From: Mariniblastus sp.
GTDB lineage: Bacteria > Planctomycetota > Planctomycetia > Pirellulales > Pirellulaceae
DNA: 64,000 bases
Reading direction: 5' to 3'
NCBI GenBank assembly: GCA_965224765.1
Contig: CBDDAC010000029.1
Coordinates: forward strand, 488,039-552,038
Below the pieces are notes generated by a model. It ran no database searches. It saw nothing but the letters and a program-made list of their open reading frames with translations, and was not told where the DNA came from. The translations under genes were made by a program, and so were the position numbers. This document shows positions 1 through 64,000 of the stretch, one piece after another (position 1 is the stretch's first letter; each line of letters opens with the position of its first letter).

Positions 1-983
1 TCGACAACGCGCTTTGCGTCCGGGCCAACTCGCCCAAGGATTCGAATGGGTCGCTCGGATTCGCCGGTGATTGCATATCCACCACTGGTATTGATGTTGC
101 TTTCCTTGACGACGCGTTCTACGTCCTGCAAGGTCACGCCGTATTCGATCAAGGCGGTTGGATTCACCAGGATCTGATATTGTTTCCGGTCTCCACCTTG
201 CAAGAACGTTTCGGCAACTCCGGTGACTTTCAAAAGTCGTGGCCGCACCACCCAGTCGCCAAGTGTGCCCAATTCAATTTGCTGTTGAAGCTCAGTGGGA
301 AACTGAACGGTGTATTCTTTTCCAGCAATCTCAACCGTGACGTTGGGTTGTTGTTGAGATCCCTGTGATGTGACGCCTGTCGAGACTACGTTCGCATTGG
401 CGACCGGTTTCCACGTTTGGGGTGCATGTCGATCAACTGGTTTCCAAACTTTGACAGTAGAATTTGAGTTTCCGTTTTCGACGAGTTCGGCCATCAAGCC
501 CGTTTTGCCAATGGGCACCAGCAATCCACCAGACGGGCCTTTTTGCCGGTACATTCCTGCAATCACGATTTGCCCCATGATTGACGAAGGCGGCGTCATC
601 TGCGGGGTAATTCCCTTTGGTAAAACGCCTGCCAAAGACGAGAGTCGCTCTTGCACTGTCTGGCGGGCCGTCTTGATTTCTGTATCCCAGCCAAACTCGA
701 TATAGATAACGTTGAGTCCAGCGGTACTTTGACTGCGAACCGCCTCGACGCCGTTGGCCCCCAACAGCGCGACTTCAATCGGTTGGGTGACAAGTGTTTC
801 GACTTCTTCGGTCGCCAGTCCGGGACATTCAGTCAGAATAATGACGCGCGGTCGGTCAAGATCAGGAAACACGTCGATCGGCATTGTGGTCGCCAGATAC
901 GATCCATAAACCAACAGAATCAAGCTGATGATAACGACAAGAAAGCGGTATCGAAGTGAAAAACGTATTACAGCGTCTAGCAT
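1..983 (-). CDS. CusA/CzcA-family heavy-metal RND efflux permease, N-terminal part (gene runs off the left edge)
   Basis: The reverse-strand translation from ATG 983..981 reads MLDAVIRFSLRYRFLVVIISLILLVYGSYLATTMPIDVFPDLDRPRVIILTECPGLATEEVETLVTQPIE..., a classic CzcA/CusA N-terminus. It starts 12 nt downstream of the adaptor gene stop and has an RBS-like ggaa. It is absent from the ORF track because it has no stop in the window. Confidence 0.8.
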   Translation of the reverse strand, partial: MLDAVIRFSLRYRFLVVIISLILLVYGSYLATTMPIDVFPDLDRPRVIILTECPGLATEEVETLVTQPIEVALLGANGVEAVRSQSTAGLNVIYIEFGWDTEIKTARQTVQERLSSLAGVLPKGITPQMTPPSSIMGQIVIAGMYRQKGPSGGLLVPIGKTGLMAELVENGNSNSTVKVWKPVDRHAPQTWKPVANANVVSTGVTSQGSQQQPNVTVEIAGKEYTVQFPTELQQQIELGTLGDWVVRPRLLKVTGVAETFLQGGDRKQYQILVNPTALIEYGVTLQDVERVVKESNINTSGGYAITGESERPIRILGRVGPDAKRVV

Positions 984-994
984 TGATGTATTCC

Positions 995-2407
995 TTAGTG
1001 TGCTGCGTGTGTTGTGCCGTCGGCGTGGACGTGAACGTCCGCACGCATGCCACTGGCTGCTTGAGCTTTGAGAACGCGATTCAACGATGCCGCTGAACTT
1101 TGCGCGAGATAAAATCCGGGCGTGATCGTTCCATCATTGGCGATAACTACGTTGGTTCGGTCTTGGTGGATGACCTGAACGGAGAATCGGTTGAACAAGT
1201 CGCCATTCTGCTGAAAGACAAAGGACTCGGGGCCTTCAGAAATGACCGCGGCCGCGGGTACAACAATCACGTTGTCTATTTTTTCAACGGGGACATCAAT
1301 GATGACGCGTTGCCCTGGTCGATATCGCCATACAACGAACGTGCGACGGTCTTTCTCATAAACTCGGGACTGATTCGTTAATGGAATGAAAAAGTCAAAT
1401 GTCCTGCTGCTTGGATCCGTGGTATTTGCCAAGTGCCGAATCTTGAATTCTGGATTGACTGATTCCCAGTCCTTTGCCGTGTCTTCGGTGAACTCGACGT
1501 CGACTGGCCAATCGTTTTCTGCCGTCCTCGCAAGGTTGGAAGCTTCTTTTTTGAATGCATGTCCTTTGATGTACAGCGAATTGTGATTTGCCAACACGGC
1601 AAGAGCATCGCCTGCGTCGACCTGTTGCCCCAAGTCGACTTTCAAATCCTGTATTTCAAAGAATCCTTTTTCTGAGGGGCTAATTGTTTTGGTAAATCCA
1701 ACTGGCGCGAACTCTTGGTCAGATTCAGTCGTCGCGGGTGCGTGAATGTCTATCGTTGTGAGAAAGTTACCCGATTCGATTTGTCCGACATGCTCAGCGG
1801 ACAACCCGCGAGACGTCAAATCCTGACGATGGGCTTCGAGCAAAGCTGCTTGGCGGCTGATTTGTTGTTCCAATTCCAGAATTCGTTTTCCTGGAATCAC
1901 CCCGGAATTGGTCAACTCACGAAGTCGCACAATCTCTTTGTTGAGAATTTCAGTTTCCCGAACGGCCTTGAACAAATCGGATTGCGATTTCTGCAAATAT
2001 TCGCTGACCAGCCGCAACGTGAACATCCTTTCGTTTGGCTGAACGATATCGCCTTCGAAGGCATGCACTTGCGTGATAACACCAGCGATCGGGGCAGTGA
2101 TTCCTTGGTCCGTTACACCAGGGCGATCGACGATGACGCCAGGAATCTGAACCGTACGCCAATACGACTGAACCTTTACCGGTTTGGAAACTAGGTTAAG
2201 GTTTGCTCTCGCTTGTTCACTTAGCTTGAGCATTTTTGGGGACTCGATTGGAGGATCGCCATCCTGTGCAGTCTCATCATCCTGAGCGTCTTTGTTCAAT
2301 AGTGGTAACCAGTAATCACGACTGAACCATGCACCGACCCCAATTCCGGCAATCACGACTATGTAGGCAAACGGCTGCCACACTTTGCTACTTATTTTTA
2401 AGCGCAT
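995..2407 (-). CDS. RND efflux periplasmic adaptor subunit (HlyD/CzcB/CusB family) with a His-rich C-terminal tail
   Basis: 470-aa ORF with an N-terminal TM anchor, coiled-coil and beta-barrel adaptor architecture. Its C-terminus is HVHADGTTHAAH. It lies immediately upstream of czcA-like, co-oriented with a 12-nt gap. Confidence 0.8.
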   Translation of the reverse strand: MRLKISSKVWQPFAYIVVIAGIGVGAWFSRDYWLPLLNKDAQDDETAQDGDPPIESPKMLKLSEQARANLNLVSKPVKVQSYWRTVQIPGVIVDRPGVTDQGITAPIAGVITQVHAFEGDIVQPNERMFTLRLVSEYLQKSQSDLFKAVRETEILNKEIVRLRELTNSGVIPGKRILELEQQISRQAALLEAHRQDLTSRGLSAEHVGQIESGNFLTTIDIHAPATTESDQEFAPVGFTKTISPSEKGFFEIQDLKVDLGQQVDAGDALAVLANHNSLYIKGHAFKKEASNLARTAENDWPVDVEFTEDTAKDWESVNPEFKIRHLANTTDPSSRTFDFFIPLTNQSRVYEKDRRTFVVWRYRPGQRVIIDVPVEKIDNVIVVPAAAVISEGPESFVFQQNGDLFNRFSVQVIHQDRTNVVIANDGTITPGFYLAQSSAASLNRVLKAQAASGMRADVHVHADGTTHAAH

Positions 2408-2525
2408 AGGAATTCCTCAAACGTTATCCGCCTGTAATTTAACAGGCCGATTTTCCTCATGGAAACAAAGGGAGAAAGGCGATTGGCCTTTCAGTAGATA
2501 ACAAGTCAATCAGGTTGGACTTGCG

Positions 2526-3002
2526 TTAGATGAGCAAACGGGATGTTTGCAGAAAGATAGCGCATTGGTCAGTGGAAAATAGGCCAGGGGGCCCCGCACG
2601 TGTTACCTGACACCGATGCCCGAGCTGAATGACCGGTGGATTCTCGACGACAAGCCATTGAGCGGCAACTGTCGATTCTTCGATTGAAACTCTGCTTGCT
2701 GGCAAATGCAAATCAACTTGTGCGGCAATGTAGATAGCATCGTGATCGTGCCCAGCTGGATTGCCTGTTTCCAACCCAGCGATCGGAGCCGAATTCTCGG
2801 GTTGATCTGAGTCATGATGTTGATGATCGCCAGAATCACCGTGACTGTGGGATGAAGTGTGCGAGTGTCCAGAGTAATGAACGTGAGCCCGCGGCGAATG
2901 TTCGCTTGAATCTGAACCCGAGTGAGTATGTGCGCAACACAAGACTGCCTGATTTGCAAGCAAAGCAGGAACGAGAATCAGACATAAGATTCGTCGGAAC
3001 AT
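2526..3002 (-). CDS. His-rich secreted/periplasmic protein, putative metal-binding accessory of the efflux operon
   Basis: 158 aa with the signal peptide MFRRILCLILVPALLANQA. A long His-rich stretch follows (HTHSGSDSSEHSPRAHVHYSGHSHTSSHSHGDSGDHQHHDSD...AGHDHD). Co-oriented and upstream of the adaptor/RND genes. Confidence 0.45.
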   Translation of the reverse strand: MFRRILCLILVPALLANQAVLCCAHTHSGSDSSEHSPRAHVHYSGHSHTSSHSHGDSGDHQHHDSDQPENSAPIAGLETGNPAGHDHDAIYIAAQVDLHLPASRVSIEESTVAAQWLVVENPPVIQLGHRCQVTRAGPPGLFSTDQCAIFLQTSRLLI

Positions 3003-3554
3003 CAGTATGTGTCTTTGGCAACTTTTGAGGGATGGGTAACAGCAACTATAGCATGCAACTCAGCGGGGACAATTCCATAGCGAAATTTGCGGGTCAAATG
3101 GGACGTGTAGTCACAGACAAACCGCGAAATCGTCAAAAGCGTAGCGATTGGTAGCCGGACAATTTGGTACGAATCTATGCATTGGTCTGATTTTTGTCCA
3201 GTTTCTGACCGCGCAACGAACCAATTCTCAAGTCAATTTGACTTACATATCACCGCTGCAACAACTCTGGCGATAGAAATGTTGACGCTCGATTTGAACG
3301 TTCGATAATCGGTGGTTCACAAGAAACAGAACAGATTCAACAGGTCTTGGAAACTTGGTGTACTGTTTATGACTAGCCGTTGGTCAGCGGCATCCAAATG
3401 AATGCAAGAACACGTTGCAGAGGTCATTTTGGGCCGAGGTTCCATCATCCGTGCGCTTTCTGAGAGCGCTTCGGTGTTTCACGCCGACGCTAGATACGGG
3501 TTTGCAGAAAACCGCCACTATTGCCAGCATGTGGGCGACGAGATACTGTCTAGT

Positions 3555-4058
3555 ATGCAAATTAGAATCGAAAAGGTAACTGACGAAACCGCTACTCGCT
3601 CAGTCAATACCTTGGCCTTTGAAACACCATCTGAAGCCAATCTTGTCGACGCGCTGCGAGCACAGGCAACGCCTGTTGTTTCACTCGTTGCCGAAGAAAA
3701 CCACATAGTGGTTGGCCACATAATGTTCTCGCCCGTTGCTTTGTCGGGCCATCCCGAGCTGAAGGCAATCGGACTTGCCCCTATGGCCGTCATACCAGAG
3801 TTCCAGCGAACTGGTATTGGCTCGGCACTTGTTCAAGCAGGTCTTGAGCAGTGTAAGCAACTAGGCTTTGTCGCGGTTGTCGTTCTTGGGCATCCCGAAT
3901 TCTATCCCCGCTTTGGCTTCTCGCCGTCCTCTCGCTTTGGTATCAATTCCGAATACGACGTCCCTGGGAATGCGTTTATGGTGTTGGAGATACGGCCAGG
4001 AGCCCTGAACGGAGTGAACGGAACCGTGAAGTACCACAATGCATTCAACAGCTTATAG
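3555..4058 (+). CDS. GNAT-family N-acetyltransferase (YhbS-like)
   Basis: ORF 3402..4058. The internal start MQIRIEKVTDE... at 3555 aligns with the YhbS N-terminus (MxIRxE...VAxxxxxIVGHIxFSPV). The downstream acetyl-CoA-binding core is QRTGIGSALV. Confidence 0.7.
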   Translation: MQIRIEKVTDETATRSVNTLAFETPSEANLVDALRAQATPVVSLVAEENHIVVGHIMFSPVALSGHPELKAIGLAPMAVIPEFQRTGIGSALVQAGLEQCKQLGFVAVVVLGHPEFYPRFGFSPSSRFGINSEYDVPGNAFMVLEIRPGALNGVNGTVKYHNAFNSL

Positions 4059-4160
4059 GCTAGTTCACGCTAAGCTGCGTCGGCTTCATCGACTGATGTT
4101 TCCTGGCACGCGAATAGAATGCCGAGCCGAATGCAAGCTTCGCACACTTAAATCCGCCTG

Positions 4161-4748
4161 TCACGGCAGGCTATCGCCTGTTTTGCTGATTTGATTGAAA
4201 ATGGGACGACAACCTTCCAGTGGTGTTGTGTATGGCTCAGACGGAGGTTGTGGCAACGGTGGTGCACTCTTAATGGCCGCGTAGGAAAACAGAATCCCTA
4301 AAACGACTGCTCCAAGACTGGTGATTAGCCATGCGGTTCCTTTCGAAGAACGGGTCAAGGTAACGCCCATCAGCGCCGTCACAACAAGGAACGCCATCAA
4401 ACTTTGCTGTGGAGCCGATCCAATGCCAAACAGACCTGACGGACACTCGAGGACTTCGGTCAGCTCGAGAAATACGTGGAACGCTGCCACGCATAATCCA
4501 CTGACCGCCAACGGCACGCCTAGCAAAACTGAAAAGCCAGGTCTTGCATCGCCCGCCCGCACTAAACCCATCAACAACACCCCGACCAGACCCATCATGA
4601 AAGTCCGTTCGTAGAGACAGAGCGGACAGGCTTTTAAATTCATACCCATGCTCAGATAGAGACTTCCTGTCAAAGCAGCTAGGCTGACGCCCAAGGCCAG
4701 CAATTCCCAAATTCGGACTGGAGTGGCGGGTGAAGGAGTCGGTTCCAT
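4161..4748 (-). CDS. DsbB/BdbC-like thiol-disulfide oxidoreductase membrane protein (start uncertain; ORF extends to 4832)
   Basis: Multi-TM protein with the CPLCLYER motif, comparable to the BdbC/DsbB CxxCxYQR motif, plus a later loop Cys (ECPSG). Candidate starts are at 4772 or 4748. Confidence 0.5.
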   Translation of the reverse strand: MEPTPSPATPVRIWELLALGVSLAALTGSLYLSMGMNLKACPLCLYERTFMMGLVGVLLMGLVRAGDARPGFSVLLGVPLAVSGLCVAAFHVFLELTEVLECPSGLFGIGSAPQQSLMAFLVVTALMGVTLTRSSKGTAWLITSLGAVVLGILFSYAAIKSAPPLPQPPSEPYTTPLEGCRPIFNQISKTGDSLP

Positions 4749-4930
4749 TTTGGCTCTGTACTGTGATGTCATTGACGAATTTCCAAGTCTGATTTTTCGC
4801 CTTAGAGAGAAACTGGACCAACAGGAAGGCAAATGCGAATTTTAGCGGATTTCTGAAAAGTTTGCGAATGGTTTGGCGATGCACTGCCAACTCTTGGATC
4901 AAAATCGGAATCGACAAACCGCAATAAACG

Positions 4931-5302
4931 GTCGTCGAGTTTTTGCCTTTTACGGGAGGTTGAGGCTCCTGCCGAAACAATTCTTGTTCCTCTCAAACGT
5001 GGAACTTGGAGCTAATACGCGGATCGTTTTGAACTGACGGGTAACAAGGCTAAGAAAACCGGTGTTCTGATGTTCTCGGCCCGCCAATCGAAGACGGGGG
5101 AGGTACTAGGCTGTTGGCAGAACAACACATGCCCACGCAAGCGAGGAGCATGGCACCCGTCGTCGAGTTTTTGCCTTTTACGGGAGGTTGAGGCTCCTGC
5201 CGAAACAATTCTTGTTCCTCTCAAACGTGGAACTTGGAGCTAATACGCGGATCGTTTTGAACTGACAGGTAACAAGGCTAAAAAAACCGGTGTATCTGAT
5301 GG
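4931..5302. repeat. Composite intergenic repeat family A, two tandem units
   Basis: The unit cgtcgtcgagtttttgccttttacgggaggttgaggctcctgccgaaacaattcttgttcctctcaaacgtggaacttggagctaatacgcggatcgttttgaactgac.ggtaacaaggctaa.aaaaccggtg occurs at 4931-5065 and again at 5158-5302. The two are separated by a spacer holding the palindromic core catgcccacgcaagcgaggagcatggcacc. The same modules recur at 8270-8408 and 15475-15760. Confidence 0.85.
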
Positions 5303-5398
5303 ACGATAACTCCGCCAATGTGAGCGACAAATGCCGTGCTCGATCGAGCCAAAAAGAGTGTTTAACAGATTCCTGAATAAGGGTCCATCATGTTTCTG

Positions 5399-7852
5399 TC
5401 AGTGCTTGTTTCCCGTCCACGGCAAGAACCGCGAAAAGATTGCTTCTGTCTGTGTCGAAAACATCTCCCAACCGTAACCACCTGGAAGCTCTTTCGTCGT
5501 GACAGACACGCCTACTGCACGTATCTTAGGAAGCATGCGCTTGATCGCTGGCGTTACCACTGTCGCCTCAGCCACTGCAACGGAATCCATTTCACACCAA
5601 TCGATGTAGACTTGAGGTGGTGATTCTGTTGTTTCTAGCAGCCTAGTTAGTTCACGCTCGAAAGCCGCATTCATTACCGGGGACTGTACTGCAACTGCAG
5701 CAAATGACTGAGGATGACGTAGCGCCGTGTCGAGAGCTCGACTGCCGTGAAGCAACGTGGCCATCATAAAACGACGATCTCGTTGGTCGCTCACGCTGTA
5801 CGTCTTCTCGACCCATGGCAACAGTTCTTCGATTACCATCCTTGTGAATAGCGGACCGCGACCTCCAAGGCTCTCATAGAAAATGTTCATTTCTGCCGGT
5901 TCAGCGACATCGACAAAGACCACGACCGCCGGTTCAACCGTGTTTCCCATTGCAGCGTCCAGGATCTCGGGCATGCGACCGAAAAAACGGTCCATCCCGC
6001 TTGTCACGAGAACCAAAGGGTAGGTTTGCGCTTTGTCATATCCGGCCGGCGTGTACACAGCAACAGTACGCTCGTTTTCCAACAGCTTGCTGGAGAATTT
6101 ATGGTTCGTGATCTCGCCTTTTTCGGAAGGCGTGATTGCATCGGGTGCTAACGCAGCTGCCGGTCGATACCCTTTCATCAACAGCAATGAACTCGGCATA
6201 ATCGTGCTGGCTCGGAGTTCGTTGTTCGGGTCTAGCGCAGGTCGCTCACCGTCGATCTCGAAACGGTAAACATAGGCACCCTTCAAGTTTAGTTTTTCTG
6301 TTCGACTCCACAGGTCGGTTCCTTCAACCCGAACCATAGGCAGTGCAGACTCAACTGGAACTCCGCCTGGAATCCACCCCACATCATCAGCTTTACCGTA
6401 AAAAAGAAAAGTCACGGTACCGTCCGATTCAATCAAAGGAGTCTTGTTTTCTTTGAGAAAACTCTCGATGATTCGACCGCGCTTGGTGGCATCGTCCTCC
6501 CGTTCGATTGACGCCAGCAATTTTGCAAAACTCGCAACATGTCTTGGTTCAATACTCGGTTCAACACGTCTCTCGGCGGCGAGCGGCGCAGCCACCGTGA
6601 CGGCAATCGAAAGCAGTTCGTCGTGTGCTCGCAAAAGAAGTCCATTCCCAGTCCAGACCGGATTGACAAGTGTTCCTTTCTTGGCCAATTGGGTCTCTGC
6701 GATCTGTCGGAATTCCAACGGGCTTGGTTCAGCGAACAAGAGCCGTCCGTCAACTGTCCAAATTACGAGCCAATCTCCTAGCAAAAGTAGTGAACCGGGG
6801 CCAATGCCGCGAGTCTTCCAGTTCCGTCGCCCGGTCGCTGAATTGACCGAAGCAAAAAAATCGCCATTCCAGCCGTAAATCTCATCCTGAAGCGAGACGG
6901 GAACGGAATAGCTTTTTTTGAGCTCACGAGAACGCCACAGCTCGCTCGCTATGAACGATCCTCCATCGCGTTTAAGCCTGAAGGCGACAGAATCTTGGAC
7001 GCCTGTGACGACAAAACTGTCGGTGCCGACGACGACTAGGGGATTCGAATGCGTCTCAGCTTTTTCGAGATATTTGACTTTCCAAAGTAACGTCCCTGTT
7101 TTCAAGTTGATACCAAAAATTTCCGTACCACCGACGGCGATAAGCTGACGCACACCCAAAAACTCAGCCACAAGAGGGGACTGATAGGAAACCGAGTCAT
7201 CGCCCACACTCCAAACCATTTCGCCATTGCGCATATCGAACGCAGCAATACACTTGCCCGGGCCCGCTCCAATTTGCACGACAACAAGTTGATCGACAAT
7301 CAATGGAGAACTGGATACACCGTAAGTTGGTATGCCAGCCCCATGCTCGGCAGGTAGATCAACGCGCCAAAGTTGGTTGCCGTCCTTGGAATCCAGTGCA
7401 AATAGCTGGCCCCGTGGCCCAAGTCCGATAATGACCCCGTCGCCCAACGACGGGGTACTGATTGGCCCATCGTCTGAACCATCGATACCTCGCCATGTCA
7501 GGCCAATTTCGTAATTCCAAATGGTCTTTCCGGAGACGGTATCCACTGCTCTTAATCGATCGCTACTGCCGTCCGAAAATGCGATATACGCAACCTCGCC
7601 AGATACAATTGGTTGTGAATATCCAGGCCCTAGCGGCAATCGCCATCTCACCTCGACCTTAGGAACGCCGCCCGAGGTGTTTAGATTTGGTGCATGGACC
7701 GTCAAATCGGATCGGTCACCCAAGAATTGGGGCCACGCAAAACGCTGGATAGTTGAGTTCTGTCCCGGTGCAATTCCACAAAAGACAAGTGATGCGACAA
7801 GCACAGCAGCCTGCCACGATAACCCCGAAGCGTCAGAATTGAACACGGCCAT
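5399..7852 (-). CDS. Fusion protein: N-terminal PQQ-like beta-propeller (BamB/YxaL-like) and C-terminal alpha/beta-hydrolase esterase domain
   Basis: 817 aa. A signal-like N-terminus is followed by repeated G..W beta-propeller blades (LWKV, MVWSV, LWRVDL). The C-terminal roughly 300 aa resemble an esterase-D/enterochelin-esterase-type hydrolase (YTPAGYDKAQTYPLVLVTSG...HGSRAL). Confidence 0.6.
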   Translation of the reverse strand: MAVFNSDASGLSWQAAVLVASLVFCGIAPGQNSTIQRFAWPQFLGDRSDLTVHAPNLNTSGGVPKVEVRWRLPLGPGYSQPIVSGEVAYIAFSDGSSDRLRAVDTVSGKTIWNYEIGLTWRGIDGSDDGPISTPSLGDGVIIGLGPRGQLFALDSKDGNQLWRVDLPAEHGAGIPTYGVSSSPLIVDQLVVVQIGAGPGKCIAAFDMRNGEMVWSVGDDSVSYQSPLVAEFLGVRQLIAVGGTEIFGINLKTGTLLWKVKYLEKAETHSNPLVVVGTDSFVVTGVQDSVAFRLKRDGGSFIASELWRSRELKKSYSVPVSLQDEIYGWNGDFFASVNSATGRRNWKTRGIGPGSLLLLGDWLVIWTVDGRLLFAEPSPLEFRQIAETQLAKKGTLVNPVWTGNGLLLRAHDELLSIAVTVAAPLAAERRVEPSIEPRHVASFAKLLASIEREDDATKRGRIIESFLKENKTPLIESDGTVTFLFYGKADDVGWIPGGVPVESALPMVRVEGTDLWSRTEKLNLKGAYVYRFEIDGERPALDPNNELRASTIMPSSLLLMKGYRPAAALAPDAITPSEKGEITNHKFSSKLLENERTVAVYTPAGYDKAQTYPLVLVTSGMDRFFGRMPEILDAAMGNTVEPAVVVFVDVAEPAEMNIFYESLGGRGPLFTRMVIEELLPWVEKTYSVSDQRDRRFMMATLLHGSRALDTALRHPQSFAAVAVQSPVMNAAFERELTRLLETTESPPQVYIDWCEMDSVAVAEATVVTPAIKRMLPKIRAVGVSVTTKELPGGYGWEMFSTQTEAIFSRFLPWTGNKH

Positions 7853-8269
7853 ATCCCTTTATTCTTGAAGATGATTCAAGCATTGCGAACAACAATTGCG
7901 CCTGCTGTCCACGAGATTAAATTGATACAATTGTTTTGGAAATCTATCATAGTTTGCGCCAAACCTAAATGATCTTGAGTTACTGCGGTAGTGTTTGCTT
8001 AGATTCCGCCGCAAAAGCGTGGGTTTGTTGGTTTTACTTCTTTTGCTCGCGATGGCGCCTCAGAAATCCTTCGTTTTTCGTTCGCCAGCTTCAACGCTTG
8101 TATTTCAGCTGGAATTACGCCCGCTAGTCCCAACAACTCATCTCGGTCCTAAAAAGGCCCTAAATTCCGAGGTTGTTGGATATCTGCCAAAACCCGGATG
8201 CGGCGATTAAGGCGTTGCAGCGAACTCTCTTTTCGCGCTTCGGTCCGACACATTATCAGTAAGAATCGC

Positions 8270-8408
8270 GGGGGTAGGTAGGCTGTTGGCAGGACAACAC
8301 ATGCCCACGCAAGCGAGGAGCATGGCACCCGTCGTCGAGCTTTGCCTTTTACGGGAGGTTGAGGCTCCTGCCGAAACAATTCTTGTTCCTCTCAAACGTG
8401 GAACTAGC
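8270..8408. repeat. Repeat family A copy (core palindrome plus gaggctcctgccgaaacaattcttgttcctctcaaacgtggaac module)
   Basis: Near-identical to 5100-5240. It overlaps the spurious ORFs 8149..8379 and 8207..8410, whose peptides MFRQEPQPPVKGK and RGTRIVSAGASTSRKRQ recur at the other copies. Confidence 0.85.
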
Positions 8409-8428
8409 AATCAATTGAAAATCGGCGT

Positions 8429-8827
8429 CTAGGAAGAAGGGACAATCGAATCTTCAGCACCAATTTCACGAATCATTTTTTTTAGATAATCCAGTTCACT
8501 ACTACTTAGTTTCGCAGTTTGAACCAGGTAGCTAAGCATGTGGACTCTTCGGCCGTCGAAAACGGTGTCGAGAAATGAATCGCTGGCGCTTTTCATGCAT
8601 TCCGATCGTGATTCGATACTGCGATAATAGTATCGCTTTCCCTTTCGGTAGTATGCCAAGGCGCCTTTCTTTACCAGTCGGTGTAAAAGCGTTTTGATGG
8701 TGGTGGGTGTCCAAAAAGTGGACGCGGTCAATCGCTCGACGAGCTCTCCGCTGGTGCTGGGCTCATCTAGCCAAACTTCGTGCATGACCCGCCATTCGGC
8801 GTCGGAGATATGGAGCGTGTCTTCCAT
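8429..8827 (-). CDS. BlaI/MecI/CopY-family transcriptional repressor
   Basis: 132 aa. A winged-helix N-terminus (ISDAEWRVMHEVWLDEPSTSGELVERL...TIKTLLHRLVKKGAL) is followed by a C-terminal dimerisation helix, the typical penicillinase-repressor fold. Confidence 0.75.
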   Translation of the reverse strand: MEDTLHISDAEWRVMHEVWLDEPSTSGELVERLTASTFWTPTTIKTLLHRLVKKGALAYYRKGKRYYYRSIESRSECMKSASDSFLDTVFDGRRVHMLSYLVQTAKLSSSELDYLKKMIREIGAEDSIVPSS

Positions 8828-8969
8828 TGAACTTTTGGTTGAGTGGATTGACCTCGATGATTAGCAAAACTCCTGTGAACGTGTCAACACAAGTTGGAAC
8901 AAAAAAAGCCGCAGCGGATTGCTGCGGCTTTGAAGTTGAACTGGTAGGAGGCCCTAAGGCGTCGATTCA

Positions 8970-10712
8970 CTAGCGGCGAATCTGAGGTTCAAGTCTTTGA
9001 CCGACCTTGGATTGATCGGCTTCGAAGACGTATACGCTGTCTTCGGCAATGATCTTTCGTGCAGATCCGGACAAGCTTAGTTCGCTTCGAACCACATGCT
9101 CACCTTGGGTGGAACCGACTGCTGAGAAATTGAATACTTTCTTCTCACCAGATCGAATCTCGCCGACTTGAAATTTGATCGAATTATCGTACTGATCGAT
9201 TTCGTAGGCCTTGCTAATTTCAGGTGCCAAAGCAGCCGGCAATGTGATGTCGATTCTCACATCTTCAGCGGAACGGCTTCCTTTGTTTTCGATAACAATG
9301 GCAAACGCTGCCGAGGCACCCACTTGGACTGGGCCACTATCATTGGAGATTGCAATGCTGACGTCAGCTCGAGTCGCAACCATCGTGTTTAGGCGAAATT
9401 CTTTGGCGATGGTTTGATTGCTTCGAACGACGATTCCGCAACTGTGTTGGCCTTCCGCCACGCATTGGGCCTTCAGCTGAATGACTTCTGTTTTTCCGGC
9501 TGTGATTTCCGGGAAGGTCCAGGATAGTTGACGAGTTGCTTCATCGTATTTGGCTTCTCGGCTGATGGTGGACACGTTCATTTCAGCTGGAATCACTAAG
9601 TCGATCTCTACATCGCTGCAATTGACTTTGCCAGGGTTGGCAATTTCAATTCGGTAGATGCCATCACGATTGAGAAAATTCACGCTGGGACCCGTCGCTG
9701 TGACATCAAGTTCCGGTTGTAGGACCACAACCGCTGCTTGACGACTGATGGGCTCTAATTCCGTTGATGCCAAGAGAAACTTGATGTTCTTTTCTCCGCT
9801 TCCGATGCTCTGAGCGGTGACTTTGATTTGGGCTGTTTTTCCCGGAGCCAGCTGAGGAATCACCGTGTTATCAGCGCGAAGTTTTTGAAGTCCTTCAGGA
9901 AACTCCGCCGAGAATCGCAGGTTGTTGGCAATCCCATCACCTCGATTGACCACAGTGATCAAGTAGTCTCTCGACTCACCAAGAATCATTTCTTGCGGAC
10001 CTTCGATTTGAATATCCAAGGCGGGCTCGCGAACGGCAATCGCGATTTGATTTTCATTTGCATATTGAAGTTGAGTTCCAATGTTTATTGGAGTTTTTGC
10101 CGTAGGGACAACATCAATTTCGATAAAGCTTTGACTTCGTGCGGCCAGTTGAATTGCATCAAACTCAAGCCGGCCCTCGGTAACCTTGGTGGGCTGAGGT
10201 CGAGCCGCTTCAAATCGAACGTGCTTGGGAAGCGTTGCGACGAATTTGACGTTGTTAACGCGTTGTTGGCCAACGTTTTTCAACTGAACGCGAATCAAAG
10301 CTTTCTGATTGAGGTTGATATCGGCGGGTGCGATCAAGTCAATCGAAACGGAATCTGTAGAGGACAGTACGTTTTGATTGGGTTGAGACGGTGGTTGAGT
10401 TGCTCGTGATGCAGAGCTTGTTTGAATCGCGGGAACATTGGATCGTGAGGCGGCTTGGGGCTGTCGGTTGCTCCAATTCTGTGGCGAAACGACCGGAGTC
10501 TTGTGAGCTTTTGGAACGATCGGGCGAACTTGTTGTGCTGGTGGCGCAACAAATTGGCGACCAGGAATAGCCTGAATGGCCGAATCCGATTTGGGAATCG
10601 TTTCACTCAGGATTTCCTGGAATAAAAGATCAGTAGCGTCTTTGGTTTCCTGGCCAAATGCGGTGGAGCCCAAAGTGGCAATAAATATGAGGAGTACTGT
10701 AGGGCGAATCAT
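8970..10712 (-). CDS. Secreted DUF11/CARDB-like repeat protein
   Basis: Signal peptide MIRPTVLLIFIATLGSTAFG. Repeated roughly 100-aa modules carry N(R/K)G.....V.(I/F)...LP..L signatures (VVNRGDGIANNLRFSAEFPEGL, IANPGKVNCSDVEIDLVIPAEM, IENKGSRSAEDVRIDITLPAAL). Confidence 0.5.
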   Translation of the reverse strand: MIRPTVLLIFIATLGSTAFGQETKDATDLLFQEILSETIPKSDSAIQAIPGRQFVAPPAQQVRPIVPKAHKTPVVSPQNWSNRQPQAASRSNVPAIQTSSASRATQPPSQPNQNVLSSTDSVSIDLIAPADINLNQKALIRVQLKNVGQQRVNNVKFVATLPKHVRFEAARPQPTKVTEGRLEFDAIQLAARSQSFIEIDVVPTAKTPINIGTQLQYANENQIAIAVREPALDIQIEGPQEMILGESRDYLITVVNRGDGIANNLRFSAEFPEGLQKLRADNTVIPQLAPGKTAQIKVTAQSIGSGEKNIKFLLASTELEPISRQAAVVVLQPELDVTATGPSVNFLNRDGIYRIEIANPGKVNCSDVEIDLVIPAEMNVSTISREAKYDEATRQLSWTFPEITAGKTEVIQLKAQCVAEGQHSCGIVVRSNQTIAKEFRLNTMVATRADVSIAISNDSGPVQVGASAAFAIVIENKGSRSAEDVRIDITLPAALAPEISKAYEIDQYDNSIKFQVGEIRSGEKKVFNFSAVGSTQGEHVVRSELSLSGSARKIIAEDSVYVFEADQSKVGQRLEPQIRR

Positions 10713-10881
10713 CTTGATTTCCGTAATTGATGGTTCAGGAGACTTTTCTATTTTTCGGAGAAAAAGGGTCTGCATGATCAGTAAAGATTTATGGGTTGGA
10801 CTGATTTGCGGCTAAAAACAAAGGCGGCTAGCATGAAATCAATGCTAGCCGCCCGTTTCTGTATGATTCGAATTGGCTGGT

Positions 10882-11808
10882 CTATTTGGAAGTTTTGGCG
10901 GGTCGGAATTCCCACCGAGCTGCGAAACCTGTTCCATCACCGCGGAACTTGATCAACGGGTGAATCTGATTTCGATTTAGGCATTTGATCGTGTCATGAA
11001 GCCGTCGCTTTCGGCAGACATCGGTTTGAGGAAGGGGGTCATCGATCTGTTCCGGCCAATTCAATTCAGCAAAGGCCGCAATCAACATTTCTTGATTGGG
11101 GGCTGGCCACTTGAAGTGTTTTACTACCTTGCCAGCGATCTTAAGCACCCGGGTTTCCGGGCACCAGCTTGGAGTTTCTCTTGGAGGGGCGTTCATAGGA
11201 AGAAGGTCAGGATCTGGGTGTGTGTGGGAAATCATAGGACGGTATCGTTTTGAAAGTTCAGCGAAAGCCTGATGGCCTTTGGTTGACAGGATGAAACAGG
11301 AATGGTTATGGAAGACAAGGTTAGGAGCTTCGAAAAACTGGCGACGCGATTCCTTATTGACCCGTGACTCCAGCCGATGTTCGATCAGTTTTTGACAAAC
11401 TAGCCAACGTAATAAAGATCGCGATACACCTAGATCGTTTAATTCATCTATTTCAATAGCAAACTCCCAAACATTTCGCTCGCAATCCATGGCGAATCTG
11501 AAACTCTCTTTGAGGGCTTGCAGTGCGTAAACTTGCTCCTCCAGAGAAGGCCCAGAGTTCACATCCAGATTGGTAGAGTCCGACGAGAGAGATTGTAGGT
11601 GAAATTCAAATTTGGGAGATTCTTCGCCAGCGTCCGTGCGAGCTTGCCATCTCATAATTTTTTTAGAAATCATTGAAGTACTTCTGGTAATTGGGAGATC
11701 GGAAAGTTCGTGGGAACCGGCATCGTTCCCTATTAGACTTATCGTGGAAACCTTCCAGAATTCCCGCAAATAAGCCGCCATGACCGTTTTGGAATTGCTG
11801 TAAGTCAT
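10882..11808 (-). CDS. Hypothetical protein
   Basis: 308-aa ORF with no recognisable motifs. By eye the GC content is slightly lower than in the neighbouring genes. Confidence 0.35.
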   Translation of the reverse strand: MTYSNSKTVMAAYLREFWKVSTISLIGNDAGSHELSDLPITRSTSMISKKIMRWQARTDAGEESPKFEFHLQSLSSDSTNLDVNSGPSLEEQVYALQALKESFRFAMDCERNVWEFAIEIDELNDLGVSRSLLRWLVCQKLIEHRLESRVNKESRRQFFEAPNLVFHNHSCFILSTKGHQAFAELSKRYRPMISHTHPDPDLLPMNAPPRETPSWCPETRVLKIAGKVVKHFKWPAPNQEMLIAAFAELNWPEQIDDPLPQTDVCRKRRLHDTIKCLNRNQIHPLIKFRGDGTGFAARWEFRPAKTSK

Positions 11809-11971
11809 TGTGTTGTAAGCACTTAGGGAATTTTCAAAAAAAGAATTTTGTGCCCCACTCGTAGAAAACCCTGCCCCATGTCCAAATAGATAGACGCCTT
11901 GGGTAGCTCCAAGGGAAAGCTATGATGATTGGTTCAGTCCAGCGATGTCCATAAGAAGTACAGGTAAACAA

Positions 11972-14125
11972 ATGAAAGTCTATTTGCTGCGAATTTCAAT
12001 TCTTTTGGCAATATTGACCATTGGTATTAGCACAGGAGCCAGCCAGGAAATGATGTATCCCAAATCCATGAAGGTCGATCAGGTCGACGAGTTTTGGGGC
12101 ACCCAAGTTGCTGACCCGTTTCGTTGGCTCGAAGGCGATGCGACTCGAAATGATGATGTAAAGGTTTGGGTGACTGCCCAAAATGAGCTCACCTTTGGTT
12201 ATCTCAAAGAGCTTCCCTATCGAAAAGAGATTGAGTCAAGACTTACAGAGTTGTGGAATTACGAAAAGTATGGGACGCCTTTTCAGGAGGGGGGTCGTTT
12301 CTACTATTTCAAGAATGATGGTTTGCAGAACCAGAGCGTGTTGTACCAAATGGATTCCCTGGACGATGAGCCGACGGTATTGCTAGATCCAAACAAATGG
12401 TCGGAGGACGGAACAAAAGCGCTAGGTGGAATGGCCTTCAGTGGTGACGGGAAGTACATGGCTTATGGACTTGCCAAAGCCGGTTCGGATTGGCAAACCT
12501 GGTATGTATTGGATATTAAAACTGGCCAAGTGCTCGATGACAAAATCGAATGGGTCAAGTTCGGTGGTGCATCTTGGACGGCCGACAGCAAAGGCTTTTA
12601 TTACAATCGCTATGATGAGCCCAAAGAAGGCGAAGAGTTCACGAGTTTGAATCTCAATCAAAAGGTCTTTTACCATCAAGTTGCATCGTCGCAATCCGAT
12701 GACCCTTTGATCCATGCAGACGCGAAAAATCCTGAATGGGGTTTTTCACCGGAAGTAAGTGAAGACGGACACTATCTGGTTATCACGGTCTGGAAAGGCA
12801 CTGACAGTCGTTATCGAGTGATGTACAAGGACTTGACCAACGCCGAGTCAACGTTGGTTGAGTTGATTGATAACTTTGAAAACGAGTTTACGTTCTTTGG
12901 AAACGAAGGCGACGTGATGTACTTCAAGTCCGATTTTAACGCGCCAAAGAAATGCGTCATCGCCATTGACCCCAACAAACCAGCTCGCGAAAACTGGAAG
13001 GTTGTGATTCCAGAGTCCGAAAATGCCATGGATTCGGTTGGCATGGTGGGCGATTTCATCGTGGCTGATTACCTGAAAGACGCAGTGACGCAGATCAGAT
13101 TGTTTGATCTGGGTGGAAACTTTGTTCGCGAGGTCGAGTTTCCTGGGATTGGAACGGCAAGTGGCTTTGGAGGCAAACGAAATCACATAGATACGTTTTA
13201 TTCGTTTTCGAGTTTCAATCGACCTCCCAGCATTTATAGCTATGAATTGGCGACTGGGCAGAGCAAGCTGATTCGCGAAGCCAAAGTGGATTTTGACCCA
13301 GCTGATTTTGTTGTCAGTCAAGTCTTTTATGAAAGCAAAGACGGAACTCAAGTTCCCATGTTTATTGCCCACAAGAAGGGATTGGAGCTTCATGGTGAAA
13401 ATCCAACGTTGCTGTATGCATACGGAGGATTCAATATTTCGTTGACTCCGAGTTTTTCCATTTCGCGTTTGCAGTGGATGGAAATGGGAGGAGTTTTTGC
13501 GATGCCCAATTTGCGAGGCGGCGGCGAGTATGGCAAGGAATGGCACAAGGCAGGTACAAAAACACAAAAACAGAATGTGTTTGATGATTTCATTGCGGCT
13601 GCTGAGTACTTGATCGAAAACAAATACACGTCATCCCAGAACCTCGGAATACAAGGCGGAAGCAACGGCGGATTGTTGGTGGGAGCCTGCATGACTCAAC
13701 GTCCCGATTTGTACAATGCTTGTTTACCAGCGGTTGGCGTGATGGACATGCTTCGATTTCATGAATTCACTGCAGGTCGATTTTGGACGGACGACTATGG
13801 TTGTGCCGACGCGAGTGCAGAAGAGTTCAATGCGTTGCTGGCCTATTCGCCTTATCACAACATCGAAGACGGAACCGCCTATCCACCGACAATGGTCACC
13901 ACCGCTGATCACGATGATCGCGTTGTTCCTGGGCACAGTTTCAAGTTCGTGGCCCGGCTCCAGGAGGCTCAGGTAGGGTCCAACCCTACTTTGATACGTA
14001 TTGAGACCAATGCGGGTCATGGAGCTGGCAAGCCAACGGCCAAAGTCATCGAAGAGGCTACGGACCAATGGGCTTTTCTGGCCAAGCATTTGGGGTTAAC
14101 TCCTCAGATACCTGAGAAGAAGTAG
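11972..14125 (+). CDS. Prolyl oligopeptidase (S9A family serine peptidase), secreted
   Basis: Signal peptide MKVYLLRISILLAILTIG. N-terminal beta-propeller and a C-terminal catalytic domain with GGSNGGLL (nucleophile Ser), plus Asp and His in DHDDRVVPGHSFKF. ORF 11945..14125. Confidence 0.8.
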   Translation: MKVYLLRISILLAILTIGISTGASQEMMYPKSMKVDQVDEFWGTQVADPFRWLEGDATRNDDVKVWVTAQNELTFGYLKELPYRKEIESRLTELWNYEKYGTPFQEGGRFYYFKNDGLQNQSVLYQMDSLDDEPTVLLDPNKWSEDGTKALGGMAFSGDGKYMAYGLAKAGSDWQTWYVLDIKTGQVLDDKIEWVKFGGASWTADSKGFYYNRYDEPKEGEEFTSLNLNQKVFYHQVASSQSDDPLIHADAKNPEWGFSPEVSEDGHYLVITVWKGTDSRYRVMYKDLTNAESTLVELIDNFENEFTFFGNEGDVMYFKSDFNAPKKCVIAIDPNKPARENWKVVIPESENAMDSVGMVGDFIVADYLKDAVTQIRLFDLGGNFVREVEFPGIGTASGFGGKRNHIDTFYSFSSFNRPPSIYSYELATGQSKLIREAKVDFDPADFVVSQVFYESKDGTQVPMFIAHKKGLELHGENPTLLYAYGGFNISLTPSFSISRLQWMEMGGVFAMPNLRGGGEYGKEWHKAGTKTQKQNVFDDFIAAAEYLIENKYTSSQNLGIQGGSNGGLLVGACMTQRPDLYNACLPAVGVMDMLRFHEFTAGRFWTDDYGCADASAEEFNALLAYSPYHNIEDGTAYPPTMVTTADHDDRVVPGHSFKFVARLQEAQVGSNPTLIRIETNAGHGAGKPTAKVIEEATDQWAFLAKHLGLTPQIPEKK

Positions 14126-14348
14126 TCCCTACCAAACAGTTGTTTCATCGGGGCGATGTTTACATCGACTCGTAGAAGCCAGGCGGTCAGCCTGGCTTTT
14201 TTTGTTGCAACTTTGGCTGCCATACTCAGCGGGATTACGCTTCGCCCAAGCCCTTTCGGCCCCCAAAGAATTCATGGAAAAGGGATGTCGACTTGGAAGG
14301 TCGCTTGCCCTAAAACAGTTGATTCGCAGTTTCAAACGGAAATAAATC

Positions 14349-15455
14349 ATGTCAGAAGAAATGTCGCTGGACGAGCTTCGTGTCAAAATTGATGAGGCGG
14401 ATCGCAAGCTCATTGAATTGATCAACCAGCGCGCAGGTTACGTAGTCGATGTTGGCAAAATCAAGCGGGCCGAAGGCATTCCGATTTATGCGCCACACCG
14501 GGAATCGGAGGTTCTCACCAAAGTCCAAGGTTACAACCAGGGCCCGATTTCCAATCTAACGATCGAGGCAGTTTACCGAGAATTGATGAGTGGAAGTTTC
14601 GCATTGGAACAACCTTTGCGGATCGGGTATCTCGGTCCCGTCGGCACATTCAGTCACTATGCTGCAATGCGCCATTTCGGTTCCAGCGTCGAATTCGAAA
14701 ATTTGCGTGCGATTGAAGGAGTCTTTCAAGAAGTCGCGCGTGGGCATGTCGACTACGGACTCGTGCCGATCGAGAACAGCACTGGAGGGGGAATTACCGA
14801 AACGCTCGACGCATTCCGAGTCTATCACAATCAGTTGAACATTTACGGCGAAGTGCAATTGAATGTGCATTTCAGTTTACTTGCCAACTGCAAACCTCAC
14901 GAAGTCAAACGAGTCTATTCCAAATCAGAGGCGTTCATGCAGTGCCGCAACTGGTTGGCCACCCAGTATCCTCGAGTTGAGTTGCTTCAGGCAGAAAGTA
15001 CAGCGGCCGCCGTTCAACACGCCAAGACCGATACGGATGCGGATCCGGATTGTGGAACCGCAGCCATTGGTTCATCTTTGGCAGGAGAGATTTATGGGTT
15101 GCATTCGCTGTTCGAGCAGATTGAAGATCGACAGGGGAATATCACGCGGTTTTTGATATTGTCGAAAAGCAAAACGGAAGTTTCCGGCAATGACAAGACA
15201 TCAATTATGTTCACCAGCGATGACCGACCGGGTTCGTTGGCGGATGTGCTGACGGTGTTTAAGCGGGCCGGGATTAATTTAACTCATATCGACAAACGCC
15301 CAAGTCTCGAAGTGAACTGGGACTACACCTTCTTCGTTGATGCGCTTGGACATTCGAGTGAACCAAAATTTGCCGAGGTGATTGGCGAAGCTCGAGCTTA
15401 CTGCAAGGACCTGACAGTGTTGGGCAGCTTCCCCTGTTGCCGCCGCACGCTCTAG
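14349..15455 (+). CDS. pheA: Bifunctional chorismate mutase / prephenate dehydratase
   Basis: An N-terminal AroQ chorismate mutase (LDELRVKIDEADRKLIELINQRAGYV) is followed by a PDT domain (RIGYLGPVGTFSHYAA) and a C-terminal ACT domain. Confidence 0.85.
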   Translation: MSEEMSLDELRVKIDEADRKLIELINQRAGYVVDVGKIKRAEGIPIYAPHRESEVLTKVQGYNQGPISNLTIEAVYRELMSGSFALEQPLRIGYLGPVGTFSHYAAMRHFGSSVEFENLRAIEGVFQEVARGHVDYGLVPIENSTGGGITETLDAFRVYHNQLNIYGEVQLNVHFSLLANCKPHEVKRVYSKSEAFMQCRNWLATQYPRVELLQAESTAAAVQHAKTDTDADPDCGTAAIGSSLAGEIYGLHSLFEQIEDRQGNITRFLILSKSKTEVSGNDKTSIMFTSDDRPGSLADVLTVFKRAGINLTHIDKRPSLEVNWDYTFFVDALGHSSEPKFAEVIGEARAYCKDLTVLGSFPCCRRTL

Positions 15456-15474
15456 TACCCATAGATTTGAGTTC

Positions 15475-15760
15475 GCCGGTGTATCTGATGTTCTCGGCCC
15501 GCCAATCGAAGATGGATGAGGTGCTTGGCTGTTGGCAGAACAAGACATGCCCACGCAAGCGAGGAGCATGGCACCCGTCGTCGAGGTTTTTGCCTTTTTC
15601 GGGAGGTTGAGGCTCCTGCCGAAACAATTCTTGTTCCTCTCAGACGTGAAACTTGGGGCTAGTACCGGACCGTTTTGAATTGATGGTTAACAAAAGGCCA
15701 AGAAAACCGGTGCACCTGTTCTTGGCTCGCCAATCGAAGATGGGTGAAGCGCTAGTTGTT
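15475..15760. repeat. Repeat family A copy, about 1.3 units
   Basis: ccggtgtatctgatgttctcggcccgccaatcgaagatgg...catgcccacgcaagcgaggagcatggcacccgtcgtcgag...gaggctcctgccgaaacaattcttgttcctctcagacgtgaaac...aaaaccggtgcacctgttcttggctcgccaatcgaagatgg. It overlaps the spurious ORFs 15274..15627 and 15279..15569. Confidence 0.85.
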
Positions 15761-15986
15761 TGTCGCGATCAAGATCAAACTTCGCGAAGGAGTATTTTCA
15801 ACAAGCCGTTCAAATCGCGCCATCCTATTCATTTGCCTCTGACAAGCTAATTGCGCCCAAATCGCTCAGATTTGAAACGAAGCCAACAATTCTTTCGAAA
15901 AGTGAAACCGTTGAGCGATTACGCTGTTGGTTGTCGCTTACCCTAATACCGGTCATTTTCACCTGTTTTTTCCCACCGAGTTCATC

Positions 15987-16934
15987 ATGAAATGCGTTAT
16001 TGCCTTCCTCTTCGTCGCCTGCACGATGTTGGTCCCGCCAAACGATGTGAACGCGAGCGGTCTGTCGTTCTTGCTTCAGGAGGATGGAAAATTGGTGGAT
16101 GGCGGAATGCAGGAAGAAGATGGCACGGTTCGTTCGGAAGACGTCGAGCGTTTGCGGACAGTCGTTTTAGAGGTGAAGCGGCAAGCGTTTTTAGGTCAGC
16201 TAATGATGCAGATTGATCGCCTGGAAAAGTTGTTGAAGTTAAAGGAAAGCCAGGTCAAAAAACTTTCTATCGCTGCCAAGGCTGTTTCGGGAAGACGCAA
16301 AGAGAAGTGGGCAACGCTCATGGACGACTATGAGATGTGGGAAGAAATGGGTCAAAGTGTGGCAGCCAACTTGGATGAACTTGAAAAAGCTGACCTTTCC
16401 GATTTCAGCAAACTCCCTGCTCAATTGCTTTTTTATATGGATGACAGTGAGACATTGGGAATTGTCGCACCGGACTTATTCAGAGATAAGTTTTGGGTCA
16501 AATCACTAAATTCAGTCCTCGATGAACATCAGGCAATGATTTACGAAGAGGATTTGGCCAAGCGGAACGACAAGGTGCTCGGAAGTTTAATCGACTATGT
16601 GACGCAAAATTTTGTCCGCGAGCTTTTACTGACCGAAGAAACAGCGCTGGCCGTAGAGAAGTTTGTAAAATCGGAGCTCGAGAAAAATCCGATCCGCCCG
16701 GAATTTTTGTCGATGTATTCTGAAGTGATCAACTTGGTAATGTCGCGTTTGTCCCTTGCGGACCTAGATGAATTGAAAACGGTTCTCTCGAACAATCAAC
16801 TCAATCGGCTGCGCACGATGCTGGCGGCGTATGGCCCAGATGGATTCATGTTTGTGGAAGAAGCAGATTTTGAACTCGAAGAAAATGAGGTCGAAGAAGC
16901 CGAAGCCGATGATGAAGAGATGGATGACGAGTAG
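15987..16934 (+). CDS. Hypothetical secreted protein with an acidic C-terminal tail
   Basis: ORF 15927..16934. An internal start gives the signal peptide MKCVIAFLFVACTMLVPPNDVNA. The body is helical and the tail is D/E-rich (EENEVEEAEADDEEMDDE). Confidence 0.45.
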   Translation: MKCVIAFLFVACTMLVPPNDVNASGLSFLLQEDGKLVDGGMQEEDGTVRSEDVERLRTVVLEVKRQAFLGQLMMQIDRLEKLLKLKESQVKKLSIAAKAVSGRRKEKWATLMDDYEMWEEMGQSVAANLDELEKADLSDFSKLPAQLLFYMDDSETLGIVAPDLFRDKFWVKSLNSVLDEHQAMIYEEDLAKRNDKVLGSLIDYVTQNFVRELLLTEETALAVEKFVKSELEKNPIRPEFLSMYSEVINLVMSRLSLADLDELKTVLSNNQLNRLRTMLAAYGPDGFMFVEEADFELEENEVEEAEADDEEMDDE

Positions 16935-16980
16935 AATACTGCCATGAGCAGTTTCTTAGTTAATTATTGAAACGGATTTC

Positions 16981-18471
16981 ATGACGAAACCCGAAGTACC
17001 CGAGTGGGTAAAAGACGCCGTTTTTTATCAGATCTTCCCAGACCGTTTCGCGAAAAGTGATCGGGTTGAAAAACCGTCGAATTTGTTGGAGTGGTCTGAA
17101 CCGCCACACGCACAAATGTATCACGGGGGCGACCTACTTGGGATCGTTGAGCATTTGGATCACATTCAGCAGCTGGGTGTCACTGCAATCTACATGACAC
17201 CGATTTTTCAATCGGCCAGTAATCATCGATACCATACACATGACTACTACCAGGTGGATCCGCTTCTAGGTGGGAACTCAGCATTGCGTCAGCTCATCGA
17301 CGAAATTCATCGTCGAGATTTGAAAATTGTGCTTGATGGTGTTTTCAACCACTGCAGTCGTGGTTTCTTCCAGTTCAACGACGTATTGGAAAATGGTCCA
17401 CACTCACCCTGGATCGATTGGTTCAAAATCGATAGCTGGCCTCTGGCACCCTACCAGGGAAAGAAGCCGGCAGGTTATGTGGGGTGGCGGGAAAATCGAT
17501 CACTCCCGGAATTTGATACGGATCACCCTGAAGTTCGGGAGTACATTATGCGGATTGCCGAGTATTGGGTGCGAGAATTCGAGATTGATGGATGGCGTTT
17601 GGATGTCGCTGGCGAGATTCTGACCGAAGGTTTTTGGGAAGAGTTTCGTGCACGTGTGCGAGCCATCAACCCGGAAGCGTATATTCTCAGCGAGATTTGG
17701 ACGCTCTCGCCAGAATGGGTTGCCGGTACGAAATTTGACGCTCACATGAATTATCCATTCACCGAAGCGGTTGTGAATTTCGCCGGGCAAAACCATATCA
17801 GTGAAAAGATTTCCGAGCATCCAGAATTTCAACCTCGTCGTGATATGGACGCAGAGGAGTTTGGATTTCGAATACAGGAAATACAAGACGTTTATCATTG
17901 GGAAACGACCTGTGTCAGCATGAACCTCCTCGACAGTCACGATACTGCTCGCATGTTGAGCATCGTGCAGGGGGACAAGGCGTCGATTCGTCTGGCAACT
18001 TTTTTTCAGATGACTTACCCAGGCGCACCCAGTATCTACTACGGTGACGAAATTGGCATTCGTGGCACATTGGACTATGACCGCCAGCATGATGATCGAC
18101 ACGCCCGTTGGCCAATGCCTTGGGATGAAGATCAATGGGATACGGAGCTGTTGGAGTACTTTCGACAGGTCATCCAGTTGAGACACGACTACGTTGCACT
18201 GCGGCGGGGCGAATTCATACAAGTCTATGCAAAGGAATTAGTCTTCGCCTTTGCACGAATTTTGGCCGGGGGGCCATCCGTGATCGTGATGATGAATGTT
18301 GGGGAAAAAGCTTCAGAGGCAGCTCTCGACGTTTCAGATTTGCCCGTGAAATTCGATGGGGCCAAAGCAAAATTGATTTTCGGAGCTGCCAAAATCGACT
18401 TGAACACAAGCGAACTTATGGTCCATATCGATTCTCGAAGCGGGATCGTAATCGAATTAAATTGCGATTGA
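16981..18471 (+). CDS. Glycoside hydrolase family 13 (alpha-amylase superfamily; neopullulanase/cyclomaltodextrinase-like)
   Basis: GH13 conserved regions are DGVFNHCS (region I), GWRLDVAGE (II, nucleophile Asp), EIWT (III, acid/base Glu) and LLDSHDTAR (IV). Confidence 0.8.
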   Translation: MTKPEVPEWVKDAVFYQIFPDRFAKSDRVEKPSNLLEWSEPPHAQMYHGGDLLGIVEHLDHIQQLGVTAIYMTPIFQSASNHRYHTHDYYQVDPLLGGNSALRQLIDEIHRRDLKIVLDGVFNHCSRGFFQFNDVLENGPHSPWIDWFKIDSWPLAPYQGKKPAGYVGWRENRSLPEFDTDHPEVREYIMRIAEYWVREFEIDGWRLDVAGEILTEGFWEEFRARVRAINPEAYILSEIWTLSPEWVAGTKFDAHMNYPFTEAVVNFAGQNHISEKISEHPEFQPRRDMDAEEFGFRIQEIQDVYHWETTCVSMNLLDSHDTARMLSIVQGDKASIRLATFFQMTYPGAPSIYYGDEIGIRGTLDYDRQHDDRHARWPMPWDEDQWDTELLEYFRQVIQLRHDYVALRRGEFIQVYAKELVFAFARILAGGPSVIVMMNVGEKASEAALDVSDLPVKFDGAKAKLIFGAAKIDLNTSELMVHIDSRSGIVIELNCD

Positions 18472-18506
18472 ACAGGGCGTTAAACCAATCGCCATCAACG
18501 AACTTT

Positions 18507-19923
18507 CTACTCGGACTTTGATACGGTGAAGTGATGGAAGATTTCGGGGGCCATGCGAGGATGTGTGGCGACTCGGCCCGATTGGTCTTGAACGATCACT
18601 TGATAGTCAACGATTGTCCCAACGGGAAATGCAGGAAATATCGCCACCCAGCGGTTTTCGCTGTGAAGCGGAAGTAGTGAAATGGACTCCCACTCACCCA
18701 GATCTTTTCGAAACTTGACAAGGCATTTCTCCGCATCGATCCCTTCGTTGGCCATGTCCTCGATGGTGACGGTAATCGCGTGGCCTCGATCAGAAAACGG
18801 AACTACCTTAGGCAGCACCGGGTGTTCAAGGCGCAGCAACTGACGATCAAAAATGGCGCGGGTTCGACAGTGCAATGCATCGAAGTGTTTCCATTTATCC
18901 CAGGTAAATCCTTTGACCTCGTAACCGGGCAACGCGTCTTGCCAGGTTTTTATGGCAGCCTTGTCACCGTCGACACCAAAAAGTGGAACGTAGACTTTTC
19001 CGTTGAGGATCAGCGAATTGGTATAAGCGGCGATCGGTGTTTCGCCGGGCCCCTCGCCTTTAACAGGAACTTCAGGGCAGTCGATCCGAAGAATTTCATA
19101 TTTTCTACCGAATGCATTTTTCAGTGATGATAGTATTTTGACATTGCGCTCTAGTCCAGCGGCTTCGGGGTGTCCATAGACGTTCAGAGTCCAGAACTTT
19201 CATCCAACAATCGATATGTTGAATTCCCAAAGGCTCCGTGTTTTCCAGAACGACCAGTCGATTGATTCCGAGATACTGTGCAACCAGTTGGCGGTACGTC
19301 ACTTCATCGGCGACTGGTCGATTTTCTGTAAGTTGAGCCTGAGTGCAAAAAGCGGTACCGTGACCATCGACCAGGAAATTTCCGCCCGTCAAATAGGCGG
19401 GAAACTCAGTAGAAGAATGGCCAAGTGCCTGGGCAACCTCTGTGCAAACTGCATCGTCGCCCGGTCCTGTGCGAAATGTGAAGGCTGCCTCTTCGCCTGT
19501 TTGGGGATAGACGGGATATCCGTCGAAGCGATGGTTGACCATGCTCATTTCGCCATCGCCCCGAAAGATTTGATGCGGCCCCCAGTCGCGTGGCCAGTTG
19601 GATTCAACCGAGCAAGAGATAAATTGGACTTGGTCTGGGCTGACTTTCAACGAATTGATTTTCTCCTTGGCGGCTTCGAGCTTATCAGAGTTGACGAGCA
19701 CGAAAAGCTTTGCATCTTTGGAAAGATCGATGACCAATTCGTCAGGAATCGCCAAGGGCCAGGCAACCAGGGTTCCTACCGCTTGTTCCCATTCAGCGAT
19801 CACTCGATTGGAGCCTGGTAAACGGGGCGATTCTTGAGCTTGAATTTTCGCAGACAATGGATCGCAAAAAAGCATGCTTAGTCCAATCAGAACGACACCG
19901 ATGAATACTCTCGAATTTTGCAT
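18507..19923 (-). pseudogene. Agmatine deiminase / Porphyromonas-type peptidylarginine deiminase family gene split by a frameshift near 19195
   Basis: ORF 19105..19923 carries the N-terminal and middle motifs WPRDWGP, GGNFLVDG and HIDC, then runs into a stop. The C-terminal motifs (AAYTNSLILNGKVYVPLFG, DALHCRTRAI, comparable to the GG.HCiTqQ motif) continue in another frame from the stop at 19200 through ORF 18507..18932. Confidence 0.5.
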
Positions 19924-20068
19924 GTTTGCCTTTTTGGGATAAATGCCAAGGCGATCATTATCGGTGAAGCGCGAAACAAATCAAGAATTTCCGCCGCATT
20001 CGGTCGGCTTTTGAAAAAACACCGAGTAATGTTAGGATCGTTAATTATTCGAATCTGGGAGTGTAGAT

Positions 20069-21169
20069 ATGTTCGTACGTTTCGCGGCCGTTATGGTCAT
20101 GGCTCTGTTTGCCTCAATGGCGGTTTCCCAAGACGATCTCAAATTGAGTTGGGACTTGCAGGACTCGGGTTGCACGGCCAGCCTTCGAGGACTGTGTGTA
20201 GTTGATGAGAATGTTGCTTGGGCAAGCGGGACCGGCGGAACGGTATTGAAAACAATCGATGGTGGAGTCACTTGGCAAAACGTCTCGGTTACGGATGCTG
20301 ATGGATTGGACTTTCGTGATGTGCACGCCTTCAACGTCGAAGTTGCTGTGGTTATCAATGCAGGTCAACCGGCAGTTTTCTATCGAACGGATGACGGTGG
20401 AAAAAACTGGAAGCAGGTTTTTCAGCATGACCATGAAGGGGCCTTCTTTGACGCAGTGGCTGCGATCAACTCTGACCATCTAATCGCGATGAGCGACCCT
20501 GTTGATGATCGTATTCTGTTGGTTGAATCCTTGGACATGGGAAAGACTTGGTCGGAATTGCCAGCCGAGCGTCGCCCCGAGAAAGCGGAAGGAGAAGCAG
20601 GGTTCGCTGCCAGTGGTTCCAACATGATTGTCGAGAAGGATACAGGCGATATTTATCTGGCTTTGGGGTCCCATGAAGAAGGCAAAGAGTCACCAAGCAG
20701 TCGAGTGATGGTTTCGCGCGATGGTGCCAGGACATGGAACGCAATTCATGTTCCGATGAGGCGAACTCAATCAAGCGGTATCTTCTCGTTAGCCTGTTTG
20801 CCTGAGGTCGATTTCGGCCAAGACATTGGCAAAAGGTCGGGTGTTCTCGTCGCCGTGGGTGGAAACTACTTGGAACCCGAAGATCAATCCAACAATGTTG
20901 CTCTAGGGCCATTTGGCGAATTGAAAAATATTATGGTCCCAAATCAGAAACCGCGTGGCTATCGAAGTGGAGTGACTCATACGTTCATCAATCAAAAATC
21001 GATTGTGCTTGCAGTCGGCCCTGACGGGTCAGACATCAGTTTCGACAATGGGGTAGCTTGGCAGGCATTCAATGACGAAGGCTTCCACGCAGTCAAATCA
21101 GCTGGCGACGGAGTGGTTTGGGCTAGCGGTGCAGAGGGAAGAATCGCGAGGCTGGTGGTTTCGGATTGA
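20069..21169 (+). CDS. Secreted BNR/Asp-box repeat beta-propeller protein (Ycf48/sortilin-like)
   Basis: Signal peptide plus repeated S/T-x-D-x-G-x-T-W motifs (TIDGGVTWQNV, TDDGGKNWKQV, SLDMGKTWSEL, SRDGARTWNAI, FDNGVAWQAF). Confidence 0.6.
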   Translation: MFVRFAAVMVMALFASMAVSQDDLKLSWDLQDSGCTASLRGLCVVDENVAWASGTGGTVLKTIDGGVTWQNVSVTDADGLDFRDVHAFNVEVAVVINAGQPAVFYRTDDGGKNWKQVFQHDHEGAFFDAVAAINSDHLIAMSDPVDDRILLVESLDMGKTWSELPAERRPEKAEGEAGFAASGSNMIVEKDTGDIYLALGSHEEGKESPSSRVMVSRDGARTWNAIHVPMRRTQSSGIFSLACLPEVDFGQDIGKRSGVLVAVGGNYLEPEDQSNNVALGPFGELKNIMVPNQKPRGYRSGVTHTFINQKSIVLAVGPDGSDISFDNGVAWQAFNDEGFHAVKSAGDGVVWASGAEGRIARLVVSD

Positions 21170-21219
21170 GGTCTTTGGCCAATCCACTATCGCGGCTTTG
21201 GGCGCGGCGATAAACTACT

Positions 21220-22197
21220 TTGATGAACATCGAACACCCTCAGCAAGTCGATCACCCTTCAGTGTGGTCTGGCGACGAACTTCTTGAACGCGACGACTGG
21301 AAATATCAGTTGCTACCCAAAGAGCAGCAGGAAATTGCGCGGCATGGAAGACTTGCCGAGTCGTTTGTCGAGCGACTCAAATTCGTCCAAAATGCTCTTG
21401 AACACGGGAGCGGCGTTAGCCTGATCCGAGGCATTCCCTTACAGTCGTTTTCACCGGAGGGGCTAGTCACTTTCTTCCAGTCTGTTGCGAACCATGTTGG
21501 CACTCCCATTTCGCAAAGTATCACAGGTGAAACGATTTTCAGCGTTCGCAATTCTGGTTTTGCAGAAGACGACCCTCGCGCTCGAGGTCCCAATACAAAA
21601 AAGAAACTTAGCTTTCATACCGACCGGTGTGACGTCATTGGATTTTTGTGTGTGAAACAAGCCAGGCAGGGTGGCGAGAATCAGGTCGTCAGCAGCATGG
21701 CCATTTACAACGAGATTCAACGGCAACGACCTGATCTCATGGAAGTATTGCTGAAGCCCTTTCTGTACAAACGTCACTCGGTCGATACGGCGAATGAGCA
21801 ACCGTATACCGAGCAGCCCATCTTTTCATTTTGCCAAGGGCATTTCGGAGCCAATCTGCTTCGCGTTTTGATCGAGCGCGCCTATGCCTCCGATGATACG
21901 CCCGCGATGGGTGATCTTCAGCGTGAAGCACTCGACTTTGTCGACGAGCAGGCAGCGCGGTCGGATCTTCATGTCACATTTACACAGCAACCTGGCGACA
22001 TCCTTTTCTTGAATAACTGGGTGACGTTGCACCGGCGAACGGCTTTCGAAGATCATGAAGAAGTCGCACAACGCAGGCACTTGCTGCGTGTTTGGTTGAG
22101 CATGTCCAACAGCCGCCCCATCGATCCAATGTTTGCAGGGAACTACGGTGCGACTGGCGCAGGAGAAATCCGTGGCGGAATTCAGGCGGCAACGTAA
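21220..22197 (+). CDS. TauD/TfdA-like Fe(II)/2-oxoglutarate-dependent dioxygenase family protein
   Basis: An HTD (H-x-D) motif in FHTDRCDVIGFLCV, a distal His in VTLHRRTAF, and a clavaminate-synthase-like fold pattern. Confidence 0.5.
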   Translation: MMNIEHPQQVDHPSVWSGDELLERDDWKYQLLPKEQQEIARHGRLAESFVERLKFVQNALEHGSGVSLIRGIPLQSFSPEGLVTFFQSVANHVGTPISQSITGETIFSVRNSGFAEDDPRARGPNTKKKLSFHTDRCDVIGFLCVKQARQGGENQVVSSMAIYNEIQRQRPDLMEVLLKPFLYKRHSVDTANEQPYTEQPIFSFCQGHFGANLLRVLIERAYASDDTPAMGDLQREALDFVDEQAARSDLHVTFTQQPGDILFLNNWVTLHRRTAFEDHEEVAQRRHLLRVWLSMSNSRPIDPMFAGNYGATGAGEIRGGIQAAT

Positions 22198-22250
22198 GTT
22201 CAAATTCGCTACAATTGAGATTCAATTGACTATTCATCAAAAGGTGAAAA

Positions 22251-22742
22251 ATGAACTCACGAGACGCCATCAAAAACACAATCAATACTGCAGATATGGT
22301 CTGTGGCGCTTATCTGGGAGACCTGTCTGACGAAGAGATGATGAAGCGACCTCATCCCGGTTGCAATCACGTCAACTGGCAAATCGGACATCTCGTTGTG
22401 GCTGATAATGAAATGGCCAATGGGTGTTTCCCAGGTACTTTGGCAGTGCTTCCAGAGGGATTTGCGGACAAGTATTCCAAGGAATCTGTCGGCAACGATG
22501 ACCCCAGCGCGTTTTGCAGCAAAGATGAATTGATGGGGCTGTTAAAGATCCAGCGAGAAGCAATCTTTGCCAAACTTGAGCAACTCAACGACGATGACTT
22601 GGACCAGCCAGCCCCAGAAAAAATGCAAGGTTATGCACCAACCGTTGGGGCGGCAATGAACATGATCGGAAGTCATTGGCTCATGCACGCCGGTCAGTGG
22701 GTAGTCCTTCGCCGCGAATTGGGTCGAGATATCGTGATCTAG
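22251..22742 (+). CDS. DinB/YfiT-like four-helix-bundle family protein
   Basis: 163 aa with His-containing helices (NWQIGHLVVADNEM, IGSHWLMHAGQW), typical of the DinB_2 family. Confidence 0.55.
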   Translation: MNSRDAIKNTINTADMVCGAYLGDLSDEEMMKRPHPGCNHVNWQIGHLVVADNEMANGCFPGTLAVLPEGFADKYSKESVGNDDPSAFCSKDELMGLLKIQREAIFAKLEQLNDDDLDQPAPEKMQGYAPTVGAAMNMIGSHWLMHAGQWVVLRRELGRDIVI

Positions 22743-23030
22743 TCCAAGTTGGACTTACCTATAGCGTCACCTCGTCGTTGTTTCCAAGACAAAACGACGA
22801 AAATACCGCCGTGTCTAAACTAAACGCGCTCTAGTGGTTCGACAGAGCTGATTTGACCAGTTTCCGTGGGTGCCATGCTTCACGCTTGCGTGAGCATGCT
22901 CGAGCAAGCGCAAGGCATGGCACCCACCAGCTCAGGTTGGTTGGACCCTAGGTCAAGTTGAACACGCTCTATTTCCGCAGTTCGCTTTTTGGGGCGGTCG
23001 AGGCTCATGCCGAGACATTTGTCCATGCGT
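22741..23030. repeat. Repeat family B copy (arm X plus core), with a family-A-like tail module
   Basis: The arm agtccaagttggacttacctatagcgtcacctcg...ctaaactaaacgcg is followed by the core ctagtggttcgacagagctgatttgaccag. Next comes the near-perfect palindrome ggtgccatgcttcacgcttgcgtgagcatg, then gcggtcgaggctcatgccgagacatttgtcc, which resembles the family A module. Confidence 0.8.
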
Positions 23031-23175
23031 GAATCACTCTCACTAGTAGACCTGGAGAGAGTCGGGCCCGCATTGATTCATTCCTTGTCAAAACGATACC
23101 GACCCACCGGTACGACCCATGGCGTCCACCCGATACAATACTTGGGTTACTGTGTGTTCCGGAATTCGAAAGTCG

Positions 23176-24672
23176 ATGAGTTCAGAATTCGTTTGTCGTT
23201 TTTGCTCTGCGAAGCTCCCCGCTTATGTCGCCAACGACACATGCCCCGAATGTGGCTGCTCGATTGACTTGCCTGGCAACAATCCTCCCGCCGAAACGGC
23301 GTCGGAACAGGCAACCATCCAGCCAGGGAGCCATCCGAAACCTTCTAAGACGGGCAGTACTAATGATTTGGTTGGAAGCGATTTTGGTGACTATCGTTTG
23401 CTTGAAGAAATCGCTCGCGGCGGAATGGGAGTCGTCTTTCGTGCCCAACAAAAGAGCCTTGATCGTTTTGTCGCGTTGAAAATGATTCTGGAAGGCTCAC
23501 TTGCCAGTCAGGTCGAAATTGATCGTTTCAAAATCGAAGCTCAGGCGGCTGCAAATCTCGAACATCCCGGCATCGTCCAAGTATTTGAAATTGGCGAGAT
23601 CGATGGAAGGCATTTCTTCTCGATGGCACTTGTTGAGGGTCAAAGTCTGGCAGACCAAATCAGCAGGGGCCCAATCGAGTCGATCGAGGCAGCGGAATTG
23701 TTGCTTAAGGTCGTCGATGCCATGGACTATGCACACCAGCGAGGCATCGTTCATCGTGACCTCAAACCTGCCAACGTTTTGTTGAATAACCAAGGCGAGC
23801 CGCGTGTAACGGATTTCGGATTGGCCAAGCGACCGGGGCGAGATCGCGAGCTGACGCTAACGGGACAGATGCTTGGCACTCCCAGCTACATGGCACCCGA
23901 ACAGGCAGGCGGCAAGGAAATCACCCCTGCAACAGATATCTACGGATTAGGCGCAATTCTTTATGCGATGCTCACTGGCAAAGCTCCATTCGAAGGCACT
24001 ACCGTCGTTGAAACGTTGACGCAGGTGATCGAGCAAGAGCCGGTTCCTCTTCGCCAGACGATCTCAACGATTCCATTGGATCTCGAGACCATATGTTTGA
24101 AATGTTTGGAAAAGGATCCGGCGGAGCGATTTGAGTCTGCTCAGGTGTTGAGAGAAGAGCTGCAACGTTTTATTGATGGCGAGGAGATCGCATCCAGACC
24201 ACTTAGTGCTCTTGGTAAGGTCATGCGTTGGCGTCGCGTGATCGCTCGAAACAAAGACGTTCGCTTGCAGTCGGCAACCAAAATCATGGGATTCCCTTTG
24301 GTGGATATTGCATTTGGCCGAGACCGAGAAAAGGGCGAGGAGTTCGGTCATGCCAAAGGAGTGATTGCCCTTGGTGATCGAGCAACGGGAATTGTTGCCT
24401 ATGGTGGATTTGCCCGCGGGGTTTTTGCTCTTGGGTTGTATGCGGTAGGGGGCGTGGCCAGTGGACTGTTTGCCGTTGGCGTTGTGACCGCGGGGATGCT
24501 TTCCGTGGGGGTCTTCTCGACGGGTGGAATATCCATTGGGTATACAGCCTTTGGTTTGATCGCGATCGGCTATTGGTCTTTGGGAATGGTGGCGCTGGGA
24601 GCGAAGGCCTTGGGACCGATTAGTTGGAGCTTGGCCAAAACTGCGATGAAAACAATCCGTCGAATCGTTTGA
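23176..24672 (+). CDS. Ser/Thr protein kinase with an N-terminal zinc ribbon and C-terminal glycine-zipper membrane repeats
   Basis: N-terminal CRFC...CPEC. Hanks kinase motifs GDYRLLEEIARGGMGVVFRA, ALK, HRDLKPANVLL, DFGLA and GTPSYMAPE. The C-terminal roughly 100 aa carry seven or more tandem G-x-x-A-x-G-x-x-A/G repeats (GVIALGDRATGIVAYGGFARGVFALGLYAVGGVASGLFAVGVV...). ORF 23119..24672. Confidence 0.8.
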   Translation: MSSEFVCRFCSAKLPAYVANDTCPECGCSIDLPGNNPPAETASEQATIQPGSHPKPSKTGSTNDLVGSDFGDYRLLEEIARGGMGVVFRAQQKSLDRFVALKMILEGSLASQVEIDRFKIEAQAAANLEHPGIVQVFEIGEIDGRHFFSMALVEGQSLADQISRGPIESIEAAELLLKVVDAMDYAHQRGIVHRDLKPANVLLNNQGEPRVTDFGLAKRPGRDRELTLTGQMLGTPSYMAPEQAGGKEITPATDIYGLGAILYAMLTGKAPFEGTTVVETLTQVIEQEPVPLRQTISTIPLDLETICLKCLEKDPAERFESAQVLREELQRFIDGEEIASRPLSALGKVMRWRRVIARNKDVRLQSATKIMGFPLVDIAFGRDREKGEEFGHAKGVIALGDRATGIVAYGGFARGVFALGLYAVGGVASGLFAVGVVTAGMLSVGVFSTGGISIGYTAFGLIAIGYWSLGMVALGAKALGPISWSLAKTAMKTIRRIV

Positions 24673-24722
24673 CTTGTGCAATTTTTGCTCGGTCAAATTA
24701 GGTTTTGCTTGTCAGAAAGTGA

Positions 24723-25487
24723 TTGGTCTATTTGATGTTTGGGTGGTTTAAAAGACGACGTCGACGAAAGATTCTGGCACAGCCTTGGCCGGAATCTTGG
24801 GGATTGCATTTCAATCGAAACGTCCGGCTGAGTTGGAACCTGAATTCGACGGAGGTGAAAAAGCTCCAAAGCTGCACCAAAATATTCGTTGCCGAGAAAC
24901 ACTGGGAAGGATGCGAAGGCCTTGAGCTAACCGAAGAAATGAAAGTCACCATTGCTGGGCAAGCTTGCTTGATGCTCTTGGGTGTCGAGGATTACTACTT
25001 TGACAATGTGAAAACGGTCCTTGTTTATCCACAGATTTTCAGCCGTAGTACAACTGATGGAGTCAGCGCGAATCAGGTTGAACATCGTTCTGGCGAAGCC
25101 TGGCAGGGAGGTCCCATCGTGTTGTCTTGGCGCGACGCACTGATCGGCGGACGAAATTACGATGATGGCAGAAACGTGGTTATCCACGAGTTCGCTCATG
25201 CACTCGACGGGCTGGATGGCGAGATGGGCGGAAATGTAATGTTCGACGATGCAGCGACGACGGCAGATTGGGAGCGTGTTGCCGATCGCGAGTTTTCAAA
25301 TTTGGTATCTGCCAAAGAAGGCGGATATCGAACACTTCTTGATCACTATGGTGCGACCAACCGGGCGGAGTTCTTTGCCGTCTCCACAGAGACCTTCTTT
25401 GAATTGCCGCGAGAACTGGAGCGAGAGCACAATGAATTGTTTCAACTGCTAAGAAAGTACTATCGTGTCGATCCAACCGATTGGTAG
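24723..25487 (+). CDS. MtfA-like zinc-dependent peptidase (peptidase M90 family)
   Basis: A HEFAH zinc-binding motif in a roughly 250-aa protein, with the conserved flanking pattern of MtfA (...VVIHEFAHALD...EFFAV(S/T)...). Confidence 0.65.
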   Translation: MVYLMFGWFKRRRRRKILAQPWPESWGLHFNRNVRLSWNLNSTEVKKLQSCTKIFVAEKHWEGCEGLELTEEMKVTIAGQACLMLLGVEDYYFDNVKTVLVYPQIFSRSTTDGVSANQVEHRSGEAWQGGPIVLSWRDALIGGRNYDDGRNVVIHEFAHALDGLDGEMGGNVMFDDAATTADWERVADREFSNLVSAKEGGYRTLLDHYGATNRAEFFAVSTETFFELPRELEREHNELFQLLRKYYRVDPTDW

Positions 25488-25533
25488 GCGTTTACCGGTG
25501 CCGGTAAAACGTTTGATTGCCTGAACAGCGCGG

Positions 25534-28500
25534 CTAGTGGGTCGCGCCATCATCTTCGGGAGCTTCTTCCTCTTCACTTGCCATCTTATCCATGAGCCGC
25601 TGGTAGTTGGCTTCCGTGGCTTTTGAGGCCCGCACAAAGCTCTCGGCTTGCGGGTTGGTTTCAGCCAGTTTGAGAATGGGCTCCATCCAGGTTTGCAGGA
25701 CGCGGAACTGGTTGCGAAGAACGTTGAGGATCACGTTGGGAACTTTATTGACGACTTCGATCTTATGTTCGCTGAGGTGACGAGGCAATTTGGCAATGGT
25801 TTCACCATGTTGTTCATAGGCGATCTTGATGGATTCTAATGTTCCGTTGAACTTGGCCAACTCTCCGACGACTCGCGAGATCTCTCGTAGTGTCACAGCC
25901 TGGAGGCTCTCCGACTCGTTGTCGTCTTTGGCCAGCATGGTCTTCATGCTTTTGTCCAAGGTAGAACTGATTCCATGCAGGCCATCAGAGAAGGTCGTCA
26001 TCTGGGCAATGATTTGACCCAATTGATCATCTCCCCCCGCGGCTCCGAGTACGAGGTTGCGTTTGTAGGTCCGGCAAATATCTTCCCAACGAGCCGCTTG
26101 TTCTTCATCCATCTGTTGGGTCATTTGACGGAACTTCAGCAGGTTGGCTTCCGCACCAGTGGTCAGTGTTTGTGCCTGATTCTCGTAGTGAGACATGATC
26201 AATATCTGTAATTCAGATTCGTTCATGATTGGAACGATCCGCTCTGCGATTTTGTTCATGTCGCGGTAGGAGCCTTGCATCTTGAATGCGGGCTCAGTCC
26301 GATAGTCGTCGGCCTGCGCGGCAGAATCGATGTATTCGCGATTGACTCGTAGAATCACGTCTCGGACAGTCAGCAGTTTTTGCATCACGCCGACAAACTC
26401 ATTGATCTCTTCGATGGAGTAGTTGCCCTCCAACGATTTGGGCGGAGCGTCTGGATGCTGTGCCATCTCAGCGATGGTATAGATATCTTGTCGACTTCGT
26501 GAATTCAGCTTGGCCAACGTAGAGTTGCTGGTCAGGCAGTTTTCCAGGTAACTCAGTTCAAACGCTTCGAGGCTGTCACCAATCACGTCACCGAGATTGT
26601 AGGTGTCAGCACGGTTGGCGAGCATGTCAGGAATCTGGAATTTCTCGCCGCTTTCCGTGTAGGGGTTACCTGCCATGACCACACAGACTTTGCGACCACG
26701 CAGATCGTAGGTTCGGGTGCGACCCCGGAACACGCCTTCGATACGACGTGTTGCATCACAAAGCGAAATGAACTTTTGCAAAAATTCCGGATTGCAGTGT
26801 TGAATATCGTCGAGGTAGATCATGACATTGTCACCCATTTCCAAGGCAAGGTTGAGTTTCTCAACCTCGTCACGTGCGCTGGCGTTGGGGGCTTCGCTCG
26901 GATCCAGTGACATGACACGATGGCCAATCGCCGGACCATTGATCTTGACGAAGGTAATGCCAAGTCGATTGGCGATGTATTCCATTAACGTTGTCTTGCC
27001 GTATCCGGGAGGGGAGATGAGCAGCAAAAGCCCCATCAAGTCGGTTCGTTTGTTCTCTCCCACGACACCAATTTGTTTTGCCAGGTTTGCACCCACCATC
27101 GGCAGGTAGACATCGTTGATCAGTTTGTTGCGGACAAACGATGTCAGGACACGTGGCTTGAATTCATCCAGTCTCAATTCCTGGCGGCGACTATCGGTCA
27201 GGTCCTTTTTGAGGTGGACGAAATTGTTGTAGCGAGGCACCGTTTCATCTTCGAAAAGGCGCAGTCGGTCCATGAACTGGTTGTAATTCAATTGATAGTT
27301 TTGGGCATCGACCAAGGGGTGGTCGCCAAGCAGGCCACTGACAGTAACCACGGGGTTGGCGTCAATGATTTTTGGTTTGCCCCGAGTGGCGTCGGCGAAA
27401 ATTGAAGCTGCCTCGTCGATGATGTCGTCGCTGATCGTAATCTGCTTGTGAGCGAGATACGAACGGATCCAGTCGTTGGCAATCTGATAGCGATCGACTC
27501 CTGACAGTGTTCTAGATTTCAAACTCTGTACAAGTACCCCTTTTGAGTCTTCACGCTTGAGGTGTTTTTCAAAGTCTGCAACCAAGTGAATGGCTGCGGC
27601 GCTGGCGACAAATGTTCTGGCAATCACAAGTTGATCGTACAGGCATTCGCTTGCAGCGGCCGCGTATCGAGATTCTGAAAACGCCGATTCTTCGATGAAT
27701 TCATTGATCAATAATTCGAGCTGCGAAATGTACTTTTCCCGACCGCTGACTGCGCCGAAGAGCTGTTGTGCTTCTGCCATCCCTTTCAGTTTGGCAGCTA
27801 GATTGTTTTTGATTGGCGCATCGAGTTGATTCCAAAAAACGCTGGCTAGCACACGAGCGGATGCCGAGTATTGGAGCAGGTCAAGTTTCTCGGTGAGTTT
27901 ACAAAGACTGCCCAGTATCAGCGTCGCGTCATGGTCATGAACACCCTTGATATATCCTTCAGAATATCGCGGTGCCATGAACTTCTGGACGTGCCCATTG
28001 AGTTGAATGCTGTCGAACTGAGCGAGATCTTTTAGTGACGGTTCGCTCGTCATTGACTCTTGCAAAAGCAAATAGGCGAGATACTCCGCGCGGTACACCT
28101 CGCGGTTCTCCGAGACGATGGCTTGATCCCAGACATCCCGCGATGTTTCGAACAGCTCGTCTTCAATTTTTTCAAAGTAATTGGTTCCACTCAAATGAAA
28201 CCAGGTGTCGCCTTCTTTGAGAACGGTTGTCAAATCCAGTTGTTGAATGTTGACCGAAAATTTGTGTTCACCAAACTTGATGACATTCTGGCCCTCAACG
28301 TAGAGCTCATTCTTGTCTCGTAGTTGACGAACGGCGTCTTCACGTACGGTCTTGAGACGGCTTTGGATATCATCGACCTTAACCGATTCATCCAGTTCGT
28401 CGAGTTGTTCGACGATATCGCGGACCTTCTCAATCATCAGGTCGGCGGCGAAATAGCTATTGATTTCGTCAACCGTTCCTAAGCCAGCCATACGCGATTG

Positions 28501-30846
28501 GATTCCCGTGAGAATCCTCTCGGCTGAGCTCATTAATGCGGTCGCACGGCGATTGCGTGCTTCGTTGAGTTGAAGCTTTTTGTTGTCGAAGGCGGCGTAT
28601 ATCTCTTCGCGTTTTTCGGCAAGCTGAATAATGAATTCATCAAACTCAGAGAATCGACCCTCGAGTTCTTCGACCTGAACCATCATTTTGGTCAGGTACT
28701 CATCACACTTTTGAGGTGACTCGCAGACATCTAAATAGTTAACGATCGCCTGGCTCAGCAGTTTCAATTGCGAGTTGAACTCAGCTGCGCCCTCCACCGA
28801 CATCAACGATTGGGATTTTTTCTTGAGCTGAGCGCGGGTCTTGTTGAGATTGGCATAGATCGTCGAAATATTGTCGATGATCTGAGTCCGTTTGGTCGCG
28901 TCATCGATTTTCAAATTGCTGACGATGTCGATCAGCATTTCCAACTCACTCGAGCCGTTGGAAATTTCCTCTCCGAGTTTTTTGGCTTCGACAACGGTAG
29001 CGATTGACTCGATAGACGACTGCTGAGAGTCGACGCGGTCGGTATAAGGCTTGAGCGAATTTTCCTTCAGCAGAAAACCAACACACTTCTGAGACAGGTT
29101 TTCCGTTTGTTCCGCAATACGTTGTTCCAGCAAGTCGATCGCTTCGAGATCAACGTATTTGAGTTCCTTGAGCGAAATGACCGAACCACGAGTCATTCGC
29201 AATTGGCCAAGTGACTGGACAAAATCATCGATTTGTCGGTAAGGTCGAACCTTGGCGTCCGAGATGGCTTTTTCAGCCTCAGTTGATGTGTTTTCAAACT
29301 GCTCGCGCGTGTTGCTGCGGACACGAATGACCTTGTCAAACTCATCAACCGCCGAGGTTGCCGCGGCATTAATCTCAGCAACGGTTTCGTTTAGGTTAAA
29401 CGTTTCAGAGTTTCCGAGCCAGAAGTAGGCATCGACGATGTCGCCCGACTTTTTGACGAGATCGTCATAGAGGCCGGCATAGGAATCGTCCTTCTTGATC
29501 AAGTTGATCAATTCACTGCACTCGGACATCGCTCGAACGACTTCGCGATTGCCAATCTTGTACAGATAGGAATCCGTTTTCGCATCAGTCGTCACATCGC
29601 TTCCGACAAACGGGGTTTGCCAGATTTGCAGGGCGTGGTGCTTGACCGGAGTTTCGTCGCTTCGAAAACAGATCTGCCGGCCGTCTTCAAACAGAGAAAA
29701 TCCGTTGCAGATGAGTGGCGTTTGCACCTGTTGTTCGATCATGTTGTACGAAAGCAGCACATAGTGCCCCGACTCTTGATGGAAAAAGACGTACAAAAAG
29801 TCTTCACCATTTGCGGCAGCAATCCGCTTTTCGAACATCAGCCCACTGAGGCCACTTTCAAATGTTTTGTGTTCACCCGATTGAAGATAAAAGCCGTTAG
29901 AAAAGATGAGGCCATGATCTTCTGGCAGCAGAACGCATGCCTGTTCAATCGCGTCCATTCGAGCGACGCGTTGCGTTTTTTCGTTGAAGATCAGGTAGCG
30001 ATAGTCATTCTCTTTGAAGGGTTTGATCTTCAGCAGAATCAAATTGCCGACACAGGCGTAGAAGATTTCCGCATCGTCCAGCGTTTGATCCGCATTTTCA
30101 ACGGGTTCACGATATATTCCCAATCCGTCGTCCGTGTTATCCTCGACTTTGACGGTCAGGTCTCCGCCAACAGTCTCCACGAATACGCGATCCTCGATCG
30201 AGATATGAGGGTGTTGTCCGCTGCGGTGCAGGTCTCGGTGGGTGCGCTTCCACTCAAAGTCATGTTGAGGAGGAAACTTCACCTCATGGTCGCTTCGATT
30301 GTCGACGTACTTCAAGCAACCTTCTTCGATCAGAAACTTGAAGCTCTTGATGTCCGTGACGGATTTGCCGACTTGGAAAACAAGATACAAGTAAGGCCCA
30401 ATGACCTGAAATTTACTGAACGATGTATCTTTGTAATACTTGTAGAGTTGTTTGAAATCGTGTTCGAAGTTGGGATTGTTAAGCAGGTCAAGAGATTCCT
30501 CGACGAAATGCTCACCTTCGGAATGGTAGACGGAGAACACGTCTTCCATTTTGGTTTCCGTACGCAATCCGATGTAGACGTTGTAGCCGAACAGCAAGCG
30601 GTTTCCGACAGCGACGATGTCGCAGGCCACACAATTGTTGGCCGTATTGATTCGTTCCGTACCTTTCAGCTCCGTTGGAATGGAGCCAAAGACATCGCGT
30701 CGCAGCTCATTCAGAAGCTCCATGCGATTTCGCAATTCGCCGGCATGAGTTTCCAGGCGATTGCGAATGATCTCGTAGGTGCTTCGTTCAAGCTGCGATT
30801 CGGTCGCGGATTGCGAGTCGGTTGATTTGGATGGATTCTCGGCCAT
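25534..30846 (-). CDS. Giant (1770 aa) protein with a MoxR/AAA_5-type AAA+ ATPase domain, encoded downstream of flotillin
   Basis: Walker A is LISPPGYGKTTL, Walker B is VMIYLDDIQHCNPEFLQ. Sensor motifs follow in VCVVMAGNPYTESGEKFQIPDMLANRADTYNL, paralleling the MoxR LADEINRAPP...ATQNP...LPEAQLDRF pattern. The N-terminal roughly 450 aa are beta-rich, followed by a roughly 700-aa helical/coiled-coil region. Confidence 0.7.
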   Translation of the reverse strand: MAENPSKSTDSQSATESQLERSTYEIIRNRLETHAGELRNRMELLNELRRDVFGSIPTELKGTERINTANNCVACDIVAVGNRLLFGYNVYIGLRTETKMEDVFSVYHSEGEHFVEESLDLLNNPNFEHDFKQLYKYYKDTSFSKFQVIGPYLYLVFQVGKSVTDIKSFKFLIEEGCLKYVDNRSDHEVKFPPQHDFEWKRTHRDLHRSGQHPHISIEDRVFVETVGGDLTVKVEDNTDDGLGIYREPVENADQTLDDAEIFYACVGNLILLKIKPFKENDYRYLIFNEKTQRVARMDAIEQACVLLPEDHGLIFSNGFYLQSGEHKTFESGLSGLMFEKRIAAANGEDFLYVFFHQESGHYVLLSYNMIEQQVQTPLICNGFSLFEDGRQICFRSDETPVKHHALQIWQTPFVGSDVTTDAKTDSYLYKIGNREVVRAMSECSELINLIKKDDSYAGLYDDLVKKSGDIVDAYFWLGNSETFNLNETVAEINAAATSAVDEFDKVIRVRSNTREQFENTSTEAEKAISDAKVRPYRQIDDFVQSLGQLRMTRGSVISLKELKYVDLEAIDLLEQRIAEQTENLSQKCVGFLLKENSLKPYTDRVDSQQSSIESIATVVEAKKLGEEISNGSSELEMLIDIVSNLKIDDATKRTQIIDNISTIYANLNKTRAQLKKKSQSLMSVEGAAEFNSQLKLLSQAIVNYLDVCESPQKCDEYLTKMMVQVEELEGRFSEFDEFIIQLAEKREEIYAAFDNKKLQLNEARNRRATALMSSAERILTGIQSRMAGLGTVDEINSYFAADLMIEKVRDIVEQLDELDESVKVDDIQSRLKTVREDAVRQLRDKNELYVEGQNVIKFGEHKFSVNIQQLDLTTVLKEGDTWFHLSGTNYFEKIEDELFETSRDVWDQAIVSENREVYRAEYLAYLLLQESMTSEPSLKDLAQFDSIQLNGHVQKFMAPRYSEGYIKGVHDHDATLILGSLCKLTEKLDLLQYSASARVLASVFWNQLDAPIKNNLAAKLKGMAEAQQLFGAVSGREKYISQLELLINEFIEESAFSESRYAAAASECLYDQLVIARTFVASAAAIHLVADFEKHLKREDSKGVLVQSLKSRTLSGVDRYQIANDWIRSYLAHKQITISDDIIDEAASIFADATRGKPKIIDANPVVTVSGLLGDHPLVDAQNYQLNYNQFMDRLRLFEDETVPRYNNFVHLKKDLTDSRRQELRLDEFKPRVLTSFVRNKLINDVYLPMVGANLAKQIGVVGENKRTDLMGLLLLISPPGYGKTTLMEYIANRLGITFVKINGPAIGHRVMSLDPSEAPNASARDEVEKLNLALEMGDNVMIYLDDIQHCNPEFLQKFISLCDATRRIEGVFRGRTRTYDLRGRKVCVVMAGNPYTESGEKFQIPDMLANRADTYNLGDVIGDSLEAFELSYLENCLTSNSTLAKLNSRSRQDIYTIAEMAQHPDAPPKSLEGNYSIEEINEFVGVMQKLLTVRDVILRVNREYIDSAAQADDYRTEPAFKMQGSYRDMNKIAERIVPIMNESELQILIMSHYENQAQTLTTGAEANLLKFRQMTQQMDEEQAARWEDICRTYKRNLVLGAAGGDDQLGQIIAQMTTFSDGLHGISSTLDKSMKTMLAKDDNESESLQAVTLREISRVVGELAKFNGTLESIKIAYEQHGETIAKLPRHLSEHKIEVVNKVPNVILNVLRNQFRVLQTWMEPILKLAETNPQAESFVRASKATEANYQRLMDKMASEEEEAPEDDGATH

Positions 30847-30986
30847 GGACCAAAATTGGATTGAGTTGGGAATGGGTAAACGAAAGAGGCCAGTTTTACT
30901 GACCCGTCAGCGAATGACTGACGTCTCAATCGAAGGAAACGTCAGTCGTCAAGAGTTGCACCTCGAGAGTTACAACCAACTGACCA

Positions 30987-33014
30987 CTAGGCTTTACCTT
31001 TCGCCAGGTTCAATGTCGATGCCTTGGCCGACGACAATCCAGCTCGATTTGCCATGCTGATCATTCCCTGCAACTTGCCCATGACACCTGTGTCATTGGT
31101 TTGTCCCATCATTTGGCCGATCAAAGCGGCAACGGATAGATTCTTCATGTCTTCGGTACCGATACCGAACATCTCCACGTAATTACCCAACTCAGATTTG
31201 AAGTGTTCAGGATCACCATTGAAGAAGGTTTCTTTGACGTCAGTCAATACAGTGCTGCCTTCGACAAGTCGATCGACCTGTTTTCCAGCCGTGATGCTTC
31301 CGACGATATTCTCAAAGAATTTGTTGTCCCCACCGACGATGTCGATGTTGGCGCTCTTGAGTGCTTCCCCGACCATTTCAGCCTGTGCTTCAGCGATCCT
31401 GTGTTGAGTCGCGATGGCTTCCAATTCAATTTCCTTGTCTTTGTTCAGTCGAAGTTTGAACTCTTCGTGCTCGCGACCTACGCCATCGAACAACTTCATC
31501 GCTTCGGCTTTCTGGGTGATGCCTTTTGCGTCGGCATTGAACTTCAATTCTAGAACCTGTGCTTCGGCCGTACCTTCTTTCTTGAGGGCATCGGCTTTTG
31601 CCAGCGTGACTTCTGCTTCGGCCAATCCAGATGCAGCCTCTTCTGCACGAGTCGCATCGGCCAGCATTTTCTTGGCGTCTGTTTCTTTCTCCGCCGCGGT
31701 GCGCTCGGCTTCGGCTGTGATCACGACGGTTTCCGCTTTCAACTCAGCTGATTGTTTCTCTGCTTCGGCAGCTTGAACTTGAACAACCAAATCCTGCTGT
31801 GCGGTTTGTTCGGCAGCGGTAACGGCGACTTGCTTTTTACGATCGGCATCGGCGAATTCGCGGGTGTCTTTGATTTTCTCTTCTTCTTCAACCACTTCAC
31901 GTTCGACCATAACACGCTGGCGGATGACATCTTGAATGTTCTTCTTCTCGACTTCGACCGCTTTTTCTTTTTCGATTTCCGCCAGGGTTACCACTCGTTC
32001 GCGTTCTGTGATCTCGAGACCGCGATCTTTCTCGACTCGTTCAGTCTCGACGGCATCGGTACGTTCTTTGTTCTTGGCGGCAACGATGATGGAGCGAAGC
32101 TTATTCTCTTCGGCGACTTGGATTTCTTCTTCGGCGGTGATCTTTGCGGTTTCAGAGCGTTGTCGTTCCTGTTGGCTGACAATTTCCGATTCGGCTCGCT
32201 CTCGCGCTTTGATTTCCGTGATTTCACGAAGCTGTTTTTCTTCGGCTTCGGCTTGTTGTTTTTCTAGTTCCAGAATGGCTTCGCGAGCTTCGACGTCTTG
32301 TTTGGTGATCGTCTTTTCTTTTTCGCGACGAATGAAGTTGGCTGCCACCTGCTCTCTGGCCGTCAGGTCGGTAATCTTCTTAATACCCTCAGAATCGAGG
32401 ACATTGTTCACGTTGAGTCGCTCAATGGGTGTTTGCTCAAGAAAGTCGATGGCGACATCGTCCAGAACGTAACCATTGAGGTCGGTGCCGATGACCTTTT
32501 TGATTTCGTCGCGGAATTCTTCACGAGAGTTGTACAGATCGACAAAGTCAAACTGCTTGCCAACGGTTTTCAGGGCTTCCGAGAATTTCGGCTCGAAAAG
32601 CTGAATCAGAGAGGTTTCACTTGAGGCGCGTTCGCAACCCAGAAACTGAGCAACGTCAGCAACGCTTTTCGTGTCCTTGTTGACTCGTACAAAGAAATCA
32701 ACACGGATGTCAGCGCGGATGTTGTCTTTACAGATCAAGCCATCCTCACCGTTCCGATCGATGCCGACTTTCTTGACGGTGATATCCATCAATTCAACCT
32801 TGTGAACGACGGGAAAGGCAATCATTCCGTCAAAGGTAACCTTGGTTCCACCCATTCCGTTTTTCACCAAGGCGGTACCTTGAGGAACCTTTCGGTAGCA
32901 GTTGATGACCAGCACCAAGAGTCCGCCGAAGGTCAATACGATCATTCCGGCTATTGTGGCAGTGAGCATAAATGGAAACCCACTATCTTGACCGAGAAGC
33001 AAAATCAAATTCAT
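30987..33014 (-). CDS. Flotillin-family SPFH/band-7 protein (FloT/YqiK-like)
   Basis: An N-terminal TM is followed by an SPFH domain (LVKNGMGGTKVTF...ICKDNIRADIRVDFFVRV...LIQLFEPKFSEALK). A very long E/A/K-rich flotillin coiled-coil comes next. The start codon abuts the NfeD stop, indicating translational coupling. Confidence 0.85.
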   Translation of the reverse strand: MNLILLLGQDSGFPFMLTATIAGMIVLTFGGLLVLVINCYRKVPQGTALVKNGMGGTKVTFDGMIAFPVVHKVELMDITVKKVGIDRNGEDGLICKDNIRADIRVDFFVRVNKDTKSVADVAQFLGCERASSETSLIQLFEPKFSEALKTVGKQFDFVDLYNSREEFRDEIKKVIGTDLNGYVLDDVAIDFLEQTPIERLNVNNVLDSEGIKKITDLTAREQVAANFIRREKEKTITKQDVEAREAILELEKQQAEAEEKQLREITEIKARERAESEIVSQQERQRSETAKITAEEEIQVAEENKLRSIIVAAKNKERTDAVETERVEKDRGLEITERERVVTLAEIEKEKAVEVEKKNIQDVIRQRVMVEREVVEEEEKIKDTREFADADRKKQVAVTAAEQTAQQDLVVQVQAAEAEKQSAELKAETVVITAEAERTAAEKETDAKKMLADATRAEEAASGLAEAEVTLAKADALKKEGTAEAQVLELKFNADAKGITQKAEAMKLFDGVGREHEEFKLRLNKDKEIELEAIATQHRIAEAQAEMVGEALKSANIDIVGGDNKFFENIVGSITAGKQVDRLVEGSTVLTDVKETFFNGDPEHFKSELGNYVEMFGIGTEDMKNLSVAALIGQMMGQTNDTGVMGKLQGMISMANRAGLSSAKASTLNLAKGKA

Positions 33015-33647
33015 CTAGTTACTCTCCAGTTTCGCCAATTCAACGAGGCATACATCTTTTTCGCGATCATAAGCCACGATCATAACGACATTGCCTTTTT
33101 GCAATGTCTGACCGGATTCATTTCTCGCATTTAGAACCATCAAAGGTCCATCAATATTAATTTCAATCTCGCCATATGTTTGGTCGAGTTTCAACGTGTG
33201 CACGACCGCAGTTTGCCCAATCAAATCATTTCGATCAAACTGGCGATCCACCGAACGAAAAACTCGCGCGATCGGAGCAACACAAATTTTGGTTAACAAT
33301 AGGCTGACGGTTCCGCAAGGGAATAACCACATCGCGGTCGTCAACAGGTCGAACTCCGGATTCAAGTAGTGATTGGTACACACTGTTGAGATCCAGAAGA
33401 ACAACGAGAAAAACGACAGGATTAACATCAATGGAACTTGCCCAATATGGAAAAAGGCAAACATCGTTCCGAGGAAACCTTCTGCTAAATGTAGGTCCGC
33501 ATCTCCGTCCATGTCGGCATCGACATCAAAAGCATCGATTCCAACTGCACCAAAGATCACGAATAACCAATACAATGCGACTAAGCCTAACAACGAGGTT
33601 GCCAGTATGTTCGCCGAGTTGGTAATTTCGATCAGGAATTCGCCCAT
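33015..33647 (-). CDS. NfeD-family membrane protein (YuaF/YqiJ-like)
   Basis: 210 aa with several N-terminal TM helices and a C-terminal OB-fold-like region (GQTAVVHTLKLDQTYGEIEINIDGPLMVLNARNESGQTLQKGNVVMIV). It sits immediately upstream of flotillin in the canonical nfeD-floT arrangement. Confidence 0.75.
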   Translation of the reverse strand: MGEFLIEITNSANILATSLLGLVALYWLFVIFGAVGIDAFDVDADMDGDADLHLAEGFLGTMFAFFHIGQVPLMLILSFFSLFFWISTVCTNHYLNPEFDLLTTAMWLFPCGTVSLLLTKICVAPIARVFRSVDRQFDRNDLIGQTAVVHTLKLDQTYGEIEINIDGPLMVLNARNESGQTLQKGNVVMIVAYDREKDVCLVELAKLESN

Positions 33648-34002
33648 CGTTTACTCATTAAGTTATGGAGGGAAGTTTTGCGGTGGTTTGATCAACCGTT
33701 ATCACGCGCAATCCGAGCGCAAAAATAGCTTAACGTTATCTGGCCGCACAAAGAATGATGCTCAATTGCTCCCAATTCAACTGAGCAGACAAGGTAAATG
33801 CCATTCACATCGATGTCGAGAATTTCAGGGTCACGAAGATAGTCAACTTGATGTTCTGCATTTTGAACGGTATTCGCTGCAGGGTCATGAATATTGCCGA
33901 GAATCCCTTTCGGTGCGTTCAAATCCTGGTTTTTGCCCCTTCATATGATCCTTAGGCTTTGGCGAAATCGCAGTTAACGGGTGGCATGATCGAGGCTCCC
34001 GT

Positions 34003-34036
34003 GCAAAAAAAAACGCCCAGGCGAATAGCCTGAGCG
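34003..34036 (-). terminator. Rho-independent terminator downstream of the TlpA-like gene
   Basis: On the minus strand the hairpin cgctcaggc-tattc-gcctgggcg is followed by nine T (plus strand tgcaaaaaaaaacgcccaggcgaatagcctgagcg). It begins about 30 nt after the stop at 34065. Confidence 0.7.
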
Positions 34037-34064
34037 TGAGAAAAACGACATTGGCGATGAAGGA

Positions 34065-35312
34065 CTATTTGTCCTTCTTTTTTGCCTTGGGTTTGTCTTC
34101 GTCTTTGTCTTCGTCATCGTGGGTGATTTCAACTTCGTGGCCCATCTCAGCGAGAAGCGTTGTGACGGCGTTGTCCATTTTGGCGCCTCGAACACCTTTG
34201 TAGCGAATGACACCATCAGCATCGAGAACATAAATCGTCGGCCAACCTTGCACACCCCATTTGGTAGAGATGGGTCCGCCGGTCCCGTCTGGACCATTCC
34301 AGAAGCTTCGCCAAGTAATATTCTTCTCTTTGACAACCTTCTGAATTTCTTCCAGGTCTGGATCACTATTTACGCCGATCAGTGCAAAAGGCTTGTCTGC
34401 CAATTGTTTTACGAGCGACCGCTCGTGTGGGAACATCGCCCGGCAAGGAGGTCACCAATCGCCCCAGAAGTCGATTACGACAACTTTTCCACGATAGTCA
34501 CTCAGCTTGAACTCGACTTCATCAAGATCGGCGCCTTCAATATCGGGAGCAACTTTGCCGATTTGCAGATATCGCATTTCAAACAATTTGCTCTCGGCCA
34601 TTTCACCAAGAGTGCCGCGTCCAGCATCAACGTCAGAGTAGTTTTCCACGATGGACTCAAAAAGTTGTTCGACTTCCGCATCGATGGCTTTTGCAGACCA
34701 TTTTGTCATGAACGCTTCGCCACCGTCGCCGATTGATTCCAGCATTCGTTTCTGACGTCGTTCAGAAGCATCATGAAAACTAGAGAGGCTCGATAGCATT
34801 GAGGCCAGGCTCATGGTGGCATAGCCTTTGACTTTGTCGTGTGGACTGACTTCGATAAGCTTGCGGAGCAATGCTTCCGAATCAGGGCCTGGTTTTCTTG
34901 CGAATGATCTTGCAACGGCGGCAAGTTCCTCCGAGTCGTTGAACTCTGACATGAGGGTTTCAACTGCAGAGTCGGCGATGTCACCTTGGGAGCTTTCAAT
35001 AACCCAAACCAGCATCTGGAGGGCCTCTGCCTCTTCGGCACCTTCAACGAGCCCAAGAACTTTTGTGCCCAGCTCTTCCGTCGCGTCCGCGAACTCCAAG
35101 TTGATGGCTTCCTTCTCTTCATTCGTTGCGTTGCGAGTTTCTTTTCGCTGCTTGCTACGCAATTTTGAGAATGCCCGTTTTGCATCGCGGAATTGCTCTG
35201 CGATTGTAGGTTCTTCTTCCTGCTTTGAGTCAGCCTTTTCATCGTCTTGCGCGATCAAAATGGGGGCCATCAAAAGCAGTAACATTAGCGACAATAGCCA
35301 ACGCAGTTTCAT
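34065..35312 (-). CDS. TlpA/ResA-like secreted thiol:disulfide oxidoreductase, candidate selenoprotein with in-frame TGA at 34452..34454 (W-U-P-P-C)
   Basis: ORFs 34452..35312 and 34065..34436 are in the same frame and are separated only by TGA plus five codons. Read through, they give ...DYRGKVVVIDFWGDW-[TGA]-PPCRAMFPHERSLVKQLADKPFALIGVNSDPD...GWPTIYVLDADGVIRY, a textbook TlpA fold with TGA at the first active-site Cys. An N-terminal signal peptide and a helical domain precede it. Confidence 0.6.
34411..34426 (-). promoter_or_regulatory. SECIS-like hairpin downstream of the in-frame UGA
   Basis: The mRNA reads ACGAGC-GGUC-GCUCGU, a 6-bp perfect stem with a GGUC apical loop. Its 5' base lies 26 nt after UGA, so the loop is at +35 to +38. 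The loop resembles the E. coli fdhF SECIS apical loop. Confidence 0.4.
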
Positions 35313-35558
35313 CGTGTTACTCCAATAGAGGTGTTTGGGTTAAGGGGTTGTGTAGCATACCAGCTTTCTTGCCAGATGAGTGATGTCGAAGCGCTGAATC
35401 GATCACAAAAAGTAGCTGAGCGTACAAGCCCCGACGTTGATACTAAAATCTTCTGCTTCACTTTATTGCAAATTAGGCGGGACAAGTTCATCAACATAAA
35501 AAAAGCGTTGATATCCAGAGATAGCAACGCCTTGTTCAGGGTTTGAATGTCCGACGAA

Positions 35559-38500
35559 CTACTGGTTCCAGTCGGGGATTTTTCGGCCAGGAGTCCATGG
35601 TGCACCCGCTTCATCGAGTTGTTCGAACAAGCTCTGGACATCGTCTTCAATCAGCGTCTGCAAGTCTCCAATGACTTCGCGGTATTCTTCGCCCGCAATT
35701 TCGAATTGACGTTGATGGGTACCGGTGGGGCCCGTCAATGAGCCCATCACGCCACCCATCATCGTGCGAATCCGAGACTGAAGACCAGGATATGCCGATT
35801 CGTTGCGCAGCGATTTGGTCGGATCGCCATTGAATTTTTCCATAATATCCATCAAGCGAAGTTCCAACTCGCGAACTTCGTTTACCAGGGTCGGATCCAA
35901 ATCGGGTGTTCGCTCGATGACTCCTTTGATCGAAGCCAGTTGGGATTGAACTTCCTGGGCAACACTTGTTGCTGCAGATACGGCATCGGACAACCCAGCA
36001 GCTTCCGTGGCAAATTCGATGATGGCGCCTCGATCAATTTCGGAATCACCACCAAAGTTGAGTGGTTCGATTTCAAACTCCGTTGCTCCGATCAATTCGG
36101 TGACTTCCCCTTCGACCATCTGAGAGACCTCAATGGTGTAGGTTCCTGGAATTGCCATGGGGCCACCGCGGCGTCCAAATCCTTCAACACTGAAATCCCA
36201 TTGAGTTCGATGAAGCCCCTTGGAGGTGCTTCCAGGAAGTCGACGAACCACGTCGCCAAAAGAATCGCGGATCGTCAAAGTAACCTTCGGACCGATTTCG
36301 CGATCCTCAGCTTTGAGTTCATCCCAGGTAGGGTAGGGGGCGTCGCGACCGGCGGTCGCAGCCTTGCCGTCTTTTGCCGTTCTTTCAGATTTTTTCGACT
36401 TGAGTGAATCCTTCAGATGATAAGTAAAGTTGACTCCAAAGGCCGGATTGGGCGCGGAGAAAAAGTTGGCACCCTGGAATGCTCTACGACCCACCGCAAG
36501 TGGAGCAGATTGCATAAACATCTGGCCCTTCTTGATCGGAAACATCTTGTTAGTCTCCAGCGTTTCCTCGGAAAGCTCGCGAAGTGGTGTGTAGTCATCC
36601 AGAATGTAGAATCCACGTCCGAATGAAGCGAGGACCAAATCGTTTTCACGTGCTTGAATCTCGATATCACGAATGCCGACGGTTGGAAGGCCAGCACTCA
36701 ACTCAATCCATTTCTCGCCACCATTGATTGTAAAGTAGCAACCAAATTCCGTTCCACAGAACATCAGTTTCGGGTTCACGTGATCTTGTTTAATGGTGTA
36801 AACACTTCCACGTTCAGGAAGATCACCCGTGATATCTGTCCACGACTCGCCTCGATCTGTCGACTTGACGATGTAGGGTCGGAAGTCACCACGCTTATGG
36901 TTGTTGACTGCGACATAAACCGTATCCGCGTCGTGAAGATCGGCTTCGATATCGTTGATGTAACCAAACTCAGGAACTTCCAGCGAACCAAATTTTCCGA
37001 TCGCTTGCCAGGTGCCGCCACCATCTTGAGTGACTTGCACCATGCCATCGTCGGTACCCGCATAAATCAAGCCTTCTTCGAATGGAGATTCGCTGAGGCT
37101 AACGATTGTTCCATAGAGTGATGTGGACGCATTTTTGGCAACGGAATCAACTCCCCATACCCGACCCATCACTTTCAGCGTGTTGCGGTCGATGTTCCGT
37201 GAAAGGTCTTCACTAATGGGCGACCAGTTGTCACCGCGATCGTCGCTTTGGAAAAGGATCTGAGAGCCGTAGTAAATCCTCTTGCTGTCATGAGGTGAAA
37301 TCAAAAGGGCTGAATCCCAGTTCCAACGAAGGGTGGGACCGCCTTTTTCTGGCTGTGGTTTGATGTCGACTCGGGTTTGGGTTCGGCGATCAAATCGAAT
37401 CAATCCACCATACTGCCACTGAGAATACACGGTGTTGGGATCGTCAGGATCAACCGCAGGATCAAAGCCATCACCAAAGACGGTAATGAACCAGTCGCTA
37501 TTTCGAATCCCGTGAATGTTGGTTGTTTGAGAAGGTCCACCCTGTGTCGCGTTGTCCTGAGTCCCGCCATAAACGAAATAGAATGGCAAGTCGTTACTGA
37601 CTGCGACCTTGTAGAACTGGGTGATCGGAAGGTTTGCTTTGAAATCGTACGTTTTCCCGCGATCCCAAGTTTCATAAAGGCCACCATCGCATCCAATGAT
37701 CAGGTGGTCCTGGTCGGCGGGATCGATGACCAACGCGTGGTTGTCAACATGTTTGTCCGCTTCACCGAGTGATTCGAAATTTTGGCCGCCATCCTCACTG
37801 ACCATCATGTAAGTATCCAGCGAATAGATGCGATCTAACTTGTGAGGACATGCAACAATTTCCTGGTAGTACTGTGGGCTTCCAGAAACGTAATCGCCCA
37901 TTCGAGACCAAGTTTCACCTCGGTTAGCACTTCGGTAAAAACCACTTTGACTACCGGTTGCTTCGACGACCGCGTAAAGAATTTCGGGATTGACCGGCGA
38001 AATGTCCATCCCGATTCGGCCTTTGTCACCGCCTGGCAATCCGCGGTTGATTTTCCGCCAGGTGGTACCGCCGTCAGTTGATTTGTGAATACCCGATTCT
38101 GGCCCACCATCAATTAGAACCCAGGTGTGTCTTCTTCGCTGATAAGACGAAGCGTACATGATGTTTGGATTTGTGGGATCCAAGTGAACTTCGTTAATTC
38201 CGGTATCTTTACTGATGTCGAGAACTTTGCTCCAGGTCGAACCCCCATCGATCGTTTTGTAAAGTCCTCGGTCGCCACCTTCGCTCCAGAGCGGACCTTG
38301 TGCCGCAACGAACACAATGTTGCTATCGTCGGGATGAACAACGATTTTGCCGATGTGTTCACTGTTTTCCAAGCCGACCCGCTTAAAGCTTTGTCCGCCA
38401 TCAGTGGATTTGTACAGTCCATCGCCATAGCCGACGGAACGCTGTGAGTTATTTTCTCCTGTACCGACCCAGATCGTAAAACGATCGTTGGGGTCAATCG

Positions 38501-38816
38501 CCAGGCAACCGATTGAGTAGCTGCCATGATTGTCAAAAATTGGTTTCCAGGTCACACCCGCATTTTCAGTTTTCCAAACCCCGCCGCTGCATGCCGCGAT
38601 GTACCAGGTGCTTGGCTTGATGGGATCGATGACAATGTCGCCGATTCGGCCAGACATTAATGCCGGCCCGATATTTCGAAACGAAAGCGCGGAGACAAGA
38701 CCAGAATTGAGTCCTGGTGTTGGGTCCTCCGAAGTGTCAGTGTCCTGAGCATTTCCCAGATTGGGTGAAAGACAAAATGCAATTGCGAGAACGCAAAGCC
38801 AAAGTTGTCGCGTCAT
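35559..38816 (-). CDS. Secreted sortilin/VPS10-type BNR-repeat beta-propeller protein (often annotated glycosyl hydrolase, BNR repeat)
   Basis: 1085 aa with a signal peptide and many S-x-D-x-G-x-T/S-W Asp-box motifs (STDGGQSF, TIDGGSTWSKV, STDGGTTWRKI, SEDGGQNF, TQDGGGTWQAI, STDRGESWTDI, INGGEKWIEL). Confidence 0.7.
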   Translation of the reverse strand: MTRQLWLCVLAIAFCLSPNLGNAQDTDTSEDPTPGLNSGLVSALSFRNIGPALMSGRIGDIVIDPIKPSTWYIAACSGGVWKTENAGVTWKPIFDNHGSYSIGCLAIDPNDRFTIWVGTGENNSQRSVGYGDGLYKSTDGGQSFKRVGLENSEHIGKIVVHPDDSNIVFVAAQGPLWSEGGDRGLYKTIDGGSTWSKVLDISKDTGINEVHLDPTNPNIMYASSYQRRRHTWVLIDGGPESGIHKSTDGGTTWRKINRGLPGGDKGRIGMDISPVNPEILYAVVEATGSQSGFYRSANRGETWSRMGDYVSGSPQYYQEIVACPHKLDRIYSLDTYMMVSEDGGQNFESLGEADKHVDNHALVIDPADQDHLIIGCDGGLYETWDRGKTYDFKANLPITQFYKVAVSNDLPFYFVYGGTQDNATQGGPSQTTNIHGIRNSDWFITVFGDGFDPAVDPDDPNTVYSQWQYGGLIRFDRRTQTRVDIKPQPEKGGPTLRWNWDSALLISPHDSKRIYYGSQILFQSDDRGDNWSPISEDLSRNIDRNTLKVMGRVWGVDSVAKNASTSLYGTIVSLSESPFEEGLIYAGTDDGMVQVTQDGGGTWQAIGKFGSLEVPEFGYINDIEADLHDADTVYVAVNNHKRGDFRPYIVKSTDRGESWTDITGDLPERGSVYTIKQDHVNPKLMFCGTEFGCYFTINGGEKWIELSAGLPTVGIRDIEIQARENDLVLASFGRGFYILDDYTPLRELSEETLETNKMFPIKKGQMFMQSAPLAVGRRAFQGANFFSAPNPAFGVNFTYHLKDSLKSKKSERTAKDGKAATAGRDAPYPTWDELKAEDREIGPKVTLTIRDSFGDVVRRLPGSTSKGLHRTQWDFSVEGFGRRGGPMAIPGTYTIEVSQMVEGEVTELIGATEFEIEPLNFGGDSEIDRGAIIEFATEAAGLSDAVSAATSVAQEVQSQLASIKGVIERTPDLDPTLVNEVRELELRLMDIMEKFNGDPTKSLRNESAYPGLQSRIRTMMGGVMGSLTGPTGTHQRQFEIAGEEYREVIGDLQTLIEDDVQSLFEQLDEAGAPWTPGRKIPDWNQ

Positions 38817-38955
38817 TGTGTAATTCCTGAAGCGGGTCGTTGTGTTGCAGACAAGACTTCAGTTTAATTACAGAGCGGATTGGCGGATAGCATCGAGCCA
38901 TTTTGTACGTATAAGAACAGATACTGTATTAACGATTACTCAACTTGGCTCCAAT

Positions 38956-39561
38956 ATGCCCAGCAAATATCTGAACACCGACGATTCTGGCGTTTCACGG
39001 TGCTGGTGGTGCGGAAGCGATCCGCTTTACGCTGCCTACCACGATTCGGAGTGGGGTTATCCAGTTGGTGACGACAATCGACTATTCGAAAAGATCTGTC
39101 TGGAAGGTTTTCAAGCGGGGCTGAGTTGGATCACCATCCTCAAAAAGCGAGAGAACTTTCGGGCCGGTTTTGCTGGATTTGATATCCAACGCGTGGCGAA
39201 ATTTGGCAAACGAGATGTAAATCGGTTGCTGAAAGATGCCGGGATCGTGAGGCATCGCGGCAAGATCGAGTCAACGATTAACAATGCGCAGCTGGCGATC
39301 AAGTTGATTGAGGAACAGGAATCCCTCGCCAAGTTCTTTTGGAGCTATGAACCTGCCCGGCAACGGAAATTTGACGCCAAACGAGCTGTGACAGATGAAT
39401 CAAAGCAATTAAGCAAGGATTTGAAAAAACGAGGATGGTCGTTTGTCGGGCCAACGACCTGCTATGCGTTCATGCAAGCGATGGGGATGGTCAATGATCA
39501 CCACCCCGGTTGTTTTTGCTTTGAAAAAGCCCAATCGCTACGCAAGAAATTTAAAGGTTAG
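38956..39561 (+). CDS. tag: DNA-3-methyladenine glycosylase I
   Basis: The Tag zinc-site pattern CWWCGSDPLYAAYHDSEWGYPVGDDNRLFEKICLEGFQAGLSWITIL is conserved, with C-terminal HHPGCF. ORF 38842..39561, with the start at the internal MPSKY. Confidence 0.8.
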   Translation: MPSKYLNTDDSGVSRCWWCGSDPLYAAYHDSEWGYPVGDDNRLFEKICLEGFQAGLSWITILKKRENFRAGFAGFDIQRVAKFGKRDVNRLLKDAGIVRHRGKIESTINNAQLAIKLIEEQESLAKFFWSYEPARQRKFDAKRAVTDESKQLSKDLKKRGWSFVGPTTCYAFMQAMGMVNDHHPGCFCFEKAQSLRKKFKG

Positions 39562-39665
39562 TGGTTCGTCAGAGTTGATTTGACCCGTTTGAGTGGGTGC
39601 CATGCTTCACGCTTGCGTGAGCATGCCTGCGCAATCGCAAGGCGTGGCACCTTCAGTTCAGGCCC
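39558..39665. repeat. Repeat family B core copy
   Basis: tagtggttcgtcagagttgatttgacccgtttgagtgggtgccatgcttcacgcttgcgtgagcatgcctgcgcaa, directly after the tag stop codon. Confidence 0.8.
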
Positions 39666-39739
39666 GCCAGGGAGGAGACGCAAGGTTCCTCGATTACAAG
39701 ATATCTGGAAATAACTGATTGGCTGGTAAACGGATGCCA

Positions 39740-39925
39740 TCGCTCTGCGATTAGGTTTTGGTTGGGAATGTTTTACCCCAGACTAAAAAGTCTGGGGCTA
39801 CGAGAAATAGCCGCTCCGCGGCAAATGCAGTTTGGGTGGGCGCTTTGTGAGTGGGTGCCATATGAGTGGGTGCCATGCTTCACGCTCGCGTGAGCATGCC
39901 TGCGCAAGGATGGTGTCTTCAGTTT
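39740..39925. repeat. Repeat families C (ccccagact-aaa-agtctgggg hairpin module) and B (duplicated gagtgggtgccat core)
   Basis: ttaccccagactaaaaagtctggggctacgagaaatagccgctccgcggcaaatgca matches 54430-54490 almost exactly. Then comes gtgggtgccatatgagtgggtgccatgcttcacgctcgcgtgagcatgcctgcgcaagg. Confidence 0.8.
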
Positions 39926-39956
39926 GCCGGCAAATCAGCTATTCGTTAGTTTGGGG

Positions 39957-42308
39957 CTATTCGTCAATCTCGGCTTGTAACTCTTTTAACATCCGTTCGA
40001 TGCGACGTTTTTCCAGTCCATCGACCATTCCAACAGCATCCTCGTATAGACTTTTTGCCTGCTCTAGAAACCTTTTGTCCTTAAAGGTTCGATTGGGCGC
40101 ACCGATGTCACGCCAGATTTCGGCAACGGTCAGAAGGCTGGAAGGAGATGTGAAATCGGTTGCCGAACGCTGTTCAACCAATCTCAAAAGCGGTTTGTCA
40201 GATGACTTGGTCCAGAGTTGCAGCGCCGTTTCGACCTCGTCCTTGATCAAGAATTCGTACATTCCCCGGTCCTCATGAGCCTTGGGATTGTCGGGTTGTT
40301 CTTCGATCATTTTCAATGCGCGATCGTTTGCCGTTTGTACTTTTTTCATGCTGCCGATCAAGCGACCTTTTTCCCGGTATCGATCGGCCTGGGCCCGGTC
40401 CGTCTTGCGAACAATGTCTAGCGCCCAGTCCACCATGCCCTCGGCCTCTTTGAATCGCTGCTCCACCACTGCCTGCTCAACAAGTTTATCCAGGTCGCGA
40501 CGGAACGTGAACGAATTGTTGCTGGTCGTATTTCCAGCAGTTTCCTTGACCTTGTCTTTCATCAAACGCCAAAAATCCATTTCGTAACGTCGATCCAACT
40601 CTTTGTAGGCGTTGACGGCCATTTCAAGATCGCCGAGCCGAACACCAATTTCAGCAGCCTCTAAATACATGGTGTATTGAGTTGTCGGCTGACTGGATTC
40701 GGATTGTGCGTCACGACTTAGCAATTGAGCCAAGGCCTTGGCCCGACTTCGAGCTCGCGACATTTCTGATTCCCGTACATTTCCGTTTTGAGAGCCAAGA
40801 AGTCTCGGATTTGCTTCCGCATCGCGGAATTGCCGATCGTAGAGTACCAATAACTCTTCCCGGGCAGCTGCCCATTCATTTTTCGTAGGAGGAGATGCTT
40901 TAACGACGTTTGGTGTTTCGACGGCGTTTTCCGCTGGCACCGCACCGGGCTTGACCGGGGCGCCTTTTGAATCTGTCGACGAGATTGTGACTAAACCCAA
41001 CGCGTCATGAGTGAGGGCGCCGATGACTCCCATCGTAGAAATATTTGACGAGCGTTGGTAACGTCCGTGCATCCCTACCAACGGCAACCCGACACTGTTG
41101 CGAATTCGTGTGATCGGACGAATCATCTTGGGAAACCATTCACTCGTGTATTGATCGTTGGTATCCAGTCGGTCACGAAGGATTTTCATGTAGACTAGCC
41201 GAACGCACTTCAACGGATGCTCTGTGGAAACTTCCATTGCTCCCACGGCGTAACCAGGCTTGGCAAGCAGGAGGGTTCGCTGCTTGCTTTGAATTCGACC
41301 GTACTCTTGCCCAAAATGGATTCCGTTTACGCTCAGTTGCAGTGGAGCCATCGTGCGAATGGTGCCGTCTTGGGCAGGAGACAAGGCAAGTCCGACCAGT
41401 AGGTGTTTTCCTGACAACCATTGATACTCGGAATTACCTCCCTGAGTTCCGGAAGCGTCATACCGATGGGTTTTCTGATCAGCGACGGACTTGCCAACAA
41501 GTGCCAGTAGGTTTTGCGCGACGGTGTCAGGTGCTGGATAGAGGTGAAGACTGGCCCGCCTCCATTGGAAGTCGGGACGAGATGGGTCGCTGGCGTTTTC
41601 GTTGGCGCTCTTGTTTGTTTTTTCAGCAGAGTCAGGTGATTTCTGATTCAGTTTGGCAGGACGATTCTTGGCAGGTCTGTTTTTTGAAGGTTGAAATTTT
41701 GGTGCAGTTTCTGTTTTCGTTTTTGGCTCTAAATCGATATTGCTAACAAGTCGATCGTCGCTCGATGTTTGTTTCTTGCCAAATCCAGGAAGCACCCCAA
41801 ACTGAATCAAAGCTGCGCAGAGCGCGACCGCGGCCAGACCTCCTCCAAACCAGCCAACTAGGCTCATCGCCATCTGGTTCTTTTCACGTTTTTGCCGTTT
41901 TTCGCGCAACGAAGGGTCCGCAGTTACCGCGACTGAACGGGTCGACGAGGGCGATGAATTGGGAGAGCCAAGATCCATTGCAGAAATCACAGGAGTTGTT
42001 TTAGTCAGCTGAGGTTGGGACTCAGCTTGACGCAATTGTTCGTCGTAGTCCTGTTTTTGTTCGGGTACCAAAAGGCAGCGGCGTGCAATCGCCAATTCGC
42101 TGAGGATTTTTTGGGAAAGCTCTCCTCGTACCCCACTTTGATAAGTTCTTACGTGGGCCATTTGTCGATCTGCTGCCGTAGAAATGACATCGGCGTCGGA
42201 TTCAAACAAGTCCAAACCAAGCAAGCGGTAGTGATTCACAGGACGTTGCGCCTCGCGAATTCCCAACCATTTCAAATAAGGGTCAAAGTCATCCATCAGA
42301 AGAGTCAA
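39957..42308 (-). CDS. Large membrane protein with an N-terminal J-domain-like motif
   Basis: The N-terminus DPYLKWLGIREAQRPVNHYRLLGL is a DnaJ-like helix II/III signature, but without a clear HPD. Mid-protein TM is MAMSLVGWFGGGLAAVALCAALIQF. The C-terminal roughly 450 aa are helical. Confidence 0.45.
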   Translation of the reverse strand: MTLLMDDFDPYLKWLGIREAQRPVNHYRLLGLDLFESDADVISTAADRQMAHVRTYQSGVRGELSQKILSELAIARRCLLVPEQKQDYDEQLRQAESQPQLTKTTPVISAMDLGSPNSSPSSTRSVAVTADPSLREKRQKREKNQMAMSLVGWFGGGLAAVALCAALIQFGVLPGFGKKQTSSDDRLVSNIDLEPKTKTETAPKFQPSKNRPAKNRPAKLNQKSPDSAEKTNKSANENASDPSRPDFQWRRASLHLYPAPDTVAQNLLALVGKSVADQKTHRYDASGTQGGNSEYQWLSGKHLLVGLALSPAQDGTIRTMAPLQLSVNGIHFGQEYGRIQSKQRTLLLAKPGYAVGAMEVSTEHPLKCVRLVYMKILRDRLDTNDQYTSEWFPKMIRPITRIRNSVGLPLVGMHGRYQRSSNISTMGVIGALTHDALGLVTISSTDSKGAPVKPGAVPAENAVETPNVVKASPPTKNEWAAAREELLVLYDRQFRDAEANPRLLGSQNGNVRESEMSRARSRAKALAQLLSRDAQSESSQPTTQYTMYLEAAEIGVRLGDLEMAVNAYKELDRRYEMDFWRLMKDKVKETAGNTTSNNSFTFRRDLDKLVEQAVVEQRFKEAEGMVDWALDIVRKTDRAQADRYREKGRLIGSMKKVQTANDRALKMIEEQPDNPKAHEDRGMYEFLIKDEVETALQLWTKSSDKPLLRLVEQRSATDFTSPSSLLTVAEIWRDIGAPNRTFKDKRFLEQAKSLYEDAVGMVDGLEKRRIERMLKELQAEIDE

Positions 42309-42496
42309 CAGGATCGAGACAGGTGGAAGTAAGTTGCTATTCTATGAGCGATTCGGTCAAAGTCAAAATGGCAACGGAATTGTAACAAGCTGACACAAAT
42401 CCCTAGTGCAGCATCACGATTTAAGGCTGTGTTCGATAAATTTCTGATGAAGGATTCAAACTGACTTTAGCATTGCGGATTCAGGAAACTTCGTTC

Positions 42497-43222
42497 CTAT
42501 TTGTCCGAAGTCCGCTCCAAAATTGAGTGAGTTTCAACCGATAGGGTTGGTTGAGCGATATTGTTGCCTTGAATCACATTGTTGCCCTGAAGTACGGTAC
42601 CACCTTGAGTGGGTTGAACAATCGCTGGCGACGAAATGATTGTTTGTGGAGAAAAGCCTTGGACTGATGGCTGAATGATCTGGCCGTATTGTGGCTGAAC
42701 AATTTGACCATACTGTGGCTGAACATTTTGACCGTACTGTGGCTGAACAATTTGACCGTACTGCGGTTGAATGGTGTTTTGAGCCGGAACATATGTGGAG
42801 CCATCATAATAAGCTGGGCCGCTGTAATAGGTTTGCGGCTGGACATAAACATTGCCTTGTCGATAGACGGGAGGGCTGATTTGGCCGATTTGAACTCCTT
42901 GTCCGCCACCGAATTGCATTCCGATATTCGAACCGCCAAAGTGGGCACCACGCCCGCCTCCGAAATGCATGCCGATATTCTGTCCGCCAAATCTTGCGCC
43001 CTGTCCACCGCCAAAGTGCATGCCAAAATTCGACGATCCAAATCTCGCCCCCTGTCCGCCGCCAAAGTGAACCCCGTTTGCTCCACCTAGCTGAAAGCCC
43101 GTTCCGCCTCCCATGGTTAACCCGTTGGGGCCACCGATGTGAATGGGTCGACGTTGGGCTTCGGCGCCAGAGGAAATGGCGAAAACAATAGCGATGGCGA
43201 GTACTGGGACGATACGAAACAC
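42497..43222 (-). CDS. Secreted Gly/Gln-rich tandem-repeat protein
   Basis: Signal peptide MFRIVPVLAIAIVFAISSGAEA. About five 13-aa repeats (HFGGGQGARFGSS, HFGGGQGARFGGQ, HFGGGRGAHFGGS, QFGGGQGVQIGQ), then four 8-aa repeats (QPQYGQIV / QPQYGQNV). Confidence 0.55.
   Translation of the reverse strand: MFRIVPVLAIAIVFAISSGAEAQRRPIHIGGPNGLTMGGGTGFQLGGANGVHFGGGQGARFGSSNFGMHFGGGQGARFGGQNIGMHFGGGRGAHFGGSNIGMQFGGGQGVQIGQISPPVYRQGNVYVQPQTYYSGPAYYDGSTYVPAQNTIQPQYGQIVQPQYGQNVQPQYGQIVQPQYGQIIQPSVQGFSPQTIISSPAIVQPTQGGTVLQGNNVIQGNNIAQPTLSVETHSILERTSDK
42689..43090. repeat. Coding tandem repeats (24-nt and 39-nt periods) inside the Gly/Gln-rich gene
   Basis: ctgtggctgaacaatttgaccatactg-type 24-nt units repeat four times at 42689-42790. 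39-nt units encoding HFGGGQGARFGG repeat at about 42890-43090. Confidence 0.7.
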
Positions 43223-43491
43223 GGTTCACTCCTTAGAATGATATCGGTCTAAACAATTATGCGATTTGGGCCTCAGCTGAATTGTATTGTCAAAGTCTTA
43301 TTGGTCGATAGGTGTGAATTGCTGGCAACCCTTCTGGGATATCAATAATAGCCCCTTCGTGGGCGAAATTTCTCTATTTCTAGAAGGGGCAGTATTTCTT
43401 TGCCCCTTGGATCAATCCACAATTTGGTTTTCATCAGGATCAGCACAGCGTATGATCTCAGTTGCTGATTTCCGTCCCCTGGGTGAAAGCT

Positions 43492-44670
43492 ATGAAAAAT
43501 TCTACAGCACTTCTTTCGTTGATTGTATTCGCAACGATGTCGGCAGGTTTGCTTGCCCAGCGAGCACCCAATGACGCCGACCCGTTTCGTAAGATCAGCA
43601 GAACGATGCAAAGAGCGGTTGATGATGGGAGTGTAGTTGGGCACAGCGTGTTAGTTTATCGCGACGGAGAAGTCATCTACTACAACCAATGGGGGCTGCG
43701 GGACAGAAGGAACGAGTTGGCGATTGAACGCGACACGATTTTCCGAATCTATTCCATGAGCAAGCCGATCACCAGCGTTGCCGTCATGCAGTTGGTCGAG
43801 GCGGAAAAAATTGACTTGGATGAACCGATTTCGACCTACTTGCCAGAACTTGGCAAACTCACTGTGCTCGAAAATGGAAATGAGGTTGAGGCGCGCCGGG
43901 AGATTACCACACGCGATTTGCTCCGTCATACCTCAGGACTGACCTATGGATTCTTTGGCGACACCGAAGTCGATAAAGCTTATCGTCGGAACCTCGTGTT
44001 GATCATGGACAAGAACATCGAGCAGACGGTCAAAAAGCTTGCTTCGATTCCGTTACTTCATCAACCGGGGAAACAATTTCATTACAGTGTATCGACTGAC
44101 GTACTGGGGCGTTTGATCGAAGTCGTAAGCGAAGAACGGTTCGATGACTATTTGCAGAAGAACATTTTCGATCCTTTGGAAATGAATGATACATTCTTTA
44201 CCGTACCCGCAGACAAACAAGACCGGTTTGCCCAAATCTACGAGGAAGCCGAAGGGAAATTGAAACCCAAGAATTCGCTTTCGTCGTATCGCTTTCTCAA
44301 TGCAAACGATTTTGATAGCGGTGGTGGGGGACTTTGCTCGACAATCGACGACTACCTGCAATTCTGCAAAATGCTGCTCGCCGGCGGAACACTGAATGAA
44401 CATCAAATTCTCAAAGAGGAAACGATCACTGAGATGTTCACGAATCAATTGGCAGATGTGGACGTGCGTTTCCGCGATTTCAAATTTGGATTGGGGTTTC
44501 GAATTTTTCCCAAGGGGGATTTTGGTTGGGGCGGCGCGGCTGGAACCCGGTTTTGGGTGAACCCAGAAAAGCAGACGGTGATTTTGTATATGGTTCAGGT
44601 GAGCCCATATGGAAACCGGGATTGGGCGAATCGATTTCGAAGTGCTGTTTACAAACTCATCAAGGATTAG
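43492..44670 (+). CDS. Serine hydrolase of the beta-lactamase/penicillin-binding-protein-like family (class C type)
   Basis: Signal peptide MKNSTALLSLIVFATMSAGLLA. An S-x-x-K motif sits in IYSMSKPITSVAVM, and YSV sits in FHYSVSTDVLG. ORF 43462..44670 begins with TTG. Confidence 0.75.
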   Translation: MKNSTALLSLIVFATMSAGLLAQRAPNDADPFRKISRTMQRAVDDGSVVGHSVLVYRDGEVIYYNQWGLRDRRNELAIERDTIFRIYSMSKPITSVAVMQLVEAEKIDLDEPISTYLPELGKLTVLENGNEVEARREITTRDLLRHTSGLTYGFFGDTEVDKAYRRNLVLIMDKNIEQTVKKLASIPLLHQPGKQFHYSVSTDVLGRLIEVVSEERFDDYLQKNIFDPLEMNDTFFTVPADKQDRFAQIYEEAEGKLKPKNSLSSYRFLNANDFDSGGGGLCSTIDDYLQFCKMLLAGGTLNEHQILKEETITEMFTNQLADVDVRFRDFKFGLGFRIFPKGDFGWGGAAGTRFWVNPEKQTVILYMVQVSPYGNRDWANRFRSAVYKLIKD

Positions 44671-44767
44671 GGCGGGATTGATCGAGAATCTGGCACCGCC
44701 GAGAAAGCAAAAGCAGCGTTTCGGCGGGAGTCTCAACGCCTCCAACTTCCACTTTTAGGACGTCTAG

Positions 44768-44953
44768 TCTAGTGGTTCGTCAGAGCTGATTTGACCAGTT
44801 TAGTGGGTGCCATGCTTCACGCTTGCGTGAGCATGACTTCAGTTCACGTTGGTTGAGCTACTAGACGCGTTTAGTTTAGGTAGGGCGGTATTTGTCGTTT
44901 TGTCTTGGAAACAACGGCGAGGTGACGCTATAGGCAAGTCCAACTTGGACTAA
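44768..44953. repeat. Repeat family B copy (core plus inverted arm X), inverted relative to the 22741 copy
   Basis: The core ctagtggttcgtcagagctgatttgaccagtttagtgggtgccatgcttcacgcttgcgtgagcatg is followed by ctagacgcgtttagtttaggtagggcggtatttgtcgttttgtcttggaaacaacggcgaggtgacgctataggcaagtccaacttggact. That second part is about 90% identical to the reverse complement of 22741-22830. Confidence 0.8.
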
Positions 44954-45336
44954 GATTGTCGAAGCTGAGTCATGCGTTGATCGGCTTCCTGATTCAATCG
45001 CTTGAGGATCTCCTGTTGTTCTTCAATCGAATTCATTACGTCCTGATATTTTTTGTAGGCCAATGAGTCGCGTTCTTCAAACGTGTTGCCTGCGTCAGGA
45101 TTTAGCCCGGAAACGGTAAGGTCATGCATCAAAAGCTGTTGCTGCATTCCCGTGACTGCGTTGGCCAGAGTGCGAATCGAGTACGCGACTTCGATGTTGG
45201 TTAGTTGTGCTCGTCTAGATTGTTCCGCAGCTTTACGACTTTGTTTGTTGAGTAGCCAATACAACGTATAGAGAAACGCAGCAGCAATAACTCCGTTTTC
45301 TGCCAGTTTTGAGAGGGTTTCGATTTGAGCCAACAT
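44950..45336 (-). CDS. Small membrane/coiled-coil protein, last gene of the subtilase operon
   Basis: 128 aa with one TM (VIAAAFLYTLYWLL) and a helical tail. Its start overlaps the stop of the upstream ORF. Confidence 0.4.
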   Translation of the reverse strand: MLAQIETLSKLAENGVIAAAFLYTLYWLLNKQSRKAAEQSRRAQLTNIEVAYSIRTLANAVTGMQQQLLMHDLTVSGLNPDAGNTFEERDSLAYKKYQDVMNSIEEQQEILKRLNQEADQRMTQLRQS

Positions 45337-45339
45337 GGA

Positions 45340-45810
45340 TTACCTTCGACGAAATAGTTGAGAGCCAATGGCGGGACGCCATAATCGTCTGCGTCCCGCG
45401 GGCAAACATTGCGGGCAGGGGGGCGACAAGAATGTATTGGAAGGCAACGCAAAATCTGTGACAGGAACCGGTTGCCAAGATCGAGTTTCAAAATTATTTG
45501 CCACGAGGATCTGGTTGTTCAAACGAGCGCTTGCGCTGGGATAGGAGTAGGCTGGTGCAACATTAGCAGGCACCTCACAAGTTCCTGCAACGCAATTGAG
45601 CGGTTGGCCATCTATTGATGCAGGTGATGGCGAGGTATCGCAACAAGCAAAGACATTCGGTATGCCTACGGAATCGGTGCAGAAAACATTTGGACAGCTC
45701 GACTGGGCATCGAGTTGATTGGCCATCAAGATACCGGCAAGCAGGCTGAGCCAAATTTTTTGGTTGACAAAATAACGTTTCAAGTTGGTGTTTGATATCA
45801 AATTGAACAT
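45340..45810 (-). CDS. Cys-rich small secreted protein
   Basis: Signal peptide KIWLSLLAGILMANQLDAQS. The mature region has about ten Cys (SSCPNVFCTDS...FACCDTSP...NCVAGTCEV...PPCPQC). Confidence 0.4.
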   Translation of the reverse strand: MFNLISNTNLKRYFVNQKIWLSLLAGILMANQLDAQSSCPNVFCTDSVGIPNVFACCDTSPSPASIDGQPLNCVAGTCEVPANVAPAYSYPSASARLNNQILVANNFETRSWQPVPVTDFALPSNTFLSPPCPQCLPAGRRRLWRPAIGSQLFRRR

Positions 45811-45925
45811 CGGGGATCTTCCCTGTTAGAAAAAGAAATAAGAGTGCCTGGTTCCCACCGGCCGCGATCGGCCGGTGGGAACCGGCCCTACATCCAGAAA
45901 CATGAATGGGGGCGTGCAACTTGAA

Positions 45926-46870
45926 TTAGAAAAACCAGTATTCTGGATCGCGAACCAGCTCGGCGGCGTTTGGAACGCCAAAGCCGAAACGATTGTCCTT
46001 TCCGAGTTGCCCGCGATCTTCGGAGTGTTTGGCCAGAAAGTTTCGCATTCCATCAACGTTTCGAATCGATTCGTCTCGAGGTCGGCTGGCCAAAATGCAT
46101 GCCAGCAAGCCTGCGGCTGCGGGAGTTGCCATCGAGGTCCCAGACATCACACGATATTGATTGCCAGGAAAGGTCGAAAGGACTTCTTCACCCGGCATCG
46201 CGATGTCGACTTGAGGGCCGCTACTTGAAAATTCTGCGATATCTCCGTCGCGTCGATAGGCAGCCACGCCCAGCGTGTGGTTCGATGCACCGGGATGATC
46301 AACCGTTGACTGGCCACGGCGGAAGCCGCTATTGCCTGTCGCAGCGACGACTAGCACGCCTGCTGCGTTGGCTTCGACAATCGCCTGCTCCTGATCGGCA
46401 TCGAAACCGCCGCCCAGTGACATGCTGATAATACACCCAACGTAATCAACCTTTCGTTTTGTCCATTCGTTGGGCGCGGTGCGAATTCCCTGAGCGATCC
46501 AGGTGGATAGACCGCCGCCGCGATCACCCAACACTTTGATGTGTCCCATATCGGCTCCAGGAGCCCAGCCTACAACACCATCTTGATTGTTCTTCGCACC
46601 AACAATTCCCGCACAGTGAGTCTGGTGACCGTTACGATCAAAGGGCGATGAAGAGTCGGAAAAGTTGTACGTGAAAGCGGCTTCTGGTAAATCCTTGTGC
46701 TGTGGAACTCCCGTATCCAAGATGATGACGAGAACGCCCGTTCCTGACGATCGTTTCCATATTTCCGGCATACTTCGTTCTCGCTGGCCCCAGTCAATTT
46801 GTTGAGCCAAACGGTGGGCATCCAGAGTCTCGCTATCAAATCGAATTGGAGGATTTGTGTACTCGTTCAT
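45926..46870 (-). CDS. S8-family subtilisin-like serine peptidase
   Basis: Catalytic triad context: Asp in VLVIILDTG, His in HQTHCAGIVGA, Ser in GTSMATPAAAGLLA. The start overlaps the upstream gene's stop (ATGA). Confidence 0.8.
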   Translation of the reverse strand: MNEYTNPPIRFDSETLDAHRLAQQIDWGQRERSMPEIWKRSSGTGVLVIILDTGVPQHKDLPEAAFTYNFSDSSSPFDRNGHQTHCAGIVGAKNNQDGVVGWAPGADMGHIKVLGDRGGGLSTWIAQGIRTAPNEWTKRKVDYVGCIISMSLGGGFDADQEQAIVEANAAGVLVVAATGNSGFRRGQSTVDHPGASNHTLGVAAYRRDGDIAEFSSSGPQVDIAMPGEEVLSTFPGNQYRVMSGTSMATPAAAGLLACILASRPRDESIRNVDGMRNFLAKHSEDRGQLGKDNRFGFGVPNAAELVRDPEYWFF

Positions 46871-47571
46871 TGGTCCTTGCTCCTTAAGGCTGCCGCGATA
46901 GCGCGAAGGTGGAATGGATGTTCAGGAATCGTTTTTAACTGGAGATTGGCGAATCCGGATTGCATCGCCAGACCCACAGGTGCCCAGCTTTCCGTTTGTT
47001 CGGCTAGGACATTTTGATTGGACTCAGAAAGTGTTTTCCAGATTTGCGGAGTCTCGCGTAGGGAGCCGTCTTCGCAGCGACCGGCAACCATTTTGAAGTT
47101 GTCAGCGATCGAAGCGGTCTTGTCTTTCGCCACTTGGGAATCGATTGACTCCCAGGCTTTGGTCACCAAATCAAACAGCGGCGATTCTTTAAAGTCCTCA
47201 TCCAAATTGGGATCAGAAGATTGGCCGGGCTGGGACTTGCGAACCGAAAGAGTTCGACGAACTTGCCGAGTAACAATCCGTTCGTTTCGAACCTGCTGAG
47301 CCAACAGGAGAATCGTAATGGGCTTCGTTTGCTCGCAATCGACCGCAAAGATCAATCGCCTCCCCTCGTCGACCTGTTCGTAATCCAGATCGGTTGGCGA
47401 GAGCACGATCCAGAAGGGGGATTCCTCTGGTTGCAGTTGTGCATCAAGCCGTATGAGTTGCCCGGGCGAAACTTCTTTCGGGCCATTGATCTGCAGGGCT
47501 TCGGTTTGCGACCAGGCAAAATTGCACCAGCTGCTGATCAACAAAATCGCGATAAAAGAGAGATGTCTCAT
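46867..47571 (-). CDS. Hypothetical secreted protein (subtilase operon)
   Basis: 234 aa with the signal peptide MRHLSFIAILLISSWCNFAWS. Overlapping stop/start with both flanking genes. Confidence 0.45.
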   Translation of the reverse strand: MRHLSFIAILLISSWCNFAWSQTEALQINGPKEVSPGQLIRLDAQLQPEESPFWIVLSPTDLDYEQVDEGRRLIFAVDCEQTKPITILLLAQQVRNERIVTRQVRRTLSVRKSQPGQSSDPNLDEDFKESPLFDLVTKAWESIDSQVAKDKTASIADNFKMVAGRCEDGSLRETPQIWKTLSESNQNVLAEQTESWAPVGLAMQSGFANLQLKTIPEHPFHLRAIAAALRSKDQ

Positions 47572-47957
47572 TGGGAATTGCTTTCCCCGGCGACATCGCT
47601 CGGTTCTTCCAGCTCTTCTCGAAGAATCGAGCTAGTCGCCGCGATGCCACCAAAAAGTCTGGCAATCAGTTCGATGATTTCAATCAGGGCAGGGCCGTTT
47701 TGCGCGAACCAGTCAAGGAGTTTCAACAGGTTGTCCACAATCGGAGTGCCATCGGAGGTGCGGGAAACCGCGAATCCAAATGCTGCCGTGGGCGACTTGG
47801 TCAGATCATCCATCGTCTGCTCATACGCCATCAAAAAGAAGGTTGGGTCAACAAGCGCCAGCTGGATTAGCTGGCGGTCGTGTGCATCGCTTGAGCGTCT
47901 AAGCTTCCGCAGGCTATAGCGATAAAGGCGTTTTTGAAATCGAGTTCGCTCTTTCAT
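47568..47957 (-). CDS. Hypothetical protein, first gene of the subtilase operon
   Basis: 129-aa ORF, 4-nt overlap with the downstream gene. Divergent from the sigma-factor gene at 48311. Confidence 0.4.
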   Translation of the reverse strand: MKERTRFQKRLYRYSLRKLRRSSDAHDRQLIQLALVDPTFFLMAYEQTMDDLTKSPTAAFGFAVSRTSDGTPIVDNLLKLLDWFAQNGPALIEIIELIARLFGGIAATSSILREELEEPSDVAGESNSQ

Positions 47958-48310
47958 GATCAGGCTCCAGAGGGGTTGTCACGCCAGATTCAGGTCCACA
48001 TGGTTCAGTGCGAATCCGGCACAAAGGATATTCCGTTGCCAGCCAATTCCGTGACAAAAGTTGCCCGAAAGCGGGGCCACAGAATTTGGCAATAAATGAC
48101 AGGTTTTCCACCAATATTTGTCACGAAGAACTTTCCGATTCTTTTTGAAAAGTGGGTCTGCCGAGTGACCTGATGCGTCACCCTAGGTGTACATAATTAC
48201 ACTGGAATGAAACGCGAATGGACGCGGTTTTTTGCGGGGCAGGCGGCCTGTCAAAAAAATGTTTTGTCAAACGACTTGGATGAATTGGTTATCTGTTTGA
48301 GGACATCTCA

Positions 48311-48952
48311 ATGATGTTCGATGACTCAGTTCCCCATTTGAATTTGGCCGAAAGTGGCGACTCAATGATTGCAGTTACAAAGAGCACAAAAGAGCTTGAC
48401 GAGTTAGAGCAAATCCATCGAGAGGCGATCGACGCCGACGCGGATTGGACTCAAATTTGGGAGCTGTTTTACGAAAGTCCCTGGTTCCTCAGACGCCTGG
48501 ATTTCTCTGCGCGAAAGTTGATTCACCGACTGCATTTTCCTATCCAATGGAAAGCCGATGTTAAACAGGAAGCGCTGCTTGTTTTTGCCCGATCAATCCA
48601 ACGTGATTGTTCGCTGGGATTTGACAGCAATCGGGGCAGCTACGGTGCATTCGTCTCTACGATCATCTATCGCTGTTGCCAGAAAGGACTTCGCCAATTC
48701 AATCATTACACCAGGCAGAGAGTTGACGGCGAGCACACCCATCCATTTGAAGATACGACAGAGCAGATGGATGAGCATCTTGACTTGCATTACTGTCTGC
48801 GGCAGTTGCCCGAGCCTTACAAGATGACGGTAATGTTGATTTGCCAAGGCAAATCGATCACGCAAATCGCCCAAAAGACAAAGCGTAGTGTGCGAACGAT
48901 TTACCGTTGGCTGGACAAGGCGACGGAACTACTGCGAGAAACCTGGGATTAG
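48311..48952 (+). CDS. Sigma-70 family (ECF-like) RNA polymerase sigma factor
   Basis: C-terminal region-4 HTH (KSITQIAQKTKRSVRTIYRWLDKATELLRE) plus region-2-like helices. Divergent from the secreted protease operon. Confidence 0.6.
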   Translation: MMFDDSVPHLNLAESGDSMIAVTKSTKELDELEQIHREAIDADADWTQIWELFYESPWFLRRLDFSARKLIHRLHFPIQWKADVKQEALLVFARSIQRDCSLGFDSNRGSYGAFVSTIIYRCCQKGLRQFNHYTRQRVDGEHTHPFEDTTEQMDEHLDLHYCLRQLPEPYKMTVMLICQGKSITQIAQKTKRSVRTIYRWLDKATELLRETWD

Positions 48953-49033
48953 CGGAAACCAAAGTGCCTTTTGTTTTTGCTGTCGCCCATCAGACACACG
49001 ACTTTTTGACAACTTCTTTTTGAGGAAAACGAC

Positions 49034-49489
49034 ATGGTGAAATTTGCCAACCCCCAACCACTTACTGGACTGTCCCTCGGCCACGTTGTTTGGGCCGCAT
49101 TGGAGAAGATCGGTCACAAGCAGATGGAGCCGAACGAACTGGAGCAGGGCAGTAGCCATGAAGTTGCCTTGCACATCCGTGGGAATGTGGATGGTCAGCC
49201 TTTTGAGCAGCAGGTCAACTCGATTCTTTCGATTGGTTTTGAGCAGGAGAAAGCGTCAAGTGTGAACCCTCAGGTTCCTCAGCTGATTGCCTTGATTCTC
49301 AGCAAGCTCAACCGTGCAACACGCAATCGTATTTTGTCCGATATTCCGACCGAGTTTTGTGACAACGAAAACAGCTTGCCTGAGACAAGTCCGGTTTTGG
49401 TTGACGAAGTTGAGCACATGCTCAAGCGTTTGCGTCGCAGCAAGACGGTTCATGCGCGTGGTCCAGTGCGCTGCGAGTATACTCTCTGA
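49034..49489 (+). CDS. Hypothetical protein downstream of the sigma factor
   Basis: 151-aa ORF followed by an intrinsic terminator. There is no recognisable motif; it may be an anti-sigma/partner protein. Confidence 0.4.
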   Translation: MVKFANPQPLTGLSLGHVVWAALEKIGHKQMEPNELEQGSSHEVALHIRGNVDGQPFEQQVNSILSIGFEQEKASSVNPQVPQLIALILSKLNRATRNRILSDIPTEFCDNENSLPETSPVLVDEVEHMLKRLRRSKTVHARGPVRCEYTL

Positions 49490-49578
49490 GTTTAGGAACG
49501 CCGTTTTGGTTTTCCGCAAATAGTCTGTACTTGGTATAGATTCGCTTGACGTTCTTCTTTTTTAGAACGATCAAGTTC

Positions 49579-49628
49579 AAGCCCTCTTTCTGGCATTGCG
49601 CGTGCCGAAAGAGGGCTTTCTTTTTGGT
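49579..49628 (+). terminator. Rho-independent terminator
   Basis: aagccctctttc-tggcattgcgcgtgcc-gaaagagggctt forms a 12-bp stem. It is followed by tctttttgg. Confidence 0.75.
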
Positions 49629-49834
49629 TGGTCCCAAAACAAAAGTTTTTTCTGAAATTTTGGCAGTCATTCGAGATAGATTCGATAGCGGTATTGCCTA
49701 ATTCCGTGAGCTGGGAAGACAATCTTCAATGCGGCAGAAAGTTCGAAGCCTCGATTGATGAAGTTCGAGTAAGTTGGGAACCTGTCGTTGTGCCGAGGAG
49801 TCGGCTTGGGATCAGGAAGGATATATTTGAGGTC

Positions 49835-50326
49835 ATGATGAAAGACTGTCGGTTCTGTTATTCGCAAATTAACCAGCGCGCGAGAATTTGTCCTCAATGC
49901 CACAATCACCTCAGCGTGATGGGATCGTTTCGCGCATTTCTTATTACCGCATTCCCAATTCTGACAGCCATCATCTCATTGGGTTTTGCGTTTTTCGAAA
50001 AGTATGAAAAAAGGCTTGTTCAGACTTCGTTGGCGAAAACTGAAAACCGACTTAAAGTCTCTGAAGTTCAAAATTCTGTTGCCGAAGAGGCCGTTCTGAA
50101 ACTGAGCGCAATCGTTCCACGCATGATGATGAGTCGACGAGATGTGGGGCCGGACGCGGATCCATCCGTCATCGTCAAAACGCTGGAGCAAGAATTGGAT
50201 GAGATCGAATCCAAATTAGCCAACCTGAGCTCAGGAGAGACCGCTAATTTACACGAGGTGAAAAAACTGACTCAACAGAAGTTGGAGTTGGAGTATGGAG
50301 TTTCGTTTTCTCGGTCAAATCAGTGA
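49835..50326 (+). CDS. Zinc-ribbon membrane protein with a C-terminal coiled-coil
   Basis: MMKDCRFCYSQINQRARICPQCHNH (CxxC...CxxC), then a TM helix (AFLITAFPILTAIISLGFAFF) and a coiled-coil. An RBS-like aggaagg lies 15 nt upstream of ATG 49835. ORF 49628..50326. Confidence 0.45.
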   Translation: MMKDCRFCYSQINQRARICPQCHNHLSVMGSFRAFLITAFPILTAIISLGFAFFEKYEKRLVQTSLAKTENRLKVSEVQNSVAEEAVLKLSAIVPRMMMSRRDVGPDADPSVIVKTLEQELDEIESKLANLSSGETANLHEVKKLTQQKLELEYGVSFSRSNQ

Positions 50327-50465
50327 CTTGGTCAGAACATTGGTTTAACTCAGAATCCGTTTTGGTAAATTACTCGAATACGTGTAAGTGGAGCCTATAT
50401 CCGCAACGATAGTGAGATTATTTGTGTCGAGCTCGCCAATTAGCTGATTAAGAAATTGAGAAGGT

Positions 50466-50930
50466 ATGAGTCAAGCTGAACTTCAGGGTCTACTGCGCCA
50501 GATGCCGGTCTTTGGAGGGCTCAGCGATTCAACTTTGCAGTTTCTGATTGAGCGCTCAGAAGAAGTCGTGCTGACTGCGGGCGAGTTTTTCTTCTTAGAG
50601 GGAGATTCGGGCAAGTCGTTTTTTGTCCTTCGTGGCGGCACCATCCAGGTCGAAAAAGACTGGCAAGGTACCATGATTCCGCTGGGCAGGTTGGGGGTTG
50701 GTGATTGTGTCGGTGAAATGGCAATCATTGATCTTCAAGCACGTTCCGCGTCGGTGCGCTGCGAAGTGGATTGCCAGGCGATCGAAATTTCACGTACTGC
50801 GCTTCATCAACTTTATCGACAGGATCTTGAGCAGTACGCGATCATTATGATGAACATGGGCCGGGAAGTCAGTCGTCGGCTCCGCAGCGCATCAGAACGT
50901 TTGTTCGAAATCGAACAGGCATACGGTTAG
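50466..50930 (+). CDS. Cyclic-nucleotide-binding domain protein (CAP/Crp effector-domain family)
   Basis: cNMP-binding beta-roll signatures GEFFFLEGDSGKSFFVLRGG and GVGDCVGEMAIID are present. There is no DNA-binding HTH. Confidence 0.7.
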   Translation: MSQAELQGLLRQMPVFGGLSDSTLQFLIERSEEVVLTAGEFFFLEGDSGKSFFVLRGGTIQVEKDWQGTMIPLGRLGVGDCVGEMAIIDLQARSASVRCEVDCQAIEISRTALHQLYRQDLEQYAIIMMNMGREVSRRLRSASERLFEIEQAYG

Positions 50931-51001
50931 CGCCACACCAATTGGGCTTCAGATTCAGATTGATCTAAAACCGTAAGCTTATGCTCTACCGGAAATGTCT
51001 A

Positions 51002-52390
51002 CTAACATTCGATGACGTTGACAGCCAGTCCGCCGCGAGCCGTTTCTTTGTACTTGGTCTTCATATCGCGGCCGGTGTCTCGCATGGTTTTGATGACTTT
51101 GTCCAGAGAGACAAAATGCTGTCCATCACCACGCAGTGCCAGTCGAGCTGCATTGATGGCTTTGACGCTGGCCATGGCATTTCGCTCGATGCAAGGAACT
51201 TGAACCAGGCCGCCAATGGGATCGCAAGTCAGGCCTAGATTGTGTTCCATGCCGATCTCGGCAGCGTTTTCGACTTGGGCTGGAGTGCCGCCCATGACTT
51301 CGCAAAGTGCACCCGCAGCCATGCTGCAAGCCGAGCCGACTTCGCCTTGACATCCGACTTCTGCACCGCTGATCGAGGCATTCTCTTTGAACAAGGTGCC
51401 GATTGCGGCGGCCGTCAGCAGGAATCGAATGGTACCTTCTTCGCATGCGCCAGAACAATAGTGATGATAAAAGTGGAGAACGGCGGGAATGATTCCGGCC
51501 GCACCGTTGGTTGGCGCAGTGACGACACGTCCGCCTGCCGCATTCTCTTCGTTGACCGCCAATGCCCAGAGGTTGACCCAATCCATGCTCAAAAGGGAAT
51601 TCTCGCCCGACTCAGTTTGCAGGCGGCGATGCATCGGGGCGGCTCGGCGTTTGACTTTTAATCCGCCAGGAAGAATGCCTTCAGTCTTGCAGCCCCGAAC
51701 GACACAAGCTTGCATCACTTGCCAAATTTCGAGTAGCCGTTCTCGAATCTCAGATTCTGGTCGCCAAGCTTTTTCATTTTCCATCATCAATGTACTAATG
51801 GAAAGTCCGTGTTCATTGCAGTGCTCCAATAGCCGAACGGCTGACTTGAATTCAAGTGCGACTGGAGTCTGGTCGGGGACGATGCGATCGGTGCCCGATG
51901 CGGATTCGTCGATGACAAAACCTCCACCGACGCTGTAATACGTTTTCTTGAGATTGGATTCACCGGATTCATTGAATGCTTCCAAAGTCATCGCATTGGG
52001 GTGAATTCCGACCACCTTGCCCGAAAATTTCAGATCCTTCTTGTAGTTGAAGCTGATCTCCCTTTGGCCTGCCAGCAGAAGCTTGCCCATTTCGCAAACC
52101 GTTTTCAGGCGCTCGACAATTTGATCAGGATCAGCGGTTTCGGGGGTAGCGCCTTCGAGACCTGCGACGACTGCCTTGTCACTGCCATGTCCCTTGCCCG
52201 TTGCACCTAGCGACCCAAACAGGGAGGCGGTCAACCGAGTGGTCGATTCTAGCAACTGTTCAGCCACGAGTTGATCGACAAAAATTTTGGCGGCTCGCAT
52301 GGGCCCAACAGTATGTGAGCTGGATGGGCCAATCCCGATGGTGAAAAGTTCAAATACGCTGATGGACATGGTCAACTTCGAAGATTGCAA
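51002..52390 (-). CDS. sdaA: L-serine dehydratase (iron-sulfur-dependent L-serine ammonia-lyase)
   Basis: The N-terminus [24 protein letters not shown] is the SdaA signature. The beta-domain Cys cluster and the alpha-domain (GGG...[11 protein letters not shown]) are present, at full length. Confidence 0.85.
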
Positions 52391-52492
52391 ATTGGCGCGA
52401 CAGGATAGGTGGGGCCGCCTGAAATTGTGCAGGCAACTCCACCGCTGGTCGGCTTAGTTTGCTTGGCTCTTCAATTTTTGGCAATCCGAAAA

Positions 52493-53401
52493 TCAGCTTT
52501 GGGGCGAAGTTTCATGTGGGTCAGCGTTGGTCGTTTTTCGGGAAGAACGATAAAGACGACGTAAAACCACAATCGCGATGAACAAACCGATCAAAAAGAT
52601 TAAGAATCCGATAATGTTGGCTACGGCATAAACCGCAAAATTCTCAATGGATCGTCGACAGTTGACCAGTGAAGAAGTCCAAGCTTTGCTGACTCGGTTG
52701 GAAAAGGTCGGCTCCTGAGGCGGCACATAGTCTCGCTCCTCACGAACTGTGATGGTAACGGTCGTCAGAGAGGTTTGGTCCTTCAAGTATCGAAGGCGTC
52801 CTTCCATTCGTTCAATTTCCTCGCGAACTCGAGCCAGTTCGCGTTCAACTTCAAGGACGTTTTTGATTTCGTCATCCCGCTGTTCGAGAAGTTCAATGAT
52901 CCGCGCTTCCAATTTCTTCTTGTTGGTGATTCTCGCTTCGAGGTCAACGAATTCTTCGGTTACGTCCGAGGCCGATTGATTGAGCGAAGCGGGAACGCCG
53001 ATATCACCGACTGCACCAAGGAAGGCATCGTACTCATCGACAGGGATTCGTACGGTCCACGATCCACTCCGCCTTTCACCACGCATGCGCCCCAGGTTGG
53101 CCGACGAAATGAATCCTTGATGAGATTTGACCAGTGCATCAATTTTCTTCTCAACACCATCAAAGAGCTCAACAACAATCTCGACCGACGCGGTGTAAAT
53201 GATCTTGCGTGTTTGGGCGATGGATTTCGACTTTGTCATCCCGTCTTTTGTGGAGTCTGCATCCATGGTATTGGAATCCCAGCCATTGCTTCCCGAAGTT
53301 GATTTATCCATGGATTTTTCGCTCACGGCAAACTGGGCCTTCTCCATGCCACCGCATCCGATTGAGCCGAAAAGCACTAGAAGTAGACAAAATCGCATCA
53401 T
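52493..53401 (-). CDS. DUF4349-like lipoprotein with a coiled-coil and a C-terminal TM anchor
   Basis: Lipobox LVLFGSIGCGG, a central coiled-coil (LEARITNKKKLEARIIELLEQ...) and a C-terminal TM (VANIIGFLIFLIGLFIAIVVL). The architecture is typical of DUF4349. Confidence 0.45.
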   Translation of the reverse strand: MMRFCLLLVLFGSIGCGGMEKAQFAVSEKSMDKSTSGSNGWDSNTMDADSTKDGMTKSKSIAQTRKIIYTASVEIVVELFDGVEKKIDALVKSHQGFISSANLGRMRGERRSGSWTVRIPVDEYDAFLGAVGDIGVPASLNQSASDVTEEFVDLEARITNKKKLEARIIELLEQRDDEIKNVLEVERELARVREEIERMEGRLRYLKDQTSLTTVTITVREERDYVPPQEPTFSNRVSKAWTSSLVNCRRSIENFAVYAVANIIGFLIFLIGLFIAIVVLRRLYRSSRKTTNADPHETSPQS

Positions 53402-53544
53402 GATCTCCCATCCAGAGTTGAATAACCGCTAATTGGAGACGGCCTTTCCCTGATTTGTTCCATCAATAATTTCAATTACCATGAAAAAATGTATACTGCG
53501 GGATTGAAATCAACCAAGAACTGAAGCCTTTCCAGGAGCAAATT

Positions 53545-54105
53545 ATGTCTTCCACGAAACCATTTAACTTGATGAAGTGGATTGAAGAGCATCAACACGA
53601 ATTCAAAGAACCGGTGATGAACCGACAGTTCTATCATGAATCTGAGAATGCGATCGTGTTCGTTTCGCTAGGGCCAAATACACGAAATGACTATCACGTT
53701 AATGCAACGGAAGAACTTTTTTATCAGCTAAAGGGGGATATCGCGGTACGCATTCGCCCTTTGGACGGCACCCCACCCCACGACGTAGTGATTCGCGAAG
53801 GCGAAATGTATTTATTGCCCAAGAATGTTCCGCATCGCCCTCAGCGACCGGCGGATACCATTGGCTTGATCGTCGAGTTTCCCCGGCCCGAAGGCGCCAA
53901 AGATGAGTTGAGATGGTACTGCCCTGACGACATCCACTTGGTTCACAAGGCGGAGTTTCGATTGAAGTACATCGACGAAGACTTACACCGGATCATGGAT
54001 GAATTCTGGAATGGGCCTGTCGATATTCGAACTTGTAAGGAAACGGGAAAGGTCGTTGAGAGGGCAGGGCGGTTTAGCATCGAAGACGCACAGCCCGTCG
54101 CCTAA
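53545..54105 (+). CDS. 3-hydroxyanthranilate 3,4-dioxygenase (cupin)
   Basis: NLMKWIEEHQHEFKEPVMNRQFYHE...DYHVNATEELFYQLKGDIAVRI...IREGEMYLLPKNVPHRPQRPADTIGLIVE matches the HAAO family motif by motif, including the His/Glu metal ligands. Confidence 0.8.
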   Translation: MSSTKPFNLMKWIEEHQHEFKEPVMNRQFYHESENAIVFVSLGPNTRNDYHVNATEELFYQLKGDIAVRIRPLDGTPPHDVVIREGEMYLLPKNVPHRPQRPADTIGLIVEFPRPEGAKDELRWYCPDDIHLVHKAEFRLKYIDEDLHRIMDEFWNGPVDIRTCKETGKVVERAGRFSIEDAQPVA

Positions 54106-54169
54106 GAGCGATTTGGCCAATTCGCGTTCGCGATAGAGAAGTAGAACAAAGCGATTCGCGTACGAATGA

Positions 54170-54600
54170 CTGGCATAGCCGTTATGTTTGGAAACCCGAC
54201 GCGTGAGCGAGGACGTGTCGGGTTCGTCCTCGCTGACGCGTCGGGTTACCATTTCTCAGCTCCAGGTCCCGGTCCTCATGGTCATGGGAGCGATTCTGAA
54301 TGGTTGTTGAATAAACATGCCCACGCGTTGCGAGGAGCATGGCACCCAAGAAATTTTCAGGGCAACTCGTTGGGGCACCCCTCCGCCAAAATTCAACGGA
54401 TGACGTCGCGCCGCGACTCGGGGTTTAGGGTGGAACGTTACCCCAGACTTAAAGTCTGGGGCTAAGGGAAATAGCCGCTCCGCGGCAAATGCATCTGAAC
54501 ATCCACATTTCGTCTGCTTTGGAAACCCGACGCGTCAGCGAGGACGAACTTGGCACGCCCTCGCTGACGCGTCGCGGATGCCATTTCTCACCCAAGGTCC
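54170..54600. repeat. Cluster of intergenic repeats (families D, A-core and C) between convergent genes
   Basis: ggaaacccgacgcgtgagcgaggacg...cgtcctcgctgacgcgtcgggttaccatttctca at 54190-54260 repeats at 54510-54580. catgcccacgcgttgcgaggagcatggcaccc is at 54310. ttaccccagacttaaagtctggggctaagggaaatagccgctccgcggcaaatgca at 54430-54490 matches 39770-39830. Confidence 0.8.
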
Positions 54601-54623
54601 CGGTCTTCGTGATGAGTCGGTTC

Positions 54624-55721
54624 TCAGTTCGTCGATTCCGGAACGCCGATTCGGTCGAGCAGCTTTTTCTTTTCGGCTTCGTCCGAACCACAAAGCCATC
54701 GAACGATATTGTCATTCCACATGGCGTCATGTTCTTGTTCATTGATGATCTTGCGCTCAACGGCCAGGTCGAGAATCTTGCCGGGATAGGAAGACTGCGG
54801 TTCGCTTTCCATCTCTCCCAGTGGATAAGGATCATCTAAACCCAGTAGAACCTGGGAAGCTCCTTGGTTTTCAACCAAAAGTTGGAGTGAGCCCGTGTCG
54901 TGAACCAGAGTGTCAAAAAAGATGTTGGGATGTCCAACGGCTTTACGAGGGTGCTCACGTCCTTCAAATAAGTCGGGGCGTCCATCAAATCCCTGGATGC
55001 GGCGCCCTAAATTAATCTGAGCCAACTGGCCGCCATGCGCGAAACAGGTTCGCATATTGGGAAATTTGTCGGCATAGCCATTGAGAGTCAGAAAATGATA
55101 GGCATCGGCACATTGGGCCAACATCCAGATCAGATGGAATCGCCAAGCGACATTCTCTAGCTTGATAAACTTTTCGCCGTCATAGGGATGAATTTCAACC
55201 GCCAGATTCAAATCGCTAGCCAACTGAAAAATCGGTTCGTTCTCGACATCAAAAATGCATCTCCATGAGCCGATCGTATCCATGTAGTGCGTTGGTAGGC
55301 AAAGCAAGCGCATATCCAATTCTTGCACGCATCTTTCCATTTCCCAGACAGCTCCGCGAACAAAACCTGGGTGGACGACAAAGCCACATGAAAACTTAGT
55401 GGGATGCTCCTTTTGAACTTGGGCATTGAAATCGTTTTGAAAACGAAGGGCCTGCTTCATTTCTTCCAGACGCAGGCCGTTGCCATAAAGTTGCGACAGG
55501 TTCAAGACAACGGCGTGATCGATATCATTTCGTTCCATCCATTCCAATTTTTCGTTGAGGAAAAAGCTTGAGTCGGTGACTGGCCGTTTCCAGCCTTTTT
55601 GCAACATGTACTTTCGTTCTTCATCCACCCAGAAAATCTCTTTTTCCTTCATGAAGTTCGGAATCTCTTCCGGGTAAGGAAGTAAATGGGAGTGGCCATT
55701 GATTCGAAGTTTTCGGTGCAT
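54624..55721 (-). CDS. Amidohydrolase-2 family metal-dependent hydrolase/decarboxylase, ACMSD-like
   Basis: The N-terminus INGHSHLLP (HxH), later His/Asp ligands (AVEIHPYDG, FAHGGQ, LLGLDDPYP), and a 365-aa length are consistent with the ACMSD/LigW family. The gene is convergent with HAAO. Confidence 0.6.
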   Translation of the reverse strand: MHRKLRINGHSHLLPYPEEIPNFMKEKEIFWVDEERKYMLQKGWKRPVTDSSFFLNEKLEWMERNDIDHAVVLNLSQLYGNGLRLEEMKQALRFQNDFNAQVQKEHPTKFSCGFVVHPGFVRGAVWEMERCVQELDMRLLCLPTHYMDTIGSWRCIFDVENEPIFQLASDLNLAVEIHPYDGEKFIKLENVAWRFHLIWMLAQCADAYHFLTLNGYADKFPNMRTCFAHGGQLAQINLGRRIQGFDGRPDLFEGREHPRKAVGHPNIFFDTLVHDTGSLQLLVENQGASQVLLGLDDPYPLGEMESEPQSSYPGKILDLAVERKIINEQEHDAMWNDNIVRWLCGSDEAEKKKLLDRIGVPESTN

Positions 55722-56172
55722 TGCAAGGTTGCCAGAGTGAGTTCGATACGACTAACTGAATTTATACGTTAGGACGTCTGAAGAGTGTAGCAATGCACTT
55801 CAATTTCAGCATCCACCGGCAGCATCCACCAATGACTTGGAGGAACGTATTTTGGTAGGATGGTCGGGGCTGCAGTATCTAGCGATATGATTTGGCAGAG
55901 TTATCAGCGCAATCGAGGATTGAGAGTCTTAAGGATTCACAAGTCATTGTTATCCTATGGGAATTTGAGTTCGAAAAACGCCATGGATTCGTTACAAATT
56001 GGTTTCGATGCCAATGGACTTTAGCGACTAACGAAACTTGACCATTCGTGTTGGCTTGGAGATTGCTGGATTAGCAAAATAAACGCCATATTTGGCAATT
56101 AAGTGTGGCTATTGTACCGCTAGTGGCTAAGAATAAGGCTGCCATTCACCTCGTCCATTTTGAGATCGTTCA

Positions 56173-57363
56173 GTGCGAGTCAGTATTTTTACAGACAGCT
56201 TTTTGCCGTTCACTTCCGGTGTGACGTTTTCGGTGCTGAATCAGGCGACTGAATTGTCGAAGCGAGGGCATGAGATATCCATTTTTCGCCCCAAGCCCAG
56301 TCGGTATGCCAAAAAGGCCGAAGTTGAAATTCCCGCCGGTGTCCAGGTGTTTGACGTGCCTTTTGGAATTCCTGTTCCACGAGTGCCGCAGCTTCGCCTG
56401 ACGTTGCCGTCCATTGTATCGTCGTTGTTTCGGCTTCGTAAAATCAACCCAGATATTGTTCATCTGAACACGGAATGGGGCTGTGGCTGGGAAGGCCTGA
56501 TCGCCTCATCGTTGCTTCGAAAACCAACGGTGGGAACCTTTCATACCTTTTTTGCAGATCCAGGGTATTTGAAATCGTTTGGCCTACCAAGCTTCAAAAT
56601 CCTGCAAACCATCATGTGGCGATACAGTGTTTTCTTTTTTAACACCTGTCGTACTGTGACCAGTCCAAGCAATGCGGTCAAACAATCGCTTTTGGACCAT
56701 GGGATCAAGCGTGATCCAATTATTATTCCCAATGGAATTCCGATACTTCAGCCCATTGACTGGAAGGCGGTCAAGCGAGATCGCAGCAGGATGCAGATTC
56801 ATGGACCGTCATTTGTATATGTCGGTCGAGTTTCGCCTGAGAAGAGCATCGATGTTGTTCTCAAGGCATTTGCCGTCGTGCTTCGCAAGCGCCGCCGGGC
56901 AAAGTTGATTATTATTGGCGACGGACCGTCTCTGCCGGGAATCAAAAAATTGGCTCAGGACTTGGGCTTGCGTTCAGCGGTCGAGTTTATGGGCCACATC
57001 GATCACGACGAGTTGATTGAGAGGCGAATTCCCTTGCTGGGCGATATGTTTGTCACCGCCAGCAAATCCGAGAACCAGCCGATGAGCGTTCTCGAAGCGA
57101 TGTCTTTTGGTTTGCCGGTTGTTGGGGCAGACTCAAAAGGTATTCCGGAACTGGTTCAGCATGAGCACAATGGAATGTTGTTCGAAGCCGATAACCACGA
57201 GGAAATGGCTAAGCGAATGTTGCGAATGAGCTACAAAACCAAGATGTGCCGCAGAATGGGTCGCAACGCAATGATTTCCGCGGCGGGTTTTCAGATGCCC
57301 TCAGTCGCCGATCAGCTTGAAAATCTATACGAGCAGACTATCTTGCTCAACAAAAAACGATAA
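56173..57363 (+). CDS. Family 4 glycosyltransferase (GT-B fold)
   Basis: GTG start. The N-terminus MRVSIFTDSFLPFTSGVTFSVLNQATELSKRGHEISIF is followed by the C-terminal EX7E-type motif region (SENQPMSVLEAMSFGLPVVGADSKGIPELV). Confidence 0.75.
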   Translation: MRVSIFTDSFLPFTSGVTFSVLNQATELSKRGHEISIFRPKPSRYAKKAEVEIPAGVQVFDVPFGIPVPRVPQLRLTLPSIVSSLFRLRKINPDIVHLNTEWGCGWEGLIASSLLRKPTVGTFHTFFADPGYLKSFGLPSFKILQTIMWRYSVFFFNTCRTVTSPSNAVKQSLLDHGIKRDPIIIPNGIPILQPIDWKAVKRDRSRMQIHGPSFVYVGRVSPEKSIDVVLKAFAVVLRKRRRAKLIIIGDGPSLPGIKKLAQDLGLRSAVEFMGHIDHDELIERRIPLLGDMFVTASKSENQPMSVLEAMSFGLPVVGADSKGIPELVQHEHNGMLFEADNHEEMAKRMLRMSYKTKMCRRMGRNAMISAAGFQMPSVADQLENLYEQTILLNKKR

Positions 57364-57480
57364 ACGTTTGAAGGCTGTAGGAGTCACTAGGCTCCTAGTT
57401 TCTTGGGACATTGAAATGCCGTCTATCCGGCCACGTTGTGGCGGATGCGGGCTGCACCCGCCACACCCGATAGCGATTGG

Positions 57481-58602
57481 CTATTCCTTTTTGAGTTCGA
57501 GGACTATTTTGGTGAGTTCCTCGATCTGCATTTCAATTCTTCCCAAACGCACGTTTGCTGTTTCCTGCTCGACATCAGTGGGAACTGCGTAGTTCACGCC
57601 ATATTGATAAGTTCCTTTCGGGGGCAGGTCCACGCCATATTGATAAGTTCCTTTCGGGAGTTGGTACTCGAGGTACAGTTGTCCCGATTCTGGATGAGGA
57701 TCCAAGAGCGTGTTGATTTGAGAAACGGTTTCTCTGGCAATTCCACGGTACTCAACAGGCAGTTTGTCAATTTCGTCTACATTGGCGCTAGTTTGATTCT
57801 TGCCTTTGCGGAAAGTAATTTCCGTGACCCCATACTGATTAAATACGACCGTTGCTTCGACTTCGTCAGAAAGGGTGCTTCCGAAAACTTCGACAATGGC
57901 ATTGGCCAAATTGGTTTGAGGCAAAGCGAGGTCCGTTGCGAGCTCCGGGCTTCGAAGGCGAGGAGCGATGTCAATGGTCAGGAATTGCTGGTCTCTTACG
58001 ATAGAGAGTTTGGTGGGTGAGTCAGAATTTGCCTTGAGGGCGGTGACGAGTTGAGCCAGATTGTCAGTTTTGGCGTCACCAATGGAAAGAATCACATCGT
58101 CGACTTTTAAGTCTGCGTCTTTGGCGGGGCTGTCCTCAGTAACGGTGGTAATCAAAAGGCCACCCTTCCCGGTAATCAAATTGTCTCCCTCAAGTTTGAG
58201 TGAGTATTCGTTGACCGATTCACATTGAACTCCAATCCAATAGGGGCTGGGTTGGACTTGATCGGCGAGGTAGGCGTGAACGTCAGCGACTGATTGATAT
58301 CGATCAATATACTCCCCATAGTTTTCAACAAGTGGGGTTCTGTAGAAGTTTACTGCGGGTGATTTGAGGGGGCGCTGCTGTACCCGTTGGATGAATCGAA
58401 GCGCTCTTTCCAACACTTCCTTTTTGTCGCTTTTAGTTGGATCTGCACTCTGAATTGTTTGGGCCAACAGTTCGATGACCTTTTGTTGTTCGGTTGCCAA
58501 CGAGTCTTGGCCATCGTCACTTTGATCTTGAGCCAGGCACGGCGATACAAGAGCGGTTACGAAAAAAACCAAAACCAGCTTGGTCCAAAAATACTTCATC
58601 AT
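57481..58602 (-). CDS. Secreted PDZ-domain protein
   Basis: Signal peptide MMKYFWTKLVLVFFVTALVSPCLA. PDZ core GGLLITTVTEDSPAKDADLKVDDVILSIGDAKTDNLAQLV. It lies downstream of the sigma/anti-sigma pair. Confidence 0.6.
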   Translation of the reverse strand: MMKYFWTKLVLVFFVTALVSPCLAQDQSDDGQDSLATEQQKVIELLAQTIQSADPTKSDKKEVLERALRFIQRVQQRPLKSPAVNFYRTPLVENYGEYIDRYQSVADVHAYLADQVQPSPYWIGVQCESVNEYSLKLEGDNLITGKGGLLITTVTEDSPAKDADLKVDDVILSIGDAKTDNLAQLVTALKANSDSPTKLSIVRDQQFLTIDIAPRLRSPELATDLALPQTNLANAIVEVFGSTLSDEVEATVVFNQYGVTEITFRKGKNQTSANVDEIDKLPVEYRGIARETVSQINTLLDPHPESGQLYLEYQLPKGTYQYGVDLPPKGTYQYGVNYAVPTDVEQETANVRLGRIEMQIEELTKIVLELKKE

Positions 58603-58642
58603 GGGTGGGCTCCTAAAATGATGGTTAAGTTACTTTGCGATC

Positions 58643-59242
58643 CTATTGATAGGTCGCGTTTCCGAGATACTGAACGTTGAACTTTCGCACGGGCAATTGG
58701 ACAAGGTCTCCGCTTGGAAGCTGAACGTCGGCAATAGTTTTTTGCTCATCGACAACATAGCCAGCCTTGAGAAAAGCTCGGCGCGCATCGAGGGAGACCG
58801 GATTCACGCTGCGAGCCAGTGCGTCGGCAAGCAAGAGTTGGTGGTTGTCCAAGTTGGCTGGTTGGGCCAGATTGGATCGGTCGGCAGGTGACCGCGAAGC
58901 CACGCTTGATTCCGGGCCGCCGGAGAACAGCAAACTCCCTAACCACAATCCCAGGACCAGGCTGGCCGCGATTGCCCACCAGGTTCCGGCAGGCAACGGT
59001 TTCAAAGGCCTTTTTGAGCGAGTGATGATGTCTTTTTCGGAAATGGAGGTGGGCTGAAGCAGGACGCCTGTTGCGCCAAGCGCTTCGTCGAGAATCTGTT
59101 TTTGCACAAACTCTAGCGCAATATCACGCCAAGCGGTGGAATCGTCGTCAAGTGAAAGCAACCAGTTACTGCGATCAGAATGGCTTAGGCTTCCATCGAC
59201 GAGTTGCTGAATTTGTAATGCTTGTTTCACTTGTTTGTCCAT
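58643..59242 (-). CDS. Putative membrane-anchored anti-sigma factor
   Basis: 199 aa with an N-terminal cytoplasmic helix, a single TM (WWAIAASLVLGLWLGSLLF) and a periplasmic tail. Its start overlaps the ECF sigma stop by 16 nt. Confidence 0.5.
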   Translation of the reverse strand: MDKQVKQALQIQQLVDGSLSHSDRSNWLLSLDDDSTAWRDIALEFVQKQILDEALGATGVLLQPTSISEKDIITRSKRPLKPLPAGTWWAIAASLVLGLWLGSLLFSGGPESSVASRSPADRSNLAQPANLDNHQLLLADALARSVNPVSLDARRAFLKAGYVVDEQKTIADVQLPSGDLVQLPVRKFNVQYLGNATYQ

Positions 59243-59820
59243 TCATGTCCAACGGCTTGCAACTGATTCCTGAGTCGCTGACAAGCGCGTGAATTTCGGT
59301 AAATAATTTTGTCGATCGAAATTCCTAGTCGATCGGCGATTTGTTGGTAGGTCCAACCTTCGGTATGTTTCAACATCAGGATCTCACGATCCTGGTTCGG
59401 TAATTGTGACAACGCGTCACGGACCTGTTTGTGTGCCTCATGAGAGGTGATCCAGGCCAATGGATCGGCCTGGCGATGGTCGGCTGTTTCATAGGTAAGT
59501 TGTTCGATGGACGAAATTTGGCGGGAACGTGCTTGTTTTCGCCATAACGAATGGATCTGCCGAATGGTGATTCGGTAAAGCCAGGGTTCAATTTTTTCAG
59601 GTTGCGAAAGTTGGTGTTGTTTTCGCCATGCAATCACGGCAATCTCTTGCAGGACTTCGTCGGCAGTGAACTCATCGCGCAAGCGAGCGATCAAAACAGT
59701 TCGCAACCACTTGGAGTGGACTTGCCAGACTGCTTGCCAATCATCGGGTGGCTTGCTGTGTTGTTTGCTCATCGAAGACCGTTTAGACTCGACTGTCCGC
59801 GTCCCGTTCTGTCGTTTCAA
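59227..59820 (-). CDS. ECF-subfamily RNA polymerase sigma-70 factor
   Basis: Region 2 (LQEIAVIAWRKQHQLSQPEKIEPWLYRITIRQIHSLWRK) and region 4 (ILMLKHTEGWTYQQIADRLGISIDKIIYRNSRACQRLR). Confidence 0.8.
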   Translation of the reverse strand: MKRQNGTRTVESKRSSMSKQHSKPPDDWQAVWQVHSKWLRTVLIARLRDEFTADEVLQEIAVIAWRKQHQLSQPEKIEPWLYRITIRQIHSLWRKQARSRQISSIEQLTYETADHRQADPLAWITSHEAHKQVRDALSQLPNQDREILMLKHTEGWTYQQIADRLGISIDKIIYRNSRACQRLRNQLQAVGHEWTNK

Positions 59821-60033
59821 CGGGATGGCGAGCAGATCAATTGAATAGATGTTTGCTTGGGGAACATTTGGGCAAAATTATTCCGACAAAGTGGAACTTC
59901 TTTTTTTCGGGAAAAACCAGACTTTTTGCAAGCACATTTGCAGCATTTTCGATGTTCAGGAAAAATTCTTGGCCGAAAGTGCGTCGAAATCCGCTCCACA
60001 GGTAGTCACAAATTTTTACTTTGGATACTTCAG

Positions 60034-61428
60034 ATGAACTTAAGAGTGATTCCCTCTCGCCCGGCAACCGTAGGATTGGCAATTTGCCTGTGTTCCTGTT
60101 TAGCAATGGCTCAGATTGGCCAATGCCAGGATGAACCCACGCAACAGACAATGATCAAGAATCTAGACCAGTTCTGGAAGCTGTTGGAGAAGAAAGACTA
60201 CGTTGCCGCGTCCGACTATCTTGTACTTCCACCTGACTTCAAACCAGAGATGCTCAAAGTTTTCATTGAGCGAGGAGAGCTGTCATCGGAGGGGCTGAAG
60301 CGTTTGGAGCGTGAAGGGCAGTTTGGCAAGGCGATCGAAATGTTTGGCGCAGATCGAGCGACTCACTATGCGGAACGGGCGAAAGTGGATCCTGAGAAGT
60401 GCTACGGGTTTGTGCTGGAGCTGGACGGAGTATCAGGTGAGGTCATCGGCTTCTGGAATGGAACGATGTTCAAGTTGGTTCGCGTCAATAATGTCGGCCA
60501 GTTGGCGCCGGCTGCCCGCCCTGACACGGACGCCAAGCCCCCGGTGAACGATCCGCTCACGAAGGCTCCGGTTAAACCCGCTCTAACGCTTGCCGAGTTA
60601 GAGGCTGCTGTGGCGGCCAAACCCAACGATGTAGAAGTACACGCTCAATATGCACAGGCGCTATACAAATTAGGGAACCTGCCGTTGGCATGGAGTCAAT
60701 TGATGGAAGCCTACAAGCTCAGTCCGAACCACGAAGGTGTTGCACAGGGAACGGGTGAAATGATTCAGGCATTTGCTAGCCGTGACATTTTTACGGTGGG
60801 CATCCCTCAAGACTCAATCCTGGGCATTCTGGGTGAGCCACGTCAAAAAGTTGAATTGGGAGCCACTCGTGAGCGTTGGGTTTACGCCCACGTCGGAATT
60901 GATTTCAAGGGCGGCGGCTTTCATGAGCTCATCGATTTACGTGGTTTGACTGAGGTCAGTTTCAAGCCAACGGAAACCGTTTCTGTCGAACTGGGCGGTG
61001 GTGGTTGGAGGTGCGGCCACCGTCGTCGCAACCGGGGAAACGTTGTCGCAATGTATTATTTGCCTGGTGAGTCATACGGAAACTGGACACAGCAGGTTTC
61101 AGTCGAGCGAGTGCTAAACGGCGCCAAGACGGGTTCTTTGGAAAAGATCAGAGGGTTGCTTACCCAACAACTTCTTGCCATAAATCCTGAAACCAAAACC
61201 AAAGTCCTGCATGAGGACGAAGACTCGATAATTATTGCGACGATGGTTCCCAATCCTGATCCCACAAAATCGGAGCATAAACTGGATCATCTCATGTTAG
61301 GTTCAGTCGATTTTCACCGATTTTCCATTACAGCTCGAGGAGATGAGCCTACGCGTGAGTTTCAAATGAAATGGTTGGAGATTTCCAAAGCGGCCAAGCT
61401 GACGCCCGTCAAGCAACCGAAAAGGTAG
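60034..61428 (+). CDS. Hypothetical secreted protein with a TPR-like helical segment
   Basis: ORF 59857..61428. The internal start gives the signal peptide MNLRVIPSRPATVGLAICLCSCLAMAQIG. A TPR-like segment is AKPNDVEVHAQYAQALYKLGNLPLAWSQLMEAYKLSPNH. Confidence 0.45.
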   Translation: MNLRVIPSRPATVGLAICLCSCLAMAQIGQCQDEPTQQTMIKNLDQFWKLLEKKDYVAASDYLVLPPDFKPEMLKVFIERGELSSEGLKRLEREGQFGKAIEMFGADRATHYAERAKVDPEKCYGFVLELDGVSGEVIGFWNGTMFKLVRVNNVGQLAPAARPDTDAKPPVNDPLTKAPVKPALTLAELEAAVAAKPNDVEVHAQYAQALYKLGNLPLAWSQLMEAYKLSPNHEGVAQGTGEMIQAFASRDIFTVGIPQDSILGILGEPRQKVELGATRERWVYAHVGIDFKGGGFHELIDLRGLTEVSFKPTETVSVELGGGGWRCGHRRRNRGNVVAMYYLPGESYGNWTQQVSVERVLNGAKTGSLEKIRGLLTQQLLAINPETKTKVLHEDEDSIIIATMVPNPDPTKSEHKLDHLMLGSVDFHRFSITARGDEPTREFQMKWLEISKAAKLTPVKQPKR

Positions 61429-61451
61429 CCGCTTTCGATCGCCAACGCCAT

Positions 61452-64000
61452 TTAGGAGTTGGGCTGATTCTGTTGGTGCCAACCGATAAACTCAGTGGGT
61501 GCCAATGGGCGGTTGACCAGATAGCCTTGAATGACGTCGCAGCCAGCTTGTTCCAAGAATTGCTTTTGAGCTTCGGTCTCAACGCCTTCGGCAACCACTT
61601 CGATTCCCAATCCGTGCCCGAGGGACAAAACGGTTTTCGCAACGGCGACCGCTCTAGGGTCACCGGGAAGATCTCGGACGAAGCTCAGGTCGATTTTTAA
61701 GGTCGATACCGGGAAGGTCTTTAGATAATTTAGGGACGAGTAACCGGTCCCAAAGTCGTCGATGGCAATTTTCACGCCCAGTTCGTTAAGCTCTTCCATC
61801 AACTTCAACGAGCATTCGATGTTTTCCATCATGGCGTTTTCGGTGATTTCAAGTTCAAACCACTCGGGGCGTGTGTCGGTGCACTCAAGAAGTTCCTCAA
61901 AGCGACCGATGAATTCTGGATCATTCAGTTGACGTGGAGAGAGATTGATTGCGATCCTACCATTGAAGCTGTTTTCGTCACGCCACTCTTTGGCTTGTCG
62001 CATTGCCATCTCAATGATTTGATCGCCCAAGGGTAGAATCAGACCAGACTTTTCCGCGACTTCGATGAACTCACCAGGGCAAACGGCGATTCCATCTTTG
62101 GTCCAACGAACCAAGGCTTCGCAGCCAGTCACTTGGTTGGTTTTCAGGCAGCGTTTGGGTTGATAGACGATTGTGACTTCCTTTTTGGAAATCGCCATTC
62201 GTAGTTCGTTGACGAGTTTCTGACGGGCTTCCATTTCAGCAGCGAGCTCTGGTGAGAACCCACGAATGGTGTTTTTGCCCTCGTCTTTGGCTTGATACAT
62301 CGCCATGTCTGCATGACGCAAGAGCTGATTGACGTCAGTCGCATCGATAGGGTACATCGATTTGCCGATGCTGACACCGATGTAAACATGGTGTTCACCA
62401 ATGTCAAAGGGTTCGTTTAGAGCCTGAACGACCTTTTCTCCAACAATATCGACGCGTTGCTCATCGTCGTCACTTTCCGGAATCAGCAAAGCAAATTCGT
62501 CTCCGCCAAATCGGGACAAGAAGCAATCTCGAAAGATGCAACTCTTGATTCGCTCAGAGACTTCGATCAACAATTGATCGCCCGCATCGTGACCGAGTGT
62601 ATCGTTGACAACTTTGAAATCGTCCAGATCGAGGAAGCATACACCAAACTGACTGTTGGTTTCGCGGCTTCCATCGATCATTTCTTCGATTTGTTGGCTG
62701 AAAAAGCGACGGTTTGGCAAGCCAGTCAGGTTGTCATGAAGGGCTTGGCGATGGAGTCGCTGCTGCGTTTGTTCGATCTGTGAAATGTCCGAGAACATCG
62801 CGATCAGGTTAGTGGCGTTTCCGTTTTCGTCACGGGAAACGCTGAGTGATCCCCAATAGACGATCTCACATTCGCGGGCAGAACTTCGATTCAGGACGGC
62901 GCGACCGCAACAGGATTTTCCGCTCAATGCCGACTCAAGGACATCAGCGAACTCAAGGTGTTCCCAATCAACAATCGAGCAAAGGCTCTGCTCCAGTAGT
63001 TGCTCTTGTGACATCCCACTCAAGCCACAGAATTCGGGGTTGGCTTCGCAAATGTTTCCTTGGACATCGAGAATCACGACGCCTTCCTGTGCGTTCTCGA
63101 AAACGCTGGCCAACAGGCGATTTCGATCTTCGATGACTTTCTGATCGGTGATGTCCCTCGAAGCGGAAACCAGGAAACGCTCACAGGTGACCGGGTCACT
63201 AAACACGGATCGCCGCGTCGAAAAGGTACGCTTTCGACCGGAACTGTCGGTCAATGTTTGTTGTTCTTCACTGTCTCCTCCGCTCTCAATCAGCTGAATT
63301 TCTTCGGCTGAGGTCGGTGTGTTTTGATCGATGTCGAGCCAGGTTTCGCGGAAGGAATTGTTGACCAGAACCGGTTCGAAGCTTGATGATTTGACACAGA
63401 GCAAATCGGGAATGGCATCAATGGTGTTGTGCAAAAAGTCACGATGGCGGCGAAGTTCATTTTCAAACTCTTTGCGAGCGGAAATGTCTCGACCGATCAG
63501 TAGATAGTGATTCCCATCACGCATTTCGAACAGGTTGAAACTGACATCCACCCAGCGTTTTTTGTCGTTTCTGAGCAACAGCTCTCGACCGGCTGAACCT
63601 CGTTCTTCAAGTTCGTCGAGGACTCCCGACAACCAATTTTCGTCAGAGTCTTCAGTCGTGTAGCGTTCAGCCAAATAGCGCATCAAATTAACGTCGGCAT
63701 CTTGGAAATCCGATTCAAAAAGATGATGGGCGTTTTGATTGGCAGACAAAAGTGAGTGGTCGTCCGTAAGCACCAACATCGCGTCATGCGTGCGCTCAAA
63801 GATCGTTTCTGAAAGCAAGCGTGTATTGAGGGCGGCTTGTTCCGCTTCATTTTGAGCAATCGCCAACTGGTGCTTGATTTGTTCCAGCTCATCAATGACT
63901 TGAGCGGAGTTGACCACAGCATCGGCGAGTGCCGCATTTTGCTCACAGGTCGCGTCCAGTTGCTTTCGCATTTGCTCAAGCAGACGGCGTAGTTCAGTCA
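61452..64000 (-). CDS. PAS/PAC sensor-containing diguanylate cyclase/phosphodiesterase (GGDEF plus EAL), N-terminus runs off the right edge
   Basis: The GGDEF motif sits in SRFGGDEFALL. The EAL-domain signatures are EALVRW, IAINLS and EITEN...DDFGTGYSSL. Several PAS blocks lie upstream. ORF 61452..63971 has no upstream stop before the window end. Confidence 0.85.
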   Translation of the reverse strand, partial: TELRRLLEQMRKQLDATCEQNAALADAVVNSAQVIDELEQIKHQLAIAQNEAEQAALNTRLLSETIFERTHDAMLVLTDDHSLLSANQNAHHLFESDFQDADVNLMRYLAERYTTEDSDENWLSGVLDELEERGSAGRELLLRNDKKRWVDVSFNLFEMRDGNHYLLIGRDISARKEFENELRRHRDFLHNTIDAIPDLLCVKSSSFEPVLVNNSFRETWLDIDQNTPTSAEEIQLIESGGDSEEQQTLTDSSGRKRTFSTRRSVFSDPVTCERFLVSASRDITDQKVIEDRNRLLASVFENAQEGVVILDVQGNICEANPEFCGLSGMSQEQLLEQSLCSIVDWEHLEFADVLESALSGKSCCGRAVLNRSSARECEIVYWGSLSVSRDENGNATNLIAMFSDISQIEQTQQRLHRQALHDNLTGLPNRRFFSQQIEEMIDGSRETNSQFGVCFLDLDDFKVVNDTLGHDAGDQLLIEVSERIKSCIFRDCFLSRFGGDEFALLIPESDDDEQRVDIVGEKVVQALNEPFDIGEHHVYIGVSIGKSMYPIDATDVNQLLRHADMAMYQAKDEGKNTIRGFSPELAAEMEARQKLVNELRMAISKKEVTIVYQPKRCLKTNQVTGCEALVRWTKDGIAVCPGEFIEVAEKSGLILPLGDQIIEMAMRQAKEWRDENSFNGRIAINLSPRQLNDPEFIGRFEELLECTDTRPEWFELEITENAMMENIECSLKLMEELNELGVKIAIDDFGTGYSSLNYLKTFPVSTLKIDLSFVRDLPGDPRAVAVAKTVLSLGHGLGIEVVAEGVETEAQKQFLEQAGCDVIQGYLVNRPLAPTEFIGWHQQNQPNS

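Follow-up and report, generated by a model that had tools for sequence, protein, structure and literature searches.

The window analysed here is a 64-kb stretch of Mariniblastus sp. DNA, in which copies of a composite repeat (family B) occupy the intergenic spacers at the two ends of a 22-kb block. At the left end, a DinB-family gene (22251..22742, + strand; Pfam DinB_2) terminates in its native TAG stop (22740-22742) directly before a module of ~86-89 nt that we call X (22743..22830, +; delimited by repeat finding, BLAST and folding, with CTAG at 22739 and 22831 as bounds), and X is followed by a complete, REPIN-like core (22831..22951, +; BLAST, inverted repeat I20 and fold) with CTAG at 22831 and 22948. 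At the right end, a core (44769..44864, +; hairpin and left-arm patterns, BLAST) with CTAG at 44764, 44769 and 44861 is followed by the second copy of X (44865..44949, -, i.e., inverted relative to the left X; repeat finding and BLAST), and then by a 128-aa open reading frame, ORF128 (44950..45336, -), whose TAG stop (CTA at 44950-44952 on the plus strand) stands directly before X on its own strand. Between them, a core-only copy was located at 39559..39680 (+; direct repeat D5, BLAST and left-arm pattern) and a partial core at 39848..39925 (+; hairpin pattern and BLAST), in which one REP unit (39868-39898) is accompanied by a degenerate second arm. The original prediction had reported extra core copies at 39558 and 39848, both of which were confirmed, the latter as a partial copy, and its coordinates were right to within a few bases.

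The two X copies form an inverted pair (22740-22830 on the plus strand versus 44952-44866 on the minus strand) with 92.1% identity over 89 nt by BLAST, in agreement with the ~90% identical inverted arms predicted; the overall match places the right copy at about 44860-44952. Repeat finding returned the pair as I1 (62 nt at 95%) and I22 (28 nt at 89%), the longest perfect run shared by the two copies is 23 nt on direct reading, and a 32-nt terminal pattern of X occurred exactly twice in the window, with none expected in shuffles. The high-identity inverted repeat ends at the CTAG border. At both sites X adjoins a core of ~95-120 nt, and the X copies are inverted whereas the cores are direct (22830-22898 versus 44768-44835, 95.7% over 69 nt by BLAST), so that the same core orientation at both ends is also confirmed. 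The left X carries a terminal mini-palindrome with a 7-bp stem (AGTCCAA-G-TTGGACT) and an internal hairpin (CGTCGTTGT...ACAAAACGACG), and direct reading of both copies revealed no terminal inverted repeats (TIRs) in X.

The core is built of CTAG, an inverted arm of ~35 nt, a 31-nt hairpin in single or double copy, the inverted arm and CTAG, and, of the two modules, only the core has TIRs (CTAGTGGT... / ...CCACTAG, of the ctagtgg / c(c)ctag type). Its left-arm module (TAGTGGTTCG.CAGAG.TGATTTGACC) was found at 22832, 39559 and 44770, on the plus strand in all three cases, and 22832-22924 matches 39559-39651 with 89.2% identity over 93 nt (BLAST). The 31-nt hairpin (GGGTGCCATGCTTCACGCTTGCGTGAGCATG), present at 22868, 39595, 39868 and 44805 and always on the plus strand, consists of a GGGTGC foot and then the stem CATGC-T-NCACGC-TT-GCGTGN-GCATG. 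A variant with three mismatches was detected on the minus strand at 5128, 8300 and 15546 by pattern and BLAST; the first of these (5128..5158, variant CCTCGC) lies inside a mosaic repeat called family A, and the further copies span 8300-8330 and 15546-15576. All seven copies in the 64 kb lie between ORFs, and zero matches are expected by chance in the window. In the left core, two inverted 31-nt units with zero spacer and 84% complementarity form a REP doublet (22866..22927, no strand assigned; I20 repeat finding and centroid fold). The 39559 core has a doublet at 39593-39651 and a degenerate right arm, and the right core has kept both arms and both CTAG ends with the second REP unit deleted, leaving the unit at 44805-44835. 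When folded as DNA, the left copy gave a strong nested hairpin (-47.6 kcal/mol, z = -5.5), whereas the right copy gave no strong fold (z = -0.9), because its second hairpin arm has been lost. The ctagtgg/ccactag-like ends and the palindrome described earlier are present, and these ends, together with the strong fold of the left copy, support the proposal of a REP/MITE-like nested hairpin as far as the core is concerned. No Rfam match at the gathering threshold, no tRNA and no promoter or terminator signal above shuffle expectation was observed in the window, and at E<=1 the left copy gave only chance matches to miRNA-type hairpins.

At least 19 Planctomycetota assemblies contain the 31-nt hairpin pattern, with at least 78 loci in all, which supports the fallback reading of the original prediction, namely dispersed REP elements. 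Among the matches listed, the hosts were Pirellulaceae, Thermoguttaceae, Kolteria, Bythopirellula and others, and many of the listed loci are inverted doublets ~25 nt apart. Variants of the stem retain pairing (CCACGC/GCGTGG, TCACGC/GCGTGA and TTACGC/GCGTAA). The entire CTAG-arm-REP doublet-arm-CTAG layout recurs in ~12 complete copies in other Pirellulaceae MAGs, and these stop at CTAG, with outer flanks that vary from copy to copy. In three other genomes (L066, L005 and L004) a gene of ~200 aa lies between inverted hairpin copies, the upstream one in L005 being no more than a partial unit of variant sequence. The L066 and L005 genes exceed the 80-bit cutoff of NCBIfam NF047646 'REP-associated tyrosine transposase' (RAYT), with scores of 104 and 101 bits, respectively, and the L004 gene shares 63-68% identity with them (tblastn). 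This family has >5,500 relatives, some of them NCBI-named RAYT in Bremerella and Blastopirellula, and in two of the three MAGs examined it is the same nucleotidyltransferase-like gene that lies downstream of the RAYT gene. When the hairpin sequence was looked for in the literature, only unrelated primers matched. The core hairpin is a REP sequence and the core a REPIN-like element.

REP and REPIN elements with RAYT transposases have been described in Pseudomonas and E. coli (PMC3116915, PMC3337134, PMC5581495), and the hairpin resembles them as a short imperfect palindrome, extragenic and often in inverted doublets that form a long hairpin, and its inverted copies enclose, in L066, L005 and L004, a gene of a family that NCBI annotates as REP-associated tyrosine transposase. 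It differs from them in that family B has extra ~35-nt inverted arms ending in CTAG, in the near-identity of the 31-nt unit among several Planctomycetota families, in that no RAYT gene was found in the 64-kb window itself, and in its conserved foot, which is GGGTGC and not GTAG or CGTC. The latter are the tags by which REP super-families are defined in Di Nocera et al. (2013, PMC3733652); neither is a terminal tag of this hairpin, and CGTC follows some copies (family A) inconsistently. The Rhodopirellula baltica families named in that paper (GTAG-20, GTAG-21 and others) are GTAG-tagged, and the present case is like them in phylum and order, in the coexistence of multiple REP families and in the presence of several tyrosine transposases flanked by repeats. 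The supplementary files of PMC3733652 contain neither GGCACCC nor GGGTGCC, and therefore the 31-nt unit is apparently outside the families listed there. The mosaics of the window (X plus core, the 39.5-kb cluster and family A) are similar to the BIMEs of enterobacteria, which are also intergenic mosaics of REP units and other short modules in variable order and orientation, but the module sequences differ. Binding of IHF and gyrase is a known function of BIMEs. With MITEs that target TA or CTAG (IS630/Tc1-like or IS5-like derivatives) the core shares TIRs and CTAG at both ends; unlike in those elements, any target-site duplication is inseparable from the core ends, a matching transposase was not found, the centre of the core is a RAYT-type REP doublet, and X is wholly without TIRs.

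The borders of the modules are CTAG throughout (22739, 22831, 22948, 44764, 44769 and 44861), and a duplicated TA or CTAG is indistinguishable there from the element termini. X and the core start directly after stop codons that are placed at the same residue position in relatives. The DinB C-terminus (...GRDIVI*) and its stop position are the same in contig L082, the stop of ORF128 keeps its residue position in the orthologues of L086, L087 and L088, as TAG in L086 and as TGA in L087 and L088, and for the 39559 core the starting point is the TAG that ends the tag gene (3-methyladenine glycosylase). The empty sites locate the insertion points at the TAG after DinB (L082), at the overlapping CTAA of bla and ORF128 (L086) and at the TAG after tag (L083). 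Rarity of CTAG as a limit on targets was considered and dropped, because the 81 occurrences in the window match the Markov expectation (80.8); the zero-order expectation is ~3-fold higher.

The gene order in relatives was then compared with that of the window. In L082, DinB is followed by a 99-nt spacer and the M90 gene, and the contig is collinear with the window from 39476 down to 13565. The convergent genes bla and ORF128 overlap in L086, where collinearity extends over window positions 40057-49625; the order in L088 is sortilin-tag-793aa-bla-ORF128-S8, with spacers of 12-14 nt. X, core and hairpin are found nowhere in L082-L088, so the left junction (in L082) and the right junction (in L086 and L088) are both collinear in a repeat-free form. 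Since L082 and L086 come from one sample as two contigs, of which L082 ends at about window position 39476, beside the core site at 39558, the collinearity of the whole block is pieced together, with each junction on a single contig. Since the relatives are collinear and devoid of X and core, the repeats are recent insertions into spacers and the order and orientation of the block are ancestral. The 22-kb block, by this comparison, is normal chromosomal DNA that has kept its original orientation.

These results bear on the claim that the repeats mediate, or have mediated, inversion or deletion of the block, with the inverted X copies (or the direct cores) as recombination substrates and a switch or a structural polymorphism as the outcome. 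Such a role is suggested by the inverted repeat (89 nt, 92% identity) and the direct repeat (69 nt, 96%), and the spacer upstream of the kinase was a breakpoint in one lineage, given that L083 has a different neighbour there. The orientation of the block, however, is that of the repeat-free relatives at both junctions, and the DinB-X-core-kinase junction on the left is reproduced in an independent metagenome of this organism, by the overlap of its contigs L001 and L089; neither an alternative orientation nor a recombinant junction was seen, L082, L086, L088, L001 and L089 having the parental arrangement only. Furthermore, the perfect match between the X copies reaches only the 23 nt given above, and in E. 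coli, RecA recombination needs about this length as a minimum to be efficient. No invertase or recombinase gene lies in or beside the block, and its genes are of housekeeping type on both strands, with no orientation-tied promoter logic. We regard recombination across the block as very unlikely, and the claim finds no support. Many copies and unbroken synteny had been named as the pattern that would speak against it: the synteny was found, and the copy number is extrapolated from the seven hairpin loci of the 64-kb window and from the many copies that other genomes carry. Long terminal inverted repeats with flanking direct repeats also recall the ends of a transposon or island, so that the 22-kb segment could be a mobile element with the X copies as its ends and the cores as att-like direct repeats. 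This is contradicted by synteny, as the repeat-free relatives keep the same inner and outer genes in the same order, and the block has no transposase or integrase, no tRNA and no compositional break (GC flat at 0.48-0.52), which makes an island exceedingly improbable.

The nature of X itself was approached through its distribution. An X 20-mer had no match in GTDB representative genomes and two in JGI metagenomes, both in unrelated coding sequence; two X patterns had no match in viral contigs, and BLAST of X against all collected related loci returned only L001, which is X's own locus. X is missing from each of the 78 related loci, as well as from 540 kb of hairpin-bearing loci. The original prediction took X and X' as the outer arms of one MITE (X-arm-palindrome-arm-X'), each copy having lost a different outer arm, and it is true that X adjoins the core in both copies, inverted relative to co-oriented cores, and that 'CTAGTC' at 44764-44769, immediately to the left of the right core, is readable as an X stump. 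Yet no two-armed X-core-X' copy was seen, the core at 39558 stands by itself, the ~12 MAG cores end at CTAG amid unrelated flanks, and X is missing from the hairpin-bearing loci mentioned above. A single MITE also requires two independent deletions that both end exactly at CTAG, and the right flank of the left core is like the outer end of X and not like its inner end. We consider this architecture unlikely and the claim unsupported; X is instead best described as a module separate from the core, seen only in this lineage. If it were not mobile DNA at all, X could function at the RNA level as a 3'-UTR element, for example in stability or termination, that two unrelated genes have gained; its two predicted hairpins would fit this, as would the fact that both copies follow a stop codon immediately and have the orientation of the gene upstream. 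With n=2, though, co-orientation has a 50% probability by chance, there is neither an Rfam match nor a terminator-like T run in the sense orientation, and X is missing at the orthologous sites in relatives, so that we find a 3'-UTR element improbable as well. Two copies of X are known, with neither TIRs nor a discernible target duplication, and its mobility is suggested by just these two insertions, which the relatives are without.

Most probably, then, each end of the block is an independent cluster of non-autonomous modules inserted into an intergenic spacer, the core being a REPIN-type element, X a second, lineage-specific module, and the block between them ancestral. The core is a long palindrome of ~120 nt centred on one or two 31-nt REP hairpins. 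By analogy with the REP/RAYT systems that have been studied, a REP-associated tyrosine (HUH/Y1) transposase, encoded by a single-copy gene, would recognise this hairpin in single-stranded DNA and copy the core in trans; given that the window has no RAYT gene, a cognate transposase in this organism is assumed. X adjoins a CTAG terminus of the core and, because the core is an inverted repeat with CTAG at both ends, could fit on either side and in either orientation, and one left-side and one right-side placement would give the look of inverted arms around a segment. TAG/CTAG is the likely insertion target, and if every insertion recreates TAG/CTAG sites, modules can for that reason stack side by side. 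A more specific combination is possible but doubtful, in which X is an undescribed TIR-less miniature element that inserts precisely after TAG stops or at the CTAG termini of REPINs, and in which the 31-nt REP has stayed near-invariant across several Planctomycetota families via a vertically inherited RAYT; X would then be a parasite of a parasite. The locus also calls for caution, in that short inverted repeats 22 kb apart can make the DNA between them look invertible or mobile and here appear to be a by-product of module stacking. The GGGTGC-footed REP/RAYT system is widespread in Pirellulales and neighbouring planctomycete lineages, and may be of use in annotation and in studying REPIN populations beyond the Proteobacteria. 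It also breaks metagenome assemblies in these lineages: L001, L089 and several MAG contigs terminate inside the REP repeat.

Both ends of the 22-kb block consist of strings of modules with CTAG between them. At the left end, the order was CTAG (22739, containing the stop codon of DinB), the 89-nt module X (22740-22830, + strand), CTAG (22831), left arm, REP (short extragenic palindromic repeat) doublet, right arm and CTAG (22948). At the right end, it was CTAG-T-CTAG (44764 and 44769), left arm, a single REP, right arm, CTAG (44861), X inverted with respect to the left copy (44952-44866, - strand) and CTAA (44950), in which a 128-aa ORF (ORF128) on the - strand has its stop codon. BLAST and a repeat search of the window gave 92% identity for the two available copies of X. 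This inverted similarity of the left and right ends was limited to X; past its CTAG border only ~58% similarity was observed, one core arm against the other. The 32-nt terminus of X occurred exactly twice in the window (0 expected in shuffles). X carries a terminal mini-palindrome as well as an internal hairpin but lacks terminal inverted repeats, and searches with exact 20-24-mers detected no X in GTDB representatives, JGI metagenomes or viral contigs. As an oddity, the 3′ flank of the left core, CTAGGTCAAGTTGAAC, matches the outer terminus of X, CTAGTCCAAGTTGGAC, at 13/16 positions.

The cores adjoining the two X copies lie in direct orientation relative to each other (22830-22898 and 44768-44835, 95.7% identity), and the left core (22832-22924) is 89% identical to a copy at 39559-39651, so that the inverted copies with co-oriented cores described in the original prediction are real. 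A partial core was located at 39848-39925. The core is built around a 31-nt hairpin, GGGTGCCATGCTTCACGCTTGCGTGAGCATG, with four copies on the + strand in the core family; a three-mismatch variant has three copies on the - strand at 5.1, 8.3 and 15.5 kb, in a different mosaic repeat. This repeat (family A; 4931-5293, 8238-8464 and 15484-15755) is built of modules of ~135 and 114 nt, its copies are 90-99% identical, and CGTCGTCGAG follows its REP variant, CCTCGC...GCGTGG, which has one mismatch in the stem. The left core, with two inverted hairpin units, folded strongly (z = -5.5); the right core, in which one unit was lost, folded no better than shuffles. The core arms are imperfect inverted copies of one another, which makes the core symmetric, and each tip carries a CTAG.

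A scan of GTDB representative genomes located GGGTGCCATGCTNNNCGCTNGCGTGNGCATG at no fewer than 78 loci in at least 19 assemblies, and the matches listed were all from Planctomycetota (Pirellulaceae, other Pirellulales, Thermoguttaceae, Bythopirellula, Kolteria novifilia and Planctomycetaceae bins). Many of these loci carried two inverted units ~25 nt apart, and inverted pairs of REP units are the REPIN arrangement (PMC3116915, PMC3337134). In three different MAGs, from different planctomycete families, a ~200-aa gene lies between inverted 31-nt units: L066 (3857-4543), L005 (2760-3450, where the upstream hairpin copy is variant and incomplete) and L004 (2080-2760). The L066 and L005 proteins have the HUH and Y motifs and pass NCBIfam NF047646, "REP-associated tyrosine transposase" (RAYT), with 104 and 101 bits (curated cutoff 80); the L004 gene was identified by tblastn (63-68% identity to the other two). 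The RAYT-like family of L066 and L005 has thousands of relatives, some of them named RAYT by NCBI in Bremerella and Blastopirellula. Furthermore, pairing was kept in all the stem variants (CCACGC/GCGTGG, TCACGC/GCGTGA and TTACGC/GCGTAA). Hence, from the scan, the inverted doublets, the flanked RAYT genes and the pairing-preserving variants, the 31-nt unit is a REP sequence of a RAYT system. Dispersed REP elements, which the original prediction had offered as its alternative, is thus the correct reading; it can be refined to a REPIN/RAYT-type family with a lineage-specific add-on module, X, the RAYT association coming from other genomes.

The same nucleotidyltransferase-like gene (MLHAVIMAGG.GTRFWP...) was observed directly downstream of the RAYT gene in L066 and L005, which suggests that the RAYT position is conserved and vertically inherited. 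REPs and multiple tyrosine transposases are on record in Rhodopirellula baltica (PMC3733652); unlike the REP super-families described there, the 31-nt unit has no GTAG or CGTC tag, and its sequence was not found in the available supplementary files. The REP unit also forms a tandem array in L053 (5437-5810, ~65-nt period), and its half-units do so in L037 and L073 (Kolteria novifilia, 29-nt period); a CRISPR assignment of these arrays was rejected because the spacers are identical.

The full core (~125 nt; CTAGTGGT..., left arm, REP doublet, right arm, ...CCACTAG) was also present in several Pirellulaceae MAGs. There the sequence outside CTAG is unrelated from copy to copy, and therefore the core is a self-contained, CTAG-ended element of which X, initially taken for its arm, is no part.

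The block encodes a Ser/Thr kinase, an M90 peptidase, a DUF3686-AAA ATPase, redoxin-like proteins, a sortilin/BNR protein, the Tag glycosylase and a beta-lactamase-family hydrolase. It has no gene for a transposase, an integrase, an invertase or a RAYT, and the GC content is flat over both borders. A related locus, L082 (Logan SRR25727013, ~78% nucleotide identity), is collinear with the window from 39476 down to 13565; there a 99-nt spacer, with no X and no core, separates DinB from the M90 gene, the kinase being absent from this lineage. L086, from the same sample, is collinear with 40057-49625, and its beta-lactamase-like gene and ORF128 are convergent and overlap in CTAA, the site of a 280-nt insert in the window. 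L088 (DRR453246) has the order sortilin, tag, 793-aa gene, DUF72, bla, ORF128 and S8 protease, with 12-14-nt spacers at the window's repeat sites. No X, core or hairpin was found in ~110 kb of the relatives' DNA. DinB, ORF128 and tag stop at identical residue positions in the relatives and the window, so the inserts start precisely where native stop codons end. Two contigs of the same organism from an independent metagenome (L001 and L089, ERZ25083849) both break inside the core, and their overlap gives the DinB-X-core-kinase order of the window. These repeat-free collinear relatives, native stops and shared order show that both junctions are ancestral adjacencies with repeats inserted, and that the block was neither inverted nor imported; the proposal that the repeats bracket a unit able to invert or be deleted is unsupported. 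The two X copies could in principle recombine, but this is unlikely: their longest perfect match is 23 nt and no recombinant arrangement was seen.

The most likely mechanism, insertion of modules, builds on what is shown, namely the CTAG borders, the inserts directly after TAG stops, the empty sites in relatives, the REPIN-type core and the RAYT association of the 31-nt unit in other genomes. By analogy with studied REP/RAYT systems, a RAYT acting in trans on the hairpin in single-stranded DNA would generate core copies, and TAG/CTAG would be the preferred landing site. Since the symmetric core has CTAG on both sides, a second module such as X could land on either side and in either orientation, and one left-hand and one right-hand landing would give the appearance of inverted arms.

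Within the block, the kinase start is most likely ATG 23176 (23176-24672, 498 aa) rather than 23119. The kinase gene is missing in L082, the closest relative, and lies beside M90 in another related locus, L083, which makes the DinB-M90 spacer a hotspot of change in the clade. The 1.6-kb stretch with redoxin/AhpC-like ORFs at 33907-35498 (the selenoprotein candidate of the original prediction) corresponds to ~125 nt in L082 and is present in L083. A 24-nt tandem repeat of 4-5 units (42668-42787), unrelated to the X and core repeats, is coding, inside a 241-aa ORF (42497-43222).

The spacer between tag and the 783-aa gene is 395 nt in the window versus 14 nt in L088. A 43-nt repeat (39787-39829 and 54451-54493, 95% identity), preceded by a CCCCAGAC/GTCTGGGG hairpin, lies here between the two cores at 39.5 kb, and the whole spacer therefore consists of repeat modules. 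Short-read contigs from this organism and from its relatives end at or inside repeat sites, at L082 position 1 (~39476 of the window), the L001 end and the L089 start, which suggests that repeat elements fragment planctomycete MAG assemblies. A second palindromic family, GGTAACCCGACGCGTCAGCGAGGACG..., unrelated to the GGGTGC hairpin, occurs at 54187-54251 and 54518-54574 and in L019, L032, L072 and L074, and is common to the window and a Pirellulaceae MAG.

Follow-up and report, generated by a model that had tools for sequence, protein, structure and literature searches.

Three adjacent genes in the 64-kb stretch of DNA analysed here (the window) encode a small membrane protein, a flotillin-type protein and a giant AAA+ ATPase, and sequence comparison identifies them as a single conserved module that is real across many bacterial phyla. 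All three open reading frames lie on the minus strand. As had been recorded in an earlier note on this DNA, they are co-oriented, the TAG stop codon of gene 1 directly abuts the ATG of gene 2 (aac tag atg aat), and a 140-nt spacer at 30847-30986 separates the flotillin and ATPase genes. In the direction of transcription the features of the locus are:

34013..34037, minus strand: strong intrinsic-terminator-like hairpin of 10 pairs, 7 of them G-C, followed by T8
33648..34012, minus strand: non-coding leader of 365 nt, no promoter match
33647..33015, minus strand: gene 1, 210 aa, predicted YqiJ/YuaF-type NfeD-like membrane protein
33014..30987, minus strand: gene 2, 675 aa, flotillin-type SPFH protein
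30847..30986, minus strand: intergenic spacer of 140 nt with two stem-loops, fold z-score -2.85
30846..25534, minus strand: gene 3, 1770 aa, soluble protein of the DUF3686/DUF7902/AAA+ family
29617..30672, minus strand: beta-propeller of gene 3, residues 59-410, inside the DUF3686 match (AlphaFold)
27394..29568, minus strand: helical-bundle rod of gene 3, residues 427-1151, including DUF7902 and the GVHDxD motif
26047..27141, minus strand: MoxR-like AAA+ module of gene 3, residues ~1236-1600, from motifs and the structure model
25491..25508, no strand assigned: palindromic hairpin between the convergent ATPase and M90 peptidase genes

The terminator-like hairpin preceding the leader ends the upstream transcription unit and forms the 5' boundary of the module, and the leader itself is presumed to be the operon promoter region. 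The palindromic hairpin beyond gene 3 is likely the 3' end of the operon. The neighbours of the trio in the window appear to be housekeeping genes (TauD, DinB, a Ser/Thr kinase, the M90 peptidase and a BNR/sortilin protein), and an Rfam scan of positions 25000-34500 returned nothing.

Homologues of the ATPase were searched for with residues 1-700 of gene 3. Of at least 589 loci, the 80 best had their neighbourhoods scanned, and linkage was counted in the 68 whose upstream DNA extends for 3 kb or more. In 66 of these 68 loci a homologous flotillin gene lies upstream of the ATPase gene on the same strand, with phmmer E-values of 1e-75 to 1e-286; only two loci (L015 and L036) have the ATPase without a nearby flotillin. 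The earlier note had asked whether homologues of the giant protein are found away from SPFH and NfeD genes, and the result is the opposite. The gap between the flotillin and ATPase genes is at most 350 nt in 44 of the 66 loci, and the shortest are overlaps of 11 nt (gap -11), which occur in some Clostridia. Unrelated small genes sit between the two in 22 loci. We considered these inserted genes as a fourth component and rejected them, as they are miscellaneous (DMP19-like, DUF3997, IS200-like transposase).

Planctomycetota, Bacteroidota, Verrucomicrobiota, Desulfobacterota, Clostridia, Lentisphaeria and Chitinispirillaceae are represented among the loci sampled, and plasmid records add Pseudomonadota, Actinomycetota and Deinococcota, for a total of about ten phyla. 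The trio is kept in the most distant clades examined (27–40% identity). The outer flanks differ wherever they were read, both among relatives at 85%, 72% and 59% identity and among four annotated plasmid records from four phyla. When 72,556 plasmid records were searched with gene 2 (tblastn), the 13 best matches were exactly the 13 records that bear the ATPase. The flotillin gene adjoins the ATPase gene in those records, with the exception of D. actinosclerus, where the matched stretches are ~3.7 kb apart. The next flotillin matches have 29–33% identity over the N-terminal half only and are YqiK-like; unlike the flotillin of the window, they come from records without the ATPase. Gene linkage of this kind shows that the products share a function, although the idea that flotillin is the substrate of the ATPase goes beyond linkage.

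An operon encoding these three proteins, with identical gene order and domain architectures, has been described. Ravi et al. [quoted passage not shown] Their functional reading is similar to the one given here, and their description does not include quantitative linkage figures, structure models or experiments (PMC11237479). The window trio is the abbreviated, PspA-less form of that operon in a planctomycete (Pirellulaceae-like) and differs from the full form in having no CesT/Tir-PspA: neither gene was found in the 64-kb window by single-sequence search, nor was PspA by profile search. The full five-gene form occurs at 18 Bacteroidota loci, where CesT/Tir-PspA immediately precedes the trio, and in a nineteenth PspA lies downstream on the opposite strand. 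In pQBR103 a PspA operon is found upstream of the module. The locus thus adds a further example to a module that the literature already records: the system first described as a candidate is real, but the operon had been noted before. Beyond Ravi et al., our literature search found no paper on the ATPase or its link to flotillin and no experimental work on the module (interaction, localisation or phenotype).

Gene 2 encodes a member of the SPFH superfamily that is flotillin-type by its anchor, SPFH domain, coiled coil and homology. The protein consists of a hydrophobic anchor (residues ~11-43), an SPFH domain (~42-190), a coiled coil of ~330 aa rich in E, A and K, and a conserved C-terminal domain. 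At full length it matches no Pfam family, presumably because of the coiled coil; residues 1-250 match Band_7/SPFH (E 5.6e-10, 40 bits, cut-off 23.6), and 5 of 21 family members match SPFH/Band_7 at full length. Residues 13-344 have 28.7% identity (tblastn, E 5e-23) to 'flotillin family protein' genes on E. coli plasmids, and NCBI gives the Streptomyces orthologue the same name. The NCBIfam FloT equivalog model is unmatched (17.1 bits, cut-off 700), and the Pfam Flot C-terminal model has no match in gene 2 at E-values up to 10 and none in 21 family members. A PDB sequence search with the single sequence gave no match, and the family profile found only QmcA, within the coiled-coil region (E 8e-4). 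Compared with YqiK, the window flotillin belongs to a separate subfamily that has a longer and distinct C-terminal half and co-occurs with the ATPase.

Gene 1, encoded upstream of the flotillin gene, is assigned to the YqiJ/YuaF-type membrane proteins from its Pfam match and layout. It matches YqiJ_N (E 1.9e-5, 25.3 bits, cut-off 23), as do 9 of 25 orthologues, and hydropathy indicates three hydrophobic segments (residues ~11-42, 58-92 and 105-127). The protein also has an acidic loop rich in D and, at its C-terminal end, a domain rich in beta structure. The name NfeD first given to this gene is a loose one. The YqiJ/YuaF type is borne out, but the Pfam NfeD C-terminal (OB-fold) domain PF01957 has no match in gene 1 at E-values up to 10 and is matched by only one of 25 orthologues (E 0.0024). 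A family profile aligns with the soluble domain of YuaF (2k14) over the expected region with an E-value of 0.52, which is suggestive but not significant. The gene order is that of E. coli YqiJ-YqiK and B. subtilis YuaF-FloT, in which the gene for a small multi-pass NfeD-like protein immediately precedes that for a flotillin, likewise composed of N-terminal anchor, SPFH domain and coiled coil.

Gene 3 belongs to a family of AAA+ proteins of ~1600-1800 aa in which DUF3686 and DUF7902 are followed by a C-terminal AAA+ module. The Pfam matches are DUF3686 (residues 37-475, E 2e-189), DUF7902 (residues 597-679, E 2.6e-28), AAA (33.6 bits) and AAA_5 (28.4 bits, cut-off 22), and the same set is found in more than 5300 homologues. 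Hydropathy indicates no transmembrane segment. A beta-rich N-terminal part and a helical middle part had been proposed from the sequence, and the AlphaFold model (mean pLDDT 84) agrees. It predicts an N-terminal helix (residues 21-53), then the propeller, which Foldseek pairs with generic propellers of the WD40, Kelch and prolyl-oligopeptidase types, and then a rod of helical bundles (427-848), a small beta domain (855-893) and a helical domain (919-1151). The rod includes an invariant GVHDxD motif at residues 968-973, and a Pfam scan of residues 850-1240, which span it, gave no family.

The quoted ATPase motifs SPPGYGKTT, IYLDDIQH and GNPYTESGEKFQIPDMLANRADTYNL are all present, and the motifs are invariant or nearly so in 28 homologues of 29–50% identity. 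Walker A is GYGKT (K1284) and Walker B includes D1346-D1347; assigned by position and motif comparison, N1394 is the candidate sensor-1, R1528 in QGSYRDM the candidate sensor-2, and R1412 lies within DMLANRAD. Walker B is invariantly D-D rather than D-E in the family, which may make for slow or unusual turnover of ATP. In the model of residues 1150-1770 (pLDDT 79), the top Foldseek match of the AAA+ module is CbbQ2, and NorQ and CbbQ have the highest target-normalised TM-scores (0.53-0.61) among the top-ranked matches; MCM and RuvB have fold E-values similar to those of the MoxR matches, so E-values do not separate them. PDB sequences match only in the P-loop stretches of Cdc48, p97 and RuvB. 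The initial classification as MoxR/AAA_5-type is reasonable, given that AAA_5 is above its cut-off and CbbQ and NorQ are nearest in fold by target-normalised TM-score, although the generic AAA model scores higher.

Gene 3 resembles the MoxR chaperones (CbbQ, NorQ, RavA) in its AAA_5 match and, by target-normalised TM-score, in having CbbQ and NorQ as closest solved folds, and the predicted layout of Walker B, beta-hairpin insert and 'GNP...PDMLANRA' is similar to theirs. However, it has some six times their length, its AAA+ module being preceded by ~1230 residues of propeller and rod, and it has the D-D Walker B. MoxR proteins are usually paired with a VWA-domain partner. The operon of gene 3 lacks such a partner: a VWA domain was detected neither in the trio proteins nor in eight ORFs scanned on the flanks.

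On balance, we favour a model in which the trio is an energy-dependent regulator of a flotillin platform in membrane maintenance or envelope stress, with the ATPase assembling or remodelling the scaffold, or acting from it. The trio would work at the cytoplasmic face of the inner membrane, a location supported by the soluble ATPase, the single-anchor flotillin and the three-segment YqiJ-like protein. By analogy with solved SPFH assemblies, the N-terminally anchored flotillin-type protein would use its SPFH domain and long coiled coil to oligomerise, building a large scaffold or cage, and the three-helix YqiJ/YuaF-type partner would share the membrane with it. The architecture of the 1770-aa protein suggests that it could form a ring through its MoxR-like AAA+ module, while the propeller, held on a ~700-residue helical rod, would bind the flotillin scaffold or its clients. 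ATP hydrolysis might then assemble, disassemble or remodel the scaffold. In Bacteroidota the module is often fused to CesT/Tir-PspA operons, which agrees with the envelope-stress or membrane-maintenance reading. Several points count against the model: the D-D Walker B, the undetected VWA partner, the two loci without a nearby flotillin, the 22 loci with inserted genes, and the stable hairpins in the 140-nt gap, which bear on co-transcription.

The role and control of bacterial flotillin assemblies are still debated, and a dedicated ATPase of ~200 kDa offers a concrete handle on them; the module predicts an energy-dependent step in scaffold dynamics. Homologues are found in genera with cultivable or tractable species (Proteus mirabilis, Vibrio campbellii, Pseudomonas with pQBR103, Streptomyces and Flavobacterium). 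A more specific version, which we put forward tentatively, is that the giant protein is a dedicated ATP-driven machine for the assembly or disassembly of flotillin cages, with the co-travelling flotillin subfamily as its obligate substrate. It would act on SPFH scaffolds much as Vps4 acts on ESCRT-III or NSF on SNAREs, and if this is true, it would be the first known energy-dependent regulator of flotillin membrane domains.

It is also conceivable, though we think it rather unlikely, that flotillin only recruits or encloses the ATPase, in the way of HflK/C with FtsH, and that the real substrates are other membrane-associated proteins or complexes, which the ATPase would assemble, extract or repair. 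The same linkage evidence applies here, and platforms in which SPFH proteins enclose an AAA+ machine are established (HflK/C-FtsH, and prohibitin with the m-AAA protease). In addition, MoxR-type ATPases, including CbbQ and NorQ with the closest folds, typically mature other complexes, and a beta-propeller is a generic protein-binding module. The likeness of the trio to those platforms is an analogy of an SPFH scaffold and an AAA+ machine at the membrane; in contrast to FtsH and the m-AAA protease, gene 3 has no protease domain or transmembrane segment and belongs to a different AAA+ clade, and the bulk of the window flotillin is presumably cytoplasmic whereas HflK/C-type proteins are periplasmic. 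However, the module has no conserved candidate for a client gene, its outer flanks differing wherever they were read, and in the plasmid set there is a one-to-one correspondence between the flotillin subfamily and the ATPase, which fits a dedicated pair better than a general platform.

The module might instead sense phage or other attacks on the envelope, or counter them, through membrane repair or abortive infection for instance. Its presence on megaplasmids (pQBR103 and plasmids of Streptomyces, Deinococcus and Hymenobacter), its link to PspA ('phage shock') operons, its variable genomic position and its patchy-looking distribution are all consistent with a conflict or defence system. However, PADLOC gave only marginal P-loop matches for the ATPase (IetA and mad8; E ~3e-4, 18 bits) and nothing for genes 1 and 2, the window neighbours look like housekeeping genes, and no effector domain (nuclease, toxin or pore) was detected in the three proteins. 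We consider a defence role improbable.

That gene 3 is a DNA-repair ATPase adjacent to flotillin only incidentally is suggested by its NCBI name, 'DNA repair ATPase', by the Pfam description of DUF3686 ('ATPase involved in DNA repair') and by weak RuvB_N matches in the P-loop. However, the RuvB matches span ~50 residues around Walker A at 22-25 bits against cut-offs of 282-299, and scans of gene 3 gave neither a DNA-binding or nuclease domain nor an SMC/Rad50 head. The module contains no DNA-repair genes, its ATPase is linked to two membrane proteins in nearly all of the loci counted, and our literature search found no paper that backs the name. A repair function is highly improbable. The widespread name is probably misleading; most likely the label was inherited by a long coiled-coil ATPase.

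The earlier note had also named a promoter or terminator in the 140-nt spacer, if it showed independent transcription, as a point against the module. The first of its stem-loops has a 12-bp stem (30947-30916), and the second has an 8-bp stem (30905-30887) followed by CTTTCGTTTA. They may be a partial terminator or an mRNA-stability element. The spacer cannot be aligned even with that of an 85%-identical relative and is not conserved in sequence. At many loci the flotillin-ATPase spacer has a strong hairpin of its own, an observation made without a control set. The spacer has no sigma-70-like promoter match, but one of its hairpins is weakly terminator-like, which leaves room for independent or attenuated transcription at this locus. 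These two hairpins and the genes inserted in 22 loci could be cited for the suggestion that gene 3 merely follows the other two by chance and has its own transcription. That suggestion is effectively refuted by an adjacency that holds in about ten phyla, with outer flanks that differ wherever they were read. The overlapping genes in some Clostridia and the lack of a sigma-70-like promoter match in the gap also speak against it, and the functional linkage would stand even if gene 3 were transcribed separately.

The window carries three tandem genes on the minus strand, encoding a YqiJ/YuaF-type NfeD-like protein (gene 1), a flotillin-type SPFH protein (gene 2) and a large ATPase (gene 3). ORF coordinates and junction sequence confirm the layout described in the earlier note, including the TAG of gene 1 directly adjoining the ATG of gene 2 and a 140-nt spacer (window 30847-30986) between genes 2 and 3. 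The unit is clearly delimited, with a 365-nt leader between the upstream terminator-like hairpin and gene 1:

34037-34013, strong terminator-like hairpin with a T8 tail, upstream of gene 1, closing the preceding unit
33647..33015, minus strand, gene 1, ORF of 210 aa
33014..30987, minus strand, gene 2, ORF of 675 aa
30846..25534, minus strand, gene 3, ORF of 1770 aa
25491-25508, palindromic hairpin downstream, in the interval separating the ATPase gene from an M90 peptidase gene that converges on it

The flanking genes on one side (21220-25487) code for a TauD-family dioxygenase, DinB_2, a Ser/Thr protein kinase and the M90 peptidase; on the other side (34065-38816) lie a redoxin-like ORF and a gene for a BNR/sortilin-Vps10 repeat protein of 1085 aa. 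Synteny with an 85%-identical relative is partial, and the relative carries additional inserted genes behind its ATPase gene. Among the matches listed, the closest ATPase homologues with a source name are from Pirellulaceae.

The association of the ATPase with flotillin is widely conserved. A scan that took a single genome from each GTDB species identified at least 589 loci with ATPase relatives, and the best 80, which were kept, span Planctomycetota, Bacteroidota, Verrucomicrobiota, Desulfobacterota, Clostridia, Lentisphaeria and Chitinispirillaceae. These 80 and five other loci yielded 68 with the required 3 kb or more of upstream sequence (loci are given L numbers). A homologous flotillin lies upstream on the same strand in 66 of the 68 (phmmer E 1e-75 to 1e-286), and in 44 of these no more than 350 nt separate the two genes; in some Clostridia loci the two genes overlap. 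In the other 22, mostly from Bacteroidota and Verrucomicrobiota, unrelated small genes intervene (for example L012 6612-7698, L044 5874-7774 and L018 5662-6186), among them DMP19-like, DUF3997, DUF3592-like and IS200-like transposase genes. Only L015 and L036 lack a flotillin within 8 kb upstream of the ATPase; the neighbors there encode a TPR protein, a Uma2-family endonuclease and a TonB_C protein.

A YqiJ-like gene is recognizable before flotillin in 60 of the 68 loci. Six loci (L048, L056, L065, L073, L074 and L076) retain the pair with no YqiJ-like gene detected upstream, even with the family profile, and the core of the module is therefore the flotillin-ATPase pair. The flotillin ORFs of L048, L065, L073 and L076 have diverged further and, at about 725-770 aa, exceed the others in length. 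In the remotest clades looked at, Actinomycetota among them, loci with only 27-40% identity show the same arrangement of ORFs of ~200 aa, ~670 aa with Band_7, and ~1600 aa.

Plasmids give the same picture. The ATPase is present in 13 of 72,556 plasmid records, and these are exactly the records holding the 13 best flotillin matches. Beyond these, flotillin identity falls to 29-33% and is confined to the N-terminal half, and the proteins are ordinary YqiK-like flotillins from records without the ATPase. The two matches are adjacent with one exception, Deinococcus actinosclerus plasmid CP029777.1 (335980-342945), where the flotillin lies on the same strand ~3.7 kb from an ATPase match limited to residues 1155-1627. 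Disruption of that ATPase gene, or strong divergence of its N-terminal part, may explain this.

The earlier note had allowed that gene 3 might be an unrelated downstream gene. This is effectively refuted, since the linkage is conserved while the outer flanking genes differ wherever they were read: in relatives of 85%, 72% and 59% identity, in four annotated plasmid records from four phyla and in three distant-clade loci.

The label 'NfeD' previously given to gene 1 holds only in part. The protein combines three hydrophobic segments with an acidic loop and a beta-rich C-terminal domain, and matches Pfam YqiJ_N just over the cut-off. The Pfam NfeD C-terminal model finds no match, and the family profile reaches only E 0.52 against the YuaF soluble domain. 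The protein is of YqiJ/YuaF type, NfeD-like but not demonstrably an NfeD. The full-length gene 2 protein has no Pfam match; residues 1-250 alone match Band_7/SPFH (E 5.6e-10), and residues 13-344 share 29% identity with flotillin genes annotated on E. coli plasmids. The SPFH part is followed by an E/A/K-rich coiled coil of ~330 residues and a conserved C-terminal domain.

Gene 3 encodes a soluble protein, with no transmembrane segment found, beside these two membrane proteins. It matches DUF3686 (E 2e-189), DUF7902, AAA and AAA_5, and every motif quoted in the earlier note is present in its translation. AlphaFold models from 37-sequence alignments (pLDDT 84 and 79) predict an N-terminal helix, a beta-propeller (residues 59-410), a helical-bundle rod of ~700 residues with a small beta insert, and an AAA+ module extended by helices at its C-terminus, in agreement with the beta-rich N-terminus and helical middle noticed earlier. 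Fold searches returned only generic propellers for the first domain and generic spectrin- or talin-like bundles for the rod. For the AAA+ module the top-ranked match is the MoxR protein CbbQ2, and CbbQ and NorQ give the highest TM-scores normalized to target (0.53-0.61). MCM and RuvB have similar E-values. The MoxR/AAA_5 assignment of the earlier note is supported by Pfam for AAA_5, and 'MoxR-like' is reasonable but not proven. The module is probably of chaperone type, accompanied by putative protein-binding and spacer domains.

The AAA+ core is by far the best-conserved part of gene 3 among 28 homologues (29-50% identity). Its Walker B motif, YLDDIQH, has Asp-Asp (window 26806-26811, codons D1346-D1347) in place of the usual Asp-Glu, invariant in all 28, which may mean that ATP is hydrolyzed slowly or in an unusual way. 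An invariant G-x-H-D-x-D motif (GVHDHDA, window 27928-27945, residues 968-973) lies within the otherwise poorly conserved helical domain 919-1151, in a region where no Pfam family was found. It could bind a metal or serve in catalysis.

As a conserved gene neighborhood with named Pfam domains, the module has already been recorded. Ravi et al. (mSystems 2024, PMC11237479) described an operon of CesT/Tir-PspA with three further genes, one encoding a 3TM protein with YqiJ and YuaF as prototypes; a Dokdonia example with this gene order is listed in the supplement. The Bacteroidota loci reproduce the full form, with CesT/Tir-PspA directly upstream of the trio in 18 loci, although for one of these, L035, CesT/Tir itself went undetected. 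PspA lies downstream on the opposite strand in L014. On Pseudomonas fluorescens pQBR103 (85112-97641) the trio directly follows a PspA-polyamine operon (PspA, rhomboid protease, DUF2491, DUF350, DUF1190 and a glutathionylspermidine-synthase-like protein), joining two PspA operon classes of Ravi et al. The window trio is an abbreviated form, as PspA is absent from the 64 kb. No experimental study of the ATPase was found in the literature searched, nor anything under DUF3686 or PF12458. The locus is a new planctomycete, PspA-less instance of a described but experimentally unstudied module.

Conserved gene linkage upholds the earlier interpretation of a flotillin-linked ATPase module. By analogy with solved SPFH assemblies, flotillin would oligomerize into a scaffold on the cytoplasmic side of the membrane. 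The ATPase would form a ring, its propeller, carried on the rod, engaging the scaffold or the scaffold's clients, and ATP hydrolysis would remodel the assembly. A role in membrane maintenance or envelope stress would be consistent with the PspA linkage, and we lean towards this proposal as a whole. The main alternative is a platform model, according to which the ATPase acts on other proteins as its clients. A role in defence is possible yet lacks support, and the window neighbors look like housekeeping genes. The NCBI family name 'DNA repair ATPase' is backed solely by P-loop-level similarity to RuvB, far under curated cut-offs, and is contradicted by the conserved membrane context. The module offers a testable lead on regulation of flotillin scaffolds.

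The earlier note had regarded a promoter or terminator in the flotillin-ATPase spacer as a sign of independent transcription. A scan for sigma-70-like promoters, which does not cover planctomycete promoters, gave no match in the 140 nt, and a single weak terminator-like stem was identified, the second of two hairpins into which the spacer folds with greater stability than shuffled controls (z = -2.85):

30947-30916, 12-bp stem
30905-30887, 8-bp stem, terminator-like

Sequence conservation of the spacer is absent even against the 85%-identical relative. Partial termination or mRNA stabilization by the hairpins is plausible and would yield more scaffold than ATPase. Many other, unrelated loci have a strong hairpin of their own at this junction, in an uncontrolled tally.

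Follow-up and report, generated by a model that had tools for sequence, protein, structure and literature searches.

Does the TGA at positions 34454..34452 (minus strand) of the 64-kb stretch of DNA analysed here, referred to below as the window, end a gene, or does it encode selenocysteine (Sec) in the middle of one? The triplet separates two reading frames that an earlier, sequence-only reading had proposed to be parts of a single selenoprotein gene. Our analysis indicates that the triplet is, with near certainty, a genuine Sec codon; the gene would encode a TlpA-like redox protein of a marine planctomycete, with a predicted signal peptide.

Organization of the locus

The layout described in the earlier reading was confirmed: two minus-strand ORFs lie in the same frame, split by the TGA plus five codons. 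The first ORF, spanning 35312..34452, encodes 286 amino acids and ends in ...DFWGDW at the TGA. The five codons that follow, CCT CCT TGC CGG GCG (34451..34437, minus strand), encode P-P-C-R-A, which includes the resolving Cys, and are without a start codon of their own. The ATG at 34436 then opens the second ORF, which continues in the same frame to a TAG. Continuous translation across the TGA would give ...GKVVVIDFWGDW-U-PPCRAMFPHERSL..., and the proposed selenocysteine is residue 287, at the nucleophilic position of a UxxC motif. That is, the complete selenoprotein gene (35312..34065, minus strand) would be a single frame of 415 codons, including one Sec codon, from the ATG at 35312..35310 to the TAG at 34067..34065, with the TGA as its sole interruption.

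A Shine-Dalgarno-like GGAG can be read directly upstream of the ATG, at 35323..35320. At the other end, the intrinsic terminator that had been assigned to this gene is real. It lies 3' of the true stop codon, at 34037..34003 (minus strand), and comprises a 10-bp stem (34037..34013, with seven G-C pairs) followed by T8; the stem directly precedes TTTTTTTT. TGA is the ordinary stop codon for 10 of the 41 other genes in the window. Because it acts as a normal stop elsewhere, we conclude that the code is not reassigned. Scans of the 64-kb window found no second selenoprotein gene. Elsewhere in the window, one gene is apparently frameshifted.

Domain architecture of the read-through product

The product begins with a predicted Sec-type signal peptide, MKLRWLLSLMLLLLMAPILIA/QDD (35312..35250, minus strand), with the putative cleavage site before QDD. 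The translation has a K/R n-region, a Leu-rich core and a cleavage-like LIA-Q site, and this segment is conserved in orthologues. In a structure model, which covers the N-terminal ORF only, residues 2-21 form a helix that is followed by a low-confidence linker. The next domain, at approximately residues 37-248 (35204..34569, minus strand), is an all-alpha helical repeat of no known family, modeled by AlphaFold with 11 helices and a mean pLDDT of 88. It has no match in Pfam or NCBIfam, and a Foldseek search against the PDB returned nothing beyond generic matches of the helical-repeat, TPR and 14-3-3-like kind, all with E > 1e-3.

The C-terminal domain, at approximately residues 251-388 (34562..34149, minus strand), is a TlpA/ResA-type thioredoxin fold with the active site W-U-P-P-C and a WPT cis-Pro loop, in which W357 and P358 do not vary among the aligned homologues. 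When U is substituted by C, residues 251-378 match the Pfam families AhpC-TSA (5.8e-20; 71.9 bits vs a cut-off of 26), Redoxin (1.1e-18; 67.9 vs 26.6) and Thioredoxin_8 (4e-15; 56.4 vs 27). PDB matches of this domain include 2lrn, 3kcm, 4nmu (ResA), 1kng (CycY) and 1jfu (TlpA). In end-to-end alignments with solved TlpA/ResA/DsbE/CcmG structures, the TGA falls on the first Cys of CxxC. Pfam and PDB alignments thus agree with the earlier claim that the TGA occupies the position of the first Cys of WCxxC in a complete TlpA-like fold, and the gene product belongs to the TlpA/ResA/DsbE-like extracytoplasmic thioredoxin superfamily.

The resemblance to TlpA (Bradyrhizobium), ResA (Bacillus) and CcmG/DsbE/CycY extends over the full length of the domain (1jfu/4nmu/1st9/1kng/3kh7, E 1e-9 to 1e-14) and includes the WPT cis-Pro loop and a W-x-x-x-C active site; an export signal, which those proteins have, is predicted here. 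These proteins themselves, however, use Cys, consist of a single domain or are anchored in the membrane, and serve defined clients, namely cytochrome c or ScoI/CoxB. The NCBIfam equivalog cut-offs were not reached for ResA (NF002854, 67.1 vs 170), DsbE (TIGR00385, 53.7 vs 123) or TlpA (NF047696, 45.7 vs 230). Because the gene product is a member of the superfamily only, neither client nor function can be transferred from ResA, DsbE or TlpA.

Conservation of the TGA and of the codons that follow

The sequence-only reading had asked whether orthologues carry Cys or TGA at this position. Among 97 family sites the codon is TGA in 96 and TGG in one, and Cys, TAA and TAG are absent. The 96 TGA sites were sampled from several metagenomes and from Pirellulaceae/Mariniblastus genomes of about 67 species. 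The layout and the TGA recur at seven syntenic orthologous loci, whose N-terminal domains are only 45-58% identical. Beyond these loci, about 80 further family members were included. A genome scan found 517 relatives, of which the best 80 are essentially all Sec forms. The one exception, TGG in lineage L079 (cluster P0014), has an intact hairpin downstream; since very few bases separate L079 from its TGA-containing sister L076, this TGG must be recent. Cys-form homologues have W-C-x-x-C, with TGC or TGT at the equivalent codon, and hence form Sec/Cys pairs with the family described here.

Between the TGA and the ATG, the encoded residues are kept as [P/G]-P-C-R-A but third positions vary: all four CCN codons, both TGC and TGT, and all four GCN codons occur. 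The same pattern, synonymous variation with conserved amino acids, extends over the 120 codons 3' of the TGA and reflects strong purifying selection. Because the amino acids are kept while synonymous sites vary, the whole region is translated in this frame, which for the five codons ahead of the ATG is only possible if the TGA is read through.

A conserved hairpin downstream of the UGA

A 6-bp hairpin, ACGAGC/GCUCGU closed by a GGUC tetraloop, lies at 34426..34411 (minus strand) and is assigned as the SECIS element from its energy, its conservation and the bSECIS criteria. The loop, at 34420..34417, occupies nucleotides +35 to +38 when the U of the UGA is taken as +1, just as first proposed. 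The UGA and the stem are separated by 25 nt rather than the 26 nt given then, and the UGA and the loop by 31 nt. The calculated energy is -7.9 kcal/mol for the hairpin alone and -8.7 kcal/mol with flanking bases. Published criteria for bSECIS elements call for a loop of 3-9 nt, a stem of 4-16 bp, a G in the first two loop positions, a distance of 16-37 nt from the UGA and an energy <= -7.5 kcal/mol (PMC13188914). The GGUC hairpin agrees with all four published criteria, in loop, stem, G, spacing and energy alike; the spacing range of 16-37 nt given in the earlier reading is the published one, and the 31 nt between UGA and loop fall within it.

From the window sequence alone, the hairpin is weak evidence. 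Some hairpin of the SECIS model lies downstream of 4% of the TGA trinucleotides in the window. A stem of at least 6 bp with a 4-nt G[G/U]NN loop follows 8 of 2669, and in only one case, the present site, is that loop GGUC. Folding of the single 81-nt sequence gives z = -1.05 and prefers a competing structure; the pairing probability of the hairpin stem in context is about 0.005. Rfam (release 15) gave no match at gathering or permissive thresholds, with only chance-level hits (E > 1) in 34000-34700.

The signal beyond chance is in the comparative data. Across 88-90 sequences the hairpin does not vary, 99.6% of alignment cells being paired, and it is conserved to the nucleotide in 88 distinct sequences; TGA and hairpin are conserved together. 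Codons +9 to +13 (CAC GAG CGG TCG CTC) show 0-0.09 bits of synonymous entropy in these 88 sequences, in contrast to 0.58-2.4 bits for the other degenerate codons from -20 to +34, with the exceptions of +4 and +7. Five synonymous sites are fixed within the 17-nt hairpin region, including those of six-fold Arg, Ser and Leu codons, and the codons used are non-preferred ones (CGG 12%, CTC 16% and GAG 36% in window usage). Because the hairpin never varies, there is no compensatory covariation within it in 90 aligned sequences. The Cys forms behave differently. Four homologues with TGC or TGT and an identical HERSLVK peptide were examined at the DNA level, and all four are synonymously changed, with an altered loop or a broken stem. 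Other Cys forms vary the peptide itself at the HERSLV position (HEQEVS, HERFVT, YQRSLV).

Like the SECIS of E. coli fdhF, this hairpin lies within the coding region 3' of the UGA and has a GGUC apical tetraloop; the likeness of the loops, noted previously, was verified on the E. coli sequence, in which the tetraloop is identical. The present stem, however, is a perfect 6 bp without a bulged U, is unrelated in sequence, and lacks a conserved lower stem. Its loop starts at nucleotide 35, compared with nucleotide 22 in fdhF, i.e., 13 nt further away. The geometry thus departs from the only well-studied case, in that the loop is 31 rather than 18 nt from the UGA.

We also considered additional pairings. 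A possible auxiliary mini-helix, G14-G16/C24-C26 (34441..34429, minus strand), lies between the UGA and the SECIS. It is paired in 96.7% of alignment cells, with joint change in two sequences, and its synonymous sites are nearly fixed, namely G15 (CGG) in 82 of 84 and C24 (TAC) in 73 of 74 sequences; CGG accounts for 12% of Arg codons in the window. A lower stem, nt 9-13/nt 54-58, closes in the window sequence and was rejected: with 67.6% of cells paired, it does no better than shuffled alignments and is not conserved. A copy of the hairpin with three mismatches at 16052..16068 was likewise set aside as a chance match, as it has no TGA and lies inside a signal-peptide region.

Decoding of the UGA

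We consider it very probable that the two ORFs are one selenoprotein gene, encoding a signal peptide, helical repeats and a Trp-Sec-Pro-Pro-Cys thioredoxin domain, whose UGA is read as Sec. The original proposal that the TGA encodes Sec is supported by the orthologues, the conservation of the hairpin and its decay in Cys forms, the SECIS model and the fdhF-type loop. Regarding the decoding machinery, the 64-kb window and a further 575 kb from related loci yielded no selA, selB, selD or tRNA-Sec. This search combined Pfam on 40 window ORFs, ARAGORN on the window and all loci, and tblastn against the 575 kb with SelA, SelB and SelD from E. coli as queries. In some planctomycetes, selA/B/C/D are documented together with Sec-containing thioredoxin-like candidates (PMC4807772); no paper linking Mariniblastus to selenocysteine was found.

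The lack of Sec machinery in these loci would suit a programmed read-through that is independent of Sec, whereby a near-cognate tRNA for Trp or Cys decodes the UGA and the hairpin is a mere stimulator. So would a hairpin spacing unlike that of fdhF, and the natural TGG (Trp) variant with its intact hairpin in L079 and P0014. However, Trp at the nucleophilic position would abolish redox chemistry, the TGG variant is of recent origin, and Cys would be encoded far more cheaply by TGY, as it is in the Cys-form paralogues. Furthermore, the hairpin fits the SelB-binding consensus, including the GGUC loop of fdhF, and UGA/Cys pairs at CxxC are the classic signature of selenoproteins (PMC13188914). 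We consider read-through of this kind very improbable.

Even less probable is a truly split gene, in which the TGA ends translation and the C-terminal fragment has its own initiation at the ATG at 34436, or is never made. An invariant ATG does lie 16 nt 3' of the TGA, and all public gene callers annotate two ORFs. The Cys forms, however, conserve this Met just as well, and in them it is an internal residue. A split would also cut the fold at its active site and discard the resolving Cys, and it leaves unexplained why the five codons between TGA and ATG combine conserved amino acids with synonymous variation. In addition, no terminator-like site was found 3' of the TGA.

Least probable of all is a recent nonsense mutation (i.e., a pseudogene) or a sequencing error, which, even though TGA is one base from TGC or TGT and the window contains an apparently frameshifted gene, is refuted because the TGA is common to orthologues and family members, at 96 independent sites with no TAA or TAG, while the C-terminal ORF is identical on a 1.3-Mb NCBI/ENA contig and strong purifying selection acts 3' of the TGA.

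Under the selenocysteine reading, the hairpin at 34426..34411 would be bound by the Sec-specific elongation factor SelB carrying Sec-tRNA(Sec). Competing with release factor 2, SelB would bring this tRNA to the A site, the UGA at 34454..34452 would be decoded as Sec, and translation would go on via Pro-Pro-Cys to the TAG at 34065. In the periplasm, judging from the protein family, the Sec/Cys pair would cycle between the selenol/thiol and the selenenylsulfide. On the basis of this cycling, we propose a role as a reductant-type thiol-disulfide oxidoreductase. The helical domain probably selects the client, and recharging is probably performed by a CcdA/DsbD-type membrane protein, by analogy with TlpA, ResA and CcmG.

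Relation to catalogued selenoproteins and to the wider clade

Selenoproteins with UxxC in a thioredoxin fold are an established class (PMC1794560, PMC1088965, PMC13188914), in agreement with the description of that class in the sequence-only reading as a recurrent bacterial one. The present gene is a further case; its family is large and lineage-specific, and is mis-split in public annotation. It resembles the Prx-like thiol:disulfide oxidoreductase and thiol:disulfide interchange selenoproteins in its thioredoxin fold (best Pfam match, PF00578) and in having Sec in place of the first Cys of CxxC. As in the UxxC selenoproteins catalogued by Kryukov, Zhang and Gladyshev (PMC1794560, PMC1088965), the bSECIS lies in the coding region directly 3' of the UGA and Cys homologues are widespread. 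Judged by their descriptions, those families differ from the present clade, which has a helical-repeat domain of about 210 amino acids at the N-terminus plus a signal peptide, the motif W-U-[P/G]-P-C with an invariant SECIS, and, as sampled, a distribution confined to Pirellulaceae/Mariniblastus with several paralogues per genome.

Curated ResA/TlpA-like selenoprotein families also exist, namely NF041054 ('ResA-like WAxxUGC'), NF053656 ('TUGYCR motif thioredoxin fold (seleno)protein') and the 'UGC-containing TlpA' (PMC13188914), and the concept is therefore already catalogued. The motif of these families is UGC, unlike the UPPC/UGPC of this clade (here WGDWUPPC), and the gene product is a member of neither NCBIfam family, scoring 29.8 against a cut-off of 300 for NF041054 and 19.3 against 100 for NF053656. 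Closer in taxonomy are the planctomycete 'P1' candidates (PMC4807772, Table S9), which come from the same phylum, are TGA-containing genes annotated as two ORFs, and have Cys homologues. They are described as thiol-disulfide isomerase-like thioredoxins, in a genome with full selA/B/C/D (PMC4807772). Unlike the present gene, to which they are likened by description, the two 'P1' candidates had no SECIS according to bSECISearch (PMC4807772).

More tentatively, and with somewhat less than even confidence, we suggest that the gene is a member of a large uncatalogued selenoprotein clade specific to marine Pirellulaceae/Mariniblastus, with a frozen 17-nt SECIS distant from the UGA. This SECIS may be common to all clade members, dictating the HERSLV peptide, and may lie unusually far from the UGA. 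Several genomes contain two to three or more paralogues, some as tandem genes; Sec appears to have been acquired once, with duplication then enlarging the clade, which probably includes polypeptides with two Sec residues. If this is true, the periplasmic redox system of these aerobic planctomycetes would depend on selenium to an unexpected degree, and the SECIS geometry would merit a test against the E. coli model. The family suggests that marine Pirellulaceae put selenium into thiol-disulfide redox proteins that are predicted to be exported. It also provides a natural experiment: overlapping coding and RNA constraints freeze the SECIS, which decays when Sec gives way to Cys again. How Sec decoding is understood does not change, and selenoproteins with UxxC in a thioredoxin fold have been on record for two decades.

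In every public gene call examined, this gene and its relatives appear as two entries, one a 'hypothetical protein' and the other a short fragment labelled 'TlpA family'. Correspondingly, the best 120 database matches to the C-terminal ORF are all gene-caller fragments of 111-156 amino acids. Such annotations could be repaired by a simple rule, that is, W-TGA-[P/G]-P-C, then CACGAGCGGUCGCUCGU.

Gene layout and read-through product

On the minus strand, an ORF of 286 codons runs from ATG 35312, preceded by a GGAG motif (35323..35320), to a TGA codon at 34454..34452. The in-frame codons CCT CCT TGC CGG GCG lead from this TGA to ATG 34436, from which a second ORF in the same frame is open throughout to TAG 34067..34065. 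If the TGA is read through, the product has 415 residues, with a signal-peptide-like N-terminus (MKLRWLLSLMLLLLMAPILIA|QDD), a middle part of about 210 residues without a family match, and a C-terminal thioredoxin-fold domain. This domain, read with C in place of U, matched the Pfam families AhpC-TSA (E-value 5.8e-20), Redoxin (1.1e-18) and Thioredoxin_8 (4e-15), and it aligned over its whole length to the solved structures of TlpA, ResA, DsbE, CcmG and CycY; the TGA occupies the exact position of the first Cys of W-C-x-x-C. ORF reading, Pfam and structural alignments thus bear out the sequence-only reading, which had described two same-frame ORFs with TGA at the WCxxC nucleophile. The terminator that it assigned to the gene itself is likewise found: a strong intrinsic terminator (10-bp stem and T8; 34037..34003, minus strand) lies 3′ of the TAG, not of the TGA.

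The residues encoded by the five codons that separate the TGA from the following ATG, [P/G]-P-C-R-A, are kept across 88 distinct sequences. Their third positions differ among the sequences: all four CCN codons and all four GCN codons occur, as do TGC and TGT. In the next 30 codons of the same sequences, conserved amino acids are likewise encoded with varying third positions. Because such synonymous variation is unlike that of an untranslated spacer, and because the TGA is not separated from these codons by a start codon, the alignment indicates that the ribosome must pass the TGA in frame. A genuinely split gene, in which the two ORFs are separate genes, is argued against on the same grounds, as the codons between TGA and ATG behave as translated ones; in addition, the split would cut the fold at its active site.

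Conservation of the TGA codon

A protein search with the read-through sequence as query returned eight homologues of 286–291 aa, 44–57% identical, every one of which ends in ...DFWGDW. The contigs that carry them show synteny with the window. Upstream of the TlpA-like gene there is a 1085-aa BNR/sortilin-like gene, with a 564-aa gene between the two at loci L008 and L009. Genes of 210 and 675 aa are found downstream; they follow immediately in four loci and are set off by one to three other small ORFs in five. At every syntenic locus the corresponding codon is TGA, and a second ORF of 121–133 aa comes after it.

We also scanned one genome per GTDB species, using as query only the part of the protein past the CxxC motif, so that neither codon was favoured. 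It detected 517 relatives; the best 80 loci belong to about 67 assemblies of Pirellulaceae, Mariniblastus and other Planctomycetota. In these best 80 loci, together with metagenome loci, the active-site codon is TGA in 96 cases and TGG in one, and never TAA, TAG or TGY. These counts favour the Sec reading and exclude a nonsense mutation or a base-calling error; the very recent change from TGC/TGT to TGA that had been offered as the alternative is ruled out by the occurrence of TGA across some 67 assemblies. Nor is the genetic code reassigned, since TGA is the stop codon of 10 of the 41 ordinary genes in the window.

The hairpin downstream of the TGA

The hairpin ACGAGC-GGUC-GCUCGU (34426..34411, minus strand; loop 34420..34417) has the sequence and position first described, with a spacer of 25 nt after the UGA rather than the 26 nt then given. 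According to a 2026 review, bacterial SECIS elements have an apical loop of 3–9 nt on a stem of 4–16 bp, a G within the first two loop nucleotides, most often as G[G/U], a UGA-to-loop distance of 16–37 nt, and a folding energy no higher than −7.5 kcal/mol (PMC13188914). The window hairpin agrees with this published description in all four respects: its GGUC loop has 4 nt and its stem 6 bp, the loop lies 31 nt from the UGA, and the energy is −7.9 kcal/mol. Examination of the E. coli fdhF sequence bore out the resemblance first described: its apical loop, at nt 22–25 from the U of UGA, is GGUC; the window hairpin shares this loop, but lies 13 nt further downstream and lacks the bulged U. An Rfam search found no matching model for the hairpin.

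Judged from the window sequence alone, the hairpin carries little weight as evidence. The z-score of an 81-nt fold is −1.05, and single-sequence folding prefers a competing structure in context. Some hairpin fitting the SECIS model follows 4% of all window TGA trinucleotides; a stem of at least 6 bp with a 4-nt G[G/U]NN loop follows 8 of 2669, with GGUC only at the TGA of the TlpA-like gene. Elsewhere, at 16052–16068 on the plus strand, a match with three mismatches to the 17-nt SECIS lies within the signal-peptide region of an unrelated ORF; it has no in-frame TGA, and we judged it a chance match.

We regard the comparative evidence as decisive. Across 88 sequences, codons +9 to +13 downstream of the TGA (CAC GAG CGG TCG CTC) have a synonymous entropy of 0–0.09 bits, and the other degenerate codons from −20 to +34, except +4 and +7, of 0.58–2.4 bits. 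The fixed codons are non-preferred in the window (CGG, 12% of Arg; CTC, 16% of Leu; GAG, 36% of Glu). Departures are seen at three loci: CAU with a U-G pair kept (L058), a GGAC loop (L070), and loss of two basal pairs (L051). As a control we examined four homologues with Cys at the active site and exactly the same HERSLVK peptide. In each of them the loop is altered or the stem broken by synonymous substitutions: CGA and CTT in L091 (active-site TGC), and, with active-site TGT, CGC and CTA in L092, CAT and GAA in L093, and CGA, TCA and CTT in L094. The nucleotide constraint is thus limited to sequences with TGA. In more distant Cys forms the peptide itself differs (HEQEVS, HERFVT, YQRSLV, HERYLV). 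Covariation statistics are uninformative because the hairpin is invariant; as judged from the alignment, its support is synonymous-site conservation, not compensatory change, and this conservation favours the Sec reading.

Between UGA and hairpin (34429–34441, minus strand; nt 14–26), the family alignment shows two near-fixed synonymous sites, G15 (Arg CGG) and C24 (TAC/TTC). At Arg codon +4, 82 of 84 sequences have CGG, and codon +7 ends in C (TAC in 73 of 74). From these sites, a 3-bp mini-helix could form between G14–G16 and C24–C26; the only two sequences with CGT (CGU) at codon +4 also have codon +8 changed from CCN to GGA. The sites may shorten the effective spacer, form an alternative structure or reflect a protein contact. 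The lower stem formed in the window sequence is not conserved among the aligned homologues.

Proposed selenocysteine decoding

The window contains no tRNA gene, and neither SelA, SelB nor SelD is encoded by any of its 40 main ORFs. Searches of 575 kb (window and related loci) by tblastn with the E. coli SelA, SelB and SelD and by ARAGORN found nothing, as expected for so small a sample. A complete selA/B/C/D set, along with thioredoxin-like Sec candidates, is documented for some planctomycetes: Gemmata, Isosphaera and two strains associated with Porphyra (PMC4807772). Joint conservation of TGA and hairpin across dozens of species would be hard to explain without working decoding. Together with the read-through signature, it supports the original proposal, and we consider it very probable that the window TGA encodes Sec.

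Predicted protein function

The thioredoxin domain is a member of the TlpA/ResA/DsbE superfamily. Its NCBIfam scores fall far below the cut-offs for ResA, DsbE and TlpA, and likewise far below those of WAxxUGC and TUGYCR, two curated families of ResA-like selenoproteins, so that a specific client cannot be transferred from those families. Structure prediction gave a confident all-helical repeat domain for the N-terminal ORF (mean pLDDT 88), for which a PDB fold search returned only generic TPR, 14-3-3 and designed-repeat matches, none significant. This domain is plausibly a client-recognition module. By analogy with the family, the protein would be an exported reductant with a selenenylsulfide/selenol-thiol couple.

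Family scale and paralogues

UxxC thioredoxin-fold selenoproteins have been catalogued since 2004–2006, among them a 'Prx-like thiol:disulfide oxidoreductase' and a 'thiol:disulfide interchange protein', and a 'UGC-containing TlpA' family is now listed too (PMC1794560, PMC1088965, PMC13188914). The window gene thus belongs to an already familiar class, and its value lies in annotation and in a minor open question on SECIS spacing. The scale and uniformity of the clade may not have been described before; a literature search of incomplete coverage found no paper on them. The best 120 database matches to the 123-aa C-terminal ORF are all fragments of 111–156 aa, annotated either as 'hypothetical protein' or as 'TlpA family protein disulfide reductase'; these are Sec forms, systematically split by gene callers. 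An exact copy of this ORF (P0121) lies on a 1,297,405-bp NCBI/ENA contig.

Several genomes have two, three or more paralogues, of which some are tandem copies. At seven loci (L011, L012, L015, L037, L038, L043, L072), two Sec-TlpA genes 685–1384 nt apart are separate tandem genes. The public ORFs P0015, P0026 and P0044 extend without a stop from 'MY[P/A]HERSLVK', just past one TGA, as far as '...DFWG[D/H]W', immediately ahead of the following TGA, which suggests polypeptides with two Sec modules. Since the SECIS is identical throughout the clade, the sequences suggest a single Sec acquisition and later duplication, with occasional reversion to Cys followed by hairpin decay. In the one TGG lineage (L079:3015 region; protein cluster P0014, 17 members; motif WWAPC), the hairpin is still intact, and TGA is present in L076, its near-identical sister. 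The TGG appears to reflect a recent change from Sec to Trp, which should inactivate the nucleophile.

Other observations in the window

The minus-strand flanks of the gene, at 30987–33647 and 35559–38816, hold the 1085-aa BNR/sortilin-like gene on one side and the 210-aa and 675-aa pair on the other. These genes recur in orthologous contigs, where at some loci other ORFs intervene before the TlpA-like gene. No Pfam family matches the 675-aa protein, whose sequence is rich in charged, coiled-coil-like stretches.

At 18520–19923 (minus strand), the ORF 19923..19105 of a PAD_porph/agmatine-deiminase-like gene covers only profile positions 2–206 of 321. There is an apparent one-base frame shift at TGGATGAAAGTTCTGG, near 19189–19206, and the other frame holds about 230 aa more, with a catalytic-Cys-like motif (...DALHCRT...). 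This gene is a frameshifted pseudogene, the product of a sequencing error in an A-run, or a case of programmed frameshifting.
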